Origin: a virus
Length of the DNA: 64,000 nucleotides
Reading direction: 5' to 3' (one strand)
IMG/VR virus record: IMGVR_UViG_3300050343_000243
Coordinates: 1-64,000 of that record
Shown here: piece after piece, positions 1-64,000 of the stretch
How positions within the stretch are numbered: the stretch's first letter is position 1
Layout of the letters: each line of letters begins with the position of its first letter
The notes under the pieces: model-generated
Databases searched by the model: none
Told to the model about the DNA's origin: nothing
Seen by the model: the letters and a program-made list of their open reading frames with translations, nothing else
Position numbers and translations under genes: made by a program

Positions 1-1409
1 GAAATTTTTGTACTGCCGTCGGGGATTAATCCGGTTACACCGTTAGGCATTTCGCCTGACTCAAGTGTAACACCTAGTAAATCAACTCTTTTCTTCTCAT
101 ATGCCTGCATCTTCTTAAAGAACTTCTCATTCTCTGCCTGGAATTCCTCAAGATCTTCAAAGTCTTCTTGCAGTGGAATCTCGGGCTTTTTAAGACCCAT
201 AGCGACTGCAAAACTTTCGTTGAACATACGCTCTTCATGTTTGATCATAAGACCAAACAGTCTGCATAAACCATACGTAAATAGTGCACGTGCTTTCTTT
301 TCTGCTGTAGCAGCTACACGTCCATAGAGAGTTTTAATCTCATATGCCGTGGATGCAGTACCGATATCAATATCATCGACACCACCAAGGGCTAGACGGA
401 TTTCAGAGCGGTATTGCTTGACATACATGTTCTGATCACCACTGACACTGTCAGGAGTGAGATAGCCGACACGGTCAGTTGCTTCAAGGTTGGCGATAAC
501 ACGAGGAATACGTATCTGTCCATCTAGAGCAGATGCCCCACCAAAAGGCTCACTAACCCTGGTGCTTGATCTGCCCATAGCAGCGAATCCAGCTTGTGAA
601 CTAATGGTGGGTTTAAAGGTACTGTCTTCACCACTTTCAATAATGTCGTGTTTAGGACGACTAGAAATCAACGTAGGGTTGCCAAAGAACTTCAGATTCT
701 TACGTACGTTCTTGACAAGGTCATCGTGATACATGATCTGGTTGGCAAGCCATTCAAACTCACCATTTCCAGTCGCTTCGCCTGTGCAATCCATATAGTT
801 GAAAACTTCAACTGCAGGAATGAATCCGAGACTATTAGTTAATGTTTCTGTATTGCCAGGCATTGCAATGGAAGACTGACCCATGTTGTTTTCAAATTCA
901 ATCTTTTCATCAGAGATTGTTTGTTCAATCCGATCCTTGAAAACATTTAACTTGATATACTTTTTCTTGCCACCACGTACGGCCTCTGAAGGGAAGGGAT
1001 TTGCATTTTTACCTTCAGACTGAACGTTAAAACTGTATGTCAGAACAATATTGTTTAAATCACCAGCTTGATCCCTATATGCCCTGTAATTGTCTTTAGG
1101 GAAAAATAGCAACTGATAGTTATCTCCAGCAGGGCGGAAGTAAAACAATCCCTGTCCATCACACAAGAAGTAGTCAACAACACTATCCAACTTCATGTCG
1201 AGCATATTGTGCTCACAGACTTTGGCTATGAAATCCTTTCTGTATCCATAACTATCCTGTTCTGCATAAAACTCAATACCTCTGCGCAGCATAAACATCC
1301 TCATCTGTGCAAGATGGGATGAGACGATCATGGTGTCTACTGATAGATCACCACGACGCTCTTTAGCAGCAGTAAGAATTTGTTTAAAGCCGCTTTCTGC
1401 TTGATTCAT
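1..1409 (-). CDS. Probable portal protein (partial, runs off window start)
   Basis: Long frame from ATG 1409 (MNQAESGFKQILTAAKERRG...) apparently open to the window edge; ordinary globular composition; lies close to the large terminase. Confidence 0.55.
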   Translation of the reverse strand, partial: MNQAESGFKQILTAAKERRGDLSVDTMIVSSHLAQMRMFMLRRGIEFYAEQDSYGYRKDFIAKVCEHNMLDMKLDSVVDYFLCDGQGLFYFRPAGDNYQLLFFPKDNYRAYRDQAGDLNNIVLTYSFNVQSEGKNANPFPSEAVRGGKKKYIKLNVFKDRIEQTISDEKIEFENNMGQSSIAMPGNTETLTNSLGFIPAVEVFNYMDCTGEATGNGEFEWLANQIMYHDDLVKNVRKNLKFFGNPTLISSRPKHDIIESGEDSTFKPTISSQAGFAAMGRSSTRVSEPFGGASALDGQIRIPRVIANLEATDRVGYLTPDSVSGDQNMYVKQYRSEIRLALGGVDDIDIGTASTAYEIKTLYGRVAATAEKKARALFTYGLCRLFGLMIKHEERMFNESFAVAMGLKKPEIPLQEDFEDLEEFQAENEKFFKKMQAYEKKRVDLLGVTLESGEMPNGVTGLIPDGSTKI

Positions 1410-1440
1410 TTTTACCTATCTTTATTACTAGTCTATCGGG

Positions 1441-2241
1441 TTAGAACTTAGAATACTTCTTATACATCTTCTCATAATCAGGGGATTCTACTTTTTCTGG
1501 AGATTTCGCATCGTTCCAAGATGCAGTTGCAAAATTCCCCATATCTCCGAAGAGCTGTGAACGCATAACATCAGATTTAGCGTTGTTATAACGCTCTCTT
1601 TGACCAATGCGCTTATCTAATGCTGCAGGGTCTGAATATGAATTCTGCTTAGCACGTGAGATAGCACCTTGTGCAATATAGTCAGTATTTTGATATGCCT
1701 TTTGTAGATCCCTATTCTGTGTTGCCTGCCTATCTATGCGAGCAGCATTAGCAGCATGGCTGTCCTTAGGGGCATAGTATCCAGCCATAGTTGCTGCAGA
1801 AGCTGGGGTGTCTTTGGACGGATTACCACTACTTTGGTAGTTGAACACTCGGCTATCTCCACCGTAGTTACGTACGGAGTTATCTTGGTTCTGGTTTACG
1901 TAGTTGTTATCACCTTTGATTGAGCTCGTCTGATCGTTGTCTTGAGTGACTGTCTGGGTTGTATTGCCAATGTTCTTTTGAGTATTTGTATTAGACCCAC
2001 CTTCTTTTCCTGATAGAGCGCCGGATGCAATCTGGTCGTATAGTCCACCAGATCCTTTGGCGTTACCTGAATACAACGTATCAGGATTGGCATCTAACTG
2101 TCTCAAGATATCGGCATCAGAAGCACCACTTTTCTTGGCAGCATAGTAATCTTTATGGCCAAAGCGTTCAGAACTATTGCCATATTCCATGCTGTATTTC
2201 ATTGCTCTTTCTTTGGCGTTACTGTGATTTGAATTGCTCAT
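1441..2241 (-). CDS. Hypothetical virion-associated protein with Asn/Gln-rich QDND module
   Basis: 266-aa ORF in packaging cluster; shares QTVxQDNDQTSS...NQxQDN.RNxGG with the neighbouring ORF. Confidence 0.6.
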   Translation of the reverse strand: MSNSNHSNAKERAMKYSMEYGNSSERFGHKDYYAAKKSGASDADILRQLDANPDTLYSGNAKGSGGLYDQIASGALSGKEGGSNTNTQKNIGNTTQTVTQDNDQTSSIKGDNNYVNQNQDNSVRNYGGDSRVFNYQSSGNPSKDTPASAATMAGYYAPKDSHAANAARIDRQATQNRDLQKAYQNTDYIAQGAISRAKQNSYSDPAALDKRIGQRERYNNAKSDVMRSQLFGDMGNFATASWNDAKSPEKVESPDYEKMYKKYSKF

Positions 2242-2254
2242 GATTAATAACTCC

Positions 2255-2830
2255 TTAAGCTGCGAATTTGCTGTTCATCCAGGCTGACTTCCAATCTTCC
2301 GGATTAAAAGTACGACCACCAAAGTTTCGGATGTTGTTGTCTTGGTCTTGGTTGACTGTATTGTTATTACCTACAACGCTGCTTGTTTGATCGTTGTCTT
2401 GAATCACTGTCTGTGAGACATTGCCATTATCCAAAGCAAAAGGACTTGTTCGGGGCATTGCAGAATCTGGAATAGTTACATCACCACTTCCCGTATCAAT
2501 TTCTACTTCAATAGGACCAGTAATAGCAGCAGGAGCAGGAGTAGGCGCCACTTCTGGTACTACTGGTTCTCCAGCCATTTCAGGCACAACACCGCCCTCG
2601 GGTTTATTAACTGGTGGACCGCCACCTGTAAGACGACGATAATCATCGTCACCGAAGCTATCTCCTTGGAAAGCCATAATTACATCTTTATCGCTATATC
2701 CTGAAAGGTCATAACCGGATACTTTTGCAAGTTTTGCTTCTGATTTCTCAGGATCAGCGGCAATGGCTTGACGGGCAGCAAAATTTCTATCTTCATTTAT
2801 TTTGTCACCGGCCATTCTTTTTTTAGACAT
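2255..2830 (-). CDS. Hypothetical virion-associated protein (N-terminal RMAG, QDND module)
   Basis: 191-aa ORF; Pro/Ala linker; module paralogous to 1441-2241. Confidence 0.6.
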   Translation of the reverse strand: MSKKRMAGDKINEDRNFAARQAIAADPEKSEAKLAKVSGYDLSGYSDKDVIMAFQGDSFGDDDYRRLTGGGPPVNKPEGGVVPEMAGEPVVPEVAPTPAPAAITGPIEVEIDTGSGDVTIPDSAMPRTSPFALDNGNVSQTVIQDNDQTSSVVGNNNTVNQDQDNNIRNFGGRTFNPEDWKSAWMNSKFAA

Positions 2831-2838
2831 ACCGCTAT

Positions 2839-4377
2839 TTATAAATTAAAGCTATCATTATTGTACTCTAATTGTAATCCACCTCTTCTTAATAACCCTC
2901 CCATAACTAAAACCATGGAATCAACAGCATCATCATGTTGTGAATGACCAAAATTCAATAATTCATCTTCAAGTACTGTCCATTTACGCCATTTATTCCA
3001 TACAACCCGACGACCTTCAAATAAACCAAGGACACCACGTAATCGGGCGAGCTTGTCTCCTTTAAATCCTTTGACTGGACTGACAGTCAGATTGTATAGA
3101 GCACGCTCTTCATGCATTATCCGTTTAAAGTCACCCTCAAATGATGTTTGATATGCAACAGCTTCTGGCCATATGATGCATGGAGACATCGTTGGGAAGT
3201 ACTGACCATCATCATTTTCAATAAGGATGTTCCAGTCAGTTAACATCTCACATAAGGTATCCATCTTTTTTATGTTGCCCATCGTACGCTCACGACGTTG
3301 ATCAATCAGATAGATTTTCCCGTCTTTGATACCTGCAAGAGTGAACACAGTCCAGTCATTCTTTTGAGACAGACCGGCACTTAAGTCAATACCTACGCCA
3401 AGGCAGTCGTAGTCATCAGGCACAGGAGCTTTAACTATCAGTTCTGGCGAGATACCTACGTCAGCATTACGGACAGCCGTGTTTAAGTACTGATATGCAA
3501 AAGCAACACGGTCCTCCATCTTTCGTTCATTCAGGTATTTCATAGACCAGAACTCTGGCCAATATGAACGTTGCTTACCGTCAGCGTCTGTGTGTACAGC
3601 TTGTTGAACTATCTGCTTCCAATTATTCTTTGGGACGAATAGGGTTTGATGAATGTCATCAAAATGAAAACGGGTACCCAGGCAAATAGCCCGTGCCCCT
3701 TGAAACATTGTCGGCGCAATAACATTAGACCATGTTTGTTCCATCTCACGGCGAATATCCGGATTGTTGATGGATACTGCAGACTTGATAGGGTCATCGA
3801 TAAGCACCAACTGGGATCTCTTTGAAGTAATGGCTCCCTTGAGACCCCCACACGCAATTGTGAAAGCCTCCTCACCCGCTGTATCAATCCCTGCAAAGTC
3901 ATAGTCAATACTCCAATATTCGTCCGATCTTTTAATCTTTGATAGCCTGACCATTGGAAATACTTCTCTGTACTTCGGGCTGCTCAAGATGCCCTTAATC
4001 GTCGCTGATTTTGCTCGGCTGATATCTACCATGTAGGCGATGTACAGAATACGCAGCATTTGCTTGGCAGCAGCATGTCGGCCAATCATCCAAGCTGCAA
4101 ACAAACCAAGGACAGTACTTTTCGCAGATCCACGAGGCGCAAGGATGGAAGTATTCTGTCCTCCGATTCCTAATAGACATTCACTATCCTTCCCTGTGCA
4201 TAACTCGTTATGCCATTCCATCATGTGTTTTGCAGGCTTTTTGCCCATAAATACACAGAAGTCATAGAAATCATCCCTTGCTTTTAATACTTCCTCTGAA
4301 GGTGGTTTAGTAGTAACCTTCGTTGCAGTCATTAATGCTGCACGTTTAAAAGCTAACGATGAACTTGCTATTGCCAT
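2839..4377 (-). CDS. terL: Terminase large subunit
   Basis: Walker A APRGSAKST, Walker B LIDD, GTRFHFDD coupling motif, RNase H-like nuclease GIDLS and HDDAVD. Confidence 0.92.
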   Translation of the reverse strand: MAIASSSLAFKRAALMTATKVTTKPPSEEVLKARDDFYDFCVFMGKKPAKHMMEWHNELCTGKDSECLLGIGGQNTSILAPRGSAKSTVLGLFAAWMIGRHAAAKQMLRILYIAYMVDISRAKSATIKGILSSPKYREVFPMVRLSKIKRSDEYWSIDYDFAGIDTAGEEAFTIACGGLKGAITSKRSQLVLIDDPIKSAVSINNPDIRREMEQTWSNVIAPTMFQGARAICLGTRFHFDDIHQTLFVPKNNWKQIVQQAVHTDADGKQRSYWPEFWSMKYLNERKMEDRVAFAYQYLNTAVRNADVGISPELIVKAPVPDDYDCLGVGIDLSAGLSQKNDWTVFTLAGIKDGKIYLIDQRRERTMGNIKKMDTLCEMLTDWNILIENDDGQYFPTMSPCIIWPEAVAYQTSFEGDFKRIMHEERALYNLTVSPVKGFKGDKLARLRGVLGLFEGRRVVWNKWRKWTVLEDELLNFGHSQHDDAVDSMVLVMGGLLRRGGLQLEYNNDSFNL

Positions 4378-4404
4378 ACAGATACTTTTTTATTAGTCTA
4401 ACTA

Positions 4405-4686
4405 TTAAGCTTTTCCTTCAGCGATACGTTGAGCTAATCGAGAGGCTGCTCTTGACTTTGCACGCATACGAATAGCCCTCTGTCTATCTTCTTCATATGC
4501 AATTCCAATAGCTGCACTCCTAGCAGCTGCTTCTTCTGCACCATTCGATGACATAAAGAATTTTTCTACGCTATATCCTGGTATGGAAGGTAAACGTCTT
4601 GAAAGAGTTCCGCTTCTACCAAGAGAAGCAACACTGTAGTTATCTACGATTGCTCCAGGCAGATCGTCAATGATTAGATCACGCAT
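4405..4686 (-). CDS. Hypothetical protein
   Basis: 93-aa ORF coupled to the upstream gene. Confidence 0.55.
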   Translation of the reverse strand: MRDLIIDDLPGAIVDNYSVASLGRSGTLSRRLPSIPGYSVEKFFMSSNGAEEAAARSAAIGIAYEEDRQRAIRMRAKSRAASRLAQRIAEGKA

Positions 4687-5221
4687 TACTTAACTCCGAA
4701 TATATCTTTGCCCATACCGCATTGATTGCATTTTCAATGGGTTCAGCAAACTGTGGGTCATCCTTGAAGATGCTGGACATCTCCCGCATGACACGGTCTG
4801 CACCGGCAAGTACCAATCCACGTTTGTCTGTGGAGCGGTTCATCCGATCACTGGTTTCAATGTGAGAGCGAAGTTCTTTTTCTAGCGCAGCCAAGCGGGC
4901 AGCACCGTTATCACCTTTAATCTCTCCGGAGGTGATTGCCATTCGTAACTCTTGTATATCGGAGTGAAGTGCAGCAATTTCGCTATTAAGAATTTCACGA
5001 CGGTTAAGCTTCTTATACTTCATTTTGACCCATTTATTCAGGTCTGTAAATGTGCCAGGATATCCAGATATTCCGGCATATACCCAAATCTCAATGATGG
5101 AAGGAGTGACTTCAGCAAATTCTCTAAACTCCTCACTTTCACCTGCAGTCAAGGTATCAAGCCACTGCTCAACATAGTTCAGGTATACCTTGCCAGTTGT
5201 TATTTCTGTTTTAGTTGTCAT
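4679..5221 (-). CDS. Helical hypothetical protein, possible terminase small subunit
   Basis: 180 aa, coiled-coil; TerS call rests only on position upstream of terL. Confidence 0.35.
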   Translation of the reverse strand: MTTKTEITTGKVYLNYVEQWLDTLTAGESEEFREFAEVTPSIIEIWVYAGISGYPGTFTDLNKWVKMKYKKLNRREILNSEIAALHSDIQELRMAITSGEIKGDNGAARLAALEKELRSHIETSDRMNRSTDKRGLVLAGADRVMREMSSIFKDDPQFAEPIENAINAVWAKIYSELSNA

Positions 5222-6195
5222 CAGAATGCTCTCGCCGTATTACGTGCATAACTATGCATGTTGGCCCGATCCTTGGCTTTCAACCTTGTCTCGTTGTCTT
5301 GGGTTTTCCGCGTTTCGTCTCCCGTTGCACGGGTGTTATCAATTGTTCCCTGTGCGTTTACACTTGCAACATCTACTGTTCTATCTGCACCATACTTGGA
5401 TGCATCAGCAGCTGAAGTTGCTTTGAACTTTTCAGCATCAGAAGAAATGAGCTGTTGTACTGTATTTGCATCTGACTCATATAGGGATGAATCCTTCTGC
5501 ATCTGTCCTACATCAGTTTTAGCCTTTGCACCGATGTTGGCTACATCACGATCTTTGTCGAAGCTACCAAAGTTAATTTTCTCGTTTGAAGCATTGTTCT
5601 GGGCATCAGTGAGACGCTGTTGTTCACCAATAACAATCGTGCCTAAACGATCTTGTTGCCCCTGCGCACCAATGGACAGACGATCCTGCTCTCCAGTCGC
5701 AGACACCATACCCAAATCTCTGTCATGCTGTGCATTAGCAAACTGATTTTGATATTTGAATTGAGCATCCATGGATTGCATTCCATAGTTAAACTCATCC
5801 TTCATCGCTGCAGACTGGTTACGTAGCTCCAGGTCTGCCTGATGGGTCATATTGTTCTGTGCCAATCCTGAGTTGAACTGACCCAGCTGCATTGCAAGCT
5901 GGCTATCAACAGCAGATTGTATAAAGTTCCCCTTGAACGCATTTTTTGCCATACGTCCAGCATCATCATTTGGTGATGACTTGTAAAAGTCATTCATCAT
6001 TCCTTGGAACTTAAACATTCCTTGTCCGTTATTACTACTACTGCTGCCACTACTTCTACTGCTAGGTCTACTTGCTCCCCTCTCCCTTACTAATTTGTCG
6101 TAGCGTGCTTGATCAGAAGCACCCCAATGCTTACCACCTTCAAGAGCTATTCGTGCAAGTTGTTGATCTAACCCTGCTGGAATCTTTGCAGCCAT
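5221..6195 (-). CDS. Putative internal virion/ejection protein
   Basis: 324 aa, Gln/Ala-rich with 11-residue G-E/Q-Q-D-R-L repeats. Confidence 0.5.
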   Translation of the reverse strand: MAAKIPAGLDQQLARIALEGGKHWGASDQARYDKLVRERGASRPSSRSSGSSSSNNGQGMFKFQGMMNDFYKSSPNDDAGRMAKNAFKGNFIQSAVDSQLAMQLGQFNSGLAQNNMTHQADLELRNQSAAMKDEFNYGMQSMDAQFKYQNQFANAQHDRDLGMVSATGEQDRLSIGAQGQQDRLGTIVIGEQQRLTDAQNNASNEKINFGSFDKDRDVANIGAKAKTDVGQMQKDSSLYESDANTVQQLISSDAEKFKATSAADASKYGADRTVDVASVNAQGTIDNTRATGDETRKTQDNETRLKAKDRANMHSYARNTARAF

Positions 6196-6274
6196 CGTAC
6201 TCTTATTTAGTCTTTTCTTATTGTAACTACTCTATTTTTTTAAATACAATATAGATATTAACGACATTCGACAT

Positions 6275-7363
6275 ATGAGATTCAATAGTATTGGCAGACA
6301 AGGCAACTACTCACAAGCCGGTAAGGCAGTAGCTGATGATGCCTTGAATTCGTTTCTAGTAGCACGTCGTAAATCTCCTGACTACGGGAAAATTGCACAA
6401 GATGCTGCAAATATTGCTCGTGAAGAAAAGATCAACTCTATTAAGGCACAGGCTGAAGTAACGAAATTAGGTATTGCAGCTGCAGCAGGTGTTAAGGCTA
6501 AAAAAATTGACATCAAGGCTAAATCAGACCTTAAATCTGCCACTCGTAAAGCTGGTGTACTAGCCGCTGGTGGTCAGATGATTCAGGAAGGTGCTTCTTA
6601 CTTGGGTAATGAGCGTACTAAACGAAATGTTGGTGAAACCGATTCTGATTACACCGCTCGCATCACAAGAGCACAAAGTAAGATAGCAGAGCTTGATAAG
6701 AAGATAGAGGAATTAGGGATGGATAGCGAAGGTAACTTTACTGGCGGTAGTAATAGTGGTGGGTTAGTTGAAGAAAAGTCTCCGGGTAAGACTGTTCAAA
6801 ATACTGGAGACGGTTTACCTAAAAACAACGGAAGTACTACTCCAAAGTTTGACGGTGGTATTACCGGTCAAGGTGGTGGCACAGTAGATCAGCCTGTTGG
6901 TGGAGGAACAGGCTGGCAACGTTTAAGTAAGGTACTCAGATACGGTGAAGGTACAACTGGAGACGCTGGCTATACGACACAATTTACTGGTACTCAGTTC
7001 TCAGATATGTCTAAACATCCACGCCAGCTTCGTTCCTCTGGGAACCTTGAGTCAGACGCTGCTGGTGCATATCAGTTTCTGTCTAGCACCTGGGATGAAG
7101 CAAAGAGCGCATTAAATCTTCCTGACTTCTCAAGAGAAAGTCAAGAGAAAGCTGGACGTTTCTTGACGAAGCGTCGTGGTGTTAATCCCGATCAAGTCTT
7201 TAAGACTAAGGAGGAGTTCAAGGGAGTTATGGATAAGCTGGCTCCTGAATGGGCAAGTATGCCTTACTCACGTCAATCACCAAAGGGTTATGGTAATGGC
7301 TCTTCCTATTACGGCCAAGGTGGTATTAGTCTTGATAAAGCGTGGTCTCTATATAACTCTTAG
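6275..7363 (+). CDS. Virion-associated lysozyme (C-terminal lambda-R/GH104-like muramidase)
   Basis: RYGEGT...HP...SDAAGAYQFLSSTW...DFSRESQ...EWASMP motifs; N-terminal SPDYG helical module. Confidence 0.85.
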   Translation: MRFNSIGRQGNYSQAGKAVADDALNSFLVARRKSPDYGKIAQDAANIAREEKINSIKAQAEVTKLGIAAAAGVKAKKIDIKAKSDLKSATRKAGVLAAGGQMIQEGASYLGNERTKRNVGETDSDYTARITRAQSKIAELDKKIEELGMDSEGNFTGGSNSGGLVEEKSPGKTVQNTGDGLPKNNGSTTPKFDGGITGQGGGTVDQPVGGGTGWQRLSKVLRYGEGTTGDAGYTTQFTGTQFSDMSKHPRQLRSSGNLESDAAGAYQFLSSTWDEAKSALNLPDFSRESQEKAGRFLTKRRGVNPDQVFKTKEEFKGVMDKLAPEWASMPYSRQSPKGYGNGSSYYGQGGISLDKAWSLYNS

Positions 7364-7983
7364 AGAGCAAAGGCTGCAGCAAGAGCTGCTAGCCCACCAC
7401 CCATACTGCTGATTGCCTTACGACGATCCTGCCTATCTAGTCGCTCCATCTGTTCGTTAAAACGCCTATCTTCACGACGATCTGCACGTATTTGTTGATT
7501 CAGCAGATCGAGACGACTTTGTTGTAAATCACGGCGGTCATCATAATATCGACGCTCTCGTACCATCCGTTCATTTTTTAATTGTGGATTGTCATACGCT
7601 GCTTCACTTCGTTTTCTATCTGCTTCAATAGTTTCGTTAAGGTTCAACTCTCTGATATCTGACGCATAAGTATCTAGAAAATCTTCGGCACTCATCCCAT
7701 TTAAAAGTTGTAGGCTTGGATCCATTCTTTGTGCAGAACGTACACGACCATCTTTCTTGGCCTTATCCATCTTCACCTTATTGGAGGTATCTTCTAAGCT
7801 ATCCGTATCTACGAATAACCTGTCACCCAGCTGTAGATCGTAGTCACCAAACTCATCTGGGCCTTGACGTACTAGATCTTTACGACGGTCTTTGCCGTAG
7901 CTGTTTAAACCAACAGCAGCACCTACTCCAGAAAGAGCAGTTAAGCCTAAACCAATTCCTTTTGCAACGCCAAGCGCACCCAT
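7360..7983 (-). CDS. Putative internal virion protein
   Basis: 207 aa; Gly/Ala hydrophobic termini and a charged coil. Confidence 0.5.
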   Translation of the reverse strand: MGALGVAKGIGLGLTALSGVGAAVGLNSYGKDRRKDLVRQGPDEFGDYDLQLGDRLFVDTDSLEDTSNKVKMDKAKKDGRVRSAQRMDPSLQLLNGMSAEDFLDTYASDIRELNLNETIEADRKRSEAAYDNPQLKNERMVRERRYYDDRRDLQQSRLDLLNQQIRADRREDRRFNEQMERLDRQDRRKAISSMGGGLAALAAAFAL

Positions 7984-8010
7984 TTCTTTAACGCAATATC
8001 TTTTACTATT

Positions 8011-8733
8011 TTACACAGCTTGCAAAGCTTGTTTTGCTTCCATTCGTGATACCCGTGCTTGTAGTTCCTGGTTAGCACGAACCAATAGTCCGATTAGTTC
8101 TGTTGGATCAATGCACAACTTACCGATCGTCTCATCGTAGTAAGTAGCGTCAGGCATAACCTTCTGGTATTCCTGTGCAATGAATCCGTAGTGCATACGT
8201 TCTGGACTAGAGCTGTACTCTTCTTTGTAGAAGAAGGTGACAGGCTTCAGTTCCCGGAGAATTGCACACGCATTCTCTAGACGATCGATAGTGTGCTTTG
8301 TCGTTTCATCTGATGCCATTAAAAGTGGAGCTGCTGCACTGGCAATACCAGTAATGGCACTTATGAATCCTCCTTTCTTTTTAGCACTTGCTTGTGCTCT
8401 CGTATCTCTTGCTTGCTCTTCAGCTACTTCGATCCTTGCAGCACCCTGAATACCTACCATTGCTGCATCCGCTTCTGCATTTTCTACAGCCATACGTGTT
8501 GCTGCCGCATTAGATGCTGCTGTCAATCCAATGTCTTGATAGTTAGGGGACTCATCTGTAATACCTTTAAAGATATTTGATGTATTTACAATTCCTGCTG
8601 CACTTCCAGCATTAGTAGATAGACCCGCACTACTTAATGAGATTGGCTCAAATTCTCTAGCCTGTCCACTCTTGGGTGTGTACCTTGTACGTGGCGTAGG
8701 TGTACCAGCAAATCTAATTTGTGAACGTGCCAT
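8011..8733 (-). CDS. Virion protein with C-terminal peptidase S74 (intramolecular chaperone) domain
   Basis: SDETTKHTI...LKPVTFFY...HYGFIAQE...coiled coil; N-terminal RFAG and SPNY module. Confidence 0.75.
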   Translation of the reverse strand: MARSQIRFAGTPTPRTRYTPKSGQAREFEPISLSSAGLSTNAGSAAGIVNTSNIFKGITDESPNYQDIGLTAASNAAATRMAVENAEADAAMVGIQGAARIEVAEEQARDTRAQASAKKKGGFISAITGIASAAAPLLMASDETTKHTIDRLENACAILRELKPVTFFYKEEYSSSPERMHYGFIAQEYQKVMPDATYYDETIGKLCIDPTELIGLLVRANQELQARVSRMEAKQALQAV

Positions 8734-8783
8734 GTCTACTTTGTATATCCTTTATTTATCTTATCTACTTTAGGACTGGCTAT

Positions 8784-9192
8784 TTACATATCATACCCAC
8801 CCAATGCTTCTCTACCTATTCCTGAAGCGTGGGGTTGACTGTACTGTGTTTTACCCATGTTAGTTCCAATATTGCTACCGCCGAAGTTCATGCCACCAAT
8901 AATTGCTCCACCGATCTTGTCCAATTCCAGACATCATTGCTGCCTGAGTTCCTGCATTAGCTAATGAACGATTCGCAGCACCCGTAATTGCCGCTCCTTC
9001 TACATCAGCTGCGGACAAAATACCAGTATTTAGTGCCTTGCTTTGCTTTCCAATACTGTTAACTAGTTCCTGTCTAGCTAAATTGCTGGCAGCCTGTGCA
9101 TTCATCCCATAGTCAGGGCTATCTTGCATATAATTCTCTACTCCGGTAACTCCACCAGTAAAGTTACTTACACGTTGTCCAGCAAATCTCAT
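8784..9192 (-). CDS. Virion protein (MRFAG, SPDYG module), apparent 1-nt insertion near 8918
   Basis: Track ORF 8875-9192 ends in an odd tail; removing one base restores GQIGGAIIGGMNFGG... ending at TAA 8784. Confidence 0.55.
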
Positions 9193-9207
9193 GGTATTAA
9201 ATCCTTA

Positions 9208-10338
9208 CTAATTGATTGTATCAATTTGATTCTCTTGGGCATTGCGACGACGCCTTTCGTCCTCAAATAAGTTACCCGCCAGCATTCCACCAGCGGTTGA
9301 TGCAATTCCACCAAGTAGTCCACCTTTGATGCCACCACGACGTGCGCCAATAGTGGTTCCTGCTAATGCAGCTGCGGTAGGTAAAAGACCAGTATTGACT
9401 GGGAGGCTACGACCAAGGAACTGAACTTCAGCTCCATGAATACCATCGTTAGTGTATTTGGCTACGCCTGTTGGCAGAATCATTTGACCATCATCTGTTG
9501 GATTTAGATCTCCTTCATTATCAAACTTAAATGCCTTATATCTCATGTACTCATCTTTCGAGACATCAGGACGTACTTGCTTAAACTCATCCCATGGAAG
9601 AAGATTCCCTGTCTTACCAAGGATGTACTTGGCAGCTACTTCACCTAATACGTTGCTGGTCTTAGACGGATCTTCTTCACTCTCAAGTACTGCCTTATAG
9701 CCCTCTTGTCCGCCAAGTGGGTTCATCAGTCCAATGGATTGATTAATTGCGAATCCGGATGGAATCAGTAAAGCTTCTGCAAGCCCTGGCTCATACTTAC
9801 GTTTGTAATATTCACCACTTTTGCGTGATACACCTGCTGTCGGTAATCCACTTTCACCAATCAATCCAGCTGCTTTTGCATCTCTTGTATTTCTAATACC
9901 AATTCCGGTAGGAGCTGCTTGATAAATATCTGGAGCAAATTTATGTAGGAGAGCTTCTTGTGCAGTACTGCCTACAGCTTGTGGTGCATTCAGAAGCCAC
10001 CACACGGACCTTCCACGGTCCTGTACGAGGTCTCCAGCCAATGTGCCAAGCACTTGCCCACCTCGCTCTACACGGTCGTTAGAGAGCCCTAGACCCATCT
10101 CCTGGCGTGCCTGCATATGTTCTGGATTCGCCTTACCCATCAGTTCACGGGCAACTGACACTGTTGGGTTAGATCCCATCATCTGGTTCCAACGTGAACC
10201 GTCAGTCTCTTTACCTTCTGCTTCGTAAGCACGTTTCAGTGCAGCCCGGTAGTCCTCTCGTCCATACCCAACATTCCGCTGGAATCCTTTGTTCAGTCTT
10301 CCAAGGATTTCGTTAATTCTGTTCTGTCTAGGTACCAT
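9208..10338 (-). CDS. Putative internal virion protein
   Basis: 376 aa with a Gly-zipper C-terminus, in the structural cluster. Confidence 0.55.
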   Translation of the reverse strand: MVPRQNRINEILGRLNKGFQRNVGYGREDYRAALKRAYEAEGKETDGSRWNQMMGSNPTVSVARELMGKANPEHMQARQEMGLGLSNDRVERGGQVLGTLAGDLVQDRGRSVWWLLNAPQAVGSTAQEALLHKFAPDIYQAAPTGIGIRNTRDAKAAGLIGESGLPTAGVSRKSGEYYKRKYEPGLAEALLIPSGFAINQSIGLMNPLGGQEGYKAVLESEEDPSKTSNVLGEVAAKYILGKTGNLLPWDEFKQVRPDVSKDEYMRYKAFKFDNEGDLNPTDDGQMILPTGVAKYTNDGIHGAEVQFLGRSLPVNTGLLPTAAALAGTTIGARRGGIKGGLLGGIASTAGGMLAGNLFEDERRRRNAQENQIDTIN

Positions 10339-10340
10339 GA

Positions 10341-10958
10341 TTAAGCCAATCCGTTTTCAGCCATAAAGAGATCAGTTGGCCTATATCCAGCTAATCCGTA
10401 TTGAGCCAAGATCTGTCGTTCCATCTCTGTACGAATGTCTTGATCAGCTCCTTGTTGCACCTTTTCCCAAGGAGTAGTTCCGCCCCCTTTGACACGTAGT
10501 GCGGCATCACCGGCATACATACCTGCATAGTCACCAAGGATTGAACCTCCAATGTCAGCCGCTGTCTGGCCTATCCCCTTGGCACCCATATTCCGAGCAA
10601 GTCCAGCAGCTCCGATACCTCCGAGTGCACCACCTGCTGCTTGTGTAGTGCCTGCAATCAACTTGTCACCAAGATCACCTGGTGTCTGAAGCCCTGCTAA
10701 CCCACCAAACAAAATGTCAGGTGCAACACGGAATATACGTTGCTCGGTGTTATCACCTGCATTTCTTGCAATAAATCCACCAGCATTTTTTAATGCATCA
10801 CCTGCAAAGCGAGTAGCACCTTTTAAACCATCTTTACTTGCAAATGCTTTGGCGCCAGCAATTCCTGCTTGGACAGCTTTTGCACCTCGAAGTGCTGTAA
10901 GGGCTGCTCCTAATTTTGCACCGAGTGCACCCAGTGCTGGTATCGCTAGTGGAACCAT
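10341..10958 (-). CDS. Gly/Ala-rich putative ejection protein
   Basis: 205 aa; glycine zippers; internal RFAG. Confidence 0.55.
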   Translation of the reverse strand: MVPLAIPALGALGAKLGAALTALRGAKAVQAGIAGAKAFASKDGLKGATRFAGDALKNAGGFIARNAGDNTEQRIFRVAPDILFGGLAGLQTPGDLGDKLIAGTTQAAGGALGGIGAAGLARNMGAKGIGQTAADIGGSILGDYAGMYAGDAALRVKGGGTTPWEKVQQGADQDIRTEMERQILAQYGLAGYRPTDLFMAENGLA

Positions 10959-10987
10959 CTGCCTAATCTCTAACCAATGTGTCTATT

Positions 10988-11263
10988 TTAGCTTGATGGT
11001 TCAACACCATTAAATTCCATTCCTGTTGGCTTGGATGAGAACCTAGCCATCCATCCTTCTACACGTTTCTGCTCAAATGGATTGTTCATAAGTTCCAATG
11101 CACGAGCACCCATTTCACCTGCCATGCGACTGTTGCTCTTAGATAGCTCCCTTCCTTCACGAGGAATTGTTGCGCCGTCAAGTCGAGCAAATGTTTCAGG
11201 AGTTTCCGAAGAAGCGTCCTGATTAGCCCGACCTTGTTGAATTGCTTCTTTTGAAAACTGCAT
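10988..11263 (-). CDS. Hypothetical virion protein
   Basis: 91 aa; internal RMAG; coupled to the upstream ORF. Confidence 0.5.
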   Translation of the reverse strand: MQFSKEAIQQGRANQDASSETPETFARLDGATIPREGRELSKSNSRMAGEMGARALELMNNPFEQKRVEGWMARFSSKPTGMEFNGVEPSS

Positions 11264-14100
11264 TAGAAACGCACCTCTTCTTCCTCTTCTTTACCTATGT
11301 TAGATAATCCGAGACCAGCAGCTAAAGCACCTAGTCCTGTGGCACCAATTGCAGCACGATTTCTTCCTCGTGCATATCGTGGACTTGTGCGGAATGCTTC
11401 AGCCTTTTGAGCAACATTGTCTACTCCATCTTGAATAGAGGAGATGATCTGCTCACGACGGCTAGGAGGCGTTGGGCCAGCACCATCTGGAGTACCCATG
11501 TAGTTACGGGTTGAAGGTGAAGGTCCTTGGCTTGGACCATCTAATGAGAACAGTTCGGAACGCAGATCTGGTGTCAGCTGACGACCTGACCGAGCAGGGG
11601 GTAGTGCCAACTGTGCACTTTGTGCTGATGGCTGTGACGCAACCTCCATACGGGCAGGACCTGTTCCAGCCCAAGGATCTGGAGCAATAGATGCTGCAAC
11701 AGTTGATTGTTGGATTGGTTGAACTGGGGTGACAGGTGTGCGATACATGCCGCTCCTACCTGCAGGTCCAGCAGCAATCATTGGGCCTGTACTTACAGCT
11801 TTACCAGCTGCGGCGTACTTCTCACCCATTGAACGGGCATCATCGATTGCACCACTGCGGCGTTTTGCAGATTCGGAGAAGATTGCGTCTTCTTGGTTCC
11901 GTACTCCACTTGGTGTGGCATCAAGTGCTGACCTACGTGCAGAGATTGCACTATCGGTTGCACCGAGTGCAGCTTCGTTCTGTAGATCTCTGTTTGCACT
12001 CTTGATAATTCCAGCAGTGTCATTTGGCTTGCCGAAGCCCTCATACTTATTCATTGCCCCGAGGATCACATCCTCACGACTACGGCGATCAATTGGTCCC
12101 TGATAAACACGGGGAACACTGGTATCACCGGAGAATGTTCCCTGTTGATTGGACCGCGCCATCTTCAGGACTAAATCCTTCTCTGTTGGGGACAGATCGT
12201 TTAAACCTTCTCCTGTCAGTCCACGAAGCTGTGGTCCGACTTCCATTTTCACTGGATTCCCCTTCTTATCCATACCCATGACCACACGGTCTTTGGATCC
12301 CATGGTGCCGATGTGATGTAGTGCATTACGTCCGAGAACGTTTGGATCTGCAGTGGGATCAACTCCATAGACAGGCTTGGTGTCAGGAATAGTCCGAATC
12401 ATTCCTGCAACGCTATTAGCACCAGCGCGTGCACCTGGCGTTACGCCTGCGTTACCCCCAGCGTAATAGTCTTCTTTGAACTGATGATTTGACCTAGCCA
12501 TGGGGCTAGCGTCCACTGGTACAGATGTATCCCTAGCAGCATCGAGCATCGTCAGTGCTTGGGACACGTTCCCGACTTCATCGGGTGAAAGCTTCAGTGT
12601 GTTGGCAAGGATGTCGCGAGCAGTTGGCTCTGTAGTTGGACGGGACCTGCCAGGGTTGGTTGGATCAAATGCGTACATCTTCCGTCCACCTGCACGCTCT
12701 GCGTCAGCGACTTGGTCAACTAGTGCCTGAAGATCAGCAAGAGAACGAGGCTGTCCAACTGTTCCTAATGCACCACTGCGACCAGCAGGAGAAGCGTTGA
12801 CTCGATCAACTAATCCGCCAAGGCTTCCGCTGATATCAACTTGGCGCATCCTTTCTGCACTCTGACGCTTGGCAATTTCCTGTGCAGCCAGATCCTGGAC
12901 TGTGACTGGGTTGATAGGCACGTTCAAAGCGCCTTTTCCAGATACATCAGCAACTTGACCTGGGGCGGTGTAGCCAACAGGGTCATCACCTCCAACAATG
13001 TTCCCTGATCCGTCGTAATAGACACGGGCAGGGCTATATCCTTCTGCGGCAATCATTGGAGTTGATCCAGGACTCCAGTTAGCAGGGCTATTGGGATCCT
13101 TGATTGCATAATCCTGCAACTTCACCCGTTGCATGCCTTGAGCATTACTGCTCCCCTGCATACCGTCGAGCATGAAGGCATCTTCAGTAGAAACACTGAT
13201 AGGTGCCCCTGCATCTTCAATCATTAGGGCACGAGCATCATCCGAGTTCTCATTACGGACATATGCCTTTCCGCCTGGCTCTAATTCAGGCAGAGAATCC
13301 AAAACCTTACGGGTACGGCGACGACCTGATTCACTAGCGATTGCATCACCTTTTGCTCGATCATCTGACATAGATGCACGTGCTGATTCAGTAATCGATG
13401 GAGCTGTAGCTCTTACTGCTCTTGCACCTTCTGCTCTGTCAGCCATAACTGAATTACGGCCTGGTTGGCTCCGTTCAATACGTGCCAACAGCTGACCAAC
13501 TGTTTTCCCTTCAGCAACAGGAGTATCAAGAGTTAATTCACCGGTTGCAAGCATTTCACGGATACGTGTAGCAGCATCTGCAGAGGCAGCGTTACCTCCA
13601 CCTGTATCCCGTTCGTTATCGAAGCCATATCCTTTGCGAAGTGCAGATTCACGGATCGCACGACGCTCTTGCCATGATTCACCCGGTGCGTTGCGGGTTG
13701 GAACACCATCTGGAAGTACTACTGCACGATTTTCTTTTGTGTACGGATCGAGATATGAAATACGGTTGTCATCTCTTGGTCCACTGCCAAAATCTTTGTC
13801 TTGATCAGTGCGATTTTGAAGATCTGACTGATCTTCACCATATGTAGCTGTCTCTACGTCATTAAAAAGGTCAGTTTCACCTTGAAGTGGTCCTCTTGGG
13901 TTGATACCAAGATTTGCCAAACCTTCTTGCTGAATACGCTGCTGTTCACGTGTTAATCCTTTCCGTTCTCGCGCTCGACGACCCTCAAGTACTACTTCTG
14001 CTCCATCAAGCAGCATCTCAATCTCTTCATTGCTAGCTGTTTGGTTAGCAGCGCGAGATTCAAGTAAATCTCTACGTAATCTTTGGTTCTCTAAAGTCAC
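11263..14100 (-). CDS. Large low-complexity putative internal virion protein
   Basis: 945 aa, no Cys, Gly/Ala/Pro-rich, hydrophobic C-terminal helix. Confidence 0.6.
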   Translation of the reverse strand: MTLENQRLRRDLLESRAANQTASNEEIEMLLDGAEVVLEGRRARERKGLTREQQRIQQEGLANLGINPRGPLQGETDLFNDVETATYGEDQSDLQNRTDQDKDFGSGPRDDNRISYLDPYTKENRAVVLPDGVPTRNAPGESWQERRAIRESALRKGYGFDNERDTGGGNAASADAATRIREMLATGELTLDTPVAEGKTVGQLLARIERSQPGRNSVMADRAEGARAVRATAPSITESARASMSDDRAKGDAIASESGRRRTRKVLDSLPELEPGGKAYVRNENSDDARALMIEDAGAPISVSTEDAFMLDGMQGSSNAQGMQRVKLQDYAIKDPNSPANWSPGSTPMIAAEGYSPARVYYDGSGNIVGGDDPVGYTAPGQVADVSGKGALNVPINPVTVQDLAAQEIAKRQSAERMRQVDISGSLGGLVDRVNASPAGRSGALGTVGQPRSLADLQALVDQVADAERAGGRKMYAFDPTNPGRSRPTTEPTARDILANTLKLSPDEVGNVSQALTMLDAARDTSVPVDASPMARSNHQFKEDYYAGGNAGVTPGARAGANSVAGMIRTIPDTKPVYGVDPTADPNVLGRNALHHIGTMGSKDRVVMGMDKKGNPVKMEVGPQLRGLTGEGLNDLSPTEKDLVLKMARSNQQGTFSGDTSVPRVYQGPIDRRSREDVILGAMNKYEGFGKPNDTAGIIKSANRDLQNEAALGATDSAISARRSALDATPSGVRNQEDAIFSESAKRRSGAIDDARSMGEKYAAAGKAVSTGPMIAAGPAGRSGMYRTPVTPVQPIQQSTVAASIAPDPWAGTGPARMEVASQPSAQSAQLALPPARSGRQLTPDLRSELFSLDGPSQGPSPSTRNYMGTPDGAGPTPPSRREQIISSIQDGVDNVAQKAEAFRTSPRYARGRNRAAIGATGLGALAAGLGLSNIGKEEEEEVRF

Positions 14101-14153
14101 AGCAATAATGTCAACAACCTAAACCCATTGTAGTTAGATTTAGGTCGCTATAT

Positions 14154-15314
14154 TTACACTGCTGGGTCTTCTTCTTCTGGTTTGATTAGTTTCACATAAG
14201 AACCAAGCAGATCTTGCGCTTTTTGCTGATCACGTCCAAGTAATGTACGCTTATCGTCCTGACTGATGGCCATCATCTGTCCATCATTGTTTGGATCAGT
14301 GATATATGACTGACCTTCGAAAGTTGCCATACCTTTTTGTGCTTTCACTGCACGCATACCATCAAATTGGTCCTTTGCATCCAAGAATGCACGGCGTCGA
14401 GCCATATCAAACCCAGCTGTTGCTGGAGATCCGTTCTCACCACCAATTTTGTTGCCAAGAACGTCGGTAAGCACGGGTGGTAAAGCAGTATTTCCGTTGT
14501 TTCCTGCAGAAATAGCTCCATTTTCTACTAATTCTGGGGAACCTTGGCGCTGAATTACGGTAACTGGGGGCTTGCTGCCGTCAATTGTGGTCTCAGGGAA
14601 GAGGCCTAGCCCTCGTGCCTTATCTTCTTGGTCAAGTTGTGCGTTTTGTGCTTTCGTTAATTGTGGTCTCGACGATCCTTTTTCTGGGTTCCGCATCACA
14701 GCAGCATCTTCGGCCGAATAGTCGATACCAGGCAGGTTGTTAGAGCTAAATGGGTCAGCCAGCGAGGGAATTCCGCGATTATTCAGGTACTTGTTGACCT
14801 CATCCATCTGTAGTACGGAAGATCCCATGGATGTTCCTTTTCCTGCACTTTCATCGGGGGCGGGAACGTCTCTTCTTGTGGCAACAGTTTGTGGTGTGGA
14901 CTTCTTTTCACCCGCCTGTATTGCTTTTTTATATCCACTCTGACCTTCTGGTGTAGCAACGTTAAAGGACTTATTTCCTACGTTTTTAACTACAGGTTTG
15001 CCAGCACGAAACTTGTCATAGCCAGATGTGTCCTGACCTGTGACGACCATCGCACCGCGCACAGCTTCACCAGCAATAGCGTCAATTGGTTTATCGATGA
15101 TTCCGAAGTTCTGACCGCGTGCACCGAACATCCCAATACCACCACCAGGCACACGAGCACCACCAGGGACTTTTAAGTTTGTCGTGATCTGTTGAATCCC
15201 ATTTGGGTTTAGCAACTGTCCTGCTGTAACAGGCACGATTGCTCCACCTTTGGGGGCAGCAGCAGCAACTCCACGGTTAATTACATTCTGTTGAAACCAC
15301 TTAATAGGATCCAT
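14154..15314 (-). CDS. Putative internal virion protein
   Basis: 386 aa; TAGAATAG octamer 24 nt upstream. Confidence 0.55.
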   Translation of the reverse strand: MDPIKWFQQNVINRGVAAAAPKGGAIVPVTAGQLLNPNGIQQITTNLKVPGGARVPGGGIGMFGARGQNFGIIDKPIDAIAGEAVRGAMVVTGQDTSGYDKFRAGKPVVKNVGNKSFNVATPEGQSGYKKAIQAGEKKSTPQTVATRRDVPAPDESAGKGTSMGSSVLQMDEVNKYLNNRGIPSLADPFSSNNLPGIDYSAEDAAVMRNPEKGSSRPQLTKAQNAQLDQEDKARGLGLFPETTIDGSKPPVTVIQRQGSPELVENGAISAGNNGNTALPPVLTDVLGNKIGGENGSPATAGFDMARRRAFLDAKDQFDGMRAVKAQKGMATFEGQSYITDPNNDGQMMAISQDDKRTLLGRDQQKAQDLLGSYVKLIKPEEEDPAV

Positions 15315-15347
15315 CTCTATAAATACTTATCATCCCCCTATTCTAAT

Positions 15348-15469
15348 AACTACAAAACTACGCTTACTACGCTCATATCTAACCCTTTCTAAATTAATTA
15401 CTTATAGGGGGACACGAGGGGGATTAAAAAAGGGGTATATAGAAAACTACTGTAGTTTGCGTAGTTTTT
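15348..15469. repeat. Origin-like element copy 1: inverted CTAC/GTAG iteron pairs flanking an A/T-tract core
   Basis: AACTACAAAACTACGCTTACTACGCT...GGTATATAGAAAACTACTGTAGTTTGCGTAGTTTTT; closely similar to 53785-53908. Confidence 0.75.
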
Positions 15470-16002
15470 CCGGTTGACTCCAATAACAACCGTTTACAAG
15501 CAGCAGCGCAATGCTCTCATTTAGTGTCCACGAAGCCATACAGTGTATTTGGCTTACCTGTGGAAAACTATATTATTTTATTGAGAAGTATTACGAGCTG
15601 CTTTTTGCCAAAAGTTCGCCTATAGGGGGCTAAAAATGGTACAAAATTTTAGACGTGTTTAATACCCTCTGTACCCGAACTACTGGTGCAACAAAAAAAA
15701 TAACTACTGATACAACTGATGTTTCACCGCTCGCTTCGCTCGCTTGTTAACAACTGTTGTTCGATTGCTTCGCAATCTCACGTTTAATCCTTTGTTCACG
15801 CAAGTCAACACACTTCAGTTAGTACACGATTGTGTAACACATCTGTTCTTCTGCATCGTGTGTTTCCTACTTGCGCTCACATCTGTTAGCAGAAGTTACT
15901 ACCGCTGTCTTTCATTCGTTGAAATCACACGCGAGAACTTATGCGTAACTTAAGTGAACCCTTGATTCGCTTCGGGTACTACACCCTACCTCACCTACCC
16001 GT

Positions 16003-16035
16003 GCCCACTCCGTGGGCTTTATAACCATGTGTCTT
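16003..16035 (+). promoter_or_regulatory. Hairpin-N12-TGT element 1
   Basis: GCCCAC-TCC-GTGGGC, 12 nt, TGTCTT; ATG 16049; no plus-strand gene upstream. Confidence 0.7.
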
Positions 16036-16048
16036 TTACATAATTCAC

Positions 16049-16162
16049 ATGTTTCTTGTATTCAATTCATGGCTCGTTAGTAACGCGCTCATCATCAATG
16101 AATTCGGTAATCGTTACGCCTATACCTGGCGTGGTGAACCATTGTTCTGTTCAATTAAATGA
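16049..16162 (+). CDS. Small hypothetical protein (37 aa)
   Basis: MFLVFNSWLV...; exactly fills the space between two elements. Confidence 0.5.
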   Translation: MFLVFNSWLVSNALIINEFGNRYAYTWRGEPLFCSIK

Positions 16163-16171
16163 ACCATAACT

Positions 16172-16204
16172 CCCCACTCTGTGGGGTTTTTCTTCATGTG
16201 TCTT
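16172..16204 (+). promoter_or_regulatory. Hairpin-N12-TGT element 2
   Basis: CCCCAC-TCT-GTGGGG, 12 nt, TGTCTT; ATG 16218. Confidence 0.7.
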
Positions 16205-16217
16205 CTATCTAATTCAC

Positions 16218-16373
16218 ATGCGTAACTTCCAACTTCAAGTTCAATTCAACGGTGTTGGTGAACTCTATACGACCACGTGGTCACCACGTTCTTACAAGTC
16301 CGTATCCACGTTGTACAACATCTACACACGCAGGTTTCCCAATAATATCTATTGGATCTTACCAGTTGATTGA
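16218..16373 (+). CDS. Small hypothetical protein (51 aa)
   Basis: MRNFQLQVQFNG...; fills the cassette. Confidence 0.55.
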   Translation: MRNFQLQVQFNGVGELYTTTWSPRSYKSVSTLYNIYTRRFPNNIYWILPVD

Positions 16374-16380
16374 ACCTTAT

Positions 16381-16413
16381 CCCCGCTCTGCGGGGTTTAT
16401 CTTTCATTACTTC
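16381..16413 (+). promoter_or_regulatory. Hairpin element 3 (variant TACTTC box)
   Basis: CCCCGC-TCT-GCGGGG, 12 nt, TACTTC. Confidence 0.55.
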
Positions 16414-16490
16414 TTCGATGTAATTGCTTGTGCGTCTATCGCATTTCTTTTGCATCGTTGCTTGTCGGCATCTCTTTATATCTAAATTCA

Positions 16491-16670
16491 ATGACTAACA
16501 ATCCATATGTGGATCAAATAATCCAGCAGACAGGTTGCACTGAACGTGAAGTTCGTGCCTTCTCTGTTCCTATGCGTCCGATGACCTTCCCTTGCGTCAT
16601 CCACGGACGGACATTCGAATCACATGATGACTACATCAATGCGATGTATGACTACCTCGATTCAATGTAG
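16491..16670 (+). CDS. Hypothetical protein
   Basis: MTNNPYVDQIIQQTG...FPCVIHGRTFES. Confidence 0.6.
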   Translation: MTNNPYVDQIIQQTGCTEREVRAFSVPMRPMTFPCVIHGRTFESHDDYINAMYDYLDSM

Positions 16671-16675
16671 CTTTT

Positions 16676-16708
16676 ACCCCCTCCGGGGGTTTTATTTGCG
16701 CGTGTTCT
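16676..16708 (+). promoter_or_regulatory. Hairpin-N12-TGT element 4
   Basis: ACCCCC-TCC-GGGGGT, 12 nt, TGTTCT; GTG 16723. Confidence 0.7.
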
Positions 16709-16722
16709 TCTTACTCACCACT

Positions 16723-16902
16723 GTGTCTAACACTTACACGCCTGTTCTCGTCGGTGCAACTATCGGCCTCGGCCTTGCTGCCGTTGGCTTCTTCACCCTC
16801 CCCTGGTACCACGACTTCCTCGTCTGGTCCTACGCCTCACCTTGGACCTGGATCATTGGTATCTCAGGTGGTGCTGCTCTAGCTATTGCTACAGACGATT
16901 GA
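16723..16902 (+). CDS. Small membrane protein (two hydrophobic helices)
   Basis: MSNTYTPVLVGATIGLGLAAVG... Confidence 0.6.
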   Translation: MSNTYTPVLVGATIGLGLAAVGFFTLPWYHDFLVWSYASPWTWIIGISGGAALAIATDD

Positions 16903-16908
16903 ACCTTA

Positions 16909-16941
16909 ACCCCCTTCGGGGGGTTTATTTGCATGTGCAAT
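16909..16941 (+). promoter_or_regulatory. Hairpin-N12-TG element 5
   Basis: CCCCC-TTC-GGGGGG, 12 nt, TGCAAT; ATG 16958. Confidence 0.65.
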
Positions 16942-16957
16942 TCATTTACCAATTCAC

Positions 16958-17155
16958 ATGCTTGCCACTAAAGCTATCCTTCACAAAGTCAACCGTACCC
17001 GTGGTCTCATCACTTGGCACTTCGTCGAGAATGAATCTAACGGTAGATGTAAAGCTATCCGCAATGACGGACGAGTGTTCGATTACTTGAACATCAAAGA
17101 CATGCGAGAAGGCTACCGCTTCATGCGTGATACCTACGGTTTTCAACCTATGTGA
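16958..17155 (+). CDS. Hypothetical protein
   Basis: 65 aa, fills the cassette. Confidence 0.6.
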   Translation: MLATKAILHKVNRTRGLITWHFVENESNGRCKAIRNDGRVFDYLNIKDMREGYRFMRDTYGFQPM

Positions 17156-17166
17156 ACAGAGGATAT

Positions 17167-17199
17167 GCCCCTTCCAGGGGCTTTTTCCTTCTTTGCCTT
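17167..17199 (+). promoter_or_regulatory. Hairpin-N12-TG element 6
   Basis: GCCCCT-TCC-AGGGGC, 12 nt, then a TGCC-TTAATT-GGCA hairpin. Confidence 0.7.
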
Positions 17200-17233
17200 A
17201 ATTGGCATTGTTCACTTATGATTTAATTTAACT

Positions 17234-17455
17234 ATGGCTTTTCGTATCCCTGGACGTAAAGAAAGCATCCGTGTCTTCGACCGTGTCAAATGTCTGGATA
17301 CACAGTATGACGTCTTCGATGTTGGTGTACAACACGCTGACGGTGGTATCGACTCTGTAGTTGTCGGTGTATCTGCCTACTCTCTCAAGAAGGCTATTGC
17401 TGCACTCAACTCCAAGGCTGATGCCAAGGAAGCAGAAGCTCCCGCTACTGTCTAA
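17234..17455 (+). CDS. Hypothetical protein
   Basis: 73 aa. Confidence 0.65.
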   Translation: MAFRIPGRKESIRVFDRVKCLDTQYDVFDVGVQHADGGIDSVVVGVSAYSLKKAIAALNSKADAKEAEAPATV

Positions 17456-17462
17456 TGACTGC

Positions 17463-17488
17463 TCCCCCTTCGGGGGGTTTTTTCTTTT
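17463..17488 (+). terminator. Intrinsic terminator
   Basis: CCCCC-TTCG-GGGGG plus T tract at a convergent gene junction. Confidence 0.65.
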
Positions 17489-17507
17489 GTTTCGGACAAC
17501 CGTTGAT

Positions 17508-17999
17508 TTACTTGTAGCGAATCATCAGGTTCTCGTCCTCATCCTCCGGTGCTAACGCTGCGGCGATGTCCATCAGACCTTTGCCTGCAAGTGATACACC
17601 TGTTGCTGGTAATACATACCTAGCACTAGCGGAGACTACGGGTTGTCCATATTTCATTGCTTGATGAGCAAGCATCGTTAACCGATCATTCGGATCAACT
17701 CCCTCAATAGTTCCCAACCCTCGTGTAATTGGTGATCCAACAATCTCACCTGTCATATTACGGACAACTCCCATAGGTGTGCCTCCCCTAGGGTCACCTT
17801 CGGGTAGGACAATGGCGTCCCGTACTTTGTCAGCGTACATATCATCAAACTGACGTAACTGTCCTCCAATAGGAGCAGCTGCGGCTACCACTCGTTCTCC
17901 AAGTGAACGCAGCATGTGATCAACCTGATCCTTAACTGTACGTGCATCTCCACGACGGTAAGTACGTCCGGGCTGATTACGATATGCCATTGTTACCAT
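17508..17999 (-). CDS. Late-type hypothetical protein inserted in the early region
   Basis: 163 aa; TACAATAG octamer upstream. Confidence 0.6.
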   Translation of the reverse strand: MVTMAYRNQPGRTYRRGDARTVKDQVDHMLRSLGERVVAAAAPIGGQLRQFDDMYADKVRDAIVLPEGDPRGGTPMGVVRNMTGEIVGSPITRGLGTIEGVDPNDRLTMLAHQAMKYGQPVVSASARYVLPATGVSLAGKGLMDIAAALAPEDEDENLMIRYK

Positions 18000-18043
18000 T
18001 TATTTAACACCCCTCTATTGTATTCAATTAGGCTTATAAAGAA

Positions 18044-18229
18044 ATGATTAAGATACTAATAGCTACCCTGCTAATAATACCCCCTACCGTACTAATTCCC
18101 GCTACTGCAACACCTAATCTCTGCGAAGAGATAGAAGCTGTGCTGTGGGAAGCGGTAGAGGATGGGTACATAAAAGAGCAGGTGGCCATAAGAGTGGCTG
18201 GTAACTGCTCACTCGAAACATACGAATAA
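18044..18229 (+). CDS. Small secreted/membrane protein
   Basis: Signal-like N-terminus, two Cys. Confidence 0.55.
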   Translation: MIKILIATLLIIPPTVLIPATATPNLCEEIEAVLWEAVEDGYIKEQVAIRVAGNCSLETYE

Positions 18230-18237
18230 CAGCCATT

Positions 18238-18270
18238 ACCCCTTCCAGGGGTTTTTTCAAACGTTGTCCT
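18238..18270 (+). promoter_or_regulatory. Hairpin-N12-TGT element 7
   Basis: ACCCCT-TCC-AGGGGT, 12 nt, TGTCCT; ATG 18284 starts a run of tiny hydrophobic ORFs. Confidence 0.7.
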
Positions 18271-18601
18271 TTGATAAATACGCATGACTACTGCTGTAAT
18301 TATCTTCAGCTGGTTATTCGCCTTTTACGTAATAAAGACGGAAAACCCTTTTGGCTTATGACAATGGTGCTATACGCAGCACTCACTATGGTTCTCCATC
18401 TTGAGCTAACTGCAACTCCAATTGTCCTACTGCCATTCATCTTCCCACGGGAAGAAATTGTTCCTATTTCTCTACAACCATGATTCAATTCGACTCACAA
18501 ACTATCATCCTGGCTATCATTGGTATGACAGGACTATTTGCTACTGCAACAGTCCTTTCGTACAGCTTTAAGCGCAACAGAACAGGTAACGGAAGGTACC
18601 A

Positions 18602-18823
18602 ATGAGAACATTAGATGGGAAAGAGCTCTCTGCTCTCAAAGACGAATATGCTTCTGCCGTTGTCGAAAAGATGACGAATGCAGAAGCTCGATCATATCTA
18701 CGTCAGATTATCTACAACGATGTTGCTGTAGCTGACGGTCTGGACCTCTCTAAACGAATACTCAAAGTGTTCGGTGAAGAAGAGTACGACGATATGGTTG
18801 AGTTCGTCACCCGTAATAACTAG
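18602..18823 (+). CDS. Small helical cyanophage protein
   Basis: 73 aa; weakly similar to 34309-34488 and 34485-34685. Confidence 0.6.
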   Translation: MRTLDGKELSALKDEYASAVVEKMTNAEARSYLRQIIYNDVAVADGLDLSKRILKVFGEEEYDDMVEFVTRNN

Positions 18824-18905
18824 GTAGGGTATCCTCTCCTCTAAACCGAATAGCCTGGTCAAAAGATCAGGCTTAATATAAATCTAGTGATATATAAATA
18901 AGCAC

Positions 18906-19148
18906 ATGGGCTTCTATAACAATCCCTTCCAACTAGTGAACGACCTAGTGAACATCCCTTTCGGCTCCGATGTATATGTCATCTCTGATGAGAAATATAA
19001 GGAGTTAAAACAGAAACAGGCAAGAGATGAAATCTCTGTGCTCGAACGTAGGCTCGAATCTTACGAAGTCGCGGCTACGAAACTACGAGATACCATCGCT
19101 TCTCTAAATGAGGAGCATGGTTTGCTCCCACCTCCTACTGATAAGTAA
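18906..19148 (+). CDS. Coiled-coil protein resembling a conserved picocyanobacterial small protein
   Basis: VYVISD motif followed by a coiled coil. Confidence 0.55.
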   Translation: MGFYNNPFQLVNDLVNIPFGSDVYVISDEKYKELKQKQARDEISVLERRLESYEVAATKLRDTIASLNEEHGLLPPPTDK

Positions 19149-19153
19149 CCAAT

Positions 19154-19186
19154 GCCCCCTCCGGGGGCTTTTTAGTCAGTTGTTCT
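19154..19186 (+). promoter_or_regulatory. Hairpin-N12-TGT element 8
   Basis: GCCCCC-TCC-GGGGGC, 12 nt, TGTTCT; ATG 19200. Confidence 0.75.
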
Positions 19187-19199
19187 TTGATTGTCTCTT

Positions 19200-19445
19200 A
19201 TGACTATCATCTCAACTGCGAAACCTGTATCTCTTGAAGATGCTTTGGACATCGCTGAACAGCGTGCTTATGCCGCTAAAACACCTGCCTTCCCTCCTAT
19301 TACCGACACTATTGTCTGGTTTAAACAGGTGGACTGGGCAGATGTACGTCAACGTGCTCGGGCTGGTGTCAACAATGTTGGTCTTGTCCTCGCTGTCGTT
19401 GGCGAGAAAGTACATGACTTTGGTGCCTTCTTGGCAAACGTCTGA
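19200..19445 (+). CDS. Hypothetical protein
   Basis: 81 aa, fills the cassette. Confidence 0.6.
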   Translation: MTIISTAKPVSLEDALDIAEQRAYAAKTPAFPPITDTIVWFKQVDWADVRQRARAGVNNVGLVLAVVGEKVHDFGAFLANV

Positions 19446-19451
19446 ACTTAT

Positions 19452-19484
19452 GCCCCCCCTGGGGGCTTTTCTTTCATTTGTCCT
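19452..19484 (+). promoter_or_regulatory. Hairpin-N12-TGT element 9
   Basis: GCCCCC-CCT-GGGGGC, 12 nt, TGTCCT; ATG 19499. Confidence 0.75.
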
Positions 19485-19498
19485 ACAAATGATTGCAC

Positions 19499-19585
19499 AT
19501 GTCATCAATCCTGATTGCACACCTGCAAAAACAAGCAGCTCGTCGCTTACGTATTGAGAAGCAATATGCGCTCGCTCGTAAGTAA
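19499..19585 (+). CDS. Basic micro-protein (28 aa)
   Basis: MSSILIAHLQKQAARRLRIEKQYALARK; fills the cassette. Confidence 0.45.
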   Translation: MSSILIAHLQKQAARRLRIEKQYALARK

Positions 19586-19592
19586 GGAACCT

Positions 19593-19625
19593 GCCCCCTC
19601 TGGGGGCTTTGTTTTCCATTGTCTT
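19593..19625 (+). promoter_or_regulatory. Hairpin-N12-TGT element 10
   Basis: GCCCCC-TCT-GGGGGC, 12 nt, TGTCTT; ATG 19639. Confidence 0.75.
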
Positions 19626-19638
19626 CTATTTCTGAACA

Positions 19639-19785
19639 ATGGAACTCTATTCAGAACTTTCCTTGATCTCCGATTACAAGGAAGAAACCTACGACTGGAT
19701 GTCATCTGATGACATTGACGTCGATGACTACGAGTACGTCCAGAACCTCGCTTCGGGCGTTGCCTCTCAATCTCGGTACTTCTGA
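19639..19785 (+). CDS. Acidic micro-protein (48 aa)
   Basis: MELYSELSLISDYKEETYDWMSSDDIDVDDYEY... Confidence 0.55.
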   Translation: MELYSELSLISDYKEETYDWMSSDDIDVDDYEYVQNLASGVASQSRYF

Positions 19786-19791
19786 ACTTAT

Positions 19792-19824
19792 GCCCCCCCT
19801 GGGGGCTTTTCTTTAATTTGTAGT
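19792..19824 (+). promoter_or_regulatory. Hairpin-N12-TGT element 11
   Basis: Near-identical to element 9; TGTAGT box; ATG 19838. Confidence 0.75.
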
Positions 19825-19837
19825 TCTCGTTATATTC

Positions 19838-20230
19838 ATGAGCGATTCAATCGAAAACACTCTTCCCAACTCAATCAGCACTGCTGATCTACAAAAGTTG
19901 GCAGACGCTGCTGCAGAAGCAGGGTCTAACAAGAAGACTGAAGAGGAGAAAACCTACGGTGGACTCACCGTTGACGAACTCTGGGATGTCGCAGACGCAG
20001 GTTTAACTCTTATTCAAGAGAATTGTTCCCATCCCCTTGGACACAAGGTTGCTGCCATCATTGTCATGGGTAACATGCTCAATTGGCACAATAAGATGGC
20101 TGAGCAAATGATGGAAGATGGCGAATTTTCAAATGTTGCCGCTTGGCTCAAAGACGCAGGTAAATTCCAAGCCATCATGAACATCCTTCAAACCATTGAA
20201 ATTGGTGACGACGACCCTACAACTCTCTGA
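19838..20230 (+). CDS. Hypothetical protein
   Basis: 130 aa. Confidence 0.7.
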   Translation: MSDSIENTLPNSISTADLQKLADAAAEAGSNKKTEEEKTYGGLTVDELWDVADAGLTLIQENCSHPLGHKVAAIIVMGNMLNWHNKMAEQMMEDGEFSNVAAWLKDAGKFQAIMNILQTIEIGDDDPTTL

Positions 20231-20236
20231 TCCTTT

Positions 20237-20271
20237 GCCCCCCCCCTGGGGGCTTTTCTTTTATTTGTACT
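20237..20271 (+). promoter_or_regulatory. Hairpin-N12-TGT element 12
   Basis: G-C9-T-GGGGGC, 12 nt, TGTACT; ATG 20285. Confidence 0.7.
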
Positions 20272-20284
20272 TAGTAAAATACAA

Positions 20285-20446
20285 ATGCAGTGGGCAGTTA
20301 TGACCAACGCTCAAGAATGTCTTGGCGTATGGGTTTCATATGTAGATGCAGCACAGTTTGTATCTGACAACTGTGAACATGAGAATGACATCTATGTCAT
20401 CCCTTCCGAGGAGCTCACTAGTGAGACTGTCCTCTTGAATGCCTGA
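20285..20446 (+). CDS. Small hypothetical protein (53 aa)
   Basis: MQWAVMTNAQECLGVW...; fills the cassette. Confidence 0.55.
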   Translation: MQWAVMTNAQECLGVWVSYVDAAQFVSDNCEHENDIYVIPSEELTSETVLLNA

Positions 20447-20450
20447 CCTT

Positions 20451-20483
20451 GCCCCCTCTGGGGGCTTTCACAATCATTGTTCT
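20451..20483 (+). promoter_or_regulatory. Hairpin-N12-TGT element 13
   Basis: GCCCCC-TCT-GGGGGC, 12 nt, TGTTCT; ATG 20500. Confidence 0.75.
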
Positions 20484-20499
20484 TCAATTGATTGCGTTT

Positions 20500-20712
20500 A
20501 TGGCAACTTCCTTCGATTTCACCATCATCAGTGACACCACTGTACCTGGTATTTCGTTGGTCGTAAGTCATAACGAAGATGCATTCAGCTACATCACGGA
20601 AGAAGAGAACATGACCTGTCTAGATGATGGATCTGTTCCTCTTGCTACTGACAAAGTCGGTGACTTCATTTCTGACGCTGGTTGGGATAAATACTCCTGC
20701 GAACTCGTTTGA
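20500..20712 (+). CDS. Acidic hypothetical protein
   Basis: MATSFDFTIISD..., 70 aa. Confidence 0.6.
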   Translation: MATSFDFTIISDTTVPGISLVVSHNEDAFSYITEEENMTCLDDGSVPLATDKVGDFISDAGWDKYSCELV

Positions 20713-20727
20713 CTTCGATCAACCATT

Positions 20728-20760
20728 GCCCCCTCCGGGGGCTTTATCTCTCATTGTTCT
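20728..20760 (+). promoter_or_regulatory. Hairpin-N12-TGT element 14
   Basis: GCCCCC-TCC-GGGGGC, 12 nt, TGTTCT; ATG 20774. Confidence 0.75.
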
Positions 20761-20773
20761 TTACATCACATTC

Positions 20774-21202
20774 ATGACTGACAAGACCTACGCATCATTC
20801 AACGCTCTCACCATCACTGGTCGCGTTTCTCATGCGGAAATGGTAGAAGGTAAGTATGGCAAGTTTCTTGCTGTAACTCTCCTGTCTGAATTGCAGAATG
20901 ACGCACCTGCTGTCGCTGTTCAATTCAATCAAACTTCTGGTCTTCTCTTCTCCATCTTTGGTAAAGACGAGACTGCACTGCAGGGTCGTCTGGTTACTAT
21001 CACTGGACATCTTGAGTCCTTCACCGAACTCTACTTCGATAAGAAGATCGGTAAGACCAAGCGCCTTCAGCGTCCCCGTCTCCAACTGTCCAAGGCAGTT
21101 GTTCTCGACGGTGGTCTTGGACCTAGCAAGCGTAAGGATGAGCCAGTCGATTCCGATATCGAGATCGATGAAGCTCCTGAACTTGCATCTGCAGAGTACT
21201 GA
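20774..21202 (+). CDS. SSB-like OB-fold protein
   Basis: FNALTITGRV...GRLVTITGHL pattern of SSB; acidic C-terminal tail. Confidence 0.6.
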   Translation: MTDKTYASFNALTITGRVSHAEMVEGKYGKFLAVTLLSELQNDAPAVAVQFNQTSGLLFSIFGKDETALQGRLVTITGHLESFTELYFDKKIGKTKRLQRPRLQLSKAVVLDGGLGPSKRKDEPVDSDIEIDEAPELASAEY

Positions 21203-21213
21203 TGCAGCCACGT

Positions 21214-21247
21214 GGCACCCTTCGGGGTGCTGCGTTTTTTATTTTTT
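21214..21247 (+). terminator. Intrinsic terminator
   Basis: GCACCC-TTCG-GGGTGC plus T tract. Confidence 0.65.
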
Positions 21248-21267
21248 AAAACTGACTAGGACATACT

Positions 21268-21477
21268 ATGACTACATCAAAAATCACTTATGAGATCCAA
21301 AAGAGCCGCTACGGACTCTATACATCAGTACAAACTGATGGAACTCGTATGGTCACAGGACCCACAGAAGACGCTTGTCGTTGGGTGACTGATAATATCC
21401 ACATTCCGGTGCTTGAAGGCACCTACAAAGGCTTCACAAGTGTCCCTCGTAGCGCTACTGTTGACGGGAAACTATAA
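21268..21477 (+). CDS. Hypothetical protein
   Basis: 69 aa ending VDGKL. Confidence 0.65.
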   Translation: MTTSKITYEIQKSRYGLYTSVQTDGTRMVTGPTEDACRWVTDNIHIPVLEGTYKGFTSVPRSATVDGKL

Positions 21478-21503
21478 ACTAGTAGTACTACTAATTAAAG
21501 CAG

Positions 21504-21680
21504 ATGAATATCCAACGCTTTGCCGGTGACAGCAAAATAATGCAAAAGATGGCAGCTGATATGGCAGCCAACGAAGCACTCATGCGTCGTAATCAAAGCG
21601 AAGCTATGCAGAATGCATACCTAGCAAGATCTAGAGATATATCCGCTACTGGTATCACTAATGCCGGAGCATTTTTTTAG
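21504..21680 (+). CDS. Small late-type protein (MNIQRFAGD...)
   Basis: 58-aa ORF read directly from sequence; RFAG motif. Confidence 0.5.
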   Translation: MNIQRFAGDSKIMQKMAADMAANEALMRRNQSEAMQNAYLARSRDISATGITNAGAFF

Positions 21681-22554
21681 AACCATTCTTGCCATTGCCA
21701 TTTGAACGCAGTACGTCGTGACCAATACTGACATCACCACCACCACTGTTAATAACTAGAGCACGATCTCTATTCTCACCTGGGCTATCCATCCTCTCTG
21801 CTGTATTACCAGGACTTTCAAACCTAGTTGAGGCAATCTCTGGTGCAACTTCAGGACTATCGTATTGATAAGCGTTAGCTAACTCAAGTGGAGACAGACG
21901 ATCAGCTTTCAGTCGCTTAAGAATGCTGTTCTTCAATGAATTGATCATTTCATCCCCTTCCCTGGCACCTTTAGTTCTATTCTCATACTTGCTTTCAAAC
22001 ATCATATTACTCCTGTCAGCAGACTGGCCACCATATTTCGCGTGAGGATTCTTATGTCCTCCATCAAGCCCTGTCTCTTCATATAAAGAACCGGTGACTG
22101 GGTTCTTACCACCATCTAATTCCTCTATTCGATCTAAAGCACGAGCCAAACGTTCAGCACCATCTAACTGTTCTACAGCACCAGAACGTAAACCAACTTT
22201 AGCTAGCTGGCTGGCACCTGCAGGGGCAAGAATCCGTTCACCTGCTTTACGTAACTCTTTTGTATGAGCACTAGGTGAACTAGGCATAACAACAGGTCCG
22301 TTCTTCTCTGCATCTATAGCCATCAACAAAGCATCGATGGTCTGTGGACTATCGCTACCCCCATGCATCTGCTTGGGGATTAACTTCATTTTTCCCCGAT
22401 CTTCAATTCTGCCATTAGTTAATTCGGCTAAGTCATAGTGACTACCTACTGCTTCTTGAAGCATTGCAGCATCACCAAGACCCTGCAGTAGCTCAGGGCT
22501 GATATCACCGTTTTTAATTAATTGTGCTACTAATAATGCTTCATCGAAGACCAC
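21658..22554 (-). CDS. Hypothetical protein with embedded HNH-like motif
   Basis: LDGGHKNPHAKYGG...SNMMFESKYENRTKG. Confidence 0.55.
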   Translation of the reverse strand: MVFDEALLVAQLIKNGDISPELLQGLGDAAMLQEAVGSHYDLAELTNGRIEDRGKMKLIPKQMHGGSDSPQTIDALLMAIDAEKNGPVVMPSSPSAHTKELRKAGERILAPAGASQLAKVGLRSGAVEQLDGAERLARALDRIEELDGGKNPVTGSLYEETGLDGGHKNPHAKYGGQSADRSNMMFESKYENRTKGAREGDEMINSLKNSILKRLKADRLSPLELANAYQYDSPEVAPEIASTRFESPGNTAERMDSPGENRDRALVINSGGGDVSIGHDVLRSNGNGKNGSKKMLRH

Positions 22555-22679
22555 TCACATACATACTTATGATTATGTTTTTCCCATAAGTATCACTTAC
22601 TACTCCTACATGTTATCTATAACTAATAACTTACTAAAATAAATAAAGAACCCAAAAATACCTATTAGTCAAAACAAAT

Positions 22680-22712
22680 GCCCCCACTGGGGGCTTTATT
22701 CGTTGGTGTCCT
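22680..22712 (+). promoter_or_regulatory. Hairpin-N12-TGT element 15
   Basis: GCCCCC-ACT-GGGGGC, 12 nt, TGTCCT; divergent intergenic position; ATG 22725. Confidence 0.75.
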
Positions 22713-22724
22713 TTGAATACATAT

Positions 22725-23285
22725 ATGAGAAGTTTCGCCAATGAAATGTATGTAGGTGTGGAAATCAATCCACCCTGCCCTCACTCTGTAGTTCACGCAT
22801 TCGACCTAGACGACACGCTCTCTTCCAAACCTCAAGGGTTTGACAACACAGGAATGACCAAAGATGAATTCTTTGATGCCAGTCGTGACTTTGAGCCTGA
22901 TATCGCTGTCAAAGATGTTGTTGAACTAATGCATATGCATGGTGATTGCATTGCTATCACTACTGCCCGTCCACCTGAACGCTTGGCCGAGACAGTCCAC
23001 TGGCTGTCAAAGCATGACATTCCTTTTGATCAAATCATTTTGAGCCAAGGAACTGTTCCTTCATCCATTGCCAAACAAGCAATGCTTCAGAAGTTACAAG
23101 ACGACTATCACGAAGTCGGCGTTCTATTTGATGACTCCCCTTACAACATTGAGGGTGCTCGTCTACAAGGCATATCAGCTATTCATCTACGTAAGAACGA
23201 TGAGTACTGGGCCGCTAACCCCGAAGATGTTTACAGGTACGAAGATGAACAAGCACGAGAAGAAGCAAATCAAACTCATTGCTAA
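22725..23285 (+). CDS. HAD-family phosphatase (PNK 3'-phosphatase-like)
   Basis: FDLDDT motif I, TTAR motif II, K, FDDS motif IV. Confidence 0.8.
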   Translation: MRSFANEMYVGVEINPPCPHSVVHAFDLDDTLSSKPQGFDNTGMTKDEFFDASRDFEPDIAVKDVVELMHMHGDCIAITTARPPERLAETVHWLSKHDIPFDQIILSQGTVPSSIAKQAMLQKLQDDYHEVGVLFDDSPYNIEGARLQGISAIHLRKNDEYWAANPEDVYRYEDEQAREEANQTHC

Positions 23286-23391
23286 AGCAGACGCTTGCAC
23301 CTCACGTGAGGAAGCTGTGAAACTTATACTCAAAGCAGAGAAACTTCGAGCTAAATTATTAGCGAAGAAGCTTTTATCTGATGCCAATTAA
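23245..23391 (+). CDS. Small basic protein
   Basis: MNKHEKKQIKLIAKADACTSREEA... Confidence 0.45.
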   Translation: MNKHEKKQIKLIAKADACTSREEAVKLILKAEKLRAKLLAKKLLSDAN

Positions 23392-23463
23392 CACTGTATT
23401 ATTCGGTCTCGCAATGTTCCTCATTGGCGAGATCACCGGAATAATTATACCTACCTTACATTA

Positions 23464-23952
23464 ATGATCAAAAAAATATTTACTGTACTTGCAGGACTTG
23501 CAATTGCTTCTCCTGTCAATGCAACTAGTTGGACAGATGTCAATACTCTGACCGATCTAGTAAAACAAACTGGAACTACCGTTGAAGCGCGAGACTGTCA
23601 ACGCGAAGGTCTACAAGGCTTTTATCAATATGATCAAGAAGCAGGGATAGATCTACTCGTTGTTTGCTCAAACGTTGTTGATATGTCTGACTCCGATGCT
23701 GTATGGGAAGTTGTTTCTCATGAAGCAACGCATGTCATGCAAGCATGTATAGGTGGACCTGTCTTGAAAGACACCTATATCCCCCGTGTATTGCGTGAAC
23801 TGCAAGAAACAGCTCCTCACTATTATCAAACTCTTCAGCAATATCGTGGCGATCACAAACGCTACGAGCTAGAAGCGTTCTGGATGGAACTACGTGCTCC
23901 AAATGTTGTCCATGAATTCTTGGACAGATCTTGTTTCGCACAACCTGAATGA
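23464..23952 (+). CDS. Secreted HEXXH metallopeptidase-like protein
   Basis: Signal peptide; HEATHVMQ...ELEA. Confidence 0.65.
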   Translation: MIKKIFTVLAGLAIASPVNATSWTDVNTLTDLVKQTGTTVEARDCQREGLQGFYQYDQEAGIDLLVVCSNVVDMSDSDAVWEVVSHEATHVMQACIGGPVLKDTYIPRVLRELQETAPHYYQTLQQYRGDHKRYELEAFWMELRAPNVVHEFLDRSCFAQPE

Positions 23953-23957
23953 CATCT

Positions 23958-23990
23958 GCCCCCTCCGGGGGCTTTGTCTGTTCATGTTCT
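23958..23990 (+). promoter_or_regulatory. Hairpin-N12-TGT element 16
   Basis: GCCCCC-TCC-GGGGGC, 12 nt, TGTTCT; ATG 24005. Confidence 0.75.
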
Positions 23991-24004
23991 TTCTCTAGGA
24001 ACTT

Positions 24005-24223
24005 ATGAACATCCCAATGGTGAGTATCCCTCAAGTCCAACTTGATCAACTCATTCGAGATCTGCAAAAAGCAGAAGGTTACTGCCGTAGGGCACGTCCT
24101 GCTTCACGTCATCCGTCTCGTGAAGAACTATTCGCAGAACCTACCGAGTTCTACTCCGGTGCATCTGGCTTTGCCGGTGCAACTCTGCGGAATGCGATTC
24201 AAACTATCGAATCGTACCTGTGA
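24005..24223 (+). CDS. Hypothetical protein
   Basis: 72 aa. Confidence 0.6.
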   Translation: MNIPMVSIPQVQLDQLIRDLQKAEGYCRRARPASRHPSREELFAEPTEFYSGASGFAGATLRNAIQTIESYL

Positions 24224-24232
24224 TTGGTACAA

Positions 24233-24262
24233 GCCACTGCCTTCGGGTAGTGGCATTTTTTT
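24233..24262 (+). terminator. Intrinsic terminator
   Basis: GCCACTGCC-TTCG-GGTAGTGGC plus T7. Confidence 0.75.
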
Positions 24263-24428
24263 ATTTAAACTACAAATATGTGTGAAATCTTATTTGCTTA
24301 CTTAATTATCAACGCTATTGAAGCCACTCCTGGCCACATGCGGGTTGAACAGTTGCGTTATACCGACGGTATCCATACTGAAACTCGTGTAATCCATGTT
24401 CCTACCCAAGAGTATTTAGACTGTTGGG

Positions 24429-24623
24429 ATGGACAAAGATGAACTAAAAACTAAAATTCTAGAGGAGATTGATGATGTCGAATATCGATACTACGCTCTC
24501 CCTCATTCTGGTCTTATCGCTGACTGGTTTATTCACTACTGGGATCTCGCAGAGCTTGTCATGCAGTACTTTGACGAGCCTTTTTATAAGCCGCAAAAGT
24601 CAACTGAGGATCAGATAAAATAG
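24429..24623 (+). CDS. Hypothetical protein
   Basis: 64 aa. Confidence 0.55.
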   Translation: MDKDELKTKILEEIDDVEYRYYALPHSGLIADWFIHYWDLAELVMQYFDEPFYKPQKSTEDQIK

Positions 24624-24644
24624 AAATATTGCTTCTATATTCTC

Positions 24645-25262
24645 ATGGGTAAAAATCGGTTTAAAGATAAGTCATACAACCCTAAATACGGCATTGGCGG
24701 GCGTGTAACAAGTGACGATCTAAGTATCGACGGTAGGAGTTGGGATTACCGTGACCCACAAAATAAGAAAGAGAGTGCACATCGTGCAATGGATGACAAA
24801 AACCCGAACTCATATGACTACACCAATCCCTTGTACGATTACTCATACGGTGCAGTCCGTGATGCTAGTGAGGCAGTAAACGTTACCAACGTCAATAGTA
24901 AAGGCGACGTTAAGCAACTCATCGACTACCTCCAGAAAGGTCCCGAAGATAAGCCTGCTGAAGTAAAAGTATTGCCTGTTACAGACAAAAAGGAGGTTGA
25001 TGCTCCTCCTCCTAAGCCTTATGAGCAATCACCAGAACTAACTGAAGCTAAAGAGCGTGTCCAAGTTTGGGAAGATTCCAATGCTGGCACTGATCCCTCT
25101 CCCTTTGGAGGCGAAAGGTTGGACTTCAAGTCAATGGTCTTCGATGTTGATTCCAACAATGGCGCTTCTGCTCAAACATCTAGTGGAGAAAAAGCACAGA
25201 GCCAGCTCGAAGTATTCAAGAACAAATTAAAAAATCGATTACACTTCCGGCCAGTACTCTAA
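24645..25262 (+). CDS. Late-type hypothetical protein
   Basis: 205 aa; TAAAATAG at 24616-24623. Confidence 0.65.
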   Translation: MGKNRFKDKSYNPKYGIGGRVTSDDLSIDGRSWDYRDPQNKKESAHRAMDDKNPNSYDYTNPLYDYSYGAVRDASEAVNVTNVNSKGDVKQLIDYLQKGPEDKPAEVKVLPVTDKKEVDAPPPKPYEQSPELTEAKERVQVWEDSNAGTDPSPFGGERLDFKSMVFDVDSNNGASAQTSSGEKAQSQLEVFKNKLKNRLHFRPVL

Positions 25263-25287
25263 AAGCTACATAACTTGCGTAGCTTCG

Positions 25288-25314
25288 AAAGCCCAGTCAA
25301 GTACTGGGTTTTTT
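25288..25314 (+). terminator. Intrinsic terminator
   Basis: GCCCAGT-CAAGT-ACTGGGT plus T tract. Confidence 0.6.
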
Positions 25315-25320
25315 AGTGCC

Positions 25321-25452
25321 TACTACCAAAAAGCTACGCTAACTACGCTGGGAGCCCTATATACCTTTTAAAAAATAGATAGAAGGGGATACCCCAGTGT
25401 GCGTATATAAAAAAGAGATATATAGAGAAGATGTGTAGCAAACGTAGTTTTT
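25321..25452. repeat. Origin-like element copy 2 (divergent)
   Basis: CTACGCTAACTAC...CTATATACC...GATATATAG...GTAGCAAACGTAG. Confidence 0.65.
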
Positions 25453-25674
25453 ACATATTTCTATTGGGGTACTGTTTGGACAGTTCCCTTGCAGCGCAGC
25501 GGAATACGAGCAAAAAACCACGATTAGACTTAGCTACAGTAGCTCTGTGGCAAGAGTATTTATACGCCATTAAATGATCGATTAATAAAAATTTACCGAG
25601 CCCAGTTCTTAATACAGAGCTTCCTTTCGGCTAGTAGCACAGTAACGTTTATGCGAATAATGAAATTCGCATTT

Positions 25675-26022
25675 ATGCAGCGGATAGACGTCAAGGTTGA
25701 CGAACGATTTGCTGCTGTCCTCAAAGGGTACTGCGCTTATTGGGGTCTGACTCTGGGAGAACTCATGTATGAGGCTGCCAAACAACACGTACACTCATCT
25801 GCGCAAGTTTGTACACTTGCAGATGACTTAATGCGAAAGCACGGAGTAATTGCTGACAAGCGTTCAGCCAAGCACTGTTACGGCTATCTTTGCCGTTGCT
25901 GCAAGCATCAGCTTATGTGCAGAACTGGCCTGTATCAAAACGAATGGGAGATTGCTGACGAACACAAGCACTTGCAAAAAGATCAATCAAACGATTACCC
26001 CCTTGACTCCTATAAACAATGA
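25675..26022 (+). CDS. Ribbon-helix-helix-like protein with Cys-rich C-terminus
   Basis: MQRIDVKVDERFAAVLKGYCAYWGLTLGELM; CYGYLCRCCKHQLMCRTG. Confidence 0.55.
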   Translation: MQRIDVKVDERFAAVLKGYCAYWGLTLGELMYEAAKQHVHSSAQVCTLADDLMRKHGVIADKRSAKHCYGYLCRCCKHQLMCRTGLYQNEWEIADEHKHLQKDQSNDYPLDSYKQ

Positions 26023-26336
26023 AAAAACTTCAAGTCCAAATGCCTGACCCATGTCATGCGGTATTAAAGGACTATGCCAATGCTTGGGGCATGACAATGT
26101 CTGAAGTGATGTATGAAGCCACTCGTTGCTTTATGCACAAACATTCAGAGAATTGTGGATACATCAATTCATTATTTACATTTAGACGTATCAAAGCTGA
26201 TAAACGACTTACCAAAGAATGTTATGGACATCCTTGTTTTGCCTGTGAGCACTTAGTTGCTTGTAAAACAGGACAATACAAAGGTGGCTGGGAAATGTCT
26301 GAAAAAGTTTCTGAGTACATCAATCTGAAAGCATAA
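26019..26336 (+). CDS. Paralogous RHH-like/Cys-rich protein
   Basis: MKKLQVQMPD...WGMTMSEVMYEA; CYGHPCFACEHLVACKTG. Confidence 0.55.
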   Translation: MKKLQVQMPDPCHAVLKDYANAWGMTMSEVMYEATRCFMHKHSENCGYINSLFTFRRIKADKRLTKECYGHPCFACEHLVACKTGQYKGGWEMSEKVSEYINLKA

Positions 26337-26639
26337 TTTTTTTTGCCTGAAAGCTTAACAATAAGTTAGACGATTGATATCTGTATGTCTCGATATATTT
26401 AATCAAAAAAATGTATCAACGCAAACGTTGCGCTTGTGGCGTGAATAATCATACTTTCATTGTCGCTTGTCTGCGGCCTTCACAACTGATCGAATACATG
26501 ACTACAAATAAACACCCACAAATCTCACATTTAATTGTCTCGTTTATGACAAGCATGAATAGCATGAGCAGGGTGTTGTTACACAACAAGTCTCAAAAAT
26601 AAAGGCACACCTAGTTGCTTCACTTGTATAGCAATTATT

Positions 26640-26672
26640 GCCCCCTCCGGGGGCTTGATCCTTTCGTGCGCT
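26640..26672 (+). promoter_or_regulatory. Hairpin-N12-TG element 17
   Basis: GCCCCC-TCC-GGGGGC, 12 nt, T then a GCGCTTT-GAAA-AAAGCGT hairpin. Confidence 0.75.
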
Positions 26673-26705
26673 TTGAAAAAAGCGTGTTCTTTATATGTCA
26701 ATTCA

Positions 26706-27650
26706 ATGCCCGCAAATTTCACATCTGGCTGGCTCGGCAACGGCGAACGTGCATGGCACGAAATGGGGGTCGTCACCGACGGCACCCTGCCAGCGCGAGA
26801 AGCGTTTGAAACTGCCGACGCTTTATTCACAGTCGAAAAGCGAGAACTTCTCGTTCCAGTCACATTTAACGGACAAGCCTCAGTTGCCGCATCAGGCACC
26901 TACGGAGTTGTCCGTACTGACAGTCAAGGATTACTCGGTGTTGTCAGCAAGCAATATGAAATCGTTCAAAACGATTCGCTCCTTCGGATGGCTGAATTCA
27001 TCCGCGAGGAGGCAGACATGGACTGCGTCATCGTTCTATCGGACGGAGCCAAAGTCTGCTTTACCGCCACACTCCGTGGTGCGGAGACGGACATCGTCCC
27101 TGGCGACACAGTCAAACGACGCATCGTTGGCTATCTAGGACACGACGGCAAGACTGGTTGTGGTGCAAAGTTCACCAACATCCGTGTTGTCTGTCAAAAC
27201 ACACTGACTGCCGCTCTCAATGAGAGTGGTGCTCAATCAAGCATCACCCATAAGGGTACTGCCAACGCTAACTTCGATGCTCTTATCAACAGTATTGACG
27301 TAGCACGGCAAGACTTTGCCGCTGAATGTGATCTGATGCGTGAGTTTTCACGTACCCACATGAGTGCTACTGGCTTCAACGAGTTTGCTGACCACGTTTA
27401 CAACATCAGTGAAGGTGAAGTATTTCGCAAACGTCAGAAGCTAGAGCAAGCATTCCGTGCTGGTTATGGTTCGGAGTATGCCTCATTCTCACTATGGAAT
27501 GGCTTGAATGCCATCACCCAAGTAGAAACAAGCACCCGTGGCACTACAGCTGCCAAGGGTAGAGCACAGTTTGCACGTGGCACCTTTGGTTCTGGTGCTG
27601 TTATCAGCAAAAAAGCTTTCTCTGTTGCACGTGACCTAGTTACTGGCTGA
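26706..27650 (+). CDS. DUF932 family protein
   Basis: AWHEMG...YEIVQN...GHDG...RVVCQNTL...H motifs. Confidence 0.85.
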   Translation: MPANFTSGWLGNGERAWHEMGVVTDGTLPAREAFETADALFTVEKRELLVPVTFNGQASVAASGTYGVVRTDSQGLLGVVSKQYEIVQNDSLLRMAEFIREEADMDCVIVLSDGAKVCFTATLRGAETDIVPGDTVKRRIVGYLGHDGKTGCGAKFTNIRVVCQNTLTAALNESGAQSSITHKGTANANFDALINSIDVARQDFAAECDLMREFSRTHMSATGFNEFADHVYNISEGEVFRKRQKLEQAFRAGYGSEYASFSLWNGLNAITQVETSTRGTTAAKGRAQFARGTFGSGAVISKKAFSVARDLVTG

Positions 27651-27663
27651 TAGAAATACAATT

Positions 27664-27690
27664 GGGAGTACTTAATTGTGCTCCCTATTT
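27664..27690 (+). terminator. Probable terminator
   Basis: GGGAGTAC-TTAATT-GTGCTCCC. Confidence 0.5.
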
Positions 27691-27726
27691 GTTAGCTTAA
27701 GGTTTCATCCATAATATGAATTATTT

Positions 27727-28068
27727 ATGTTATCTAAAATCTTTGGTGTTACTAGTGCCGTTCTATTGGCTCTGTCTACACCCGCAACCGCTGCAAGCAC
27801 TATGCTTACGAGCTGGTATGGACCATACTTTCACGGTCGCCTCACTGCGAACGGAGAAGTGTATGACCAAATGGGATTCACCGCAGCACATAAAACTCTC
27901 CCTTTCGGAACGAGGCTACGGGTCTGTTATCAAGGATGTGTCAACGTCCGAATTAACGACCGTGGTCCGTATATCGGGGCTCGTGAGCTTGACCTCTCTC
28001 TGGGTGCTGCTAAAACAATTGGATTAGTAGATCCAGGCGTTGCAAATGTTCAGGTTACTTATCTCTAA
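27727..28068 (+). CDS. rlpA: RlpA-like (DPBB) lytic transglycosylase
   Basis: SWYGPYFHGRLTANGE...TAAHKTLPFGT...RINDRGPY...LDLS; signal peptide. Confidence 0.9.
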   Translation: MLSKIFGVTSAVLLALSTPATAASTMLTSWYGPYFHGRLTANGEVYDQMGFTAAHKTLPFGTRLRVCYQGCVNVRINDRGPYIGARELDLSLGAAKTIGLVDPGVANVQVTYL

Positions 28069-28366
28069 TTAACCACAATCGTCTGCTCCCGAAGATAAAC
28101 TAAAAACAGTTCAAGGAGATACAAATGTCTAGAACAACTAAACATCCCATTACCAAAAATTGCTTTACTGATTTAGAGCACGAACGCAAAGAACGTAAAC
28201 AACAACGCGCACAGAATATCGAGCTACTTAATGCTTCACTCGACTTAATCGTTAAAGAAAATTAAGTATTTATACGCCGTTATTTGTGCATTTCTTAACA
28301 TAGACTAGTTAAGTAGCGTTAACCACACGTGAGTATTACCCAAAAATAAAACACCGCACTAATTAA

Positions 28367-29452
28367 ATGGCTTCATCAATCTCAGTAGCACGCACAGGCG
28401 TGCAATCAAACTGGGAGGAGTTTTGTAAGTGGGTAACATCAACTGACAACCGCCTTTATGTGGGCTGGTTTGGCATCTTGATGATTCCTACGCTCCTCGC
28501 AGCAACTATTTGCTTCATTATCGCCTTTGTAGGCGCACCACCTGTTGATATCGATGGCATTCGTGAACCAGTTGCAGGATCGCTCCTGTACGGAAATAAC
28601 ATTATATCGGGAGCAGTTGTCCCGTCTAGCAACGCAATCGGTCTGCATTTTTACCCAATCTGGGAAGCGGCTTCATTGGATGAATGGCTTTACAACGGAG
28701 GCCCATTCCAACTCGTTGTCTTCCACTTTCTCATCGGTATCTTCGCTTACATGGGACGCGAATGGGAACTTAGCTACCGGCTAGGTATGCGCCCCTGGAT
28801 CTGCGTTGCATACAGCGCACCTGTGGCTGCAGCTTCTGCCGTATTTCTTGTCTATCCTTTTGGACAGGGATCCTTCTCTGACGCAATGCCTCTCGGCATC
28901 TCCGGTACATTCAACTATATGTTGGTGTTCCAGGCAGAGCATAATATCCTTATGCATCCGTTCCACATGTTGGGCGTGGCTGGTGTCTTCGGCGGCAGCT
29001 TATTCAGTGCTATGCACGGTTCTCTTGTTACATCATCTTTGGTGCGTGAAACCACCGAAAGCGAGTCCCAGAACTACGGTTATAAGTTCGGACAAGAGGA
29101 AGAGACCTACAACATCGTTGCAGCTCATGGCTACTTCGGTCGATTGATCTTCCAATATGCTTCGTTCAACAACTCCCGTTCATTGCACTTCTTCTTAGCA
29201 GCATGGCCTGTCGTTGGTATTTGGTTCACCGCATTAGGTGTATCCACAATGGCCTTCAACTTGAACGGCTTCAACTTCAACCAGTCCATTAACTCTGCTG
29301 ACGGTCACGTCATCAATACCTGGGCAGACATTCTGAACCGCGCAGGTCTTGGAATGGAAGTGATGCATGAGCGTAACGCTCACAACTTCCCTTTGGATCT
29401 TGCCTCTGCAAGTACCAGTCAAGTCGCATTGACTGCACCATCCATCGGTTAA
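28367..29452 (+). CDS. psbA: Photosystem II D1 protein
   Basis: Full D1 sequence ([34 protein letters not shown]); Glu130 form. Confidence 0.99.
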
Positions 29453-29474
29453 TATCAACTCGGAAGAGTTCCAC

Positions 29475-29498
29475 AGCCTCACTTCAGTGGGGCTTTTT
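29475..29498 (+). terminator. psbA terminator
   Basis: AGCCTCAC-TTCA-GTGGGGCT plus T tract; near-identical copy at 30511-30534. Confidence 0.75.
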
Positions 29499-29514
29499 AA
29501 TATCAAGAATTAAT

Positions 29515-29733
29515 ATGGCTAAAAGTGAATTCATCGATCAACTAGCATCAGCTATGGAACAACTAGGATTTACATCTGATGTTCCCTTAGATATTGCTAT
29601 TGCCGGTGGCCAGGTCTACGAGATCGAAGGTACTGGCACTAAGTGGTCACCTAAAAAAGGTACCCGCAAATACAACAATGATGCATTCATTGTTATCCGT
29701 AAAGTTACACCTGTTATATCTTCCAATGCTTGA
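29515..29733 (+). CDS. Hypothetical cyanophage protein
   Basis: 72 aa. Confidence 0.65.
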   Translation: MAKSEFIDQLASAMEQLGFTSDVPLDIAIAGGQVYEIEGTGTKWSPKKGTRKYNNDAFIVIRKVTPVISSNA

Positions 29734-29938
29734 ACTTCTCACTTATTACGTGATCGGAGGAGCACTACTTGTTGGTGCCCCTGCTGTATTTTTCCTGATT
29801 GCCTTTATGCCTGCATTGCAAAACACAAAAGGTAGGATGGTTGGATATAAAGATCACAAGCAATACGGTGACATCTCTTCCTATGAGAATGCACCTGTAG
29901 ATCAAACAAAGTTTTATCTGGTGCTGTCAGATGATTAA
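29726..29938 (+). CDS. Small membrane protein
   Basis: MLELLTYYVIGGALLVGAPAVFF... Confidence 0.65.
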   Translation: MLELLTYYVIGGALLVGAPAVFFLIAFMPALQNTKGRMVGYKDHKQYGDISSYENAPVDQTKFYLVLSDD

Positions 29939-30170
29939 AGTACTATTAGCTGCTTCATTGCTACTTGCTGGATCATCAGTACTAGCAGAAGAAACACGTT
30001 GGCCTAGCTATTGCATACGTTCAGTAGAACAGAATGCTGCTGGATATCTATTAGATATGCCTGGCTGGCCTTATGGTATGGATAACAAACCAATGCAAGT
30101 CTCATCATTAGATAGGCTTGACAATACAAACGAATGTTCACCTAACGACCCAAGAATAAGCAATGATTAA
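29931..30170 (+). CDS. Small secreted protein
   Basis: Signal peptide. Confidence 0.55.
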   Translation: MIKVLLAASLLLAGSSVLAEETRWPSYCIRSVEQNAAGYLLDMPGWPYGMDNKPMQVSSLDRLDNTNECSPNDPRISND

Positions 30171-30417
30171 AGCACTCTTCAGTCTTATGTTCGCTGCACT
30201 TATGTGGGTGCAAGTCCCACAGTGGAGTGATGACTGGAGCAAGTGCTCCGTTGATGTCCCTGACGTTGCTTGTCATTGGTATATCACGGCACCTGATTCA
30301 ACTATGGGTGAAGGATTTAGCTGGGCTAATGCACCTTGGTTCTCTGTTGAAGGCTTGCGTGACGTAAGTCAACTAACAGATACCGTGCAATCTATACAAA
30401 CAACCCATAATCTGTAA
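30163..30417 (+). CDS. Small Trp-rich protein of picocyanobacterial type
   Basis: VQVPQWSDDWSKCSVDVPD motif. Confidence 0.65.
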   Translation: MIKALFSLMFAALMWVQVPQWSDDWSKCSVDVPDVACHWYITAPDSTMGEGFSWANAPWFSVEGLRDVSQLTDTVQSIQTTHNL

Positions 30418-30510
30418 GTCCTTGCTATATTTAATCAGGGACTAATAAGTCTCTAGAGTAGTAAGCAAGGATAATAACTTGTTTGTTTCATAGGTTGTAT
30501 CAATGGGTGT

Positions 30511-30534
30511 AAGCCTCACTTCGGTGGGGCTTTT
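30511..30534 (+). terminator. Intrinsic terminator
   Basis: AAGCCTCAC-TTCG-GTGGGGCTTTT. Confidence 0.7.
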
Positions 30535-30567
30535 CATTAAGTGTTAACTGTACCCCAATAAATAATT

Positions 30568-30852
30568 ATGAAAAGAGAATCTCCGGAGTTTTGGGGAGCC
30601 TTATGGGGCTCATCTATTGGGTGTGGCGTTATCGCCATACTCGTACTGCTTACATCATGCAAAGTAAATGACAGATTTGCGGCAAGTATCATCGACGATT
30701 CAGCTAACACAAGCTGTGTCGCTGGGTATGTGGAAGATACGCCCGGTAAAGGCACGATTGATATCTATACCGAGACCATCGGTACTGAAAGTATCTCCAA
30801 CGTTAGCATTGAAATTGCAGATGAAATCTCTCACTCAATCGGCAACTGCTAA
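30568..30852 (+). CDS. Membrane-anchored hypothetical protein
   Basis: N-terminal hydrophobic helix followed by Cys. Confidence 0.55.
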   Translation: MKRESPEFWGALWGSSIGCGVIAILVLLTSCKVNDRFAASIIDDSANTSCVAGYVEDTPGKGTIDIYTETIGTESISNVSIEIADEISHSIGNC

Positions 30853-30991
30853 TGGACTTTACTCAAGAAGAACTAAATGATATTCGTGCTGCAGTAGTTC
30901 TCTATATGCAGAACAATATCTCAATTAGAAATCCTCGTTACCAAGAGTTCGAGGTTATACTAAAGAAGCTTAATAAAACATTACAAGAGAA

Positions 30992-31183
30992 ATGACTACA
31001 ATTACAGAAGACGGCGGAAGAACAAATATCTACGCCAAAGAACCACAAGTACAAGTAATGGAGGTCTCCGTGACACACAACGAAATCGCTGAAAAACTAA
31101 ATGGACGGCTTGCAATGCTGGGTGTTATCGCTGCCATTGGTGCTTATGCTGTCACCGGTCAGCTGGTTCCCGGCGTATTTTGA
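30992..31183 (+). CDS. hli: High-light inducible protein
   Basis: AEKLNGRLAMLG...TGQLVPGVF. Confidence 0.95.
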   Translation: MTTITEDGGRTNIYAKEPQVQVMEVSVTHNEIAEKLNGRLAMLGVIAAIGAYAVTGQLVPGVF

Positions 31184-31249
31184 TTGGTCTAATGGGTTCT
31201 ATTCAGGACCTGCACTAATGATTAAACTATCGCAATGGTAGTTGTGAAT

Positions 31250-31283
31250 GCCCCCTCCGGGGGCTATATTAAATAGGTGCCCG
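31250..31283 (+). promoter_or_regulatory. Hairpin element 18 (13-nt spacer)
   Basis: GCCCCC-TCC-GGGGGC, 13 nt, TGCCC...GGGC hairpin; ATG 31317. Confidence 0.65.
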
Positions 31284-31316
31284 GCGATTGGGCCTGAACA
31301 TATATATTTCAATTGA

Positions 31317-31490
31317 ATGCAAATATCAAGAGAGCAGCTTGCGGAACTCCGTGAGCTCATTGAAGACACAGCAGAATACTTCTGCGACGAAAACAAATTG
31401 TCTGGCGAACTCGCATGGACATGCATCGAATGTTTAGCCACTGCAAAGCTGGCTGAAATGCAAGGTCTCATCACAGCGGATCAAGCCTGA
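31317..31490 (+). CDS. Small hypothetical protein (57 aa)
   Basis: MQISREQLAELRELIEDTAEYFCDE... Confidence 0.6.
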   Translation: MQISREQLAELRELIEDTAEYFCDENKLSGELAWTCIECLATAKLAEMQGLITADQA

Positions 31491-31661
31491 TGAAGGATTC
31501 CCGTGGTCTTGCAGAACTATTCATGCACTTTGTTCGTCAACTGATAATCGAAAATGAAGCGGACAACCCACAAGAGTTGTACCAACTAGTGGCTGATCGC
31601 AGTCAAGCAGAAGCCAATCGATTGATGGCTTTAGATCCTGATCGCAACAAATAAAACTTAT

Positions 31662-31694
31662 GCCCCCTCCGGGGGCTTGATTCTTCCATGCCCA
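31662..31694 (+). promoter_or_regulatory. Hairpin-N12-TG element 19
   Basis: GCCCCC-TCC-GGGGGC, 12 nt, TGCCC-ATAT-GGGC; ATG 31724. Confidence 0.75.
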
Positions 31695-31723
31695 TATGGG
31701 CTTCAACTACATCCAAACTAACT

Positions 31724-32368
31724 ATGACTATCGCTCCTGTTAATACCTCTGTTCTTTCTCAATTCATTGGCGAAGTACAAGACAGCTACGACATGATGAT
31801 CGGCATCGCTCTTGTCAAAGAGTCCGATGCAGTGTTCTTCGAGTACCAGGGCGACAAGCAACAGCCTGTGCCTCTCATGCTGTCGAACGGTCGTCCTCTC
31901 ACATACCTGCGGAACGTGCGTCTGGGTGGTATCAGCATTGCCGAAGACATTGGTGAGTTCAACTCCACCAAGCTCAACATCATTCTCGAAGCTGGCGGCA
32001 AGCGTGTACTTGTTACCTCTGGTCTCACTACTCTCTGGTCTCAAGCTGTGATGACTGGCCTCATGGGCATGTTCAACAGCTACGACCTTGATACTCCTTT
32101 CACTCTCAACACATGGAAGGGTACCTCGAAGATGCGACCTGCATTCGCTTCTATCAAGCTTGCTGGTGACGTCAAAGTTTCTGATCAGATGCTGTACGAC
32201 CAGCTCTGTGAACTCCGTAGTGATCGCGCTGCCGACAAGATCAAAGCTGTCATGCGTGACTCCGTAGAGATCCTGGCCGCTGGCCTGGCTGGTGGTATGC
32301 CTGCCATCAGTGTTGTTGTCGAAGAGCCCAAAGCTCTTACCTCTGTTGAGGAAGCTCTCGACTTCTGA
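31724..32368 (+). CDS. Hypothetical protein
   Basis: 214 aa with an acidic C-terminus ending EEALDF. Confidence 0.7.
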   Translation: MTIAPVNTSVLSQFIGEVQDSYDMMIGIALVKESDAVFFEYQGDKQQPVPLMLSNGRPLTYLRNVRLGGISIAEDIGEFNSTKLNIILEAGGKRVLVTSGLTTLWSQAVMTGLMGMFNSYDLDTPFTLNTWKGTSKMRPAFASIKLAGDVKVSDQMLYDQLCELRSDRAADKIKAVMRDSVEILAAGLAGGMPAISVVVEEPKALTSVEEALDF

Positions 32369-32528
32369 ATGACTAATCGGGTAGTCACCGAGATGCATGC
32401 AGCACGTAGGTATCTAACCAACGTGCTCTTGCACTTAAGTGTTGACGCAGACAATCTCACTGTCTATCAGTTGATCCAATTACTTGATCACTTTGCAGAA
32501 CACCCAAATGAATACATCGAACTAACCA

Positions 32529-33961
32529 ATGACAACTATCTCTGAACTACCTGACTATGACGTCCTCGATGTCGTACTCCTGTGCCACGCAGCACTGGCC
32601 CAAGACTCACCAGAATTTCCTACGCACTATCTCAACCAGATACTCAACATCATGTTTGGTTATCTCACTAGCGATCAGCGCCAGGAAGTCGAAGTGTACC
32701 TTGCTGAAAAGAAGTATCTACCTCCACTGAAACTACACCGTCCTAACTCATGATTTGCATTCAACAACAAGTTTGGATTACCAAAGAATCCTTTGAAGAC
32801 GAGGAACTTGCAAAAAAAGAATTGGAGCTGCTCAATCGTCGTTTAATTAATGGTGAACAACGTACAGCCTTTCGTCTAATCACTAAATCATGACACTCTC
32901 AGTAATTGAACAAACCAACTTTCGTAACTACATCGTTCATCGATTGATGCTTGAAATCGAACGTCTTATTCCTGAGTACATAAACACTAATCAATATCTC
33001 ATTGAGCATATTGAAGACAAAGGCTATGAGTCTGTCGAAGAATCTTACGTCCAAGACGCAAGCAACATCACCTTTACCTGGCCACCTGACCCTTTTGGAA
33101 GATCATGAACCTATCAACTGACCAACTCGAAGACTTTCGATGGCATCTACGCAATGCTTTAGACAATAACATTCTTGAGGAAATCAACTTCTATGTAGAT
33201 CAAGTTGCATCACAGCTGCATAATGATAATGAAGCTAAGCGTGCACAACTTATAAATACATTGTGCGATGAGGCTCAACTATTACGTATTACCTTTGACG
33301 ACGAATGAAAGACTTTGACGTAGTTTATGTAGATCAATCAGGTAACAAACAAGACTATGTAGTTACCGCTATCGATACCAATACAGCGATTGCAAATACA
33401 TTAGAGCTTCGCTCTGATTGTCGTCGTGTAATTCGCTGTGCACCTAAACCAATGTTTGAAGATGACAATTAACCATCACGTAATTCTGACAGAAAAAGAA
33501 CAATTGATTGCTGTCCAAGCAGTTGATTTTTTCTATCGCTACTTCAAAGGAACTATTGAATCAGATGACTTTGAACAAAGTCGTCTAGCTGCTCGTGAAT
33601 ACGGGCATGAATCAATCAGTGACCTAGCCACCAAAATTGCTACCTCAAACTAATGTTCAAGCTCAACACCGAGATGGAAGCAGTTCCTGTGACTGCTCCT
33701 GAAGTTCGCACTGTCTTCAATCCGGTCACACTAAATGAAGACGAGCACCTTGCTTACGATGCTGAAATCCAGTACAAACGTAAGCCACCTGCTGTTCGCA
33801 TGATTATGTGCAGCAGATTAGATAATGTAAATGTCGGTGAACCTGTGATGATCTCCTATCACATGGGCATGCGTTGTTACCAACATGCGCGGCATTTAGT
33901 AATATCTAATAGTGAGAATTGTATTGGTGGTTTCTATTACACCAATGGACAACCTGCATAA
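32529..33961 (+). other. Run of coupled small hypothetical ORFs (32529, 32890, 33105, 33438, 33653 and others)
   Basis: Abutting start/stop junctions. Confidence 0.6.
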
Positions 33962-33964
33962 CTA

Positions 33965-34312
33965 ATGATGAAAAATTACAAGCTCTATGTTTTTACCCAA
34001 GACGGCTGTGCTCCATGCACTCGTCTTAAAGATCACGTTTCTACCCTCACTAATGATGAGCAAGCTGAACTGGACTTTGTTCCTCTTAAAACGCCCACAG
34101 GCAGCCGTACAGCGCTTGCGGAGGAGCTTGCGGTGGAGTTGTCACCAACACTCGTCGTTGTACACGAGGAGGTCTCTTGCAAACTTGATGAAGATGGTGA
34201 CGAAGACTGCGACTATGTCGAACAGTCAGTCGAAAGATTCGTTGGGGCGAACAGCATCATCGAACATCTCCAAGCAACATTAGACGCCTACACCTACGCA
34301 CATCCTGAATGA
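33965..34312 (+). CDS. Glutaredoxin/thioredoxin-like protein
   Basis: VFTQDGCAPC (CxxC) and SPTLVV cis-Pro motif. Confidence 0.8.
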   Translation: MMKNYKLYVFTQDGCAPCTRLKDHVSTLTNDEQAELDFVPLKTPTGSRTALAEELAVELSPTLVVVHEEVSCKLDEDGDEDCDYVEQSVERFVGANSIIEHLQATLDAYTYAHPE

Positions 34313-34488
34313 CAATCGACTTAACCCGAGAAGAGATGATCGACCGGATTATTGAAGAACAATATGATGGTATGGATTACAAAGCTCTTTGGCACTTCTT
34401 TGAGTGGCATCAACAGCGTGAATACGCTGACTACAAGACAGAAGAAATTGAAACTGAATACAAAGAACTGTTTTCCGAAGAAGAATGA
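34309..34488 (+). CDS. Acidic small protein
   Basis: MTIDLTREEMIDRIIEEQYDGMD..., read directly from sequence. Confidence 0.55.
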   Translation: MTIDLTREEMIDRIIEEQYDGMDYKALWHFFEWHQQREYADYKTEEIETEYKELFSEEE

Positions 34489-34685
34489 CACCTAACGAAC
34501 GCGAAGAGCTTATATTTGATTTAGCACAGGCAAGAGTAAGCAAACTATCTCACGCAGGCATCTTTGCCATGGCTGTAGATCAGATGTGTGATCTCTTGAA
34601 GAATGAACCTGATGAGCAATTGCTCAAGGTTTCACTTGGCTATGCACCTAAAGAGAAGAAAAAAAAGAAAGCTAAAGGATTCTAA
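34485..34685 (+). CDS. Hypothetical protein
   Basis: 66 aa, ends KKKKAKGF. Confidence 0.6.
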   Translation: MTPNEREELIFDLAQARVSKLSHAGIFAMAVDQMCDLLKNEPDEQLLKVSLGYAPKEKKKKKAKGF

Positions 34686-34906
34686 TGAAAATATATGTCA
34701 ACTACAACGTGAACGTCTCGTACACGGTTCCGATTGAACGTGAAACTCTTCCAACTGAAGATGAGTTGCTTGAATCAATTACTAGAGACGAGCTTTGCGG
34801 AGGCGATGGTGAACTGACTTGGGATGCAATTAAAGATGCATGGAGATTCTCCGATCCTTCAGATGTCATCGTCACTGACGACGAATTCAATGAACTATAT
34901 ATCTGA
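34685..34906 (+). CDS. Acidic hypothetical protein
   Basis: 73 aa. Confidence 0.6.
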   Translation: MKIYVNYNVNVSYTVPIERETLPTEDELLESITRDELCGGDGELTWDAIKDAWRFSDPSDVIVTDDEFNELYI

Positions 34907-34909
34907 CAA

Positions 34910-35134
34910 ATGGCTAAAGCAAATGTCATCCAAGCTAAAGGGGTGATTAATAAAGAAAGCGGCAACGGCTTCTTTCGTGTTGAACTCGAAGATCCTGCAG
35001 GACACCTGTGCCTTTGTCGTGCGTCAGGTAAACTTATTACTAGAAAAATTCAACTACTTGTAGGTGACAGAGTCACAGTAGAACTCTCTCCATATGACTT
35101 AGATCGTGGTAGGATTGTTCTCCGAGAGAAGTGA
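34910..35134 (+). CDS. infA: Translation initiation factor IF-1
   Basis: MAK..VI...G.I......FRVELE...SGK....I.LLVGDRVTVELSPYDLDRGRI. Confidence 0.92.
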   Translation: MAKANVIQAKGVINKESGNGFFRVELEDPAGHLCLCRASGKLITRKIQLLVGDRVTVELSPYDLDRGRIVLREK

Positions 35135-35174
35135 CTCTCGTTGCTTATAAGATAAACAAACTGATCACTATATT

Positions 35175-35612
35175 ATGTCCCGACTAGAAGAAGCCAAGCA
35201 GTTTCGTGAAACGTTTGGCCAAGAGATACTACCGAATATCTCCCGCTTTGGGTTTATCAAAACTCCACTGTGGAAAATGCAAATCAATCTTATCAAGGAA
35301 GAAGCATCTGAATTCCTTGTAGCAGCTGACGAAGTATATGCAGACCCTGAAAAAGATCCATTGCGTTCAGAGCTCCTCAAAGAGCTCTCTGACCTTGTTT
35401 TTGTTTGCTATCAGTTTGCTGCTACTTATAACCTTGATTTGGACGAGGCTTTACGTCGCGTTTACGAATCTAATATGAGTAAGCTAGACGAACAAGGCCA
35501 CGTCATCTATCGAGAAGATGGCAAGGTTCTCAAAGGACCTAACTATAAAAAGCCAGATCTCAACGGACTATTCCCTTCCTCTAATACTCTCTACGACACT
35601 CATGGAAAATAA
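35175..35612 (+). CDS. MazG-like/PRA-PH NTP pyrophosphohydrolase
   Basis: EEASE...KELSDL...SNMSKLD...REDGKVLKGPNY. Confidence 0.85.
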   Translation: MSRLEEAKQFRETFGQEILPNISRFGFIKTPLWKMQINLIKEEASEFLVAADEVYADPEKDPLRSELLKELSDLVFVCYQFAATYNLDLDEALRRVYESNMSKLDEQGHVIYREDGKVLKGPNYKKPDLNGLFPSSNTLYDTHGK

Positions 35613-37023
35613 TGTAATCGCCCGTACTGGACGGGTGCAATCTTGGATCGATGATCCCAACTCGCGCCTCCCCGTCAGCTGCACAGTTTTCGTGTGTGAC
35701 GACAGCATGACAGGACCTAATGGAATTGAGGCCAGCTGGCGCTACGTAAGTCACGGATTGCGCTTCGGGGCAGGAGTTGCAGTACATCTCTCAAACATTA
35801 GAGCAGCAGGAACTGATAACGGAAACGGACTAGTTGCAAGTGGGCCCTGCTCATTCGGCAAAATTTATTCCTGTCTCAACGAACAACTACGTAGAGGTGG
35901 GGTATACAAAAATGGCGCAGTAGTTCTGCACCTTGACCTCAACCATCCTGACATCCTTGAGTTTGTCAGTATGCCTAGGCAAGAAATTCCTTGGGCAAAG
36001 CGTTGCGTCAACCTATCCCCTGTCATGTGGGACATGGCTATTCCCGCTGTCAAAGAAGCAATCCTTAAAGGTATTGCTCGTGGTGACATCTGGCTTGCAA
36101 AGATCAGACGTGACCAGCACGGTGAACGCATTTACGCGAATGTGTGCCTCGAAGTTTTCCTCCGTAGCCGTGGCACTTGTCTCTTGGAGCACATAAACCT
36201 GGGGGCTTGTTCACCTGATGACCTTCCTGCTGCATTTATTGAAGGTATGGAAGAACTCATTGATCTCCACGCAAAGACAGGAGTCGAGAACACTGGTGAG
36301 TATTTAACTCAAGCTGAAGATCGTCAAGTCGGTCTTGGAATGCTTGGTCTCGCCAATCTCCTTGCACTGGAAAAGGTTACATACGCCCAATTTGGTGAAG
36401 CACTCACTGCTCATAATTACCCCGAAGGCGATTACATCGTGACTCCAGAAGCCAGTAAGATTGTTAAAGCACTTCAGCTAGGAATTGATTCTGCAGCTGC
36501 TGTAGCAGCACGAGCCAACATGGATCGTGCCTTTGCTATTGCTCCTACTGCGTCATGTTCCTACCGCTATACAGACAGAGCAGGCTATACAACTGCCCCC
36601 GAAATCGCACCGCCGATCGGACGCACCGTTGATAGGGACAGCTCTACATTTGGCGTTCAACAGTTCGACTACGGAGACGTAGAAACGGCAGAAGAATGTG
36701 GCTGGACTGACTACAGAAAAGTAGTTGACGGCATCATGGAAATGCTTAACCGAACTGGCCTGGCGCATGGCTACAGCTACAACACATGGAGTGATGTAGT
36801 TCAGTACACAGACGAGTTCATCGAACAGTGGCTGGATTCACCACAAACCAGTATGTATTACTCACTTCAAGTAATGCAAAACACCCAAGCCAAAGACGAC
36901 GCACTCGCTGCTTTGGATGGGAACTTTGGCACCATGTTCGGATTTGACGAACTAGATGCTGAACAAGATGATGTCCTTGACATTTTTAATGACCCCGCAA
37001 GTTGCGTGGGTTGTGCCGAGTAA
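35602..37023 (+). CDS. nrdA: Ribonucleotide reductase alpha subunit (compact cyano-podo/sipho type)
   Basis: VSCTVF, NVCLE, IAPTASCS, MYY, C-terminal CVGCAE. Confidence 0.9.
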   Translation: MENNVIARTGRVQSWIDDPNSRLPVSCTVFVCDDSMTGPNGIEASWRYVSHGLRFGAGVAVHLSNIRAAGTDNGNGLVASGPCSFGKIYSCLNEQLRRGGVYKNGAVVLHLDLNHPDILEFVSMPRQEIPWAKRCVNLSPVMWDMAIPAVKEAILKGIARGDIWLAKIRRDQHGERIYANVCLEVFLRSRGTCLLEHINLGACSPDDLPAAFIEGMEELIDLHAKTGVENTGEYLTQAEDRQVGLGMLGLANLLALEKVTYAQFGEALTAHNYPEGDYIVTPEASKIVKALQLGIDSAAAVAARANMDRAFAIAPTASCSYRYTDRAGYTTAPEIAPPIGRTVDRDSSTFGVQQFDYGDVETAEECGWTDYRKVVDGIMEMLNRTGLAHGYSYNTWSDVVQYTDEFIEQWLDSPQTSMYYSLQVMQNTQAKDDALAALDGNFGTMFGFDELDAEQDDVLDIFNDPASCVGCAE

Positions 37024-37040
37024 ACCACTTATTAATACCA

Positions 37041-37772
37041 ATGAAAGCAGCAACTCCCTACCTCCATCTACACGGACGTAAGCGTACGTGGACTCCCGTC
37101 GCAGTTTCAGCAGGCACACTGCTGGAAGGCGGTGAGGAAGTCATTCAACGAGCACTTGCACTCCGTTGTCTTGAGATTCCTGTCGGAGACTTCATCAGTG
37201 AAGCAATGAAAGGCGATCTTCCTCAAGTTGAAGGTTGCAAAGAGCTGCTTCTATCTAATGTTGTCGATGAAGAGAATCATGATGTTGCCCTCAACTTTGC
37301 AGCAGCTGCTCACAAAGTGCCTACTCGCTTTGAAGCAGAAGCTGACAGAATTAAAAAAGCATGGCTTGAACTGGACCGCCATCCGGTCCTTAAGGCCGTG
37401 GTGCTTGAGCGTTCCGTCTTCTTTGTCCTACTCCCGATCTTCCGATTCCTCGGAGACACAGGATTACGCACGACAAGTGCCGATATCTCACGGGACGAAC
37501 AGACCCACGTAGCGGCTAACACGCTTGTTTGTGAAGAGCTAGGACTTAAGTCTGACAAGGAGTTGAACAAACTGCGTCGTGCAACTGTTGCTTGGACACT
37601 CCAGTCTTTGCAAGCAAAAGCTGATCAGCGTTATTTGTCCAGTAACTTCTGGATGAAGAGTTCAGATTCTCTTTACACAATTGGCAAGGCTGAAGGGCTT
37701 GCTGAAACTAGAGCTTCACGAATGCCTGCCTTCTTTGAAACCGCTAATCAAAACCTTCCGCAGTACGCTTAA
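37041..37772 (+). CDS. nrdB: Ribonucleotide reductase beta subunit (ferritin-like)
   Basis: E...DEENH...E...DEQTH di-metal ligands; adjacent to alpha. Confidence 0.8.
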   Translation: MKAATPYLHLHGRKRTWTPVAVSAGTLLEGGEEVIQRALALRCLEIPVGDFISEAMKGDLPQVEGCKELLLSNVVDEENHDVALNFAAAAHKVPTRFEAEADRIKKAWLELDRHPVLKAVVLERSVFFVLLPIFRFLGDTGLRTTSADISRDEQTHVAANTLVCEELGLKSDKELNKLRRATVAWTLQSLQAKADQRYLSSNFWMKSSDSLYTIGKAEGLAETRASRMPAFFETANQNLPQYA

Positions 37773-38059
37773 TGCCACCTATTGAATTCACACTGAAAGA
37801 AAAAAATAAGATTCAAATTTTAGATCAAGAAATTGTCCCAGATTCATTTGACGACAGTAAGTTACCTACTGATATTCATATCGTCACCTATTCCTTGGGT
37901 GGCGAAACTAAATATGATGTTGTTCGTGCCTATGTCAAAGTAGATATCTTTGACGCCTACTACGACAAACTGAAGGGACAAGGAGAATTGCTAGAGATTA
38001 AATCTGGCTATGGAAAGATCAGACCAAACCTATATGGCAAAATCAAAAACGAAGAGTGA
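37772..38059 (+). CDS. Hypothetical cyanophage protein
   Basis: 95 aa. Confidence 0.65.
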   Translation: MPPIEFTLKEKNKIQILDQEIVPDSFDDSKLPTDIHIVTYSLGGETKYDVVRAYVKVDIFDAYYDKLKGQGELLEIKSGYGKIRPNLYGKIKNEE

Positions 38060-38149
38060 GTTAATCGAAGACTTGCTAATGTTAGTTAAGACAAAAGCAT
38101 CCTCATGCACTGTCAAACAACTACGCGTATTACTAACTAGTTATAAATA

Positions 38150-38782
38150 ATGCATTCGGCAAACCTAGTCTGGATAACACCAGACGCTGAAAAACTTATC
38201 GGGAAAATTGCCCGAGTATCCAATCCAAACAACGAGGATAATCCCAATGTCGAAGGCTTACTCAAGTACCTCATCAAACACAAGCACTGGAGCCCATTCG
38301 AAATGGCGTCCATGTGCGTCGAGATCGAGACTACTAGAGCTATTAGCCCGCAAATCTTACGCCACCGATCCTTCTCATTTCAGGAGTTCTCACAGCGCTA
38401 CGCACCAGCAATGGCAGTAGAGCTCCCTCGTCTACGTCGTCAGGACACAAAAAACAGACAAAACTCCATCGATGACATAGCTGAAGAGACTGCTGAATAC
38501 TATGAGAAACGGATTGAAGATCACTTCAGAGAGTCAGAAGCGTTATATGAATCACTTCTGCACTCTGGAGTAGCGAAAGAATGTGCACGTGCGGTGCTTC
38601 CTATTAACACTGGAACACGTATGTATATGTCTGGATCTATTCGATCATGGTTGCATTACTGTGATCTCCGTGCATGGCATGGAACCCAGTGGGAGCACAC
38701 ACAAATCGCTCTTAATTGCATGGATATATTGAAGGATGTTGTCCCAACTGTTGCTCGCGCAATGTGGCCAGAGACTCTATAG
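38150..38782 (+). CDS. thyX: Flavin-dependent thymidylate synthase
   Basis: HWSPFE, QILRHRSFSFQEFSQRY signature. Confidence 0.97.
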   Translation: MHSANLVWITPDAEKLIGKIARVSNPNNEDNPNVEGLLKYLIKHKHWSPFEMASMCVEIETTRAISPQILRHRSFSFQEFSQRYAPAMAVELPRLRRQDTKNRQNSIDDIAEETAEYYEKRIEDHFRESEALYESLLHSGVAKECARAVLPINTGTRMYMSGSIRSWLHYCDLRAWHGTQWEHTQIALNCMDILKDVVPTVARAMWPETL

Positions 38783-38808
38783 TTGAGACTGGATAATGAA
38801 CACCCTAT

Positions 38809-39465
38809 ATGAACTTTATTGCAGCAACTGTTGAACTCAAGTCTATTGTCACAGATTCAATTAATGCTTACGGGCTCGCTTATCGCGGTGCTGATGCTGT
38901 TATTCCCGCTGGCAGCAGTGGTAGTGAGGTACGACTCCGAGCACTCTGTTACGACAGAGCCGGAGCCAAGCTTGATTCCTTCCTTGACTGGAAACCAGGC
39001 ACACGTGCATTGATTACTGGATACGTGGTCTTCTCTGATGACACATCGCAGCCACTAGATCTGTTGGTAACAACTATTGAATTCAACGTCCCGCAAGAAA
39101 TGTACTGCAACCAAGTCGTACTTGGTAATGCATTCTTTGCATCAGACGAAATTAAAGAACGTAAGAATGATCAAGTCGCAATCAAAATCGGTACGTCACT
39201 TGACAATTCAGATACCGTTACCTGGCTATTTATGGAACTCCATTCAAGCCGTAAAGCCAAGCTCGCTGATCGAGTCCGCAAAGGTCGCAACATTTGTGTT
39301 CATGGCTACTTGCGTGAGTACCGCAAAGAAGGGGACACAAGTCCTTATCGGGCTATCGTCGCGAATGACTTCAGCACTCGCAAAGAAAGAGAGCAAACTA
39401 AAAATACTAGAAGTACGGGCCAAGCTAAAGGCTACGCAGAAGTTGACCCCGTCCCGGACTACTAA
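38809..39465 (+). CDS. Tandem OB-fold ssDNA-binding protein
   Basis: PGTRALITG and RKGRNICVHGYL SSB-like strands; acidic tail. Confidence 0.65.
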   Translation: MNFIAATVELKSIVTDSINAYGLAYRGADAVIPAGSSGSEVRLRALCYDRAGAKLDSFLDWKPGTRALITGYVVFSDDTSQPLDLLVTTIEFNVPQEMYCNQVVLGNAFFASDEIKERKNDQVAIKIGTSLDNSDTVTWLFMELHSSRKAKLADRVRKGRNICVHGYLREYRKEGDTSPYRAIVANDFSTRKEREQTKNTRSTGQAKGYAEVDPVPDY

Positions 39466-39519
39466 AGACTACAACTGGATGGACTAACCATCTAATTAAC
39501 ATAAACATTATTTTTTACT

Positions 39520-39819
39520 ATGAACATCGACATCAACAATATCTTCAGATCAGCAACTATTGCTGTTGTTGGACTACCACTGGCACTTTCTACAAGTGGT
39601 CTTATTAACTCTGCTGCATCAGCTGCACGTAATGCACAAGGCGTTCCTGAAGTTGTTCAGGTCAGGCAAGAGTTTGCAGGTAAAATTGCAAAAGCTTGCT
39701 ATGGGTATGCACTGTCTAAAAATGACAGCACTTTAGAGCGTGAGTCAAAGACTGCAATCGATGAAGTATTTGGCGGAGAAGTTAACTACCAAGCTGTATG
39801 CAACGCTCTCGTTTTCTAA
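39520..39819 (+). CDS. Membrane-anchored hypothetical protein
   Basis: 99 aa. Confidence 0.6.
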   Translation: MNIDINNIFRSATIAVVGLPLALSTSGLINSAASAARNAQGVPEVVQVRQEFAGKIAKACYGYALSKNDSTLERESKTAIDEVFGGEVNYQAVCNALVF

Positions 39820-39989
39820 TCGAGTAACGTTAACTAAAGGACCGAAGAAGAACTACGTCAGGTCCTACTAACGGTTGCAGTGTTTTTTGTAGTTTCCAAC
39901 TGCGTAATTGATGGGGTTGCCAGTTAGCTACTGGTGATCCTGCCCCACAAGAAAGCCTCATGTGCGGGGCTTTTTTAGTATCAAAAATT

Positions 39990-40163
39990 TTACGCCTTAC
40001 GAAGTCGTGCTGGAAGACTTGGCACCATTTCTTTCATGTGCTCATCGTACCTGTAATTAGTTGGAGCACCTCTTCCTGAATCTTTAATACTAGGCCATGC
40101 TGAATTCTCAGCTGCTGCAATAAGTTCTAGTACTTCTAGTGGAATACTTCCAGCTAAACGCAT
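39990..40163 (-). CDS. Small late-type protein (MRLAG...)
   Basis: 57-aa ORF read directly from sequence; TACAATAG at 40186-40193. Confidence 0.5.
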   Translation of the reverse strand: MRLAGSIPLEVLELIAAAENSAWPSIKDSGRGAPTNYRYDEHMKEMVPSLPARLRKA

Positions 40164-40227
40164 AACATTTATAGCTCACATTTATCTATTGTATTACTTA
40201 TATTTGTAGAGTCTAATCATTAATTAT

Positions 40228-40968
40228 ATGACGCTACAAGTACTGCCTCCGGAGATGCTGGAAGGCTCAAAAGATAAAATTGAAACTAAAGAAGCACAGC
40301 CTTATTGGAAACCAAGCAGCCTTAAAGATGGAGAGTCAGAAGAATTTCGACTACTCGGTTGCTATGAGACAGGGCACGCAATCATGGGTTGGCAATATGC
40401 ATCGGAAACAAATGGATCTGATGGCAATCTGCGCTTTAACGGTTATGTCGTTACGCGTACTCACCCAGGTCAGCCTGCTGACTTGGCTCGTGAAACTGAT
40501 TGGAGCAAACCAGATCGACCAAAGATTGATGGAACTTATGTCAAGCCTCGTCGCTTCCTTGCTTGGGTTGCCACGAGTGCAGCTCGCGGTCGTCTAGAGG
40601 TATTATTCATTGAACAAAAATCACTACGAGAACAGCTCACCGAAATCCTTCAAGAGATTGAAGACTACACTTGGACAGAAGATGGGCTTGCTAACTTTTC
40701 GATTAAGATTAGTCGCAAGGGAGCCGGTCTGGAAACTTCATACAGCATTCTGCCGAAAGTACGTAAAGTGCCAGATAAAATTACAAAGGAATGGTCCACT
40801 CAAAAAGAATCAATCTGGCTTCCTAATTTCTTTGAAGGAAAGGATCCTTTTGACGGGCGTCAAGTTGACGAGAAAGGTCTTCCAGCTGGTGGAACCGACA
40901 AACGCGGTGCCCACGTAACACCTACTACAGCAAAGAAAAAAGTAGAACAAGAAGAACAAGAGTTCTAA
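40228..40968 (+). CDS. Probable ssDNA-binding/recombination protein
   Basis: LKDGESEEFRLL...IKISRKGAGLETSYSILP pattern; acidic C-terminus ending in F. Confidence 0.5.
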   Translation: MTLQVLPPEMLEGSKDKIETKEAQPYWKPSSLKDGESEEFRLLGCYETGHAIMGWQYASETNGSDGNLRFNGYVVTRTHPGQPADLARETDWSKPDRPKIDGTYVKPRRFLAWVATSAARGRLEVLFIEQKSLREQLTEILQEIEDYTWTEDGLANFSIKISRKGAGLETSYSILPKVRKVPDKITKEWSTQKESIWLPNFFEGKDPFDGRQVDEKGLPAGGTDKRGAHVTPTTAKKKVEQEEQEF

Positions 40969-41028
40969 GTGTCACCATATATGGCACCAGGCTTGTATCA
41001 ACTACATAACAACTAGATGAATTAGAAA

Positions 41029-41214
41029 ATGATCGAATTAAAAATTAGTAAAAATGAACTAGGTCTGTTCCAAGCAGACGCAGTACTGACCCTACCTCCT
41101 ATCTGTGTCTCACGTCAGAAAGCTGATCGTGATGACCTGGAGTATGAACTCCGTAATGCATTCAGCCAGTTGGTTGAAGAAATCGTTTCTAAACAAATCA
41201 AAGAAGAATTCTAA
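41029..41214 (+). CDS. Hypothetical protein
   Basis: 61 aa. Confidence 0.55.
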   Translation: MIELKISKNELGLFQADAVLTLPPICVSRQKADRDDLEYELRNAFSQLVEEIVSKQIKEEF

Positions 41215-41612
41215 TGTCAAACGTAAACACCGATGGATTGCCTCCAGAAATGCAGGCACGCATTGCACAAATCATTGAAGGTGCAAAACAAAAAGCTATT
41301 GCACAACATCAGACCCAGTATCCACCCGAGTCACCACATCAAGCAGCAATTGCAATGCCTGCTGCACCTGTAGCTCCTCCAACTCCTCCAGCTCCACCAG
41401 TACCCAACTTGATGGATCACACAATCGCTCTTCGTCAGGAAGTAGCTGCATTGTCACAGCAAGTGACTGCAATGGGTCAAGTCGTTGAAGCATGTGGTCA
41501 GGCTGTAGGTTCGATGTACTCAATGTTTCAATCGCAAACCACACCTACAGATACGGGCGCAACGTATAGCCAGAACTTCCAAGAACAAGTAGACGTGGGG
41601 GACGATTACTAA
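41214..41612 (+). CDS. Pro-rich/coiled-coil hypothetical protein
   Basis: 132 aa. Confidence 0.6.
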   Translation: MSNVNTDGLPPEMQARIAQIIEGAKQKAIAQHQTQYPPESPHQAAIAMPAAPVAPPTPPAPPVPNLMDHTIALRQEVAALSQQVTAMGQVVEACGQAVGSMYSMFQSQTTPTDTGATYSQNFQEQVDVGDDY

Positions 41613-41965
41613 TGCCATACAAGGATCCGTCAAAGCAAGCCAACTATCGACGAATGTATCTGGCGGATCCTGCTAAAAAGGCAAAGCACAAAGCAACAAA
41701 GGATAAGAATCGCAGACAAAATTCCACAAAACGCAAAGAAATTTTATCCCGATTCCCTTGTGTCTTATGCGCCGAATCAGACCCAGATCTAATTGACTGG
41801 CACCACGTATATCCAGAAGACAAAGTCTTTGATATCAAAGGTTCACTGAGTCAGGCGTACACCACTTGGTGGGATGAAGTTATTAAATGCATACCTGTAT
41901 GCGCTCTATGTCACAGAAAAATACACAAAGATAAACTATGCCTGATACCACAGAAGAAGCGGTAA
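41612..41965 (+). CDS. HNH endonuclease
   Basis: CVLC...DWHHVYP...CIPVCALCHRKIH. Confidence 0.8.
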   Translation: MPYKDPSKQANYRRMYLADPAKKAKHKATKDKNRRQNSTKRKEILSRFPCVLCAESDPDLIDWHHVYPEDKVFDIKGSLSQAYTTWWDEVIKCIPVCALCHRKIHKDKLCLIPQKKR

Positions 41966-42708
41966 ATAAACCGTACAGGATTCAAACTGCCAGTGGCTAC
42001 CGAAAGTATTTATGTTCGGGACTTTACATGCCGTCTGTTACTACAGTCTTATCTGCTACGGAAACAGAGAAAGCAAAAGCTGGTTTACGCAACTGGCAAG
42101 CTAATAACCCTGGTGCATTAGAAGCTGCATCAACTAGAGGTTCAGCAATTCACCTTGGGTGTGAAAACTATTTACGTGGTTTAGATCCAGGTGTCCCAGA
42201 AGAATATCAAGATTTCTGGACGGGAATGACCCAATACCTCGACTGGTTTGATACACTTCATTGGAGTGAAAGACCACTCCGACCTGACTGGAATCACCTC
42301 CGCTCTGACGATCGTGAGGTTGCCTATGTCTGGTCAACAGAGCATCTTTACGCTGGATGCCCTGACTTGATTGGAGAAATCGGTGGTGTAAAAATTATCG
42401 CTGACTTCAAGACAAGTAACGCTCCCTACTCTGCTGTCTTCCCTGAAAAAGGTGACCGCGCTGGGTTCGGAGGATTTCGAAAGTATCAGAAGTGTGCTCA
42501 ACAAATGGCGGCTTATCGCCTTGCATTGTTTGAACGTACCGGCTATAAATGTGATGCTGCTTTGATTATTGTTTCTACACCAGAAACATCTCAAGGCATA
42601 TTCATCGATTCAGATCAGATGGATAGATTCGAAGCAAAGTTTCTGACGCGTTGTAAAATGTTCCACGATAAAGAGAGTGACGAAAATACTGAAGATCGCG
42701 GTCAATAA
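41938..42708 (+). CDS. PD-(D/E)xK exonuclease
   Basis: PSVTTVL, RGSAIH, AGCPD, IADFKTS, QMAAY. Confidence 0.85.
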   Translation: MPDTTEEAVNKPYRIQTASGYRKYLCSGLYMPSVTTVLSATETEKAKAGLRNWQANNPGALEAASTRGSAIHLGCENYLRGLDPGVPEEYQDFWTGMTQYLDWFDTLHWSERPLRPDWNHLRSDDREVAYVWSTEHLYAGCPDLIGEIGGVKIIADFKTSNAPYSAVFPEKGDRAGFGGFRKYQKCAQQMAAYRLALFERTGYKCDAALIIVSTPETSQGIFIDSDQMDRFEAKFLTRCKMFHDKESDENTEDRGQ

Positions 42709-44905
42709 GAACTGCGTAAATAAACAAAACCCTCAGCTAGTAGCACGGGGTTGGTCAAACGTACTAGTCGATATCGACTGGTTAATGGGATGGGTAGGCA
42801 ACGGCTATGGCTGGTGCGCTACCCATTTTCATCAGAAGCACAGGCTCGCTGATAATGCTGCTGGTAGCAACCTCGTAGTCATTGACTTCGATGGTGACAC
42901 CACACTTGATACGTTCTGGGCTACCGACACCGCACAACAGTGGTGTGCAGGTACCTATACCTCTGCTTCTTACACAGAAGAAGAGCACAGATTCCGTGCT
43001 CTATTCCCTCTAGCTATAGATCTAGAGAGTTCCGCGCAGCACCGTGGTGCCTACTGGCTCATTGTCAATCGGTTACTGGCAGACCTAGGTCTTACAGAAC
43101 TCAAAGACAACTGTGGTCAAAAGCCTGAACGGCTCTGGTATGGCAACCAAAAGACGCAAACTAAGTTAAATCCTGGCGCAGAAGTCCCTGACTTTCTGCT
43201 TAATGACATTGACTACGACGAGCCCGCAGAGTTTACTCACTCTGACTGTGCAGAGATCGATGTCAAACGCTGCCAGTGGCTACTGCGTGAGTTCCTAGAG
43301 CCCTCAAACGACGATGAGTACGAGTCTTACTACGTGCCCGTTATGGCCGCTTGTGCAGGCGTAGGGACAGTGATCTTTGATGACTGGGTTGACTGGGTAA
43401 TCCGTGGTCATCATGGTCATAAAGAAGAAAATATCCGAAGGTTTAAGTGGAAAGGTCTTGGTAAATATGCAGGTCATACTAAACTGTATTCGCTTGCTAA
43501 AAAGCAAGATCCCAATTGGACTAGACAACTACCTAGTCAGCTCCGCTTTGGTGCTGCAGGTAGTGCCGTTGGATATACAGAGCTTGATCCAGTTATCAAC
43601 TTTGGAGAATTCATATCAACAAGTAAAGGAGAGACGATGGATTTTGATGTAGAACCGCTTGCGGATTCTCAACAAGCGCCGAAGAAGCGCGGACGTCCCA
43701 AGAAAAGTAATGACGACGCTGCCAAAGAACGTGAGGCTGACGTAGACAAAGTATCTACGATCCTCTCTGGTTTACGTAAGAACCGTCTTACTAACACCAT
43801 TGAGTACGACGGTCCCAATGGTCAAGTCGTACAGCTCGAAGGCAATGACCTCGATCTAATGACAACAAAGATGGCTTGTGAGCACGGGGTGTTTATCCCC
43901 GAGCCTCGTATCAAGTCAGCTATTCAGTACGCAGCTATCAAAAATAGCTACTGCCCTATCACTCGTTACCTCGATGGGTGTGCAGCTCATTCCACACCTC
44001 ACCCCGAGTGGGAGCGTATTGGTGAAGTGTTTCTAGGTAACAAGCACCAGCTTGCGACCTTGGCAATGAAGCGCATGATGATTGGCGCAGTTGCTCGTGC
44101 ATACAACCCAGGTCAGTCAATGTCCTGGCTTCCAATCCTTGTGGGTGCACAGGGTGTTGGTAAGTCGATGTTTGCTCGCAACCTTGTACCTGATGCACTG
44201 TTCTCGGAGATCACTACTCCACTAGAGACACTGATCAAAGAGCAGTATCGACTTCATGTGGCGTGGCTCCTAGAGCTTCCCGAGATTGATAACTACTTCA
44301 ACATCAGGAACATTGAGAACTTCAAGAACCTGATCACCAGTCGGGTTGATGAAGTCCGATTCCCTTATGCATCACTGCCATCGAAGCTGCCTCGTCGCTT
44401 CGTAATGATTGGAACCACGAACCGTAACCAGTTCCTTGTGGACTCCACAGGTAACAGACGTTTCGTTCCTCTTGAGATTGGCGCAGGCTTTCAAATTCCT
44501 TGGAAGCAACTGATTGCAGAACGCGACAGCCTCTGGGCTGCTGCTGTTGCTGATTATCGAGCCAACGTTGGATACGAATTCAACAGTGGTGAGATCGCTG
44601 CTATCTCGGAGTACATCCAAGAGTTTGGCGATCCTGATCCATGGCTCGACAAAATCGGTGCTTATGTCGCTATCCGTGAGGAAGTGACTGCTGCAGATGT
44701 TCTATCGCATGCACTGGAACTAGATCCACGTAACCAAAGCAGACGTGAAGGTAGACGTGTTGCTGATGTGCTGCAGTCTATGGGCTGGAGACGATTAGTA
44801 ACTAGCAGGAAAGATCCTGTTACTGGTAAATCAAAGTCAGTTCGTATATGGAAACGTCCTAAGGACGATCCGATTGACGAAACTCATATCCTTAACGATT
44901 TCTAA
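42677..44905 (+). CDS. Primase-helicase (AEP, PriCT-like, VapE ATPase)
   Basis: VIDFD, RFRALFPL; Walker A GAQGVGKS; GTTN, DSTGNRRF; C-terminal winged-helix-like segment. Confidence 0.88.
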   Translation: MTKILKIAVNKNCVNKQNPQLVARGWSNVLVDIDWLMGWVGNGYGWCATHFHQKHRLADNAAGSNLVVIDFDGDTTLDTFWATDTAQQWCAGTYTSASYTEEEHRFRALFPLAIDLESSAQHRGAYWLIVNRLLADLGLTELKDNCGQKPERLWYGNQKTQTKLNPGAEVPDFLLNDIDYDEPAEFTHSDCAEIDVKRCQWLLREFLEPSNDDEYESYYVPVMAACAGVGTVIFDDWVDWVIRGHHGHKEENIRRFKWKGLGKYAGHTKLYSLAKKQDPNWTRQLPSQLRFGAAGSAVGYTELDPVINFGEFISTSKGETMDFDVEPLADSQQAPKKRGRPKKSNDDAAKEREADVDKVSTILSGLRKNRLTNTIEYDGPNGQVVQLEGNDLDLMTTKMACEHGVFIPEPRIKSAIQYAAIKNSYCPITRYLDGCAAHSTPHPEWERIGEVFLGNKHQLATLAMKRMMIGAVARAYNPGQSMSWLPILVGAQGVGKSMFARNLVPDALFSEITTPLETLIKEQYRLHVAWLLELPEIDNYFNIRNIENFKNLITSRVDEVRFPYASLPSKLPRRFVMIGTTNRNQFLVDSTGNRRFVPLEIGAGFQIPWKQLIAERDSLWAAAVADYRANVGYEFNSGEIAAISEYIQEFGDPDPWLDKIGAYVAIREEVTAADVLSHALELDPRNQSRREGRRVADVLQSMGWRRLVTSRKDPVTGKSKSVRIWKRPKDDPIDETHILNDF

Positions 44906-44934
44906 TTACACTAATTAATACATAGGTATATAAA

Positions 44935-45171
44935 ATGCAAGCAACAGATATCAAGCTGGGCCTTCGTGTCTGTGTAAAAACTAATGGCATGACTGCACTA
45001 GTTGTGGGTCGTCCGGAGTACTACACACCACGATCAAAACTTGTACGAATCAAATATGAAAACAGTACACGTTTTGAATACATGATTAGCAATCAACTCT
45101 CGCCACTGCCTACTGAAGATCAGTATCCAGCACTGGGAGGCACATACGTAAAACCTGAAGGAGAATTCTGA
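44935..45171 (+). CDS. Small SH3-like hypothetical protein
   Basis: 78 aa, beta-rich. Confidence 0.55.
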   Translation: MQATDIKLGLRVCVKTNGMTALVVGRPEYYTPRSKLVRIKYENSTRFEYMISNQLSPLPTEDQYPALGGTYVKPEGEF

Positions 45172-45986
45172 TGGCTGAAGCTCAACCTCATAAAGGCCGT
45201 GGTGGCCATGCATATGGCAGGCGTGTCAAGCAACTCTCCAATACTGCAGAAGAGGGAGAGCTTTGCCTGTATTCAGGACACTCACTTGGCAGGTTCTCTA
45301 CTCACAGCATGCGGTATGACAGTCACCAAGCATGTGTTCGCTGTGTAGCTGGTGCTCGTGAAGGGCGTATGTCCTTTGACATCAGCAAACTGCTAAAGAA
45401 AAATCGAATTAAAGCTCTTAAATTTTGGTCACAAGTAGACATTGCATCACCCGAAGAATGCTGGGAATGGCAAGGCAACATCAACAAACACACAAAACAA
45501 CCACAGTTTTCGTGGAGACGACACGGGATTAGCTCTTCTACACAACATCATCCCCAGCGGGTTGCTACTTGGTTTACTTGGGGTGATCTTGGATTTACCG
45601 GCGTTAAAACTACTTGTGGTAATAAGTATTGCTGCAATCCTTTTCATCTTATTCCGCAAAATATTGGTGTCTTTGTAGATCACGACAGTTATCTAGAAAG
45701 CTTTGAGCTTGCATGTGAAATTCATACGCTGAAGCAACAAGTTGCCGAGTATGTAATGGAGCAAGCAATCAAGGAGCAAGAGAAGCTAGAACGTATCGAG
45801 CACCTAGATGGTAAAGAAGAGCTAATACTTAATCCAAACACGTTGTTTGATCAGAGGTATGCAGCTGTCATGGTGGATATGCTCAACGGAAACCATACCA
45901 GTCAAATAGATCCTAAGTCTTTGGGACTCCATGGTCAACCAGAGGACCATGAAACTGATGAGGATGACCCCACATCAGACTTTTAA
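45171..45986 (+). CDS. Degenerate HNH/Zn-loop endonuclease-like protein
   Basis: FWSQVD...CWEWQG...CGNKYCCNPFHL; usual His residues replaced. Confidence 0.65.
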   Translation: MAEAQPHKGRGGHAYGRRVKQLSNTAEEGELCLYSGHSLGRFSTHSMRYDSHQACVRCVAGAREGRMSFDISKLLKKNRIKALKFWSQVDIASPEECWEWQGNINKHTKQPQFSWRRHGISSSTQHHPQRVATWFTWGDLGFTGVKTTCGNKYCCNPFHLIPQNIGVFVDHDSYLESFELACEIHTLKQQVAEYVMEQAIKEQEKLERIEHLDGKEELILNPNTLFDQRYAAVMVDMLNGNHTSQIDPKSLGLHGQPEDHETDEDDPTSDF

Positions 45987-46018
45987 ATAACCTATTCTTA
46001 TACAAGAGTCATTACATT

Positions 46019-46441
46019 ATGTCTAGACGAACTGACCTACTACAGCAACTTATTAAATCAGATAAGTGGGGTGATGAAAAAGATCAGGAGCAGAAGTTTT
46101 TAGCTGCAACTGCTGAACTCATCCTCACTGATCTCATTAATATCGCTATCAAAGGTGTTGAAAGTCAAGGCGCTGGATCTCTGATTATTAATTTGCAGAA
46201 CGACTCCACGACATTCATGTCAGGTAGCAGCATTGAAAGTGACATCATTGTTGCTGAAGCTGAAGAAGACACTGATGTACTGGAGTTCTTGCGCAAACTG
46301 ATTGAAGAAGTTGATGAAAATGATTGGTCACAAAACGTACTCGTAACCTTGATCAGTGATGCTGGAACAAGAACATTTAGTCTCGAAGCAGGAGGGAGCC
46401 AAGAAAGCTTCCGATCGATCGCAGCAGAATTTAGCGGATAA
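46019..46441 (+). CDS. Hypothetical protein
   Basis: 140 aa, acidic. Confidence 0.65.
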   Translation: MSRRTDLLQQLIKSDKWGDEKDQEQKFLAATAELILTDLINIAIKGVESQGAGSLIINLQNDSTTFMSGSSIESDIIVAEAEEDTDVLEFLRKLIEEVDENDWSQNVLVTLISDAGTRTFSLEAGGSQESFRSIAAEFSG

Positions 46442-47027
46442 GTTAAAAGAAAAAGGATTAAAGCTGCCTCTCTATCCAACGCCACAACTCATTGAAAGAG
46501 CGCGGCAAGTGATGGGGAGCATTGACTTTGATCCAACATCTGATCCTGTCCAGCAAGTTCTAGTTGATGCAACATCTGTGCCATCTGTAGAAGTAAACCC
46601 ACTACAAGAACACTGGCACGGCAATGTTTGGGTTGCTCCTAAAGGGGCAGTACGTAATACACGTATCTGGCTTAATAAAACCATTAACGAGTATCGCAAC
46701 AACTACATCAAAAGCTTCGTATTCTTTACTAGTGCCAGTGAAATTATTCGTGCCACTCCTATTATTTGGGACTATCCTGTATGCATTCCTTTCAGGAGAG
46801 TTAAACAGCTTCGCGCTACAGCAAATGGCTTCGAACCTGTCTGTCCTTCCACATGGAACGTACTGATCTACGGTCCACCCCTAGATGAAGCGATCAGTGA
46901 CATCGATAAGGTGACACTCTTTTACAACACGTTCAGAGATATCGGACGTGTCATCTTTAACGAATATGCCGGTGATAACTGGTCCAAAGACCTAGAACAT
47001 TTTGAAGAGCACAGAGGTGAAGTATGA
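46356..47027 (+). CDS. Degenerate phage N6-adenine methyltransferase-like protein
   Basis: PTPQLIERARQVMGSIDFDP...WHGNVWVAPKG (NPPY replaced). Confidence 0.6.
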   Translation: MMLEQEHLVSKQEGAKKASDRSQQNLADKLKEKGLKLPLYPTPQLIERARQVMGSIDFDPTSDPVQQVLVDATSVPSVEVNPLQEHWHGNVWVAPKGAVRNTRIWLNKTINEYRNNYIKSFVFFTSASEIIRATPIIWDYPVCIPFRRVKQLRATANGFEPVCPSTWNVLIYGPPLDEAISDIDKVTLFYNTFRDIGRVIFNEYAGDNWSKDLEHFEEHRGEV

Positions 47028-47437
47028 GTAGGCACATCAACCCCAAGGCTTTCTACAACCTACCGTCTGGTGCTCGTGTTCATCCCTGTAGGTTGATCCA
47101 AAAAGATGGCACGTTGATGTGGAAGCACGCGCTGCTTTCACAAAACGAACTTATCTGCATTCCAACTGTGCAGCCACACGAGGCTCACATTATTAAAACT
47201 GCTCAACGCATTGAAGAACTGAACTCCTGGGTCTCTCAAGACCTTGACCCATGGGAGTTTCTTAAGCCAGTGTCTTGGTATAACCCTGAAGTTCCGGGAA
47301 TGGATCAAGGTATTTCATTGTTCTTTAAACATACGAGCTTGCCTAATAATCAAGTCTATGACATATTAAACAGGCACATAAGTGAGTATGAAACGTTAAA
47401 GCAACATCAAGGTCTTCTGTTTTTCCAAAGGTGTTAG
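47024..47437 (+). CDS. Hypothetical protein
   Basis: 137 aa. Confidence 0.6.
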   Translation: MSRHINPKAFYNLPSGARVHPCRLIQKDGTLMWKHALLSQNELICIPTVQPHEAHIIKTAQRIEELNSWVSQDLDPWEFLKPVSWYNPEVPGMDQGISLFFKHTSLPNNQVYDILNRHISEYETLKQHQGLLFFQRC

Positions 47438-47438
47438 T

Positions 47439-47453
47439 GCCCCCTCCGGGGGC
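47439..47453 (+). promoter_or_regulatory. Hairpin element 20 (no TG box; convergent junction)
   Basis: GCCCCC-TCC-GGGGGCTTGATCC, same start as element 17. Confidence 0.5.
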
Positions 47454-47461
47454 TTGATCCG

Positions 47462-47818
47462 TCAGCCAGAAATCTTTTCGATCAGTCGATTCAGATACCA
47501 ACGAGCTTTCTTGGCATCCTCAACAGGATTGTCCTTAAGCCAAATACGCAACATATATTTCAAGACTTGACCATGAAGCATTGCCAAGCTGCTGCTAGGT
47601 GCTGGTTCAATTGCCTCTTCAATGATGTCAATTGCTTCCTGCTTACCAGCTGTGTAATGACTAGGGCTATTAACCCGGTCCTCTACTCCAAATACAACAG
47701 AGTCAGGAGTAGCTAGGTGGAAAGGCGATGCCTTTTTGTACACCTCGTCAATGAATCCATTCTCGGTATTCCATTTCTCAAACTGCTTATTGGCATTGAA
47801 AAAATCTTCGTAATTCAT
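47462..47818 (-). CDS. DUF3310 family protein
   Basis: VNSPSHYT...EAIDII...KY..R...K...EDAKKARWYL. Confidence 0.8.
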   Translation of the reverse strand: MNYEDFFNANKQFEKWNTENGFIDEVYKKASPFHLATPDSVVFGVEDRVNSPSHYTAGKQEAIDIIEEAIEPAPSSSLAMLHGQVLKYMLRIWLKDNPVEDAKKARWYLNRLIEKISG

Positions 47819-47876
47819 GTATCCGCATCTATGTGATTCACTTCCTAATATAAGAATGTATAAGCCATAATGTGAT

Positions 47877-48425
47877 ATGCCAGCCCCAAAAGGTGACCCA
47901 ACATATATAAAGAACAAAGATAAGTATTTCGTAAGTGTCGCTAAAACTATTGCCACTGCTTCATCTCACCCCACTGCACCAGGTGGATGTGTAGTTGTAC
48001 GTGACCGAGAGATCCTCGGTGACGGACGAAGCATTCTTACCGACAGCAAGATTGAAATTGACTGTGTCTCATATGCCATTGCTGCTGCGTGTAAACGTGG
48101 CACAGGCATGACGGGTGCTGTTATCTACACCACTCGATACCCATTCTCCGCGTCAATCTTCCAAGCTCACATCATGGGCATCAGGAAGTTTGTAATCGTG
48201 GCACACGAATGGGAGCCGTATTACAAGGATGAATTCCGCAGAGCTGCGCGGCTAGCTCGTGAACTGAACATATCTATTGAACCCCATTTTGATGATGAAG
48301 ACCCAAGATTTGCAGTCAACTCCCGTGCAAGCAGAAAAGTTGACAAGACTCTCTACACCACAGAGGACCACGCCCCTGACGACTACGACCCAACCACTAC
48401 TGAAGAAGCAATCCATGAAAACTGA
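47877..48425 (+). CDS. Degenerate dCMP deaminase-like protein
   Basis: GCVVVRD...GAVIYTT fold pattern; HAE replaced by DCV, PCxxC replaced by PFSAS. Confidence 0.65.
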   Translation: MPAPKGDPTYIKNKDKYFVSVAKTIATASSHPTAPGGCVVVRDREILGDGRSILTDSKIEIDCVSYAIAAACKRGTGMTGAVIYTTRYPFSASIFQAHIMGIRKFVIVAHEWEPYYKDEFRRAARLARELNISIEPHFDDEDPRFAVNSRASRKVDKTLYTTEDHAPDDYDPTTTEEAIHEN

Positions 48426-48945
48426 ACTGCTGTTTGACATTGAAAGTACTGGACTTCTACGCAAGGGATCCACTATTCATTGCATCGTGATGCGTGACAT
48501 GGCTAACGTAGAAGAAGCAGAAGTCTTTGACTACAAGCCAGAACGTGCTGTTATTCAAGGCGTCAAACTACTAGAAAAAGCTGACACTCTTATCGGACAT
48601 AACATTGCTGGCTATGACATCCCCTTGCTGCAAGAACAATATCCAGACTTTACGCCAAGAGGTGAAGTCATTGACACACTTGTTTTGTCTCGCTTGTATT
48701 ATCCTCACATTGCTGACAGAGATTATGAGCGCAGACCTGCTGGAATGCCTCAACGCCTCTATGGCAGGCACAGCCTCGAAGCCTGGGGCTACAGACTGAA
48801 GTGCTTCAAAGGAGACTTCGGTAAGAACGAGAGCAATGACTGGTCTACATACACACCAGAGATGCTCGACTATTGCATTCAAGATACTCAAGTAACAGTA
48901 GCTCTCTATGAGCTACTCAAGCGCCGCATGGCGGACTACTCGTAA
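48415..48945 (+). CDS. 3'-5' exonuclease domain of split DNA polymerase A
   Basis: ExoI FDIES, ExoII GHNIAGYD, HSLEAWGYRL, ExoIII YCIQD. Confidence 0.9.
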   Translation: MKTELLFDIESTGLLRKGSTIHCIVMRDMANVEEAEVFDYKPERAVIQGVKLLEKADTLIGHNIAGYDIPLLQEQYPDFTPRGEVIDTLVLSRLYYPHIADRDYERRPAGMPQRLYGRHSLEAWGYRLKCFKGDFGKNESNDWSTYTPEMLDYCIQDTQVTVALYELLKRRMADYS

Positions 48946-48962
48946 ACCAATTAATTAATCTA

Positions 48963-49205
48963 ATGACAACTAAAGCACCAAAGAAGACAGATCCTCTTAC
49001 TCTTGAAGAGGTACAAGCAGCGTCAGATATATTCTTCCCACTGTTCAATGAAGTCCATGCTCGTATGCCTGCTGGGTCTACGACAGAGGACGCTCTAAAG
49101 ATCATGGAGGCTGTGGCCAAGCTTGGTCATAAGACTCGTGCTGATGTTGCAGAGAAAAAGCGCAAAGAAAAATTCGGATTCAACAACCATGACGACAATT
49201 CCTGA
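48963..49205 (+). CDS. Small protein between the two polymerase halves
   Basis: 80 aa. Confidence 0.6.
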   Translation: MTTKAPKKTDPLTLEEVQAASDIFFPLFNEVHARMPAGSTTEDALKIMEAVAKLGHKTRADVAEKKRKEKFGFNNHDDNS

Positions 49206-50514
49206 CTATGTAACTCTCGAAATGCGCATGGCAATGCTCATGTCGCAGCAAGAAGCCAGCGGTTTCCGTTTCGATATGGATGCTGCCATCCGGGTTCGTA
49301 CCGAACTACAGGATGAGTACGACTCACTAGTCAACGAGATCACTTCTATCTATCTCTACGTTCCTGGCAAGGTGTTTACACCCAAGCGTGCAGATAAGAA
49401 GAAGGGTTATGTGGCTGGCGCACCCATGACTCGCCTCACTGACTTCAATCCAACAAGCAGGCAGCACATTGCGTGGGCTCTACAGACCTACCGTGGCGCT
49501 CGCTTCACCAAGGTGACTGCTACAGGTAAGCCACAGGTAGACGAAGCAACCATCTCCGAGGTGCGTGACCTTGCTCTTTCACAGGGCAAGGATCAACTGC
49601 ATCACGAATGCGAGATGTTCATCCGTCTGCTGACATTGCAGAAGTGGCTGGGACAGTTATCAGAGGGAACCAACTCTTGGTTCAACTCTATTGAGGGTGA
49701 TAACTGCATCCACCACAGCTGCTCACTGGCAACACAGACGGGTAGAAATGCTCACCGTGGTCCCAACTTGGGCCAGGTCGTTTCAGCACCTTGGGCACGT
49801 GAACTCTTTGTTCCACACCCTGGTCACGTCATGGTCGGCGCTGACCTTGAAGGACTGGAGCTCCGCTGCCTCGGGCACTACCTAGCCAAGTTCGACCAGG
49901 GGGCCTTCGCTGACGTCGTACTGAACGGCGACATTCATCAACAGAATGCTGACCGTGTAAGTACCCCAGACGTTCCTGTCTCTCGGAAACTCGTCAAAAA
50001 TCTAACTTACGGGTTCATCTATGGGGCTGGAGATGTGAAGTTGGGGCACATCATTAAGCCTGAACTGTCAGACGCACAGAAGAAAACTCTCGGTCAAGAG
50101 TTACGTCGCAAGTTCCTAGATGCTATTCCTGGTCTAGAGCCACTGATCGATGCAGTTAAGGAACGAGTTCGTATTAACGGCCGCCTCCGTGCTCTTGATG
50201 GGCGTCCTATTTTCTGTCGCGCAGAGCATGCCTCACTCAACTATCTTCTGCAATCAGCAGGAGCCATCCTGTCGAAGCGTTGGGTGGTAGTTGGCCAAGA
50301 GATGCTGGACAGCGCTGGCTTGACCTATGACCATGACTACACTCGCTGTGCATACGTACACGATGAAGTTCAACTATCAGTCGTTCCAAGCGAAGTCGAT
50401 CGTGTCAAATCACTACTCGTAGCAGCAGCTCCCGAAGCTGGTAACTACTACAACTTCCGCGTTCCCATTACTGCATCAGCAGAGCATGGTGAGAATTGGG
50501 CAGCAACACACTAA
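49189..50514 (+). CDS. polA: DNA polymerase A polymerase domain (T7-like)
   Basis: TGR, motif A DLEGLELR, motif B RKLVKNLTYGFIYG, motif C VHDE. Confidence 0.93.
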   Translation: MTTIPDYVTLEMRMAMLMSQQEASGFRFDMDAAIRVRTELQDEYDSLVNEITSIYLYVPGKVFTPKRADKKKGYVAGAPMTRLTDFNPTSRQHIAWALQTYRGARFTKVTATGKPQVDEATISEVRDLALSQGKDQLHHECEMFIRLLTLQKWLGQLSEGTNSWFNSIEGDNCIHHSCSLATQTGRNAHRGPNLGQVVSAPWARELFVPHPGHVMVGADLEGLELRCLGHYLAKFDQGAFADVVLNGDIHQQNADRVSTPDVPVSRKLVKNLTYGFIYGAGDVKLGHIIKPELSDAQKKTLGQELRRKFLDAIPGLEPLIDAVKERVRINGRLRALDGRPIFCRAEHASLNYLLQSAGAILSKRWVVVGQEMLDSAGLTYDHDYTRCAYVHDEVQLSVVPSEVDRVKSLLVAAAPEAGNYYNFRVPITASAEHGENWAATH

Positions 50515-50522
50515 TCAATACT

Positions 50523-50969
50523 ATGCAAACACTCGAAGTAAAAACTGGCTATATCTATTTTCTCAAGAGCACTCTGCTCGGTGGATACAAAATCGGAATT
50601 ACAACTGCACCTGCCTCACGGTTTAAAGCACTGGCTGTCGGTACCAAAGCAAAGCTTATTGGCTACTGGAAGCTCGATGAATACCGTGAGCTAGAGAAGC
50701 AGCTACATAAGGAGTATTCAAAGCAGAGAGTCCCACAGAGCGAATGGTTCGACCTTGACTGCATCCAAGTCCGTGAAGTGATCGACAAAATTTCCTCTAT
50801 CTCCGAGCAAGAGTTTCTTATCCCTGAAGTTGCACAGACTTTCGTAGGTCCTCAATACAAGATCACCAAGGTTGCACCCTACGAATTGGCTGCATACGCT
50901 GGCTGGAATTACTTTGCTGCCACAGCATTACTTACAATAGTAGGATTGATTGTTGGCTTAAGTCTATGA
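50523..50969 (+). CDS. GIY-YIG (T5orf172-like) protein with C-terminal hydrophobic helix
   Basis: GYIYFL...YKIGIT...LEKQLH...SEWF. Confidence 0.75.
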   Translation: MQTLEVKTGYIYFLKSTLLGGYKIGITTAPASRFKALAVGTKAKLIGYWKLDEYRELEKQLHKEYSKQRVPQSEWFDLDCIQVREVIDKISSISEQEFLIPEVAQTFVGPQYKITKVAPYELAAYAGWNYFAATALLTIVGLIVGLSL

Positions 50970-51148
50970 AAGATGGGCCCCATATAACATTTAGCTGCAA
51001 TGAGAATGCTATACGCACACTCTCATGGGCTGTTGACTACTCCCTTGCTACCTGGAGTGGACAAGGGGAGGTAGATCAAGAAATGCTTATAGGGCTTAAG
51101 CATCAATTACACGGCTGCATCCTTGAGTTCTTATTTGATAAGGACTAA
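50966..51148 (+). CDS. Hypothetical protein
   Basis: 60 aa. Confidence 0.55.
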   Translation: MKDGPHITFSCNENAIRTLSWAVDYSLATWSGQGEVDQEMLIGLKHQLHGCILEFLFDKD

Positions 51149-51189
51149 ATGTTCGCCGTAAACTAGTAGCCATAGCTACAATAAAGATA

Positions 51190-51240
51190 TCGTTCATCCC
51201 TCACATAGGGACGCAAGTAAGACAGAGTCTGAAGGAACGG
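51190..51240 (+). ncRNA. Glutamine riboswitch (glnA-type motif)
   Basis: P1 CGTTC/GAACG, P2 TCCCT/AGGGA, CGCAAGTA-AGAC/GTCT-GAAG E-loop arm; TACAAT -10 just upstream; precedes a DUF4278 gene. Confidence 0.85.
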
Positions 51241-51256
51241 GAAATTTCACCTCATT

Positions 51257-51454
51257 ATGGAGTTTCCAATGACCCAATTACAAGCACGTGCCATCGAGAA
51301 TGCACGCCGTGAATTCAGTCGCGCCAAAAAAGAACTGAACATGCATCGCCTCAACGAAACCGCATACCGTGGTGTTCCCACCATTCGTGAGCGTCAAGAG
51401 GCTGCCGAAGTCCACGGTACTTTCGTTTACCGGGGCCGTACATACAGCAAGTAA
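51257..51454 (+). CDS. DUF4278 family protein
   Basis: Two YRG motifs (TAYRGV, FVYRGRTY). Confidence 0.75.
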   Translation: MEFPMTQLQARAIENARREFSRAKKELNMHRLNETAYRGVPTIRERQEAAEVHGTFVYRGRTYSK

Positions 51455-51568
51455 TGCCTGAAATTGTATGGAGTATCGTCACCCTAGTAGCTATAGCTAT
51501 GGGTGGCGCTGTTTACACCGTCTATTGGTTACTTACCTACGACGATCGGAATCCCAACTGACTACTGC

Positions 51569-51594
51569 CCCCGCTTCGCGGGGGTTATTTTTTT
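51569..51594 (+). terminator. Intrinsic terminator
   Basis: CCCCGC-TTC-GCGGGG plus T tract at a convergent junction. Confidence 0.7.
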
Positions 51595-51596
51595 GT

Positions 51597-51917
51597 TTAT
51601 TCGTCTTTCTTAAACATGTCACCCTTGCTAGAAGGAGTGACGTTACTGAATTCTGATTTCTTATTCTTGCCGTACTCACGCAGACGCTGCTGCTGAATAG
51701 AAATACCACCACGCAACGCTGGATCTGCTCCAGGTCTCTTGTCTGTAGTCCTTGGTGGAGTGTTCTTGCGGTATGACTGTTGACCTTTGTACGCACGCAC
51801 GCGAGCTATTGCCATTGCCTGTTTGCCATGGGCACCACTACGGTTAAAATCAGACTTGTCCTTATCACTTAAGTAACGACGGTCTAGTGGTTTATTTCTT
51901 AAGCCTGCAGTTCTCAC
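51597..51917 (-). CDS. Basic late-type protein
   Basis: 106 aa, begins M-RTAG. Confidence 0.55.
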   Translation of the reverse strand: MRTAGLRNKPLDRRYLSDKDKSDFNRSGAHGKQAMAIARVRAYKGQQSYRKNTPPRTTDKRPGADPALRGGISIQQQRLREYGKNKKSEFSNVTPSSKGDMFKKDE

Positions 51918-51930
51918 ACTATGCCTTCAG

Positions 51931-52128
51931 CTACTTAACCATTGTATCGAAGTAGCCATCTTTAGGGATAACGTTCCCATCACAGATAAGTTTATCCAAG
52001 TAATCTCTATCAGGATCCTTTAGCTCTACATCATTGTCATAGAGCCATTGCCAAGCAGCAAAGTATTCATCAAGGGTATCTGCACCGCTGGTGCCAAAAG
52101 CAATGGTCTTCGCCTCTTTGACGTTCAC
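51931..52128 (-). CDS. Hypothetical protein
   Basis: 65 aa. Confidence 0.6.
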   Translation of the reverse strand: MNVKEAKTIAFGTSGADTLDEYFAAWQWLYDNDVELKDPDRDYLDKLICDGNVIPKDGYFDTMVK

Positions 52129-52352
52129 AGTCCAAGTTGGTTGTTGATCTTACGCACACTGTCTGCCATTGGCAGCATCATCTTCAGTGTTTGTTGTGAC
52201 ACGTTGCTTGTGTTCTGTGTAATCAGTGAAGTGACTTCATTCCTGTGCACTTCAAGTGCTTTAGTTCTTTCAGCAGCACAACGCTTATTTGTGAAAGCAG
52301 TGAATTTCATGCTAATCAGGACCGCAAGTACTGGCCCGAGTACATATTCCAT
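52125..52352 (-). CDS. Small membrane-anchored protein
   Basis: N-terminal hydrophobic helix. Confidence 0.55.
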   Translation of the reverse strand: MEYVLGPVLAVLISMKFTAFTNKRCAAERTKALEVHRNEVTSLITQNTSNVSQQTLKMMLPMADSVRKINNQLGL

Positions 52353-52380
52353 ATCTAATGTTTAACTAATCGAAGTCTAA

Positions 52381-52710
52381 CTAAATTCCTTCTACAAAGA
52401 GACCATCATCATCGAGGTCATCATTCTCATATCCTTCGTCTTCAATAGATGTAGGCATGTCATCATCTTGCATCATTAAGAGATCCATAAAAGTCTCTTC
52501 GCTAATGATTTCAGGCAGACCCTCTTGCTGTTCATCAATCTTGAACATGATGCCATTAGCCATCAGTGTTCTTTGAACGCCGTTCTTCTGTTCCATTCGG
52601 GACTTAAGCAGCCGCAAGGCAGTCCTCTCCAACGAGTGGCGGCTCATTTTCGATACTTCGTACCTTGCTCTCGTCAGAGCAAACCGTTGCTCGATTGATA
52701 ATTGCTCCAT
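52381..52710 (-). CDS. nblA: NblA-like phycobilisome degradation adaptor with acidic tail
   Basis: LSIEQRF.L......VSKMSRHSL....L.L.K..M.QKN matches the NblA LSLEQQF...MSREQ pattern. Confidence 0.6.
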   Translation of the reverse strand: MEQLSIEQRFALTRARYEVSKMSRHSLERTALRLLKSRMEQKNGVQRTLMANGIMFKIDEQQEGLPEIISEETFMDLLMMQDDDMPTSIEDEGYENDDLDDDGLFVEGI

Positions 52711-53056
52711 CACCGATCTCTTCCTCTATAAAACGTTTGTTTGAAATCCATTCTTCGATTAGTTCTTTTGCAGTCTCGTTATAAAAAGACTGCCTTTGAA
52801 ACCATACTAGCCAAGGTTCAGTACCTTTAGAGTGATTACACTCTAGGCACGCAGGTAGTAAGTTACTACGCAAGCTACTTCCACCTTTAGATTTCGGTTT
52901 TATGTGGTCCAGTGTAGTGGCGCGGTTACATCTGCAATAGCTACAGAGGCCGCCCCATCCATACTTAATTGACTTTTTAAATCTGCGCTTGGCTACTTGT
53001 TTAGATAAACAAGAGAGGTCGAACATTAGGTCCTTCCAGTCTTCAGCAATTCCCAT
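52604..53056 (-). CDS. HNH endonuclease
   Basis: CSYC...TLDHIKPKSKGG...NLLPACLECNHSKG. Confidence 0.85.
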   Translation of the reverse strand: MGIAEDWKDLMFDLSCLSKQVAKRRFKKSIKYGWGGLCSYCRCNRATTLDHIKPKSKGGSSLRSNLLPACLECNHSKGTEPWLVWFQRQSFYNETAKELIEEWISNKRFIEEEIGDGAIINRATVCSDESKVRSIENEPPLVGEDCLAAA

Positions 53057-53125
53057 AGTTGTTATTAGGCAACTGCTTTTACTTTACTTAACTTCCGTCT
53101 CTTGGAGAGTTATGTAGTGTAATTA

Positions 53126-53359
53126 TTAGAACTTTTTGGCAATTAGCTGATCCATCTTATCTTCAATTCTGATGAGATGGTCACCCATACGTGCCATAGC
53201 TTGAGTAAAATCCTGCTTTGACGTATAAGATTCAACAACTTTAAGTTCGAGCTTGTCTATACGATTGTCTAGCGTCGTTACGCGTGTATTTACTTTATTA
53301 AAAAGCACAGCAGTACCTGTGACAATAGCTATTACAACTGGGATGGCGGTTTCAATCAT
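53126..53359 (-). CDS. Membrane-anchored coiled-coil protein (possibly lysis-associated)
   Basis: MIETAIPVVIAIVTG...; ATG overlaps the upstream stop (ATGATTGA). Confidence 0.6.
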   Translation of the reverse strand: MIETAIPVVIAIVTGTAVLFNKVNTRVTTLDNRIDKLELKVVESYTSKQDFTQAMARMGDHLIRIEDKMDQLIAKKF

Positions 53360-53749
53360 CTTTCTGTAGATGCTTATAAGAAGTAGAAATGGACCAGCTG
53401 TCTTCGCCAAACGTTCCTGTCTCGTTGGTTTCCCATTGAGTTTGTTCAGGAGGCTGCGCTTGATTCCATTCTTCCTCTGCCTGGTCAAGCTTATGTGGAA
53501 GGGAGGTGTAAAACTTTTTTGCTTGGATTCCTCGGCGGAGTCGCTCAACGTTTGAACGACTGTCGTAGCGCCATAACCATTGCCCATCGTCTGGGATGTT
53601 TAGATCTTTTTTTCAGAGCCGGGCTTAATCGAGTTCAATGCAGAGAGCACAAGCTGTACAACACTGTTGGACTTTAATGGAGTAAGAGCAATAATTTCAC
53701 TTGCTGCTGCAATAACAATCCAAAAGATTGCGGATTCTAAAATAGCCAT
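53352..53749 (-). CDS. Holin-like membrane protein (49 aa, 53600-53749) with a -1 frame extension to 53352
   Basis: MAILESAIFWIVIAAASEII...; A-AAA-AAG at 53606-53612; 84-codon ATG-less open -1 frame. Confidence 0.55.
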
Positions 53750-53784
53750 GGTACTTATATGTAGATGCTTTATATATTTTAGCC

Positions 53785-53908
53785 AACTACGAAACTACGC
53801 TAACTACGCTACTCACTAACCCTTTCAAAATAAATCCCCTGTACTGCATAGAGAACAAGGGATTAAAAAGCAGGTATATAGAAAACTACGGTAGTTACCG
53901 TAGCTTTT
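53785..53908. repeat. Origin-like element copy 3
   Basis: AACTACGAAACTACGCTAACTACGCT...GGTATATAGAAAACTACGGTAGTTACCGTAG; direct repeat of 15348-15469. Confidence 0.75.
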
Positions 53909-53962
53909 GCAGTTTTTCTCGATTGGCTATATGCTTACTAAGCGTAGATGCATATATAGATT

Positions 53963-54241
53963 ATGGAATTCTCAACAGAGCAACAATTGTTTCTGGCGAT
54001 TCGCAGCCTCGACACAAAGCTCGACAGCGTGCTTCGTCGTCTTAACTCAGAAGAACAAGCAGAGTGGCTAGACACTAGAGACACTTGCTCGATGCTTGGT
54101 TGCACCGACCGTCACCTCCGCAACTTGATGGCAGAGGGCACCATCGCTGGTGACTGCATCCGTAATGTCGGCACCATCAAACGTGCTCGTTACAAGTTTC
54201 ACCGCAGCAAGGTTATGAGTCAGTACCTCAAGCGCGTTTGA
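53963..54241 (+). CDS. Excisionase-like HTH protein
   Basis: WLDTRDTCSMLGCTDRHLRNLM (MerR/Xis-type HTH); convergent with the integrase. Confidence 0.7.
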   Translation: MEFSTEQQLFLAIRSLDTKLDSVLRRLNSEEQAEWLDTRDTCSMLGCTDRHLRNLMAEGTIAGDCIRNVGTIKRARYKFHRSKVMSQYLKRV

Positions 54242-55338
54242 ACTTGTCGCGCTGCTTTTCCCTCAGTGCACGCATGTTTTTCTTGTTGATCCACAGGTGG
54301 TAGTGCTTTCTATGTGTCGTTTCTGTGTGACCCATCAGCCTTGCAGCAGTGCTGATTTCAATCCCCTGAACTAGCGATCGAATCGCGTAGGCGTGACGCA
54401 GGTTGTACAGAGACCAGTGTTTGAGATTGTTACGATCCATGTAATCGGAGAACTGCCTGGCGACGTTCAAGCGATGGCAAGGTGGGCTTGTGTATTTCAC
54501 GCAGGTTCAGCTCCTTGATCCATTCGTCTGGCAACGCCCAAGCTTCACGCAAGTAAGGCTTGCCTTTGGTTTTGTAGGTCATCACATTGATTACCTCATC
54601 CTCGAACTCGACGCTCAGTAATTCGCTGGGCCTAGTGCCAAAGGCCATGCTCATGCCATGTACCCATTTCCAGCGTGGATCTTTGATGCTGCTCCAGATC
54701 GACAGCAATTCCTCATCACTAGGAATGTCCCGCTCAGTGAGTTGAGAAATTGTGTATCCCTTACATCGCCTCGTACAGGGGCTGCTTATCCCACTTCAGT
54801 CCCATGTGATCAAGGGTGACTGAGACGATCGAGCCGAAGTTTCCTCGACTGCTCGGTGACTCGATGTCCTTAATCACCTGGCAGATCGCCTCTAGATCAG
54901 CAGAGCCATAGAACTTGCTGAACAGGCTGATCGTCGGTTTGTACTTAGCGGTGTAGATGCCCGCGCCTGTCTTGGGCTTGTCTGGGTAATGGGCATCGAA
55001 GCGTGACTCGATCGCCTGGCACAGCTCTGTGAACAGGATCGAATCACGTGTAGCACTGCTTTTCTTTGCAGTGATCTTGTCTTTGCTCCAGTTGCTCCAG
55101 CTGAAAGTGCCCATCGAAAGCTCCTCGTCCAAGCGGAACGCCAGCTCTTTGGCCTTATCAGGTGTACTTAAATCGCTGGCCCTTCAAGACCTGTCGGAAT
55201 TTGCTGCTGCTTTACGCTTGCTCGGCTCCGTTTTGCAGGGCAGTGTGGCGACTAAGTACACAGCCTGTCGATCAGGCAGGGTTTTGATAGCGCAACGGTC
55301 AGCTTCTTATTGAGGAACGTGACCCAATTTCTGTCCAT
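54228..55338 (-). pseudogene. Tyrosine recombinase/integrase interrupted by about 5 frameshifts (real decay or read errors)
   Basis: Fragments give VYLVATLP, FGTRPSE, KT, YNLRHAYAIR, MGH and HRKHY, i.e. the catalytic set of cyanobacterial integrases. Confidence 0.8.
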
Positions 55339-55454
55339 CACTGACTTCTCGGCTGATCCGAGTATGCCCCAAACTCACTGATGCTGTGTACTTAAAAACC
55401 GTCTTAAATCCCTGGTTTTGGTACCGGAACAGACCGGAACACAGGTGAACCAAT

Positions 55455-55477
55455 AAAAAAAGGACCCTTGCGGATCC
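55455..55477 (-). terminator. Terminator downstream of the tRNA fragment
   Basis: Minus strand GGATCC-GCAA-GGGTCC plus T7. Confidence 0.6.
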
Positions 55478-55511
55478 CCTGGTATGACTGGTGTTTCAGC
55501 CGTTGACTGAA

Positions 55512-55560
55512 TCGGAGCGGCGGGATTTGAACCCACGACCCCTACTACCCCAAGGTAGTG
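55512..55560 (-). other. attP core: 3' half of tRNA-Pro(GGG)
   Basis: CTACC-TTGGGGT-AGTAG GGGTC GTGGG-TTCAAAT-CCCGC CGCTCCGA; no 5' half; next to the integrase. Confidence 0.85.
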
Positions 55561-55636
55561 ATAATTCTTTATAAACCCGCTTCATGGCTGGCTTTTGATT
55601 CGTCAATTTTGTAAATGTGCTTAATTTTGTGCTTAA

Positions 55637-55930
55637 TCACTGAGGTGGTTTGCCACTCAGCAGTCCTCTAGAAGCACCTTCGTCAGGAAAATCTCTGGGC
55701 CTGGATTCGATGCTGCTCTTTCCACCAGACACACGTTCGTGTGATTGGAACGTTGCTCGCTTGTACCTATGCTTGAACACATCAGGTAGCCAGTAAGTTT
55801 CTACCCAGTTAATTGTAGAGTTTAGTTTTAGGTGCTTTTCAAGTGAGTGCGACATAGCTCCCATTTGTATATAACCATCGTGAGTTACGCAGGTGTTATC
55901 ACCTGTGCGGTATATGTATAAAGTTCTCAT
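55637..55930 (-). CDS. Hypothetical protein
   Basis: 97 aa. Confidence 0.6.
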   Translation of the reverse strand: MRTLYIYRTGDNTCVTHDGYIQMGAMSHSLEKHLKLNSTINWVETYWLPDVFKHRYKRATFQSHERVSGGKSSIESRPRDFPDEGASRGLLSGKPPQ

Positions 55931-55939
55931 TGTATTTTT

Positions 55940-56987
55940 TTAACGGCGATGCCTTGCAGTCTTTTTGGCAACGTCTTCCGGTTGCTTACTGTGCTGTTGT
56001 CCTTTACGCATTGCCGCACGTTTCTTTGCAGTCGATCTTGCATACTCTTTATCTGACAAAGACTCCCGTGCTTTTTTCGGAAGGTATCGTTCACCCGTAG
56101 CTTTCTTACCTTGGGTCGAGTTTTTACCGGACTTGGTGCCCCACTCCTCGTTCGTCCAAGCAGAAAGAGATTTCTGTGATTCTTTCTTAGCCATCAGTCT
56201 TTATACCCCCCGCCTTTTGCTTTGTACTCTTTCGCCATCATCTGTGCTTTACGAGCAGACCACTGCCCTGGCTTCCCACCTTTGCTGCCAGCTTTGATGC
56301 GGTTGAAAATTGACTTACGCAATCCAGGCTTGGTGTAGTTACCTGCCTCATTGACACGAGACTTAGCTTTTTCTTTTGCCTTTGCTCGATCAGCCATTAC
56401 TTCTTACCTTTTTTCTCGTAGTACTTACGTAGACCTTCAGGCATCTTGGAAGTATCGCGTTCCTTAGATTCTTCTTCTTTACCTTTCATCTTGCCTTTGG
56501 TTTCTTCTTTCTTTTTTTCGAAGAATGCCTGTGCTTTCTTTTTAGACATAGCTCTTGATAATTTTAGGACCGTGGCTCATACCACCATTTGGTTTGGCTG
56601 GATAACGTTCAGGTTTCTTGGCACAGCCTTCACCTGTGTTCACCATTGGAAGCAAGGCTTGCCCTGCCATACGTGTAGGAAAATCGGTGTCCATCACCAC
56701 TTAGAATGATTGGCCCAGTATGCGGCTGACATTTTTCCTTTCTTGATGTTCTTAGCGTGGCGTGCCTTGAACGATGCACGCTTCTTCTTCATCTTCTCTG
56801 ACTCACCTTCTTTAGGTTTGCCAGCGGTCTTTGCTCCTTGCTCACCAAAACGAATAAGTTTCTCTTTGCCATTCTCTTTTGCAAGAACCACATGAGATTT
56901 AGTCGGGTGGTTAGGAGTGCGCTTAGGTTTGTTTGGAGTCAAATTCTCCTTGCTCAACCTATCTCCTGCCATGCGTTTTTCAGCCAT
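55940..56987 (-). other. Cluster of five small mostly Lys/Arg-rich proteins (55940-56194, 56194-56397, 56397-56549, 56542-56694, 56694-56987)
   Basis: Abutting ORFs; GQWSARKAQ, TGERYLPKKA and SAAYWAN motifs; two carry RMAG. Confidence 0.7.
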
Positions 56988-57141
56988 AGCAATATATAAC
57001 AGACCCTACTATTTTAGCTTCTTATCTAATGGATCATCTCCACCAGAAAGTATTGCTTTTGCTCTTTTGTAGTAGTAAGTATCCGTCTTCCCAGCATCTT
57101 CAAGAGCCTGTTTAATCTTGCGCCAATTTTCAATGTCGGTG

Positions 57142-57417
57142 TTATCCATCAGTAGTAGTAATAAATTCCATTTCGGCGTGCATCTGATCGGACAGATTGC
57201 ACACTTGTGCACAAGCACCAAGTACCAGGCCGCGCTGGTTAGGAGTTAGTTCCTTTGCTGTTTCAGCATCTTCTGCCAAGATGTTGCCGATATCACCTAG
57301 GCACATAATGATTGCCGGCAATCCCCACTTTTCGACAAGTCCATGCATTACAGATAGCAGCGGATTATCACCGCTTTCTACTGCTTCCCAGAATGCTTGA
57401 CGTTGTTCAGTAGTCAT
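57142..57417 (-). CDS. Hypothetical protein
   Basis: 91 aa; TAAAATAG upstream. Confidence 0.6.
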   Translation of the reverse strand: MTTEQRQAFWEAVESGDNPLLSVMHGLVEKWGLPAIIMCLGDIGNILAEDAETAKELTPNQRGLVLGACAQVCNLSDQMHAEMEFITTTDG

Positions 57418-57479
57418 ACAAATAGCAAGTAGTATATCTATTTTACAGTTAGAATTCTTATAGCAGGTATAAATATGTT

Positions 57480-58271
57480 ATGTCCCTATTAAGTGTTGAG
57501 TCTTTTAAGAATTTTTTTAAATATTATTCAGATGAACCACATCAACAGGCAGCAATAGAGGAACTGTATAAGCAAATAAGTATTAGTGGGCTAGACGAAG
57601 ATTCTATATGGGTAACAACATATCGAACACCATTTGAGCCGCCTCAACAGAAAACGCCTATTATTATTACTCCACCTGTTAGTCGACCAGCGGCAAAGAA
57701 TAACTGGCCTATTACCAAGCAAGAGATGGCAGACATAATGCAATGCAAGGCTAGCCAATTACCTGATGAACTAATGGATGACTTTGGTGTGTGCGCTGAA
57801 CTCTATGGAATGAATAGAACTAACATTGGCTATTTTTTGGGACAGTGCGGGCACGAGTCAGCGGGCTTGCGATACCCTATGGAATTAGCTTCTGGGGCTG
57901 ACTACGAATACAGAACTGACCTTGGCAATGTTTATACAGGTGATGGAGTTAAGTTTGCTGGTACAGGATGGATCCAAGTAACTGGACGATATTGGCATCA
58001 GACTTTTGCTGATTATTTACAAGCAGTAGGCAAACCTGATCCGAAGGTTATGGAGATTGGCAAAACCTATACATGCAATAAGTACCCTTGGTCTATAAGC
58101 GGGCATTGGTGGAACTGCAATGATATGAATGCCTACACAAATGGAAACCCGCCAATCGATCGAGTTGGTCAGCGGGTAAATGGTCGGTATTTACCGATCG
58201 GATTTGAAGATCGACGGAACTATTCGTGGAGAGCCTTTGAAGTTCTCAGGCTCCCATATCCAGGCAATTAG
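57480..58271 (+). CDS. GH19 (chitinase-like) endolysin
   Basis: FLGQCGHES...E...DLGN...DG.KFAGTGWIQVTGR...VNG. Confidence 0.85.
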   Translation: MSLLSVESFKNFFKYYSDEPHQQAAIEELYKQISISGLDEDSIWVTTYRTPFEPPQQKTPIIITPPVSRPAAKNNWPITKQEMADIMQCKASQLPDELMDDFGVCAELYGMNRTNIGYFLGQCGHESAGLRYPMELASGADYEYRTDLGNVYTGDGVKFAGTGWIQVTGRYWHQTFADYLQAVGKPDPKVMEIGKTYTCNKYPWSISGHWWNCNDMNAYTNGNPPIDRVGQRVNGRYLPIGFEDRRNYSWRAFEVLRLPYPGN

Positions 58272-58531
58272 ATATCCAATATTTCTGCAATTTGATCTGC
58301 AGTGTAACCTGCCTCTTCTAATGCTTTCGCTGCATTAAGCTTGACAGTTACATAGGATTCAATTGGATAAAATGTCTTACTGTCTATTTTATGAAATCCC
58401 ACAGGTACATAATCAGGCTGGATAGACAAATTAAAGATACCCAATTCAGGAATAGCTTGGAGACTGCCATACTTGGCTATAAGCTCTTCCCCATCAATAA
58501 GACTATCTGCGGTTAAGTTGTAGTACTTCAT
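58268..58531 (-). CDS. Tail fibre-associated small protein
   Basis: 87 aa downstream of a fibre gene. Confidence 0.5.
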   Translation of the reverse strand: MKYYNLTADSLIDGEELIAKYGSLQAIPELGIFNLSIQPDYVPVGFHKIDSKTFYPIESYVTVKLNAAKALEEAGYTADQIAEILDI

Positions 58532-61422
58532 TAGGTTCCTGATTGAAAGGTGTTGTAAGTGGATTCCAAAGCATCTGCATTGTCAGACTCATACTTAACT
58601 TTAACTCGATAATAAGTATTAGCAGACAAAGTAGGATTGCTCCAAGCAGTGGAACCATCCTGGCTGGCATTAGCTGCAGTATCAGAATAAGTTCCGACTA
58701 CAGTCCAAGGACCTGAGGCACTGCTACTAGTTTCAAGCGTCCAGACTCGTCGAAGAAGGGTTGCATCCAAACCTGTGACAGGCGTTGTGTTGTTATTCGA
58801 TGAAGTAAACACAATGCTGCTAGGTGAAGGAGCGGCCCTTGTGACTGTTGCACCCTCTGCATAGAGATTAGGTAACCAGTTCCCAGTAGTACCCGAGAGC
58901 GTGATAGTGCTTCCAGCCTGAGAATCGACAGTCGTTGAGACTGTGTCCAGGGTTGGACCTGTCAGGGAGGCACCTGTAGGAACAGGAGAATCCACGACCA
59001 TCTTCTTCGTTGTTGGGTCAGCATCCGTTACAACACTGGCATTCGTACCGAATGAACCTGCGGTTGCGTCTTCCTCGATGGCGATGTAAATAAAAGTTTC
59101 CCCTGAACTATTAAAGTCTGAGTCAGAACGATCGTCGATTTGAAACCCATTGGAGTTAAACCATACATACGGACCAAAGCCGCCATCAATTGTTTCGCCC
59201 CATAGTCCGTCAGCTCTTAAATACCTATCAACATTAGTAGCGCTGGACCTTTTGTTGTCGAATATACTCCAAGAGCCAGAACCAGTAGCTCGCTTAACCA
59301 TCAGCCAACCAGGCTTAAATCCGACACCGTTAACATACACACCACTACCACTGGTATAGCCCGTATAGGTGCCGCACTTAATGCTTCCAGTGTTAGCAAA
59401 TAGGTAGGCGACATATTCCTCTCCATTCTGATTAACATCAGTAGACGATGAAAGTGTGAAATGAGTAGAAGTAGGCGTTGTGTCATCCCACGCTGTAGTA
59501 CCTGCTTGTCCGTTACTTGAGTTTAATCTCAGAGTCTTTTCGTTTCCTGTAGATGTATGATAGACCTCCCAGCTTCCACTACCGCTTGTCTTCTTAACAA
59601 TCATCATGCCAGGCACGCTCGTGAGGCCATGCGGAATGTTTCTAGTCGAACCGTTCCCCGTCCAGGTAACAATATCCATGAAATTAGGCGCTGCACGGAA
59701 GTTCCAGGCGACCATATTCCCGTTGTTTGTAGTATTACTACCTCCAACATCAAACCCAGTGCTGTTTAAACCATTAACTGCGTAAGGTGTTTCAACTAAT
59801 CCACCTGTAGTATTAGTTGAAAACGCATACAAATCAGTTCTACCAGATGCCACTGGTGCACTTGTATGAGTTAAAATGTGATCACCACTTGAGTTTCTTT
59901 TTTTAAGCCAAAGCAACGAATTCTTGGTATTATCAATTCCAGTAGTAATTGACTGTGTTGAGCTGTTACCCGTATAAAGCGTCGTGCTAAAAGCATCGGT
60001 CTGAGTTGTGCTTGCAGGTGAAGAGACAGCGGCACCGGCCTTCAGGAACTGCAGATCGGTGTCATCTGTAAAAGTCAGTTCAGTTGTGTCTGCGGAGAAC
60101 GCACTGTCGCTGATAGCGATGTAAACGTACTTAGTCGAAGAGTTAATGCTGATCTCACTGTATCCGGGGTTTCCGTTGAATCCGGTAGAAGTGAAACCAA
60201 AGCCCCAACCACCTTCGTTGACTTCTGCGTCGTCTGTATTTGGTCTGAATATCATCGAGCCTCTGACATTGTCCATCAAGACCCAATTTGAGCCACCATC
60301 AACTCGCTTGATGATCACAAAGGCTGGCCTAAAACCGCAGTTAATGCCGCTGCTGAGCTCGTTACCCATATATGAGCCGCACTTAATGTTGGTGTCGTCG
60401 CTGGCAAATAGGTAGGCGACATAGTCCGAACCCTGATCATTCGGGGTGCCGTTCTGGCCCAAAGTGAACGTAGTGTCTGTGTCACTCAAGAAGGCGTCTG
60501 AAACGCTCACTGCCCCCGCGGATGAATCCAGCCGCAGCATTTGTGACCTGGTTAAGTCTTTATGCCAGAAGCCCCAGTTAGAAACTTGACTAAGGTTCTT
60601 CGTGATGATTACACCAGGAATTGCGCCAAGGTCATGGGGGATAACATTATTAGTTGTGCTCGTACCTGTTCCTGTGTATTCGACAATATCCATGAAGCCT
60701 CGGGCCTTCACGAACGAATAGGCCATCATGCCTTTAGAACTTTGATTCACAGAACTGTCGGTCCCGATCGTAAAGCCAGTAGATCCGAAGGCCTTAAGTT
60801 GATTCGTGCTGTTGCCCTCAGAGCCGCTCGAGTTGGAGTTGAGGGCTTTGTTTGCCCCTCTTACAGTGTCAGTAAGGATGTGATCCTGACCGCTGCTGCC
60901 CCTGTTCTTGATCCAGACCAGTCCACCTGATCCGGTCATGTCGAGATTGTTCGTGATTGTTTTTTGCGTAGCGTCGCCCCAATAGGCATTGATTGCGAAG
61001 AGATCCTCGCCCGTAATTGTTGTGGCTGCCGTGATGGCTGTGGTCTGTGGGGTCTTCACGTTGCCGTTGGCATCCACCATCTTGACGGGGCCAACAATGT
61101 TCGCCAGTTCGGTGTCATCTGTGAAAGTGATGACGCCACCGGTCTCGCTGACAATTGCAGTAGACAATGGTTCGTAAGACTGACCTGCGTTTAGTCCTGC
61201 CCCGTTGAGAGGTGTTAGTACCTGAACAGGAGAGTCGAAATAACCAGAAGTACCAAGCTGATCTTTAACATCGAGACCAGTGACTTTATAGCTGTCCGTA
61301 CCTCTTTGGATTAGTAATAGGTCAGTATCGTTAATAGTACTCATTAGATCTTCCGCGTTAAGTTTATAAGAATTGGCTCCTCTTTGAACCAGGAACTGGT
61401 CGTCATCATTTAAAGTGCTCAT
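58531..61422 (-). CDS. Tail fibre protein with two tandem ~280-aa repeats
   Basis: Ser/Thr/Gly-rich; repeated LVWIKxR, FMDIVxxTG, IPHxL, YVAYLFA, IKCGxY, YIAI. Confidence 0.8.
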   Translation of the reverse strand: MSTLNDDDQFLVQRGANSYKLNAEDLMSTINDTDLLLIQRGTDSYKVTGLDVKDQLGTSGYFDSPVQVLTPLNGAGLNAGQSYEPLSTAIVSETGGVITFTDDTELANIVGPVKMVDANGNVKTPQTTAITAATTITGEDLFAINAYWGDATQKTITNNLDMTGSGGLVWIKNRGSSGQDHILTDTVRGANKALNSNSSGSEGNSTNQLKAFGSTGFTIGTDSSVNQSSKGMMAYSFVKARGFMDIVEYTGTGTSTTNNVIPHDLGAIPGVIITKNLSQVSNWGFWHKDLTRSQMLRLDSSAGAVSVSDAFLSDTDTTFTLGQNGTPNDQGSDYVAYLFASDDTNIKCGSYMGNELSSGINCGFRPAFVIIKRVDGGSNWVLMDNVRGSMIFRPNTDDAEVNEGGWGFGFTSTGFNGNPGYSEISINSSTKYVYIAISDSAFSADTTELTFTDDTDLQFLKAGAAVSSPASTTQTDAFSTTLYTGNSSTQSITTGIDNTKNSLLWLKKRNSSGDHILTHTSAPVASGRTDLYAFSTNTTGGLVETPYAVNGLNSTGFDVGGSNTTNNGNMVAWNFRAAPNFMDIVTWTGNGSTRNIPHGLTSVPGMMIVKKTSGSGSWEVYHTSTGNEKTLRLNSSNGQAGTTAWDDTTPTSTHFTLSSSTDVNQNGEEYVAYLFANTGSIKCGTYTGYTSGSGVYVNGVGFKPGWLMVKRATGSGSWSIFDNKRSSATNVDRYLRADGLWGETIDGGFGPYVWFNSNGFQIDDRSDSDFNSSGETFIYIAIEEDATAGSFGTNASVVTDADPTTKKMVVDSPVPTGASLTGPTLDTVSTTVDSQAGSTITLSGTTGNWLPNLYAEGATVTRAAPSPSSIVFTSSNNNTTPVTGLDATLLRRVWTLETSSSASGPWTVVGTYSDTAANASQDGSTAWSNPTLSANTYYRVKVKYESDNADALESTYNTFQSGT

Positions 61423-61643
61423 GGTAAAGTCGTCAGTAAATCAACTCGAAAGCCAGATGCGCTAACGGTTGAAGCAACAGTTAAACTGCCGGTGACGCTG
61501 ACGTTCCCGTTCGAATCGGGAAGCAATGGAAGACCAGAGGTTTGTGCTCTAGACGTCCACTTATCTCCGTCCCATACATATGAAGAACCTTGATAGGTAT
61601 AAACGTCGTTAACGGATGGTGATTGGGGGAATGTTAATGCCAT
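61419..61643 (-). CDS. Small tail fibre-associated protein
   Basis: FPQSPSVND.Y......YVWDGDKW motif. Confidence 0.6.
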   Translation of the reverse strand: MALTFPQSPSVNDVYTYQGSSYVWDGDKWTSRAQTSGLPLLPDSNGNVSVTGSLTVASTVSASGFRVDLLTTLP

Positions 61644-61645
61644 GA

Positions 61646-61927
61646 TTATTCAAATGGTGAGGTGGGGAATGTAACTTGTACTGGATATCCTGTTTGTTCT
61701 GGTAGATCCCGCAAAGCTTGTCTGTACGTAGCCCATGCCTCCTTATCAGTAGGAGTATCAGGTAGTTGTGTCCAGTCTGATGCTGCCAAAAGTTCGTTGC
61801 GCTTGGCAACTAATTGACCGGCGAGTGTTTCAGACCAGGCTTCTTCTACGGTTAAACCAGGATCTTCGACACGAGCATCGTAGGTGTCAAAGATTTTCTT
61901 TGCTTCTGCATATTGTTGTGCATTCAT
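61646..61927 (-). CDS. Tail fibre assembly chaperone
   Basis: RNELLAASDWTQLPD...WATYRQALRDLPEQ...FP. Confidence 0.85.
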   Translation of the reverse strand: MNAQQYAEAKKIFDTYDARVEDPGLTVEEAWSETLAGQLVAKRNELLAASDWTQLPDTPTDKEAWATYRQALRDLPEQTGYPVQVTFPTSPFE

Positions 61928-61929
61928 GA

Positions 61930-64000
61930 TTAAGCGGGGGTAATGATGTTAGACGAGAAGGTATCAGTAGCAGAGCTGTTAGTTGCGTCTACCTCTACTT
62001 GCAGAGTTGTTCCAGCAGGCAGTTCCGAATCAGGAGTATTGCCTGTTGGGAATGTTGCTGGAAAACTAATCTGTTGTGAAGTGCCTGGACCAAGTTGGGT
62101 AAAACCAGGGTCACTTGACTGTGTAGTAGTGACAGCACCGCTGCTATTAATCACAAGGAAACGAGTTGAAGTGGCGTTTCCGGTTGAGGCAGTAGCCTCC
62201 ACGAAGTCACCTGTTGCAAAATCATCGAAACCATTAACTACAATGTCTGTGGTCCCATTGCCATTTGAAGTAATAGAGCCGATTTTTGCGAACAACATTG
62301 GATTTGTTGCACCAGGCTTTTTCACAACATCACCAACATTAAGTAAACTTAAATCAGCACCATCAGTTACGGTTACTGTCTGAGAGCGGATTGAGGTTAC
62401 ATAATAGTAAAGGTTGTTGTTGGTGCCATCCTTTCTGGCACGCTGTCGGCGGCCGTATAAATAATTGTCAGGTACCATGAATTCAGCTTCATGGCCACTT
62501 GTTTCTGTTGGGTAAGCATTAGCAACCCAGGTAGCTCCTGAGTTATTACTGGAGTAGTAATGGGCTGCCCGGGCGGAGTAGCTTGAATTGTAATTTGTAT
62601 TTCTTGCGATTAAGTTGCCAAAAGGGTCTTCCCAAATACAGTAATATTCGTTTACATAGCCAGAAGGTGCTGAAGGTAATGTATACGACTGAGGAGTTGA
62701 ATTACCCGGAGTAAACCTACGAATCTTATCTCTGAAGACCGTAATTACGGCCCCTTTATGCCAGATAACGCAACCTACTTCGTTGCGCATATAGGTTGAT
62801 ATAGATCCGTCTTTGTAAATATAGCTGCCTTGTGAAAGGCTTGCACTTTGAGCGTCTGTAAGTTCTCTATACCAAAGATTGTTTGACGTGCTATCTCTTC
62901 CAATAATAAAGACCCTGTCGGACAAAGTTTCAATAGCATGCATACCACCACCGGATCCATTTATTCCAGTACATGAAATGGTAGTATAATTACTTCCATC
63001 AAGTTCAGTACGATATACCGTACCGTTAGCCCGAAAATCGTAAATGTAAGCATCCGTTGAAACTTTACATCCCGAGGATTTTGATGGGTTGCCACCAAGA
63101 ATATTTGAAATGTTAAAAGATGAATTATAATTATCGTCTCTCCTACCAAAAACGTTAAGGAATGTGCCCAGCCTATTTGCTTTTACATGTCTTGGATACT
63201 CATCCGAAAATGATGTATAGAAATTATTTTTAAGTACTGTGTAGGCAACTAAATCTTTGCTCGCATTTTCCAACATATCGTCATTGCTATTACTACCATC
63301 GGGGATCCACATAAAACATCTAACTGCATTAGTAGACGGATCAACTAATTGAAAAGCAGATACCCAATAACCGTTATTAAGAGTACTGCTACCACTTTTT
63401 GTAGAATTACCTATATTTGAGGCACTGGTAGAAACTGTTTCAGCAGTAATAGCTGTTGTTGATGGGAACTGTTGAAATTGTGCAGTAACCTTACCTTTGA
63501 TACCCTTTTGACTTACAGGTGCACCTTCATCAAGCATCGTAATAGCAACAGAAAATGCTTCACTAGTAAAGCGATCACCTGAAGTATTTTGCTCTGTAAG
63601 TACTACATTACCAATTGATGGAGGAGAAACAGATGCACCACCCGCTGCTTCCCAAACAGTTCCATTCCAGATTTGAAGTTTACTGTCTGATGAGTTGAAG
63701 ATCATGTCTCCAGCATTCAACCCAGTCAGGCTATTACGTGCTGTTGTTGTGTATGCACCGGGATTTATAACCGCACCATTCAACTTGGGTGATGTAACCG
63801 TGTTCTTATCTGGATTATAAGACAGAGATGTTGAATAATTAAATTCATCATCTGTACCATCGAAAGCGCCAGAGATACCAGTCAAGTAGTACTCAACATC
63901 ATCTGTGTTGATTACTGTTGCTGCCAAGATAGTCGTTTCAGGGACTGCAGGTATCCACTGCGATGAGTTAGCGTCTGTGTAGTAGACATATAAACGACCG
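61930..64000 (-). CDS. Tail fibre protein (partial, starts beyond the window)
   Basis: Frame open to the edge (GRLYVYYTDANSSQW...); GDMIFNSSDSKLQIWNGTVW motif. Confidence 0.75.
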   Translation of the reverse strand, partial: GRLYVYYTDANSSQWIPAVPETTILAATVINTDDVEYYLTGISGAFDGTDDEFNYSTSLSYNPDKNTVTSPKLNGAVINPGAYTTTARNSLTGLNAGDMIFNSSDSKLQIWNGTVWEAAGGASVSPPSIGNVVLTEQNTSGDRFTSEAFSVAITMLDEGAPVSQKGIKGKVTAQFQQFPSTTAITAETVSTSASNIGNSTKSGSSTLNNGYWVSAFQLVDPSTNAVRCFMWIPDGSNSNDDMLENASKDLVAYTVLKNNFYTSFSDEYPRHVKANRLGTFLNVFGRRDDNYNSSFNISNILGGNPSKSSGCKVSTDAYIYDFRANGTVYRTELDGSNYTTISCTGINGSGGGMHAIETLSDRVFIIGRDSTSNNLWYRELTDAQSASLSQGSYIYKDGSISTYMRNEVGCVIWHKGAVITVFRDKIRRFTPGNSTPQSYTLPSAPSGYVNEYYCIWEDPFGNLIARNTNYNSSYSARAAHYYSSNNSGATWVANAYPTETSGHEAEFMVPDNYLYGRRQRARKDGTNNNLYYYVTSIRSQTVTVTDGADLSLLNVGDVVKKPGATNPMLFAKIGSITSNGNGTTDIVVNGFDDFATGDFVEATASTGNATSTRFLVINSSGAVTTTQSSDPGFTQLGPGTSQQISFPATFPTGNTPDSELPAGTTLQVEVDATNSSATDTFSSNIITPA

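Follow-up and report, generated by a model that had tools for sequence, protein, structure and literature searches.

Early and middle genes of an uncultured marine cyanophage, which belongs to the S-EIV1-like Synechococcus phage lineage, are headed by a recurrent cassette in which a short GC hairpin is followed after 12 nt by a TGT box and then by the start codon. Tentatively, and at somewhat less than an even chance, we favor the reading that this cassette is an RNA-level punctuation unit of early and middle operons. No published description of a hairpin/12-nt/TGT cassette was found in the literature consulted. The window analyzed here comprises 64,000 nt of the source genome, which is complete at 79,462 bp and contains 131 ORFs.

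Anatomy of the cassette

The original prediction had listed 20 plus-strand hairpins, each with a 6-bp stem and a 3-nt loop, with a TG box exactly 12 nt past the stem in 17 copies and a start codon mostly 19 nt further on. All 20 hairpins are present at the coordinates that it gave. The 6-bp GC stem and 3-nt loop hold for 19 of them, with the qualification that the hairpin at 16909 is better read as a UUCG tetraloop and that the loop at 20237 is 5 nt long. TG indeed falls at +13/+14 after the stem in 17/20 copies; the box is degenerate at 16381, displaced by 1 nt at 16909 and 31250, and absent at 47439. In ordinary copies the ATG lies at +31 to +35, the mode of +32 being 19 nt past the T of TGT, and the leader from TG to ATG is 18 nt. 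When searched as a strict pattern (6-bp GC stem, loop of 3-5 nt, then T, then TGT at +13), the cassette was matched 12 times on the plus strand, with no match on the minus strand or in 20 composition-preserving shuffles. Cassettes are strand-specific and begin 4-15 nt 3′ of stop codons, and the T-rich 3′ flank of the hairpin is confined to the coding strand.

The first array occupies 16003-21202 and is on the plus strand, like all cassettes described below. It opens with cassette 1 (16003..16048), a class I copy with the stem variant GCCCAC/GTGGGC, box TGTCTTTT at 16030 and ATG at 16049; this is the first element after the physical genome end, about 340 nt from it. Further class I copies are located at 16172..16217 (stem CCCCAC/GTGGGG, box at 16199, ATG at 16218), 18238..18283 (box TGTCCTTTGATA, ATG at 18284), 19154..19199 (box TGTTCTTTGATT, ATG at 19200 of a gene conserved in relatives), 19452..19498, 19593..19638 (its box region complementary to the start-codon region), 19792..19837 (box TGTAGTTC, ATG at 19838; this junction is nearly identical to that at 19452), 20237..20284 (the copy with the 5-nt loop, ATG at 20285) and 20451..20499, whose ATG at 20500 opens a gene that is conserved from residue 1 and has orthologues that are also cassette-headed. 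The class I copy at 16676..16701 is not followed by an ATG, and the GTG of its box (16702) opens a hydrophobic 66-codon ORF. At 16381..16427 (stem CCCCGC/GCGGGG) the box is degenerate (TTACTTCTT) and the start codon of the next gene is uncertain, and the copy with the UUCG-type loop (16909..16957) carries box TGCAATTC before an ATG at 16958. The last cassette of the array (20728..20773, class I, box TGTTCTTTACAT, ATG at 20774) precedes a strong box-less terminator at 21210..21245 (+), consisting of an 11-bp stem, a UUCG loop and a T run, which closes the array. Seven of the tiny ORFs are without homologues, even in close relatives.

In a second class of cassette (class II) a mini-hairpin, TGCCC-N4-GGGCA, begins exactly at TG, so that a hairpin takes the place of the box while TG stays in register. 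At 17167..17233 the 12-nt spacer is followed by TGCC-N6-GGCA and then by TTCACTTA, with the ATG at 17234 of a gene conserved from residue 1; at 31250..31316 the spacer is 13 nt, the mini-hairpin is TGCCC...GGGCC and the ATG is at 31317; at 31662..31723 the mini-hairpin is TGCCC-ATAT-GGGC and the ATG is at 31724. Similarly, the composite cassette at 26640..26705 has 12 nt and a second hairpin at TG (26667), followed immediately by a second box, TGTTCTTTATAT, at 26685 and the ATG of a DUF932 gene at 26706. A second hairpin starting at TG is where a 5′-terminal stabilizing stem-loop would be expected. Hairpin and box are separable: the box at 26685 is without the 12-nt spacing, yet keeps the usual distance to the ATG, and a hairpin without a box stands alone at 47439..47453, between the convergent genes 47024-47437 (+) and 47462-47956 (-). 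The upstream flank of the hairpin pairs in a copy-specific manner with the 12-nt spacer (within-genome permutation p = 0.0004), and TG therefore probably lies at the foot of a longer structure.

Conservation in related genomes

Seven related genomes of marine viruses, all S-EIV1-like cyanophages, share the hairpin/spacer/TGT layout, and the spacing, whose loss in homologous genomes was to count against the original prediction, is kept there at 12 ± 1 although the stems and spacer sequences differ completely. Among 60 strict cassettes in the eight genomes there are 45 different stem-loops, all of them Watson-Crick paired, which resemble one another within each genome but not across genomes. The conserved feature is structure and not sequence, with compensatory stems, as had been proposed from the copies in this genome. 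Loops in the relatives are 4-6 nt long, with the same downstream layout. Of 83 copies from the eight genomes, 82 have G, A or T immediately 5′ of TG and one has C, and the core is therefore DTGT; the CTTT core is often lost in two of the relatives (G007 and G009), where TGT is kept. Orthologues of cassette-headed genes can be aligned from their first residue onward and are themselves headed by a cassette, the stem of which differs; judged by these alignments, the cassette-headed genes are real and begin at the ATG. In the rest of the phage genes, late genes included, the box is absent. Cassettes also co-occur with a phage sigma gene in the eight genomes (G000-G004, G007-G009), and S-EIV1 is without either.

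Promoters and terminators around the cassettes

Ordinary phage promoters of the form TA[ACG]AAT-AG-N4-A(+1) were found at 45 sites. For example, one site of the TAnAAT type predicts a start at 51189, the exact beginning of an Rfam glutamine riboswitch match. Predicted late-mRNA leaders are 17-20 nt long, as compared to 18 nt from TG to ATG in the cassette. Promoter-like sites are scarcer than expected in the region 15-33 kb (13 found vs 30 expected), and no convincing conserved promoter was identified upstream of cassette 1. Between hairpin and ATG, no positioned TAnnnT was present in 43 non-redundant copies, which agrees with the earlier claim that a -10 box is lacking, and a -35 element fits the cassette in no register. 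That cassette genes lack a Shine-Dalgarno (SD) sequence also held, but this is nothing special, given that an SD-like motif precedes just 17 of the 131 ORFs genome-wide.

Canonical promoters and strong terminators bracket the units that contain cassettes. This is illustrated by the unit at 22635-24264, with the order promoter, cassette, genes, cassette, gene, strong terminator. An ordinary -10 promoter, TAAAAT-AA (22635..22647, +), predicts a start about 33 nt upstream of the hairpin at 22680, and the class I cassette at 22680..22724, with the ATG of a polynucleotide-kinase-like gene at 22725, thus lies within a predicted 5′ UTR. The second cassette (23958..24004, class I) has flanks that form a 9-bp lower stem and an ATG at 24005, and the unit ends in a box-less terminator at 24233..24264 (+) with a 9-bp stem, a UUCG loop and T7. 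It had been noted that the hairpins at 16003 and 22680 have no upstream gene to terminate; this is correct, with the reservation that the first is near the genome end and the second sits 45 nt downstream of the TAAAAT element. The terminator consensus is matched by at least 18 cassette copies. Cassette hairpins have 6 bp and a mean of -10.6 kcal/mol, as compared to 7-11 bp and a mean of -14.2 kcal/mol for box-less terminators; the initial T run after the cassette stem averages 3.2, and relatives often have TCT or TGT there.

The only phage transcription factor found is of the sigma-70 type, with canonical -10-reading residues. The original prediction had seen no RNA polymerase gene in the window, and a PF00940 search of the complete 79,462-bp genome was likewise without a match, the search controls also being silent. 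Three ORFs exceed 800 aa, two of them structural or tail-like and one absent from all relatives, and the large ORFs are in general structural, replication-related or not conserved.

Proposed punctuation of messages and its alternatives

In the reading that we favor, host RNA polymerase would read through arrays of small genes after initiating either at the leading end of the genome or from ordinary -10 promoters. Past each stop codon the GC hairpin would fold in the transcript, with flanks adding a weak lower stem in many copies, and would give the upstream message a protected 3′ end, by terminating leakily or by blocking 3′ exonucleases. The leader of the next gene would begin 12 nt on, at DTGT, its new 5′ end most likely being created by an endonuclease that cuts at the base of the folded structure. 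The product would be an 18-nt pyrimidine-rich leader (UGUYCUUU...) without SD, as long as the predicted leaders of late mRNAs. Copies would be kept alike within the genome, and the single-gene modules that they flank shuffled by recombination, as for the PeSL cassettes of T4-type phages discussed below. Three steps are inferred from sequence: reading of the hairpin in RNA, the presence of an RNA end at TG, and cleavage as the source of this end. An RNA 5′ end at TG is indirectly supported by the class II hairpin, which begins at TG, and by the leader length, which matches that predicted for late mRNAs. Stems are without G-U pairs, and reading in RNA is therefore not proven over reading in DNA. 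Cyanobacterial RNase E has a cleavage signature of A at -3 and U at +2 (PMC8682795). Against cleavage, the near-invariant T13 G14 T15 is far more specific than this signature, and no candidate nuclease for cleavage at TG was identified. The fallback that had originally been offered, a ruler-type RNA processing site, agrees with the punctuation reading.

It is also possible, though unlikely, that nothing about the cassette is bipartite. The hairpins would then be ordinary leaky intrinsic terminators or attenuators and the box the conserved start of a pyrimidine-rich ribosome-landing leader, with the 12-nt spacing a product of tight intergenic packing and of recombination that copies junctions whole, and no RNA end at TG. 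The terminator consensus of at least 18 copies, the homogenized stems within genomes, the near identity of the 19452 and 19792 junctions and the separate occurrence of hairpin and box are consistent with this, and in a nearly SD-free genome ribosomes could bind with the help of the U/C-rich segment at -20 to -12. This phage itself was found in no RNA run. A metatranscriptome contig of a relative, at 2x, spans hairpin, box and gene, which is a weak hint as the run may contain DNA. However, this explanation does not anticipate that the spacing is kept between genomes in which stems and spacers are unrelated, that C almost never precedes TG, that class II swaps the box for a hairpin with TG in register, that other phage genes, including late ones, lack the box, or that two cassettes have nothing upstream to terminate.

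Two further points weigh against punctuation: the region upstream of cassette 1 yielded no convincing conserved promoter, and efficient termination by many of the hairpins of this genome (G000) would starve distal genes, given 14 in a row, unless cassettes restart transcription or antitermination exists. Under the first of these options, which adapts the promoter originally proposed to the host enzyme, each cassette would end the upstream transcript and restart at the G of TG. Host polymerase would be redirected by a phage factor that recognizes the hairpin region and the T-rich spacer, such as the phage sigma or a protein that is injected or made early. We consider this improbable. T13 G14 is a nearly invariant pyrimidine(-1)/purine(+1) start pair, many hairpins look termination-competent, the first genes of two units are headed by cassettes, and one cassette per gene recalls phage early promoters and PeSLs; the late-mRNA-like leader, the class II hairpin at TG and the joint presence of sigma and cassettes in eight genomes, both missing in S-EIV1, point the same way. 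Nevertheless, the canonical residues of the sigma suit it to the TAnAAT class, the spacer has no conserved -10 (A at position 4 in 26/43 copies and 7/20 in this genome) and no -35 fits, a normal promoter already lies upstream of 22680, hairpin and box are found separately and no RNA polymerase gene was found.

To antitermination or pausing we give the same low probability. Such elongation control could resemble that of rRNA operon leaders, with boxA-like loading of NusB/NusE after a boxB-like hairpin enabling polymerase to pass the hairpins that follow, or could consist of a hairpin-stabilized pause at U13/G14. The consensus elemental pause has TG(Y)G as its 3′ portion, and hairpins that promote pausing do so at a distance of about 11-12 nt from the 3′ end of the RNA. 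Against pausing, the distance from hairpin to U13 is 13 nt, which exceeds the optimum for a hairpin-stabilized pause. Antitermination would account for transcription crossing 14 hairpins, and host rRNA leaders and spacers likewise have a hairpin and then boxA. The core of the box, GTYCTTTR, agrees with that of gamma-proteobacterial boxA, GYTCTTTA (PMC5725501), and the box resembles the E. coli UGCUCUUUAACA and B. subtilis AUGAUCUUUGAAA boxA, also located 3′ of a small hairpin (PMC13753749). Yet the boxA of the likely host, GAACCT(T/G)GACAA in marine Synechococcus, agrees with phage TGTYCTTTR at only 5-6 of 9 positions, no host-type boxA is present within early leaders, and the loss of CTTT with retention of TGT in G007/G009 runs counter to a boxA function. 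Furthermore, an operon has one or two nut or rrn sites, which require no set distance to a start codon, as opposed to one per gene, 19 nt from the ATG, here.

More doubtful still is a cassette that acts as a structure-dependent start site, with host polymerase initiating (+1) at the G of TG and a phage factor, such as the lineage-specific sigma or a small protein that is injected or made early, reading a DNA or nascent-RNA hairpin that replaces -35 and -10; if true, it would represent a kind of promoter so far undescribed among multisubunit bacterial polymerases. The original proposal, in which a polymerase encoded or injected by the phage reads a hairpin promoter, is not supported: no polymerase gene was found that could read it, and the canonical sigma, the missing TAnnnT and the canonical promoters and terminators around the cassettes all speak against it.

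Comparison with known systems

The closest architectural parallel is with the promoter-early stem-loop (PeSL) cassettes of T4-type phages (Arbiol et al. 2010, PMC2839356), likewise dozens of short intergenic G/C stem-loop cassettes between a stop and the next start, mostly before small orphan early genes. PeSL cassettes lie in a hyperplastic region, and their likeness within a genome invites recombination and shuffling of single-gene modules (PMC2839356). Repeated G/C stem-loop cassettes upstream of small orphan early genes are found here as well. However, a PeSL contains a consensus sigma-70 -35/-10 promoter and an SD, with the stem-loop at variable places in the promoter (PMC2839356), whereas the present cassette is without -35, -10 and SD and holds its stem-loop fixed 12 nt from the DTGT box. 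Sigma-70 boxes of the PeSL type were not found inside it, promoter-like sites being depleted and a positioned TAnnnT absent. A PeSL-like architecture of one module per accessory gene thus appears to have evolved on a different molecular basis, with fixed geometry and without promoter boxes or SD.

Coliphage N4 has a few hairpin promoters with a 5-7 bp stem and a 3-nt loop, read by a phage-encoded, packaged virion RNA polymerase that begins transcription at a constant, short spacing from the loop. The present cassette shares the short GC stem, the 3-nt loop (in this genome) and a site at the leading genome end, but differs in its more than 20 copies, in the 4-6-nt loops of relatives, in a supposed start about 21 nt from the loop centre and in that no polymerase gene was found; this last point speaks against the N4 type, with the reservation that PF00940 and its controls were both silent. 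In T7, RNase III processing sites lie between early genes, and an RNase III substrate comprises two helical turns. Like these sites, the cassette is an intercistronic hairpin with a proposed protective 3′ end upstream and new 5′ end downstream, and in some copies an internal loop separates a lower from an upper stem; unlike them, it has a 6-bp core with a weak, inconsistent lower stem, far shorter than two turns. rRNA-operon and lambda nut sites (boxB hairpin and boxA) resemble it in having a hairpin, a short gap and a U-rich box like GYUCUUUA, but the box here is not that of the host, comes once per gene in register with the start codon and has degenerated in two relatives; the missing host-boxA match and the loss of the core speak against membership. 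Integron attC cassettes were also considered and rejected, there being no adjoining integrase; the sole tyrosine-recombinase match, at 54300-54488, is fragmentary, below threshold and 30 kb distant.

The cassette offers a testable model for how SD-less messages are delimited and translated in cyanobacteria, and the minority promoter reading, if true, would add a new kind of promoter. The lineage has no cultured member, and its gene control can thus far be read only from its genomes. It is common in the sea, and its host is a main marine primary producer. Indeed, the early region of the lineage was present in seawater metagenomes from at least 14 studies, and its sigma gene on at least 80 viral contigs.

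Anatomy of the hairpin-TGT cassette

All 20 of the predicted plus-strand hairpins were recovered at their expected positions. The fixed 12-nt distance to the TG box was likewise borne out, with TG at +13/+14 after the stem in 17 of 20 copies, and the ATG falls mostly at +32, in agreement with the start-codon distance first proposed. A strict cassette pattern matched 12 times on the plus strand, never on the minus strand, and never in 20 shuffles. The intervening ORFs have their stops 4-15 nt ahead of the next hairpin. Two details of the original prediction required adjustment. The scarcity of SD sequences is a genome-wide trait (17 of 131 ORFs carry an SD-like motif) and not peculiar to cassette genes, and the TG(T/C) core is better written as DTGT (D being G, A or T), with C preceding TG in only one of 83 copies from eight genomes.

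Several sites depart from this layout. At 17167, 31250 and 31662, and at orthologous sites in relatives, the box is replaced by a 4-5-bp mini-hairpin that begins exactly at TG and is followed by TTCACTTA (class II). The box at 26685 sits directly behind another hairpin, yet keeps the usual distance to ATG, and the hairpin at 47439, located at a convergent gene junction, has no box. An Rfam search returned no family match on the cassettes, and the papers searched and read contain no description of a hairpin-spacer-TGT element. Separately, a pair of mirror ORFs, each exactly 226 aa long, occupies opposite strands at 31688-32368 (plus) and 31718-32398 (minus); sequence conservation favours a plus-strand gene starting at 31724 over the minus-strand mirror ORF.

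Conservation of the cassette in related genomes

Seven related viral genomes were fetched by way of a kinase-like early protein and the phage sigma factor, and all seven carry the cassette layout on the early strand. Their stems are wholly different (for example, GGCGTC/GACGCC, CCCCGC/GCGGGG, GGACCC/GGGTCC, GCCGGC/GCCGGC and GCAGGC/GCCTGC) and their loops measure 4-6 nt. The 60 strict cassettes of the eight genomes comprise 45 distinct stem-loops, every one of them entirely Watson-Crick paired, which resemble one another inside a genome and are unlike between genomes. Loss of the 12-nt spacing in homologous genomes had been named beforehand as grounds for refutation; the spacing is kept at 12 ± 1 despite differing spacers. 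Orthologous genes retain the cassette with a changed stem; alignments of the encoded proteins begin at residue 1, indicating that the ATG is a real start. Pooling 43 non-redundant copies gives the following logo, numbered from the stem: T1 n T3 A4 t t t ... D12 T13 G14 T15 Y16 C17 T18 T19 T20 R21. In the two most distant genomes (G007 and G009) TGT is retained in approximately 60% of copies and CTTT is often gone. The GAACAC that precedes hairpins in relatives is a mirror of the GTGTTC in the box, but the two do not covary.

Cassette hairpins and strong terminators

Strong hairpins without a box, at 17461, 21210, 24233, 29475 and 51568, have 7-11 bp, UUCG-type loops, T5-T7 and a mean of -14.2 kcal/mol. 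The hairpins of the cassettes are less stable (6 bp, with a mean of -10.6 kcal/mol and an initial T run of 3.2), and in relatives TCT or TGT often comes next after the stem. In one unit, a promoter at 22635 is followed by a cassette at 22680, genes, a cassette at 23958, a gene, and the strong terminator at 24233. The 14-cassette array starting at 16003 is closed by the 11-bp terminator at 21210.

A phage sigma factor and a separate promoter class

Outside the window (76,226-77,164 of the phage genome, minus strand) lies a gene for a 312-aa, RpoD-like protein of the sigma-70 family, which is 73-82% identical on at least 80 marine viral contigs. Its region 2, the -10-reading segment, is canonical and its region 4.2 altered. 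The canonical -10-reading segment fits a second motif, TA[ACG]AAT-AG-N4-A, which lacks a -35, precedes ATG by 29-32 nt, is found chiefly on the late strand, and predicts leaders of 17-20 nt. Examples are found at 8013, 10990, 15345, 18022, 40193, 57016 and 57445 on the minus strand and at 22635, 24616, 50933 and 51177 on the plus strand. The motif is conserved in relatives; Synechococcus phage S-EIV1, the nearest isolate, contains neither cassettes, nor the sigma factor, nor this motif. A glutamine riboswitch (Rfam RF01739, 50.9 bits) is located at 51189-51243 on the plus strand, and the TACAAT element at 51177 predicts a start at 51189, the exact first nucleotide of the riboswitch match. This coincidence lends independent support to the motif as a working promoter.

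Nothing like this motif was found between hairpin and ATG in the 43 non-redundant cassette copies, and sigma-70-like sites are depleted over 15-33 kb. A sigma-70 promoter could not be fitted consistently to the cassettes in any register, whether leaderless, extended -10, antisense, or with the hairpin in the spacer as in the promoter-early stem-loop cassettes (PeSLs) of T4-type phages. A search upstream of cassette 1 likewise found no convincing conserved promoter.

Possible functions of the cassette

Three features point to a probable RNA end at TG. The TG-to-ATG distance is 18 nt, as compared to the 17-20 nt predicted for late leaders. Class II copies and the cassette at 26640 have a second hairpin that begins exactly at TG, the position expected of a 5'-terminal stabilising stem-loop. 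Finally, pairing between the upstream flank and the 12-nt spacer is copy-specific (within-genome permutation p = 0.0004), which places TG at the base of a helix that is longer but imperfect. Our tentative reading of these sequences, to which we give somewhat less than an even chance, is that the element serves as RNA punctuation: the hairpin would form the 3' end of one message, DTGT would start the next leader, most likely through cleavage, and the copies would be homogenised and shuffled as are PeSLs. The cyanobacterial RNase E signature, with A at -3 and U at +2 (PMC8682795), does not account for the TGT. The cassette stems contain no G-U pairs, which would also fit a DNA-level reading.

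It is unlikely that the cassettes are simply leaky terminators joined to an inherited translation leader. That reading would leave unexplained why the spacing is conserved, why C is excluded before TG and why class II exists. An unconventional promoter with transcription starting at G14 would explain both the invariant TG and the presence of one cassette per gene, but no polymerase, -10 or -35 accompanies it, and we consider it improbable. An N4-like promoter, after the coliphage whose virion RNA polymerase reads hairpin promoters, is not supported, given that no polymerase gene or -10 element was found and that the phage sigma is canonical. A profile search of the rest of the genome, whose controls were also silent, detected no T7- or N4-type polymerase domain. 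Of the ORFs longer than 800 aa, two code for structural or tail-like proteins and the third for a protein of 945 aa (11263-14100, minus strand, adjoining the genome end and the array). The latter, considered as a candidate hidden polymerase, has no family, no Atlas lead, and three homologues in 5.8 billion proteins; with none in the cassette-bearing relatives, it cannot read a conserved signal. The gene is hypervariable and may serve in host recognition. A related-locus search with a 386-aa ORF found nothing.

A boxA-like Nus site or hairpin-stabilised pause also seems improbable. The box matches GYTCTTTA, the boxA core of gamma-proteobacteria (PMC5725501). It does not match the host boxA GAACCT(T/G)GACAA, the host type is absent from early leaders, and the core has decayed in G007 and G009. 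No phage-encoded CSD, NusB or RRM proteins were found. A short leader peptide from DTG was rejected on inconsistently placed stops (26 of 49 closed vs 15 and 20 in other frames), and such peptides share the gene's reading frame less often than expected by chance. Pairing of the box with the start codon was weak (p = 0.045), complementarity to 16S rRNA was uninformative, and an integron-like reading of the array was rejected. Elsewhere, several short minus-strand ORFs at 54228-55114, with a sub-threshold tyrosine-recombinase match at 54300-54488, look like integrase remnants.

Lineage and genome ends

The viral record spans 79,462 bp and is rated complete; its first 64 kb make up the window. 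Genes in the window include psbA (91-93% identical to marine Synechococcus genes), ribonucleotide reductase, thymidylate synthase, a VapE-type primase-helicase, a split family-A DNA polymerase and terminase (54% identical to that of S-EIV1). The phage fits the uncultured marine S-EIV1-like lineage of bioRxiv 10.1101/325100, a paper in which neither promoters nor hairpins are mentioned. Seawater metagenomes from at least 14 studies contain a near-unchanged early region, and no RNA dataset is among them. Only four contigs of low depth came from three metatranscriptome runs; they belong to relatives and are possibly DNA-derived.

The physical genome end is placed at approximately 15,663, about 340 nt from cassette 1 (16003). 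This placement draws on three observations: one relative has terminal repeats of 304 bp, the end sequence is conserved, and in one DNA run contigs break and read depth jumps at 15620-15728. The end and its repeat of approximately 300 bp occupy about 15620-15970, within the window, which means that the record is circularly permuted. The conserved end sequence starts ATACCCTCTGT; within it, GGTGGAAC precedes A8. Ahead of cassette 1, an ORF-free leader (15730-15910) with a counterpart in relatives holds repeated GTTCAC, GAACAC and ACATCTGT motifs together with a CGCTCGCTTCGCTCGCT repeat. In a related marine viral record of 106 kb (G003, L019-L024) the early region is repeated some 81 kb apart; this record is an assembled concatemer and not a larger genome.
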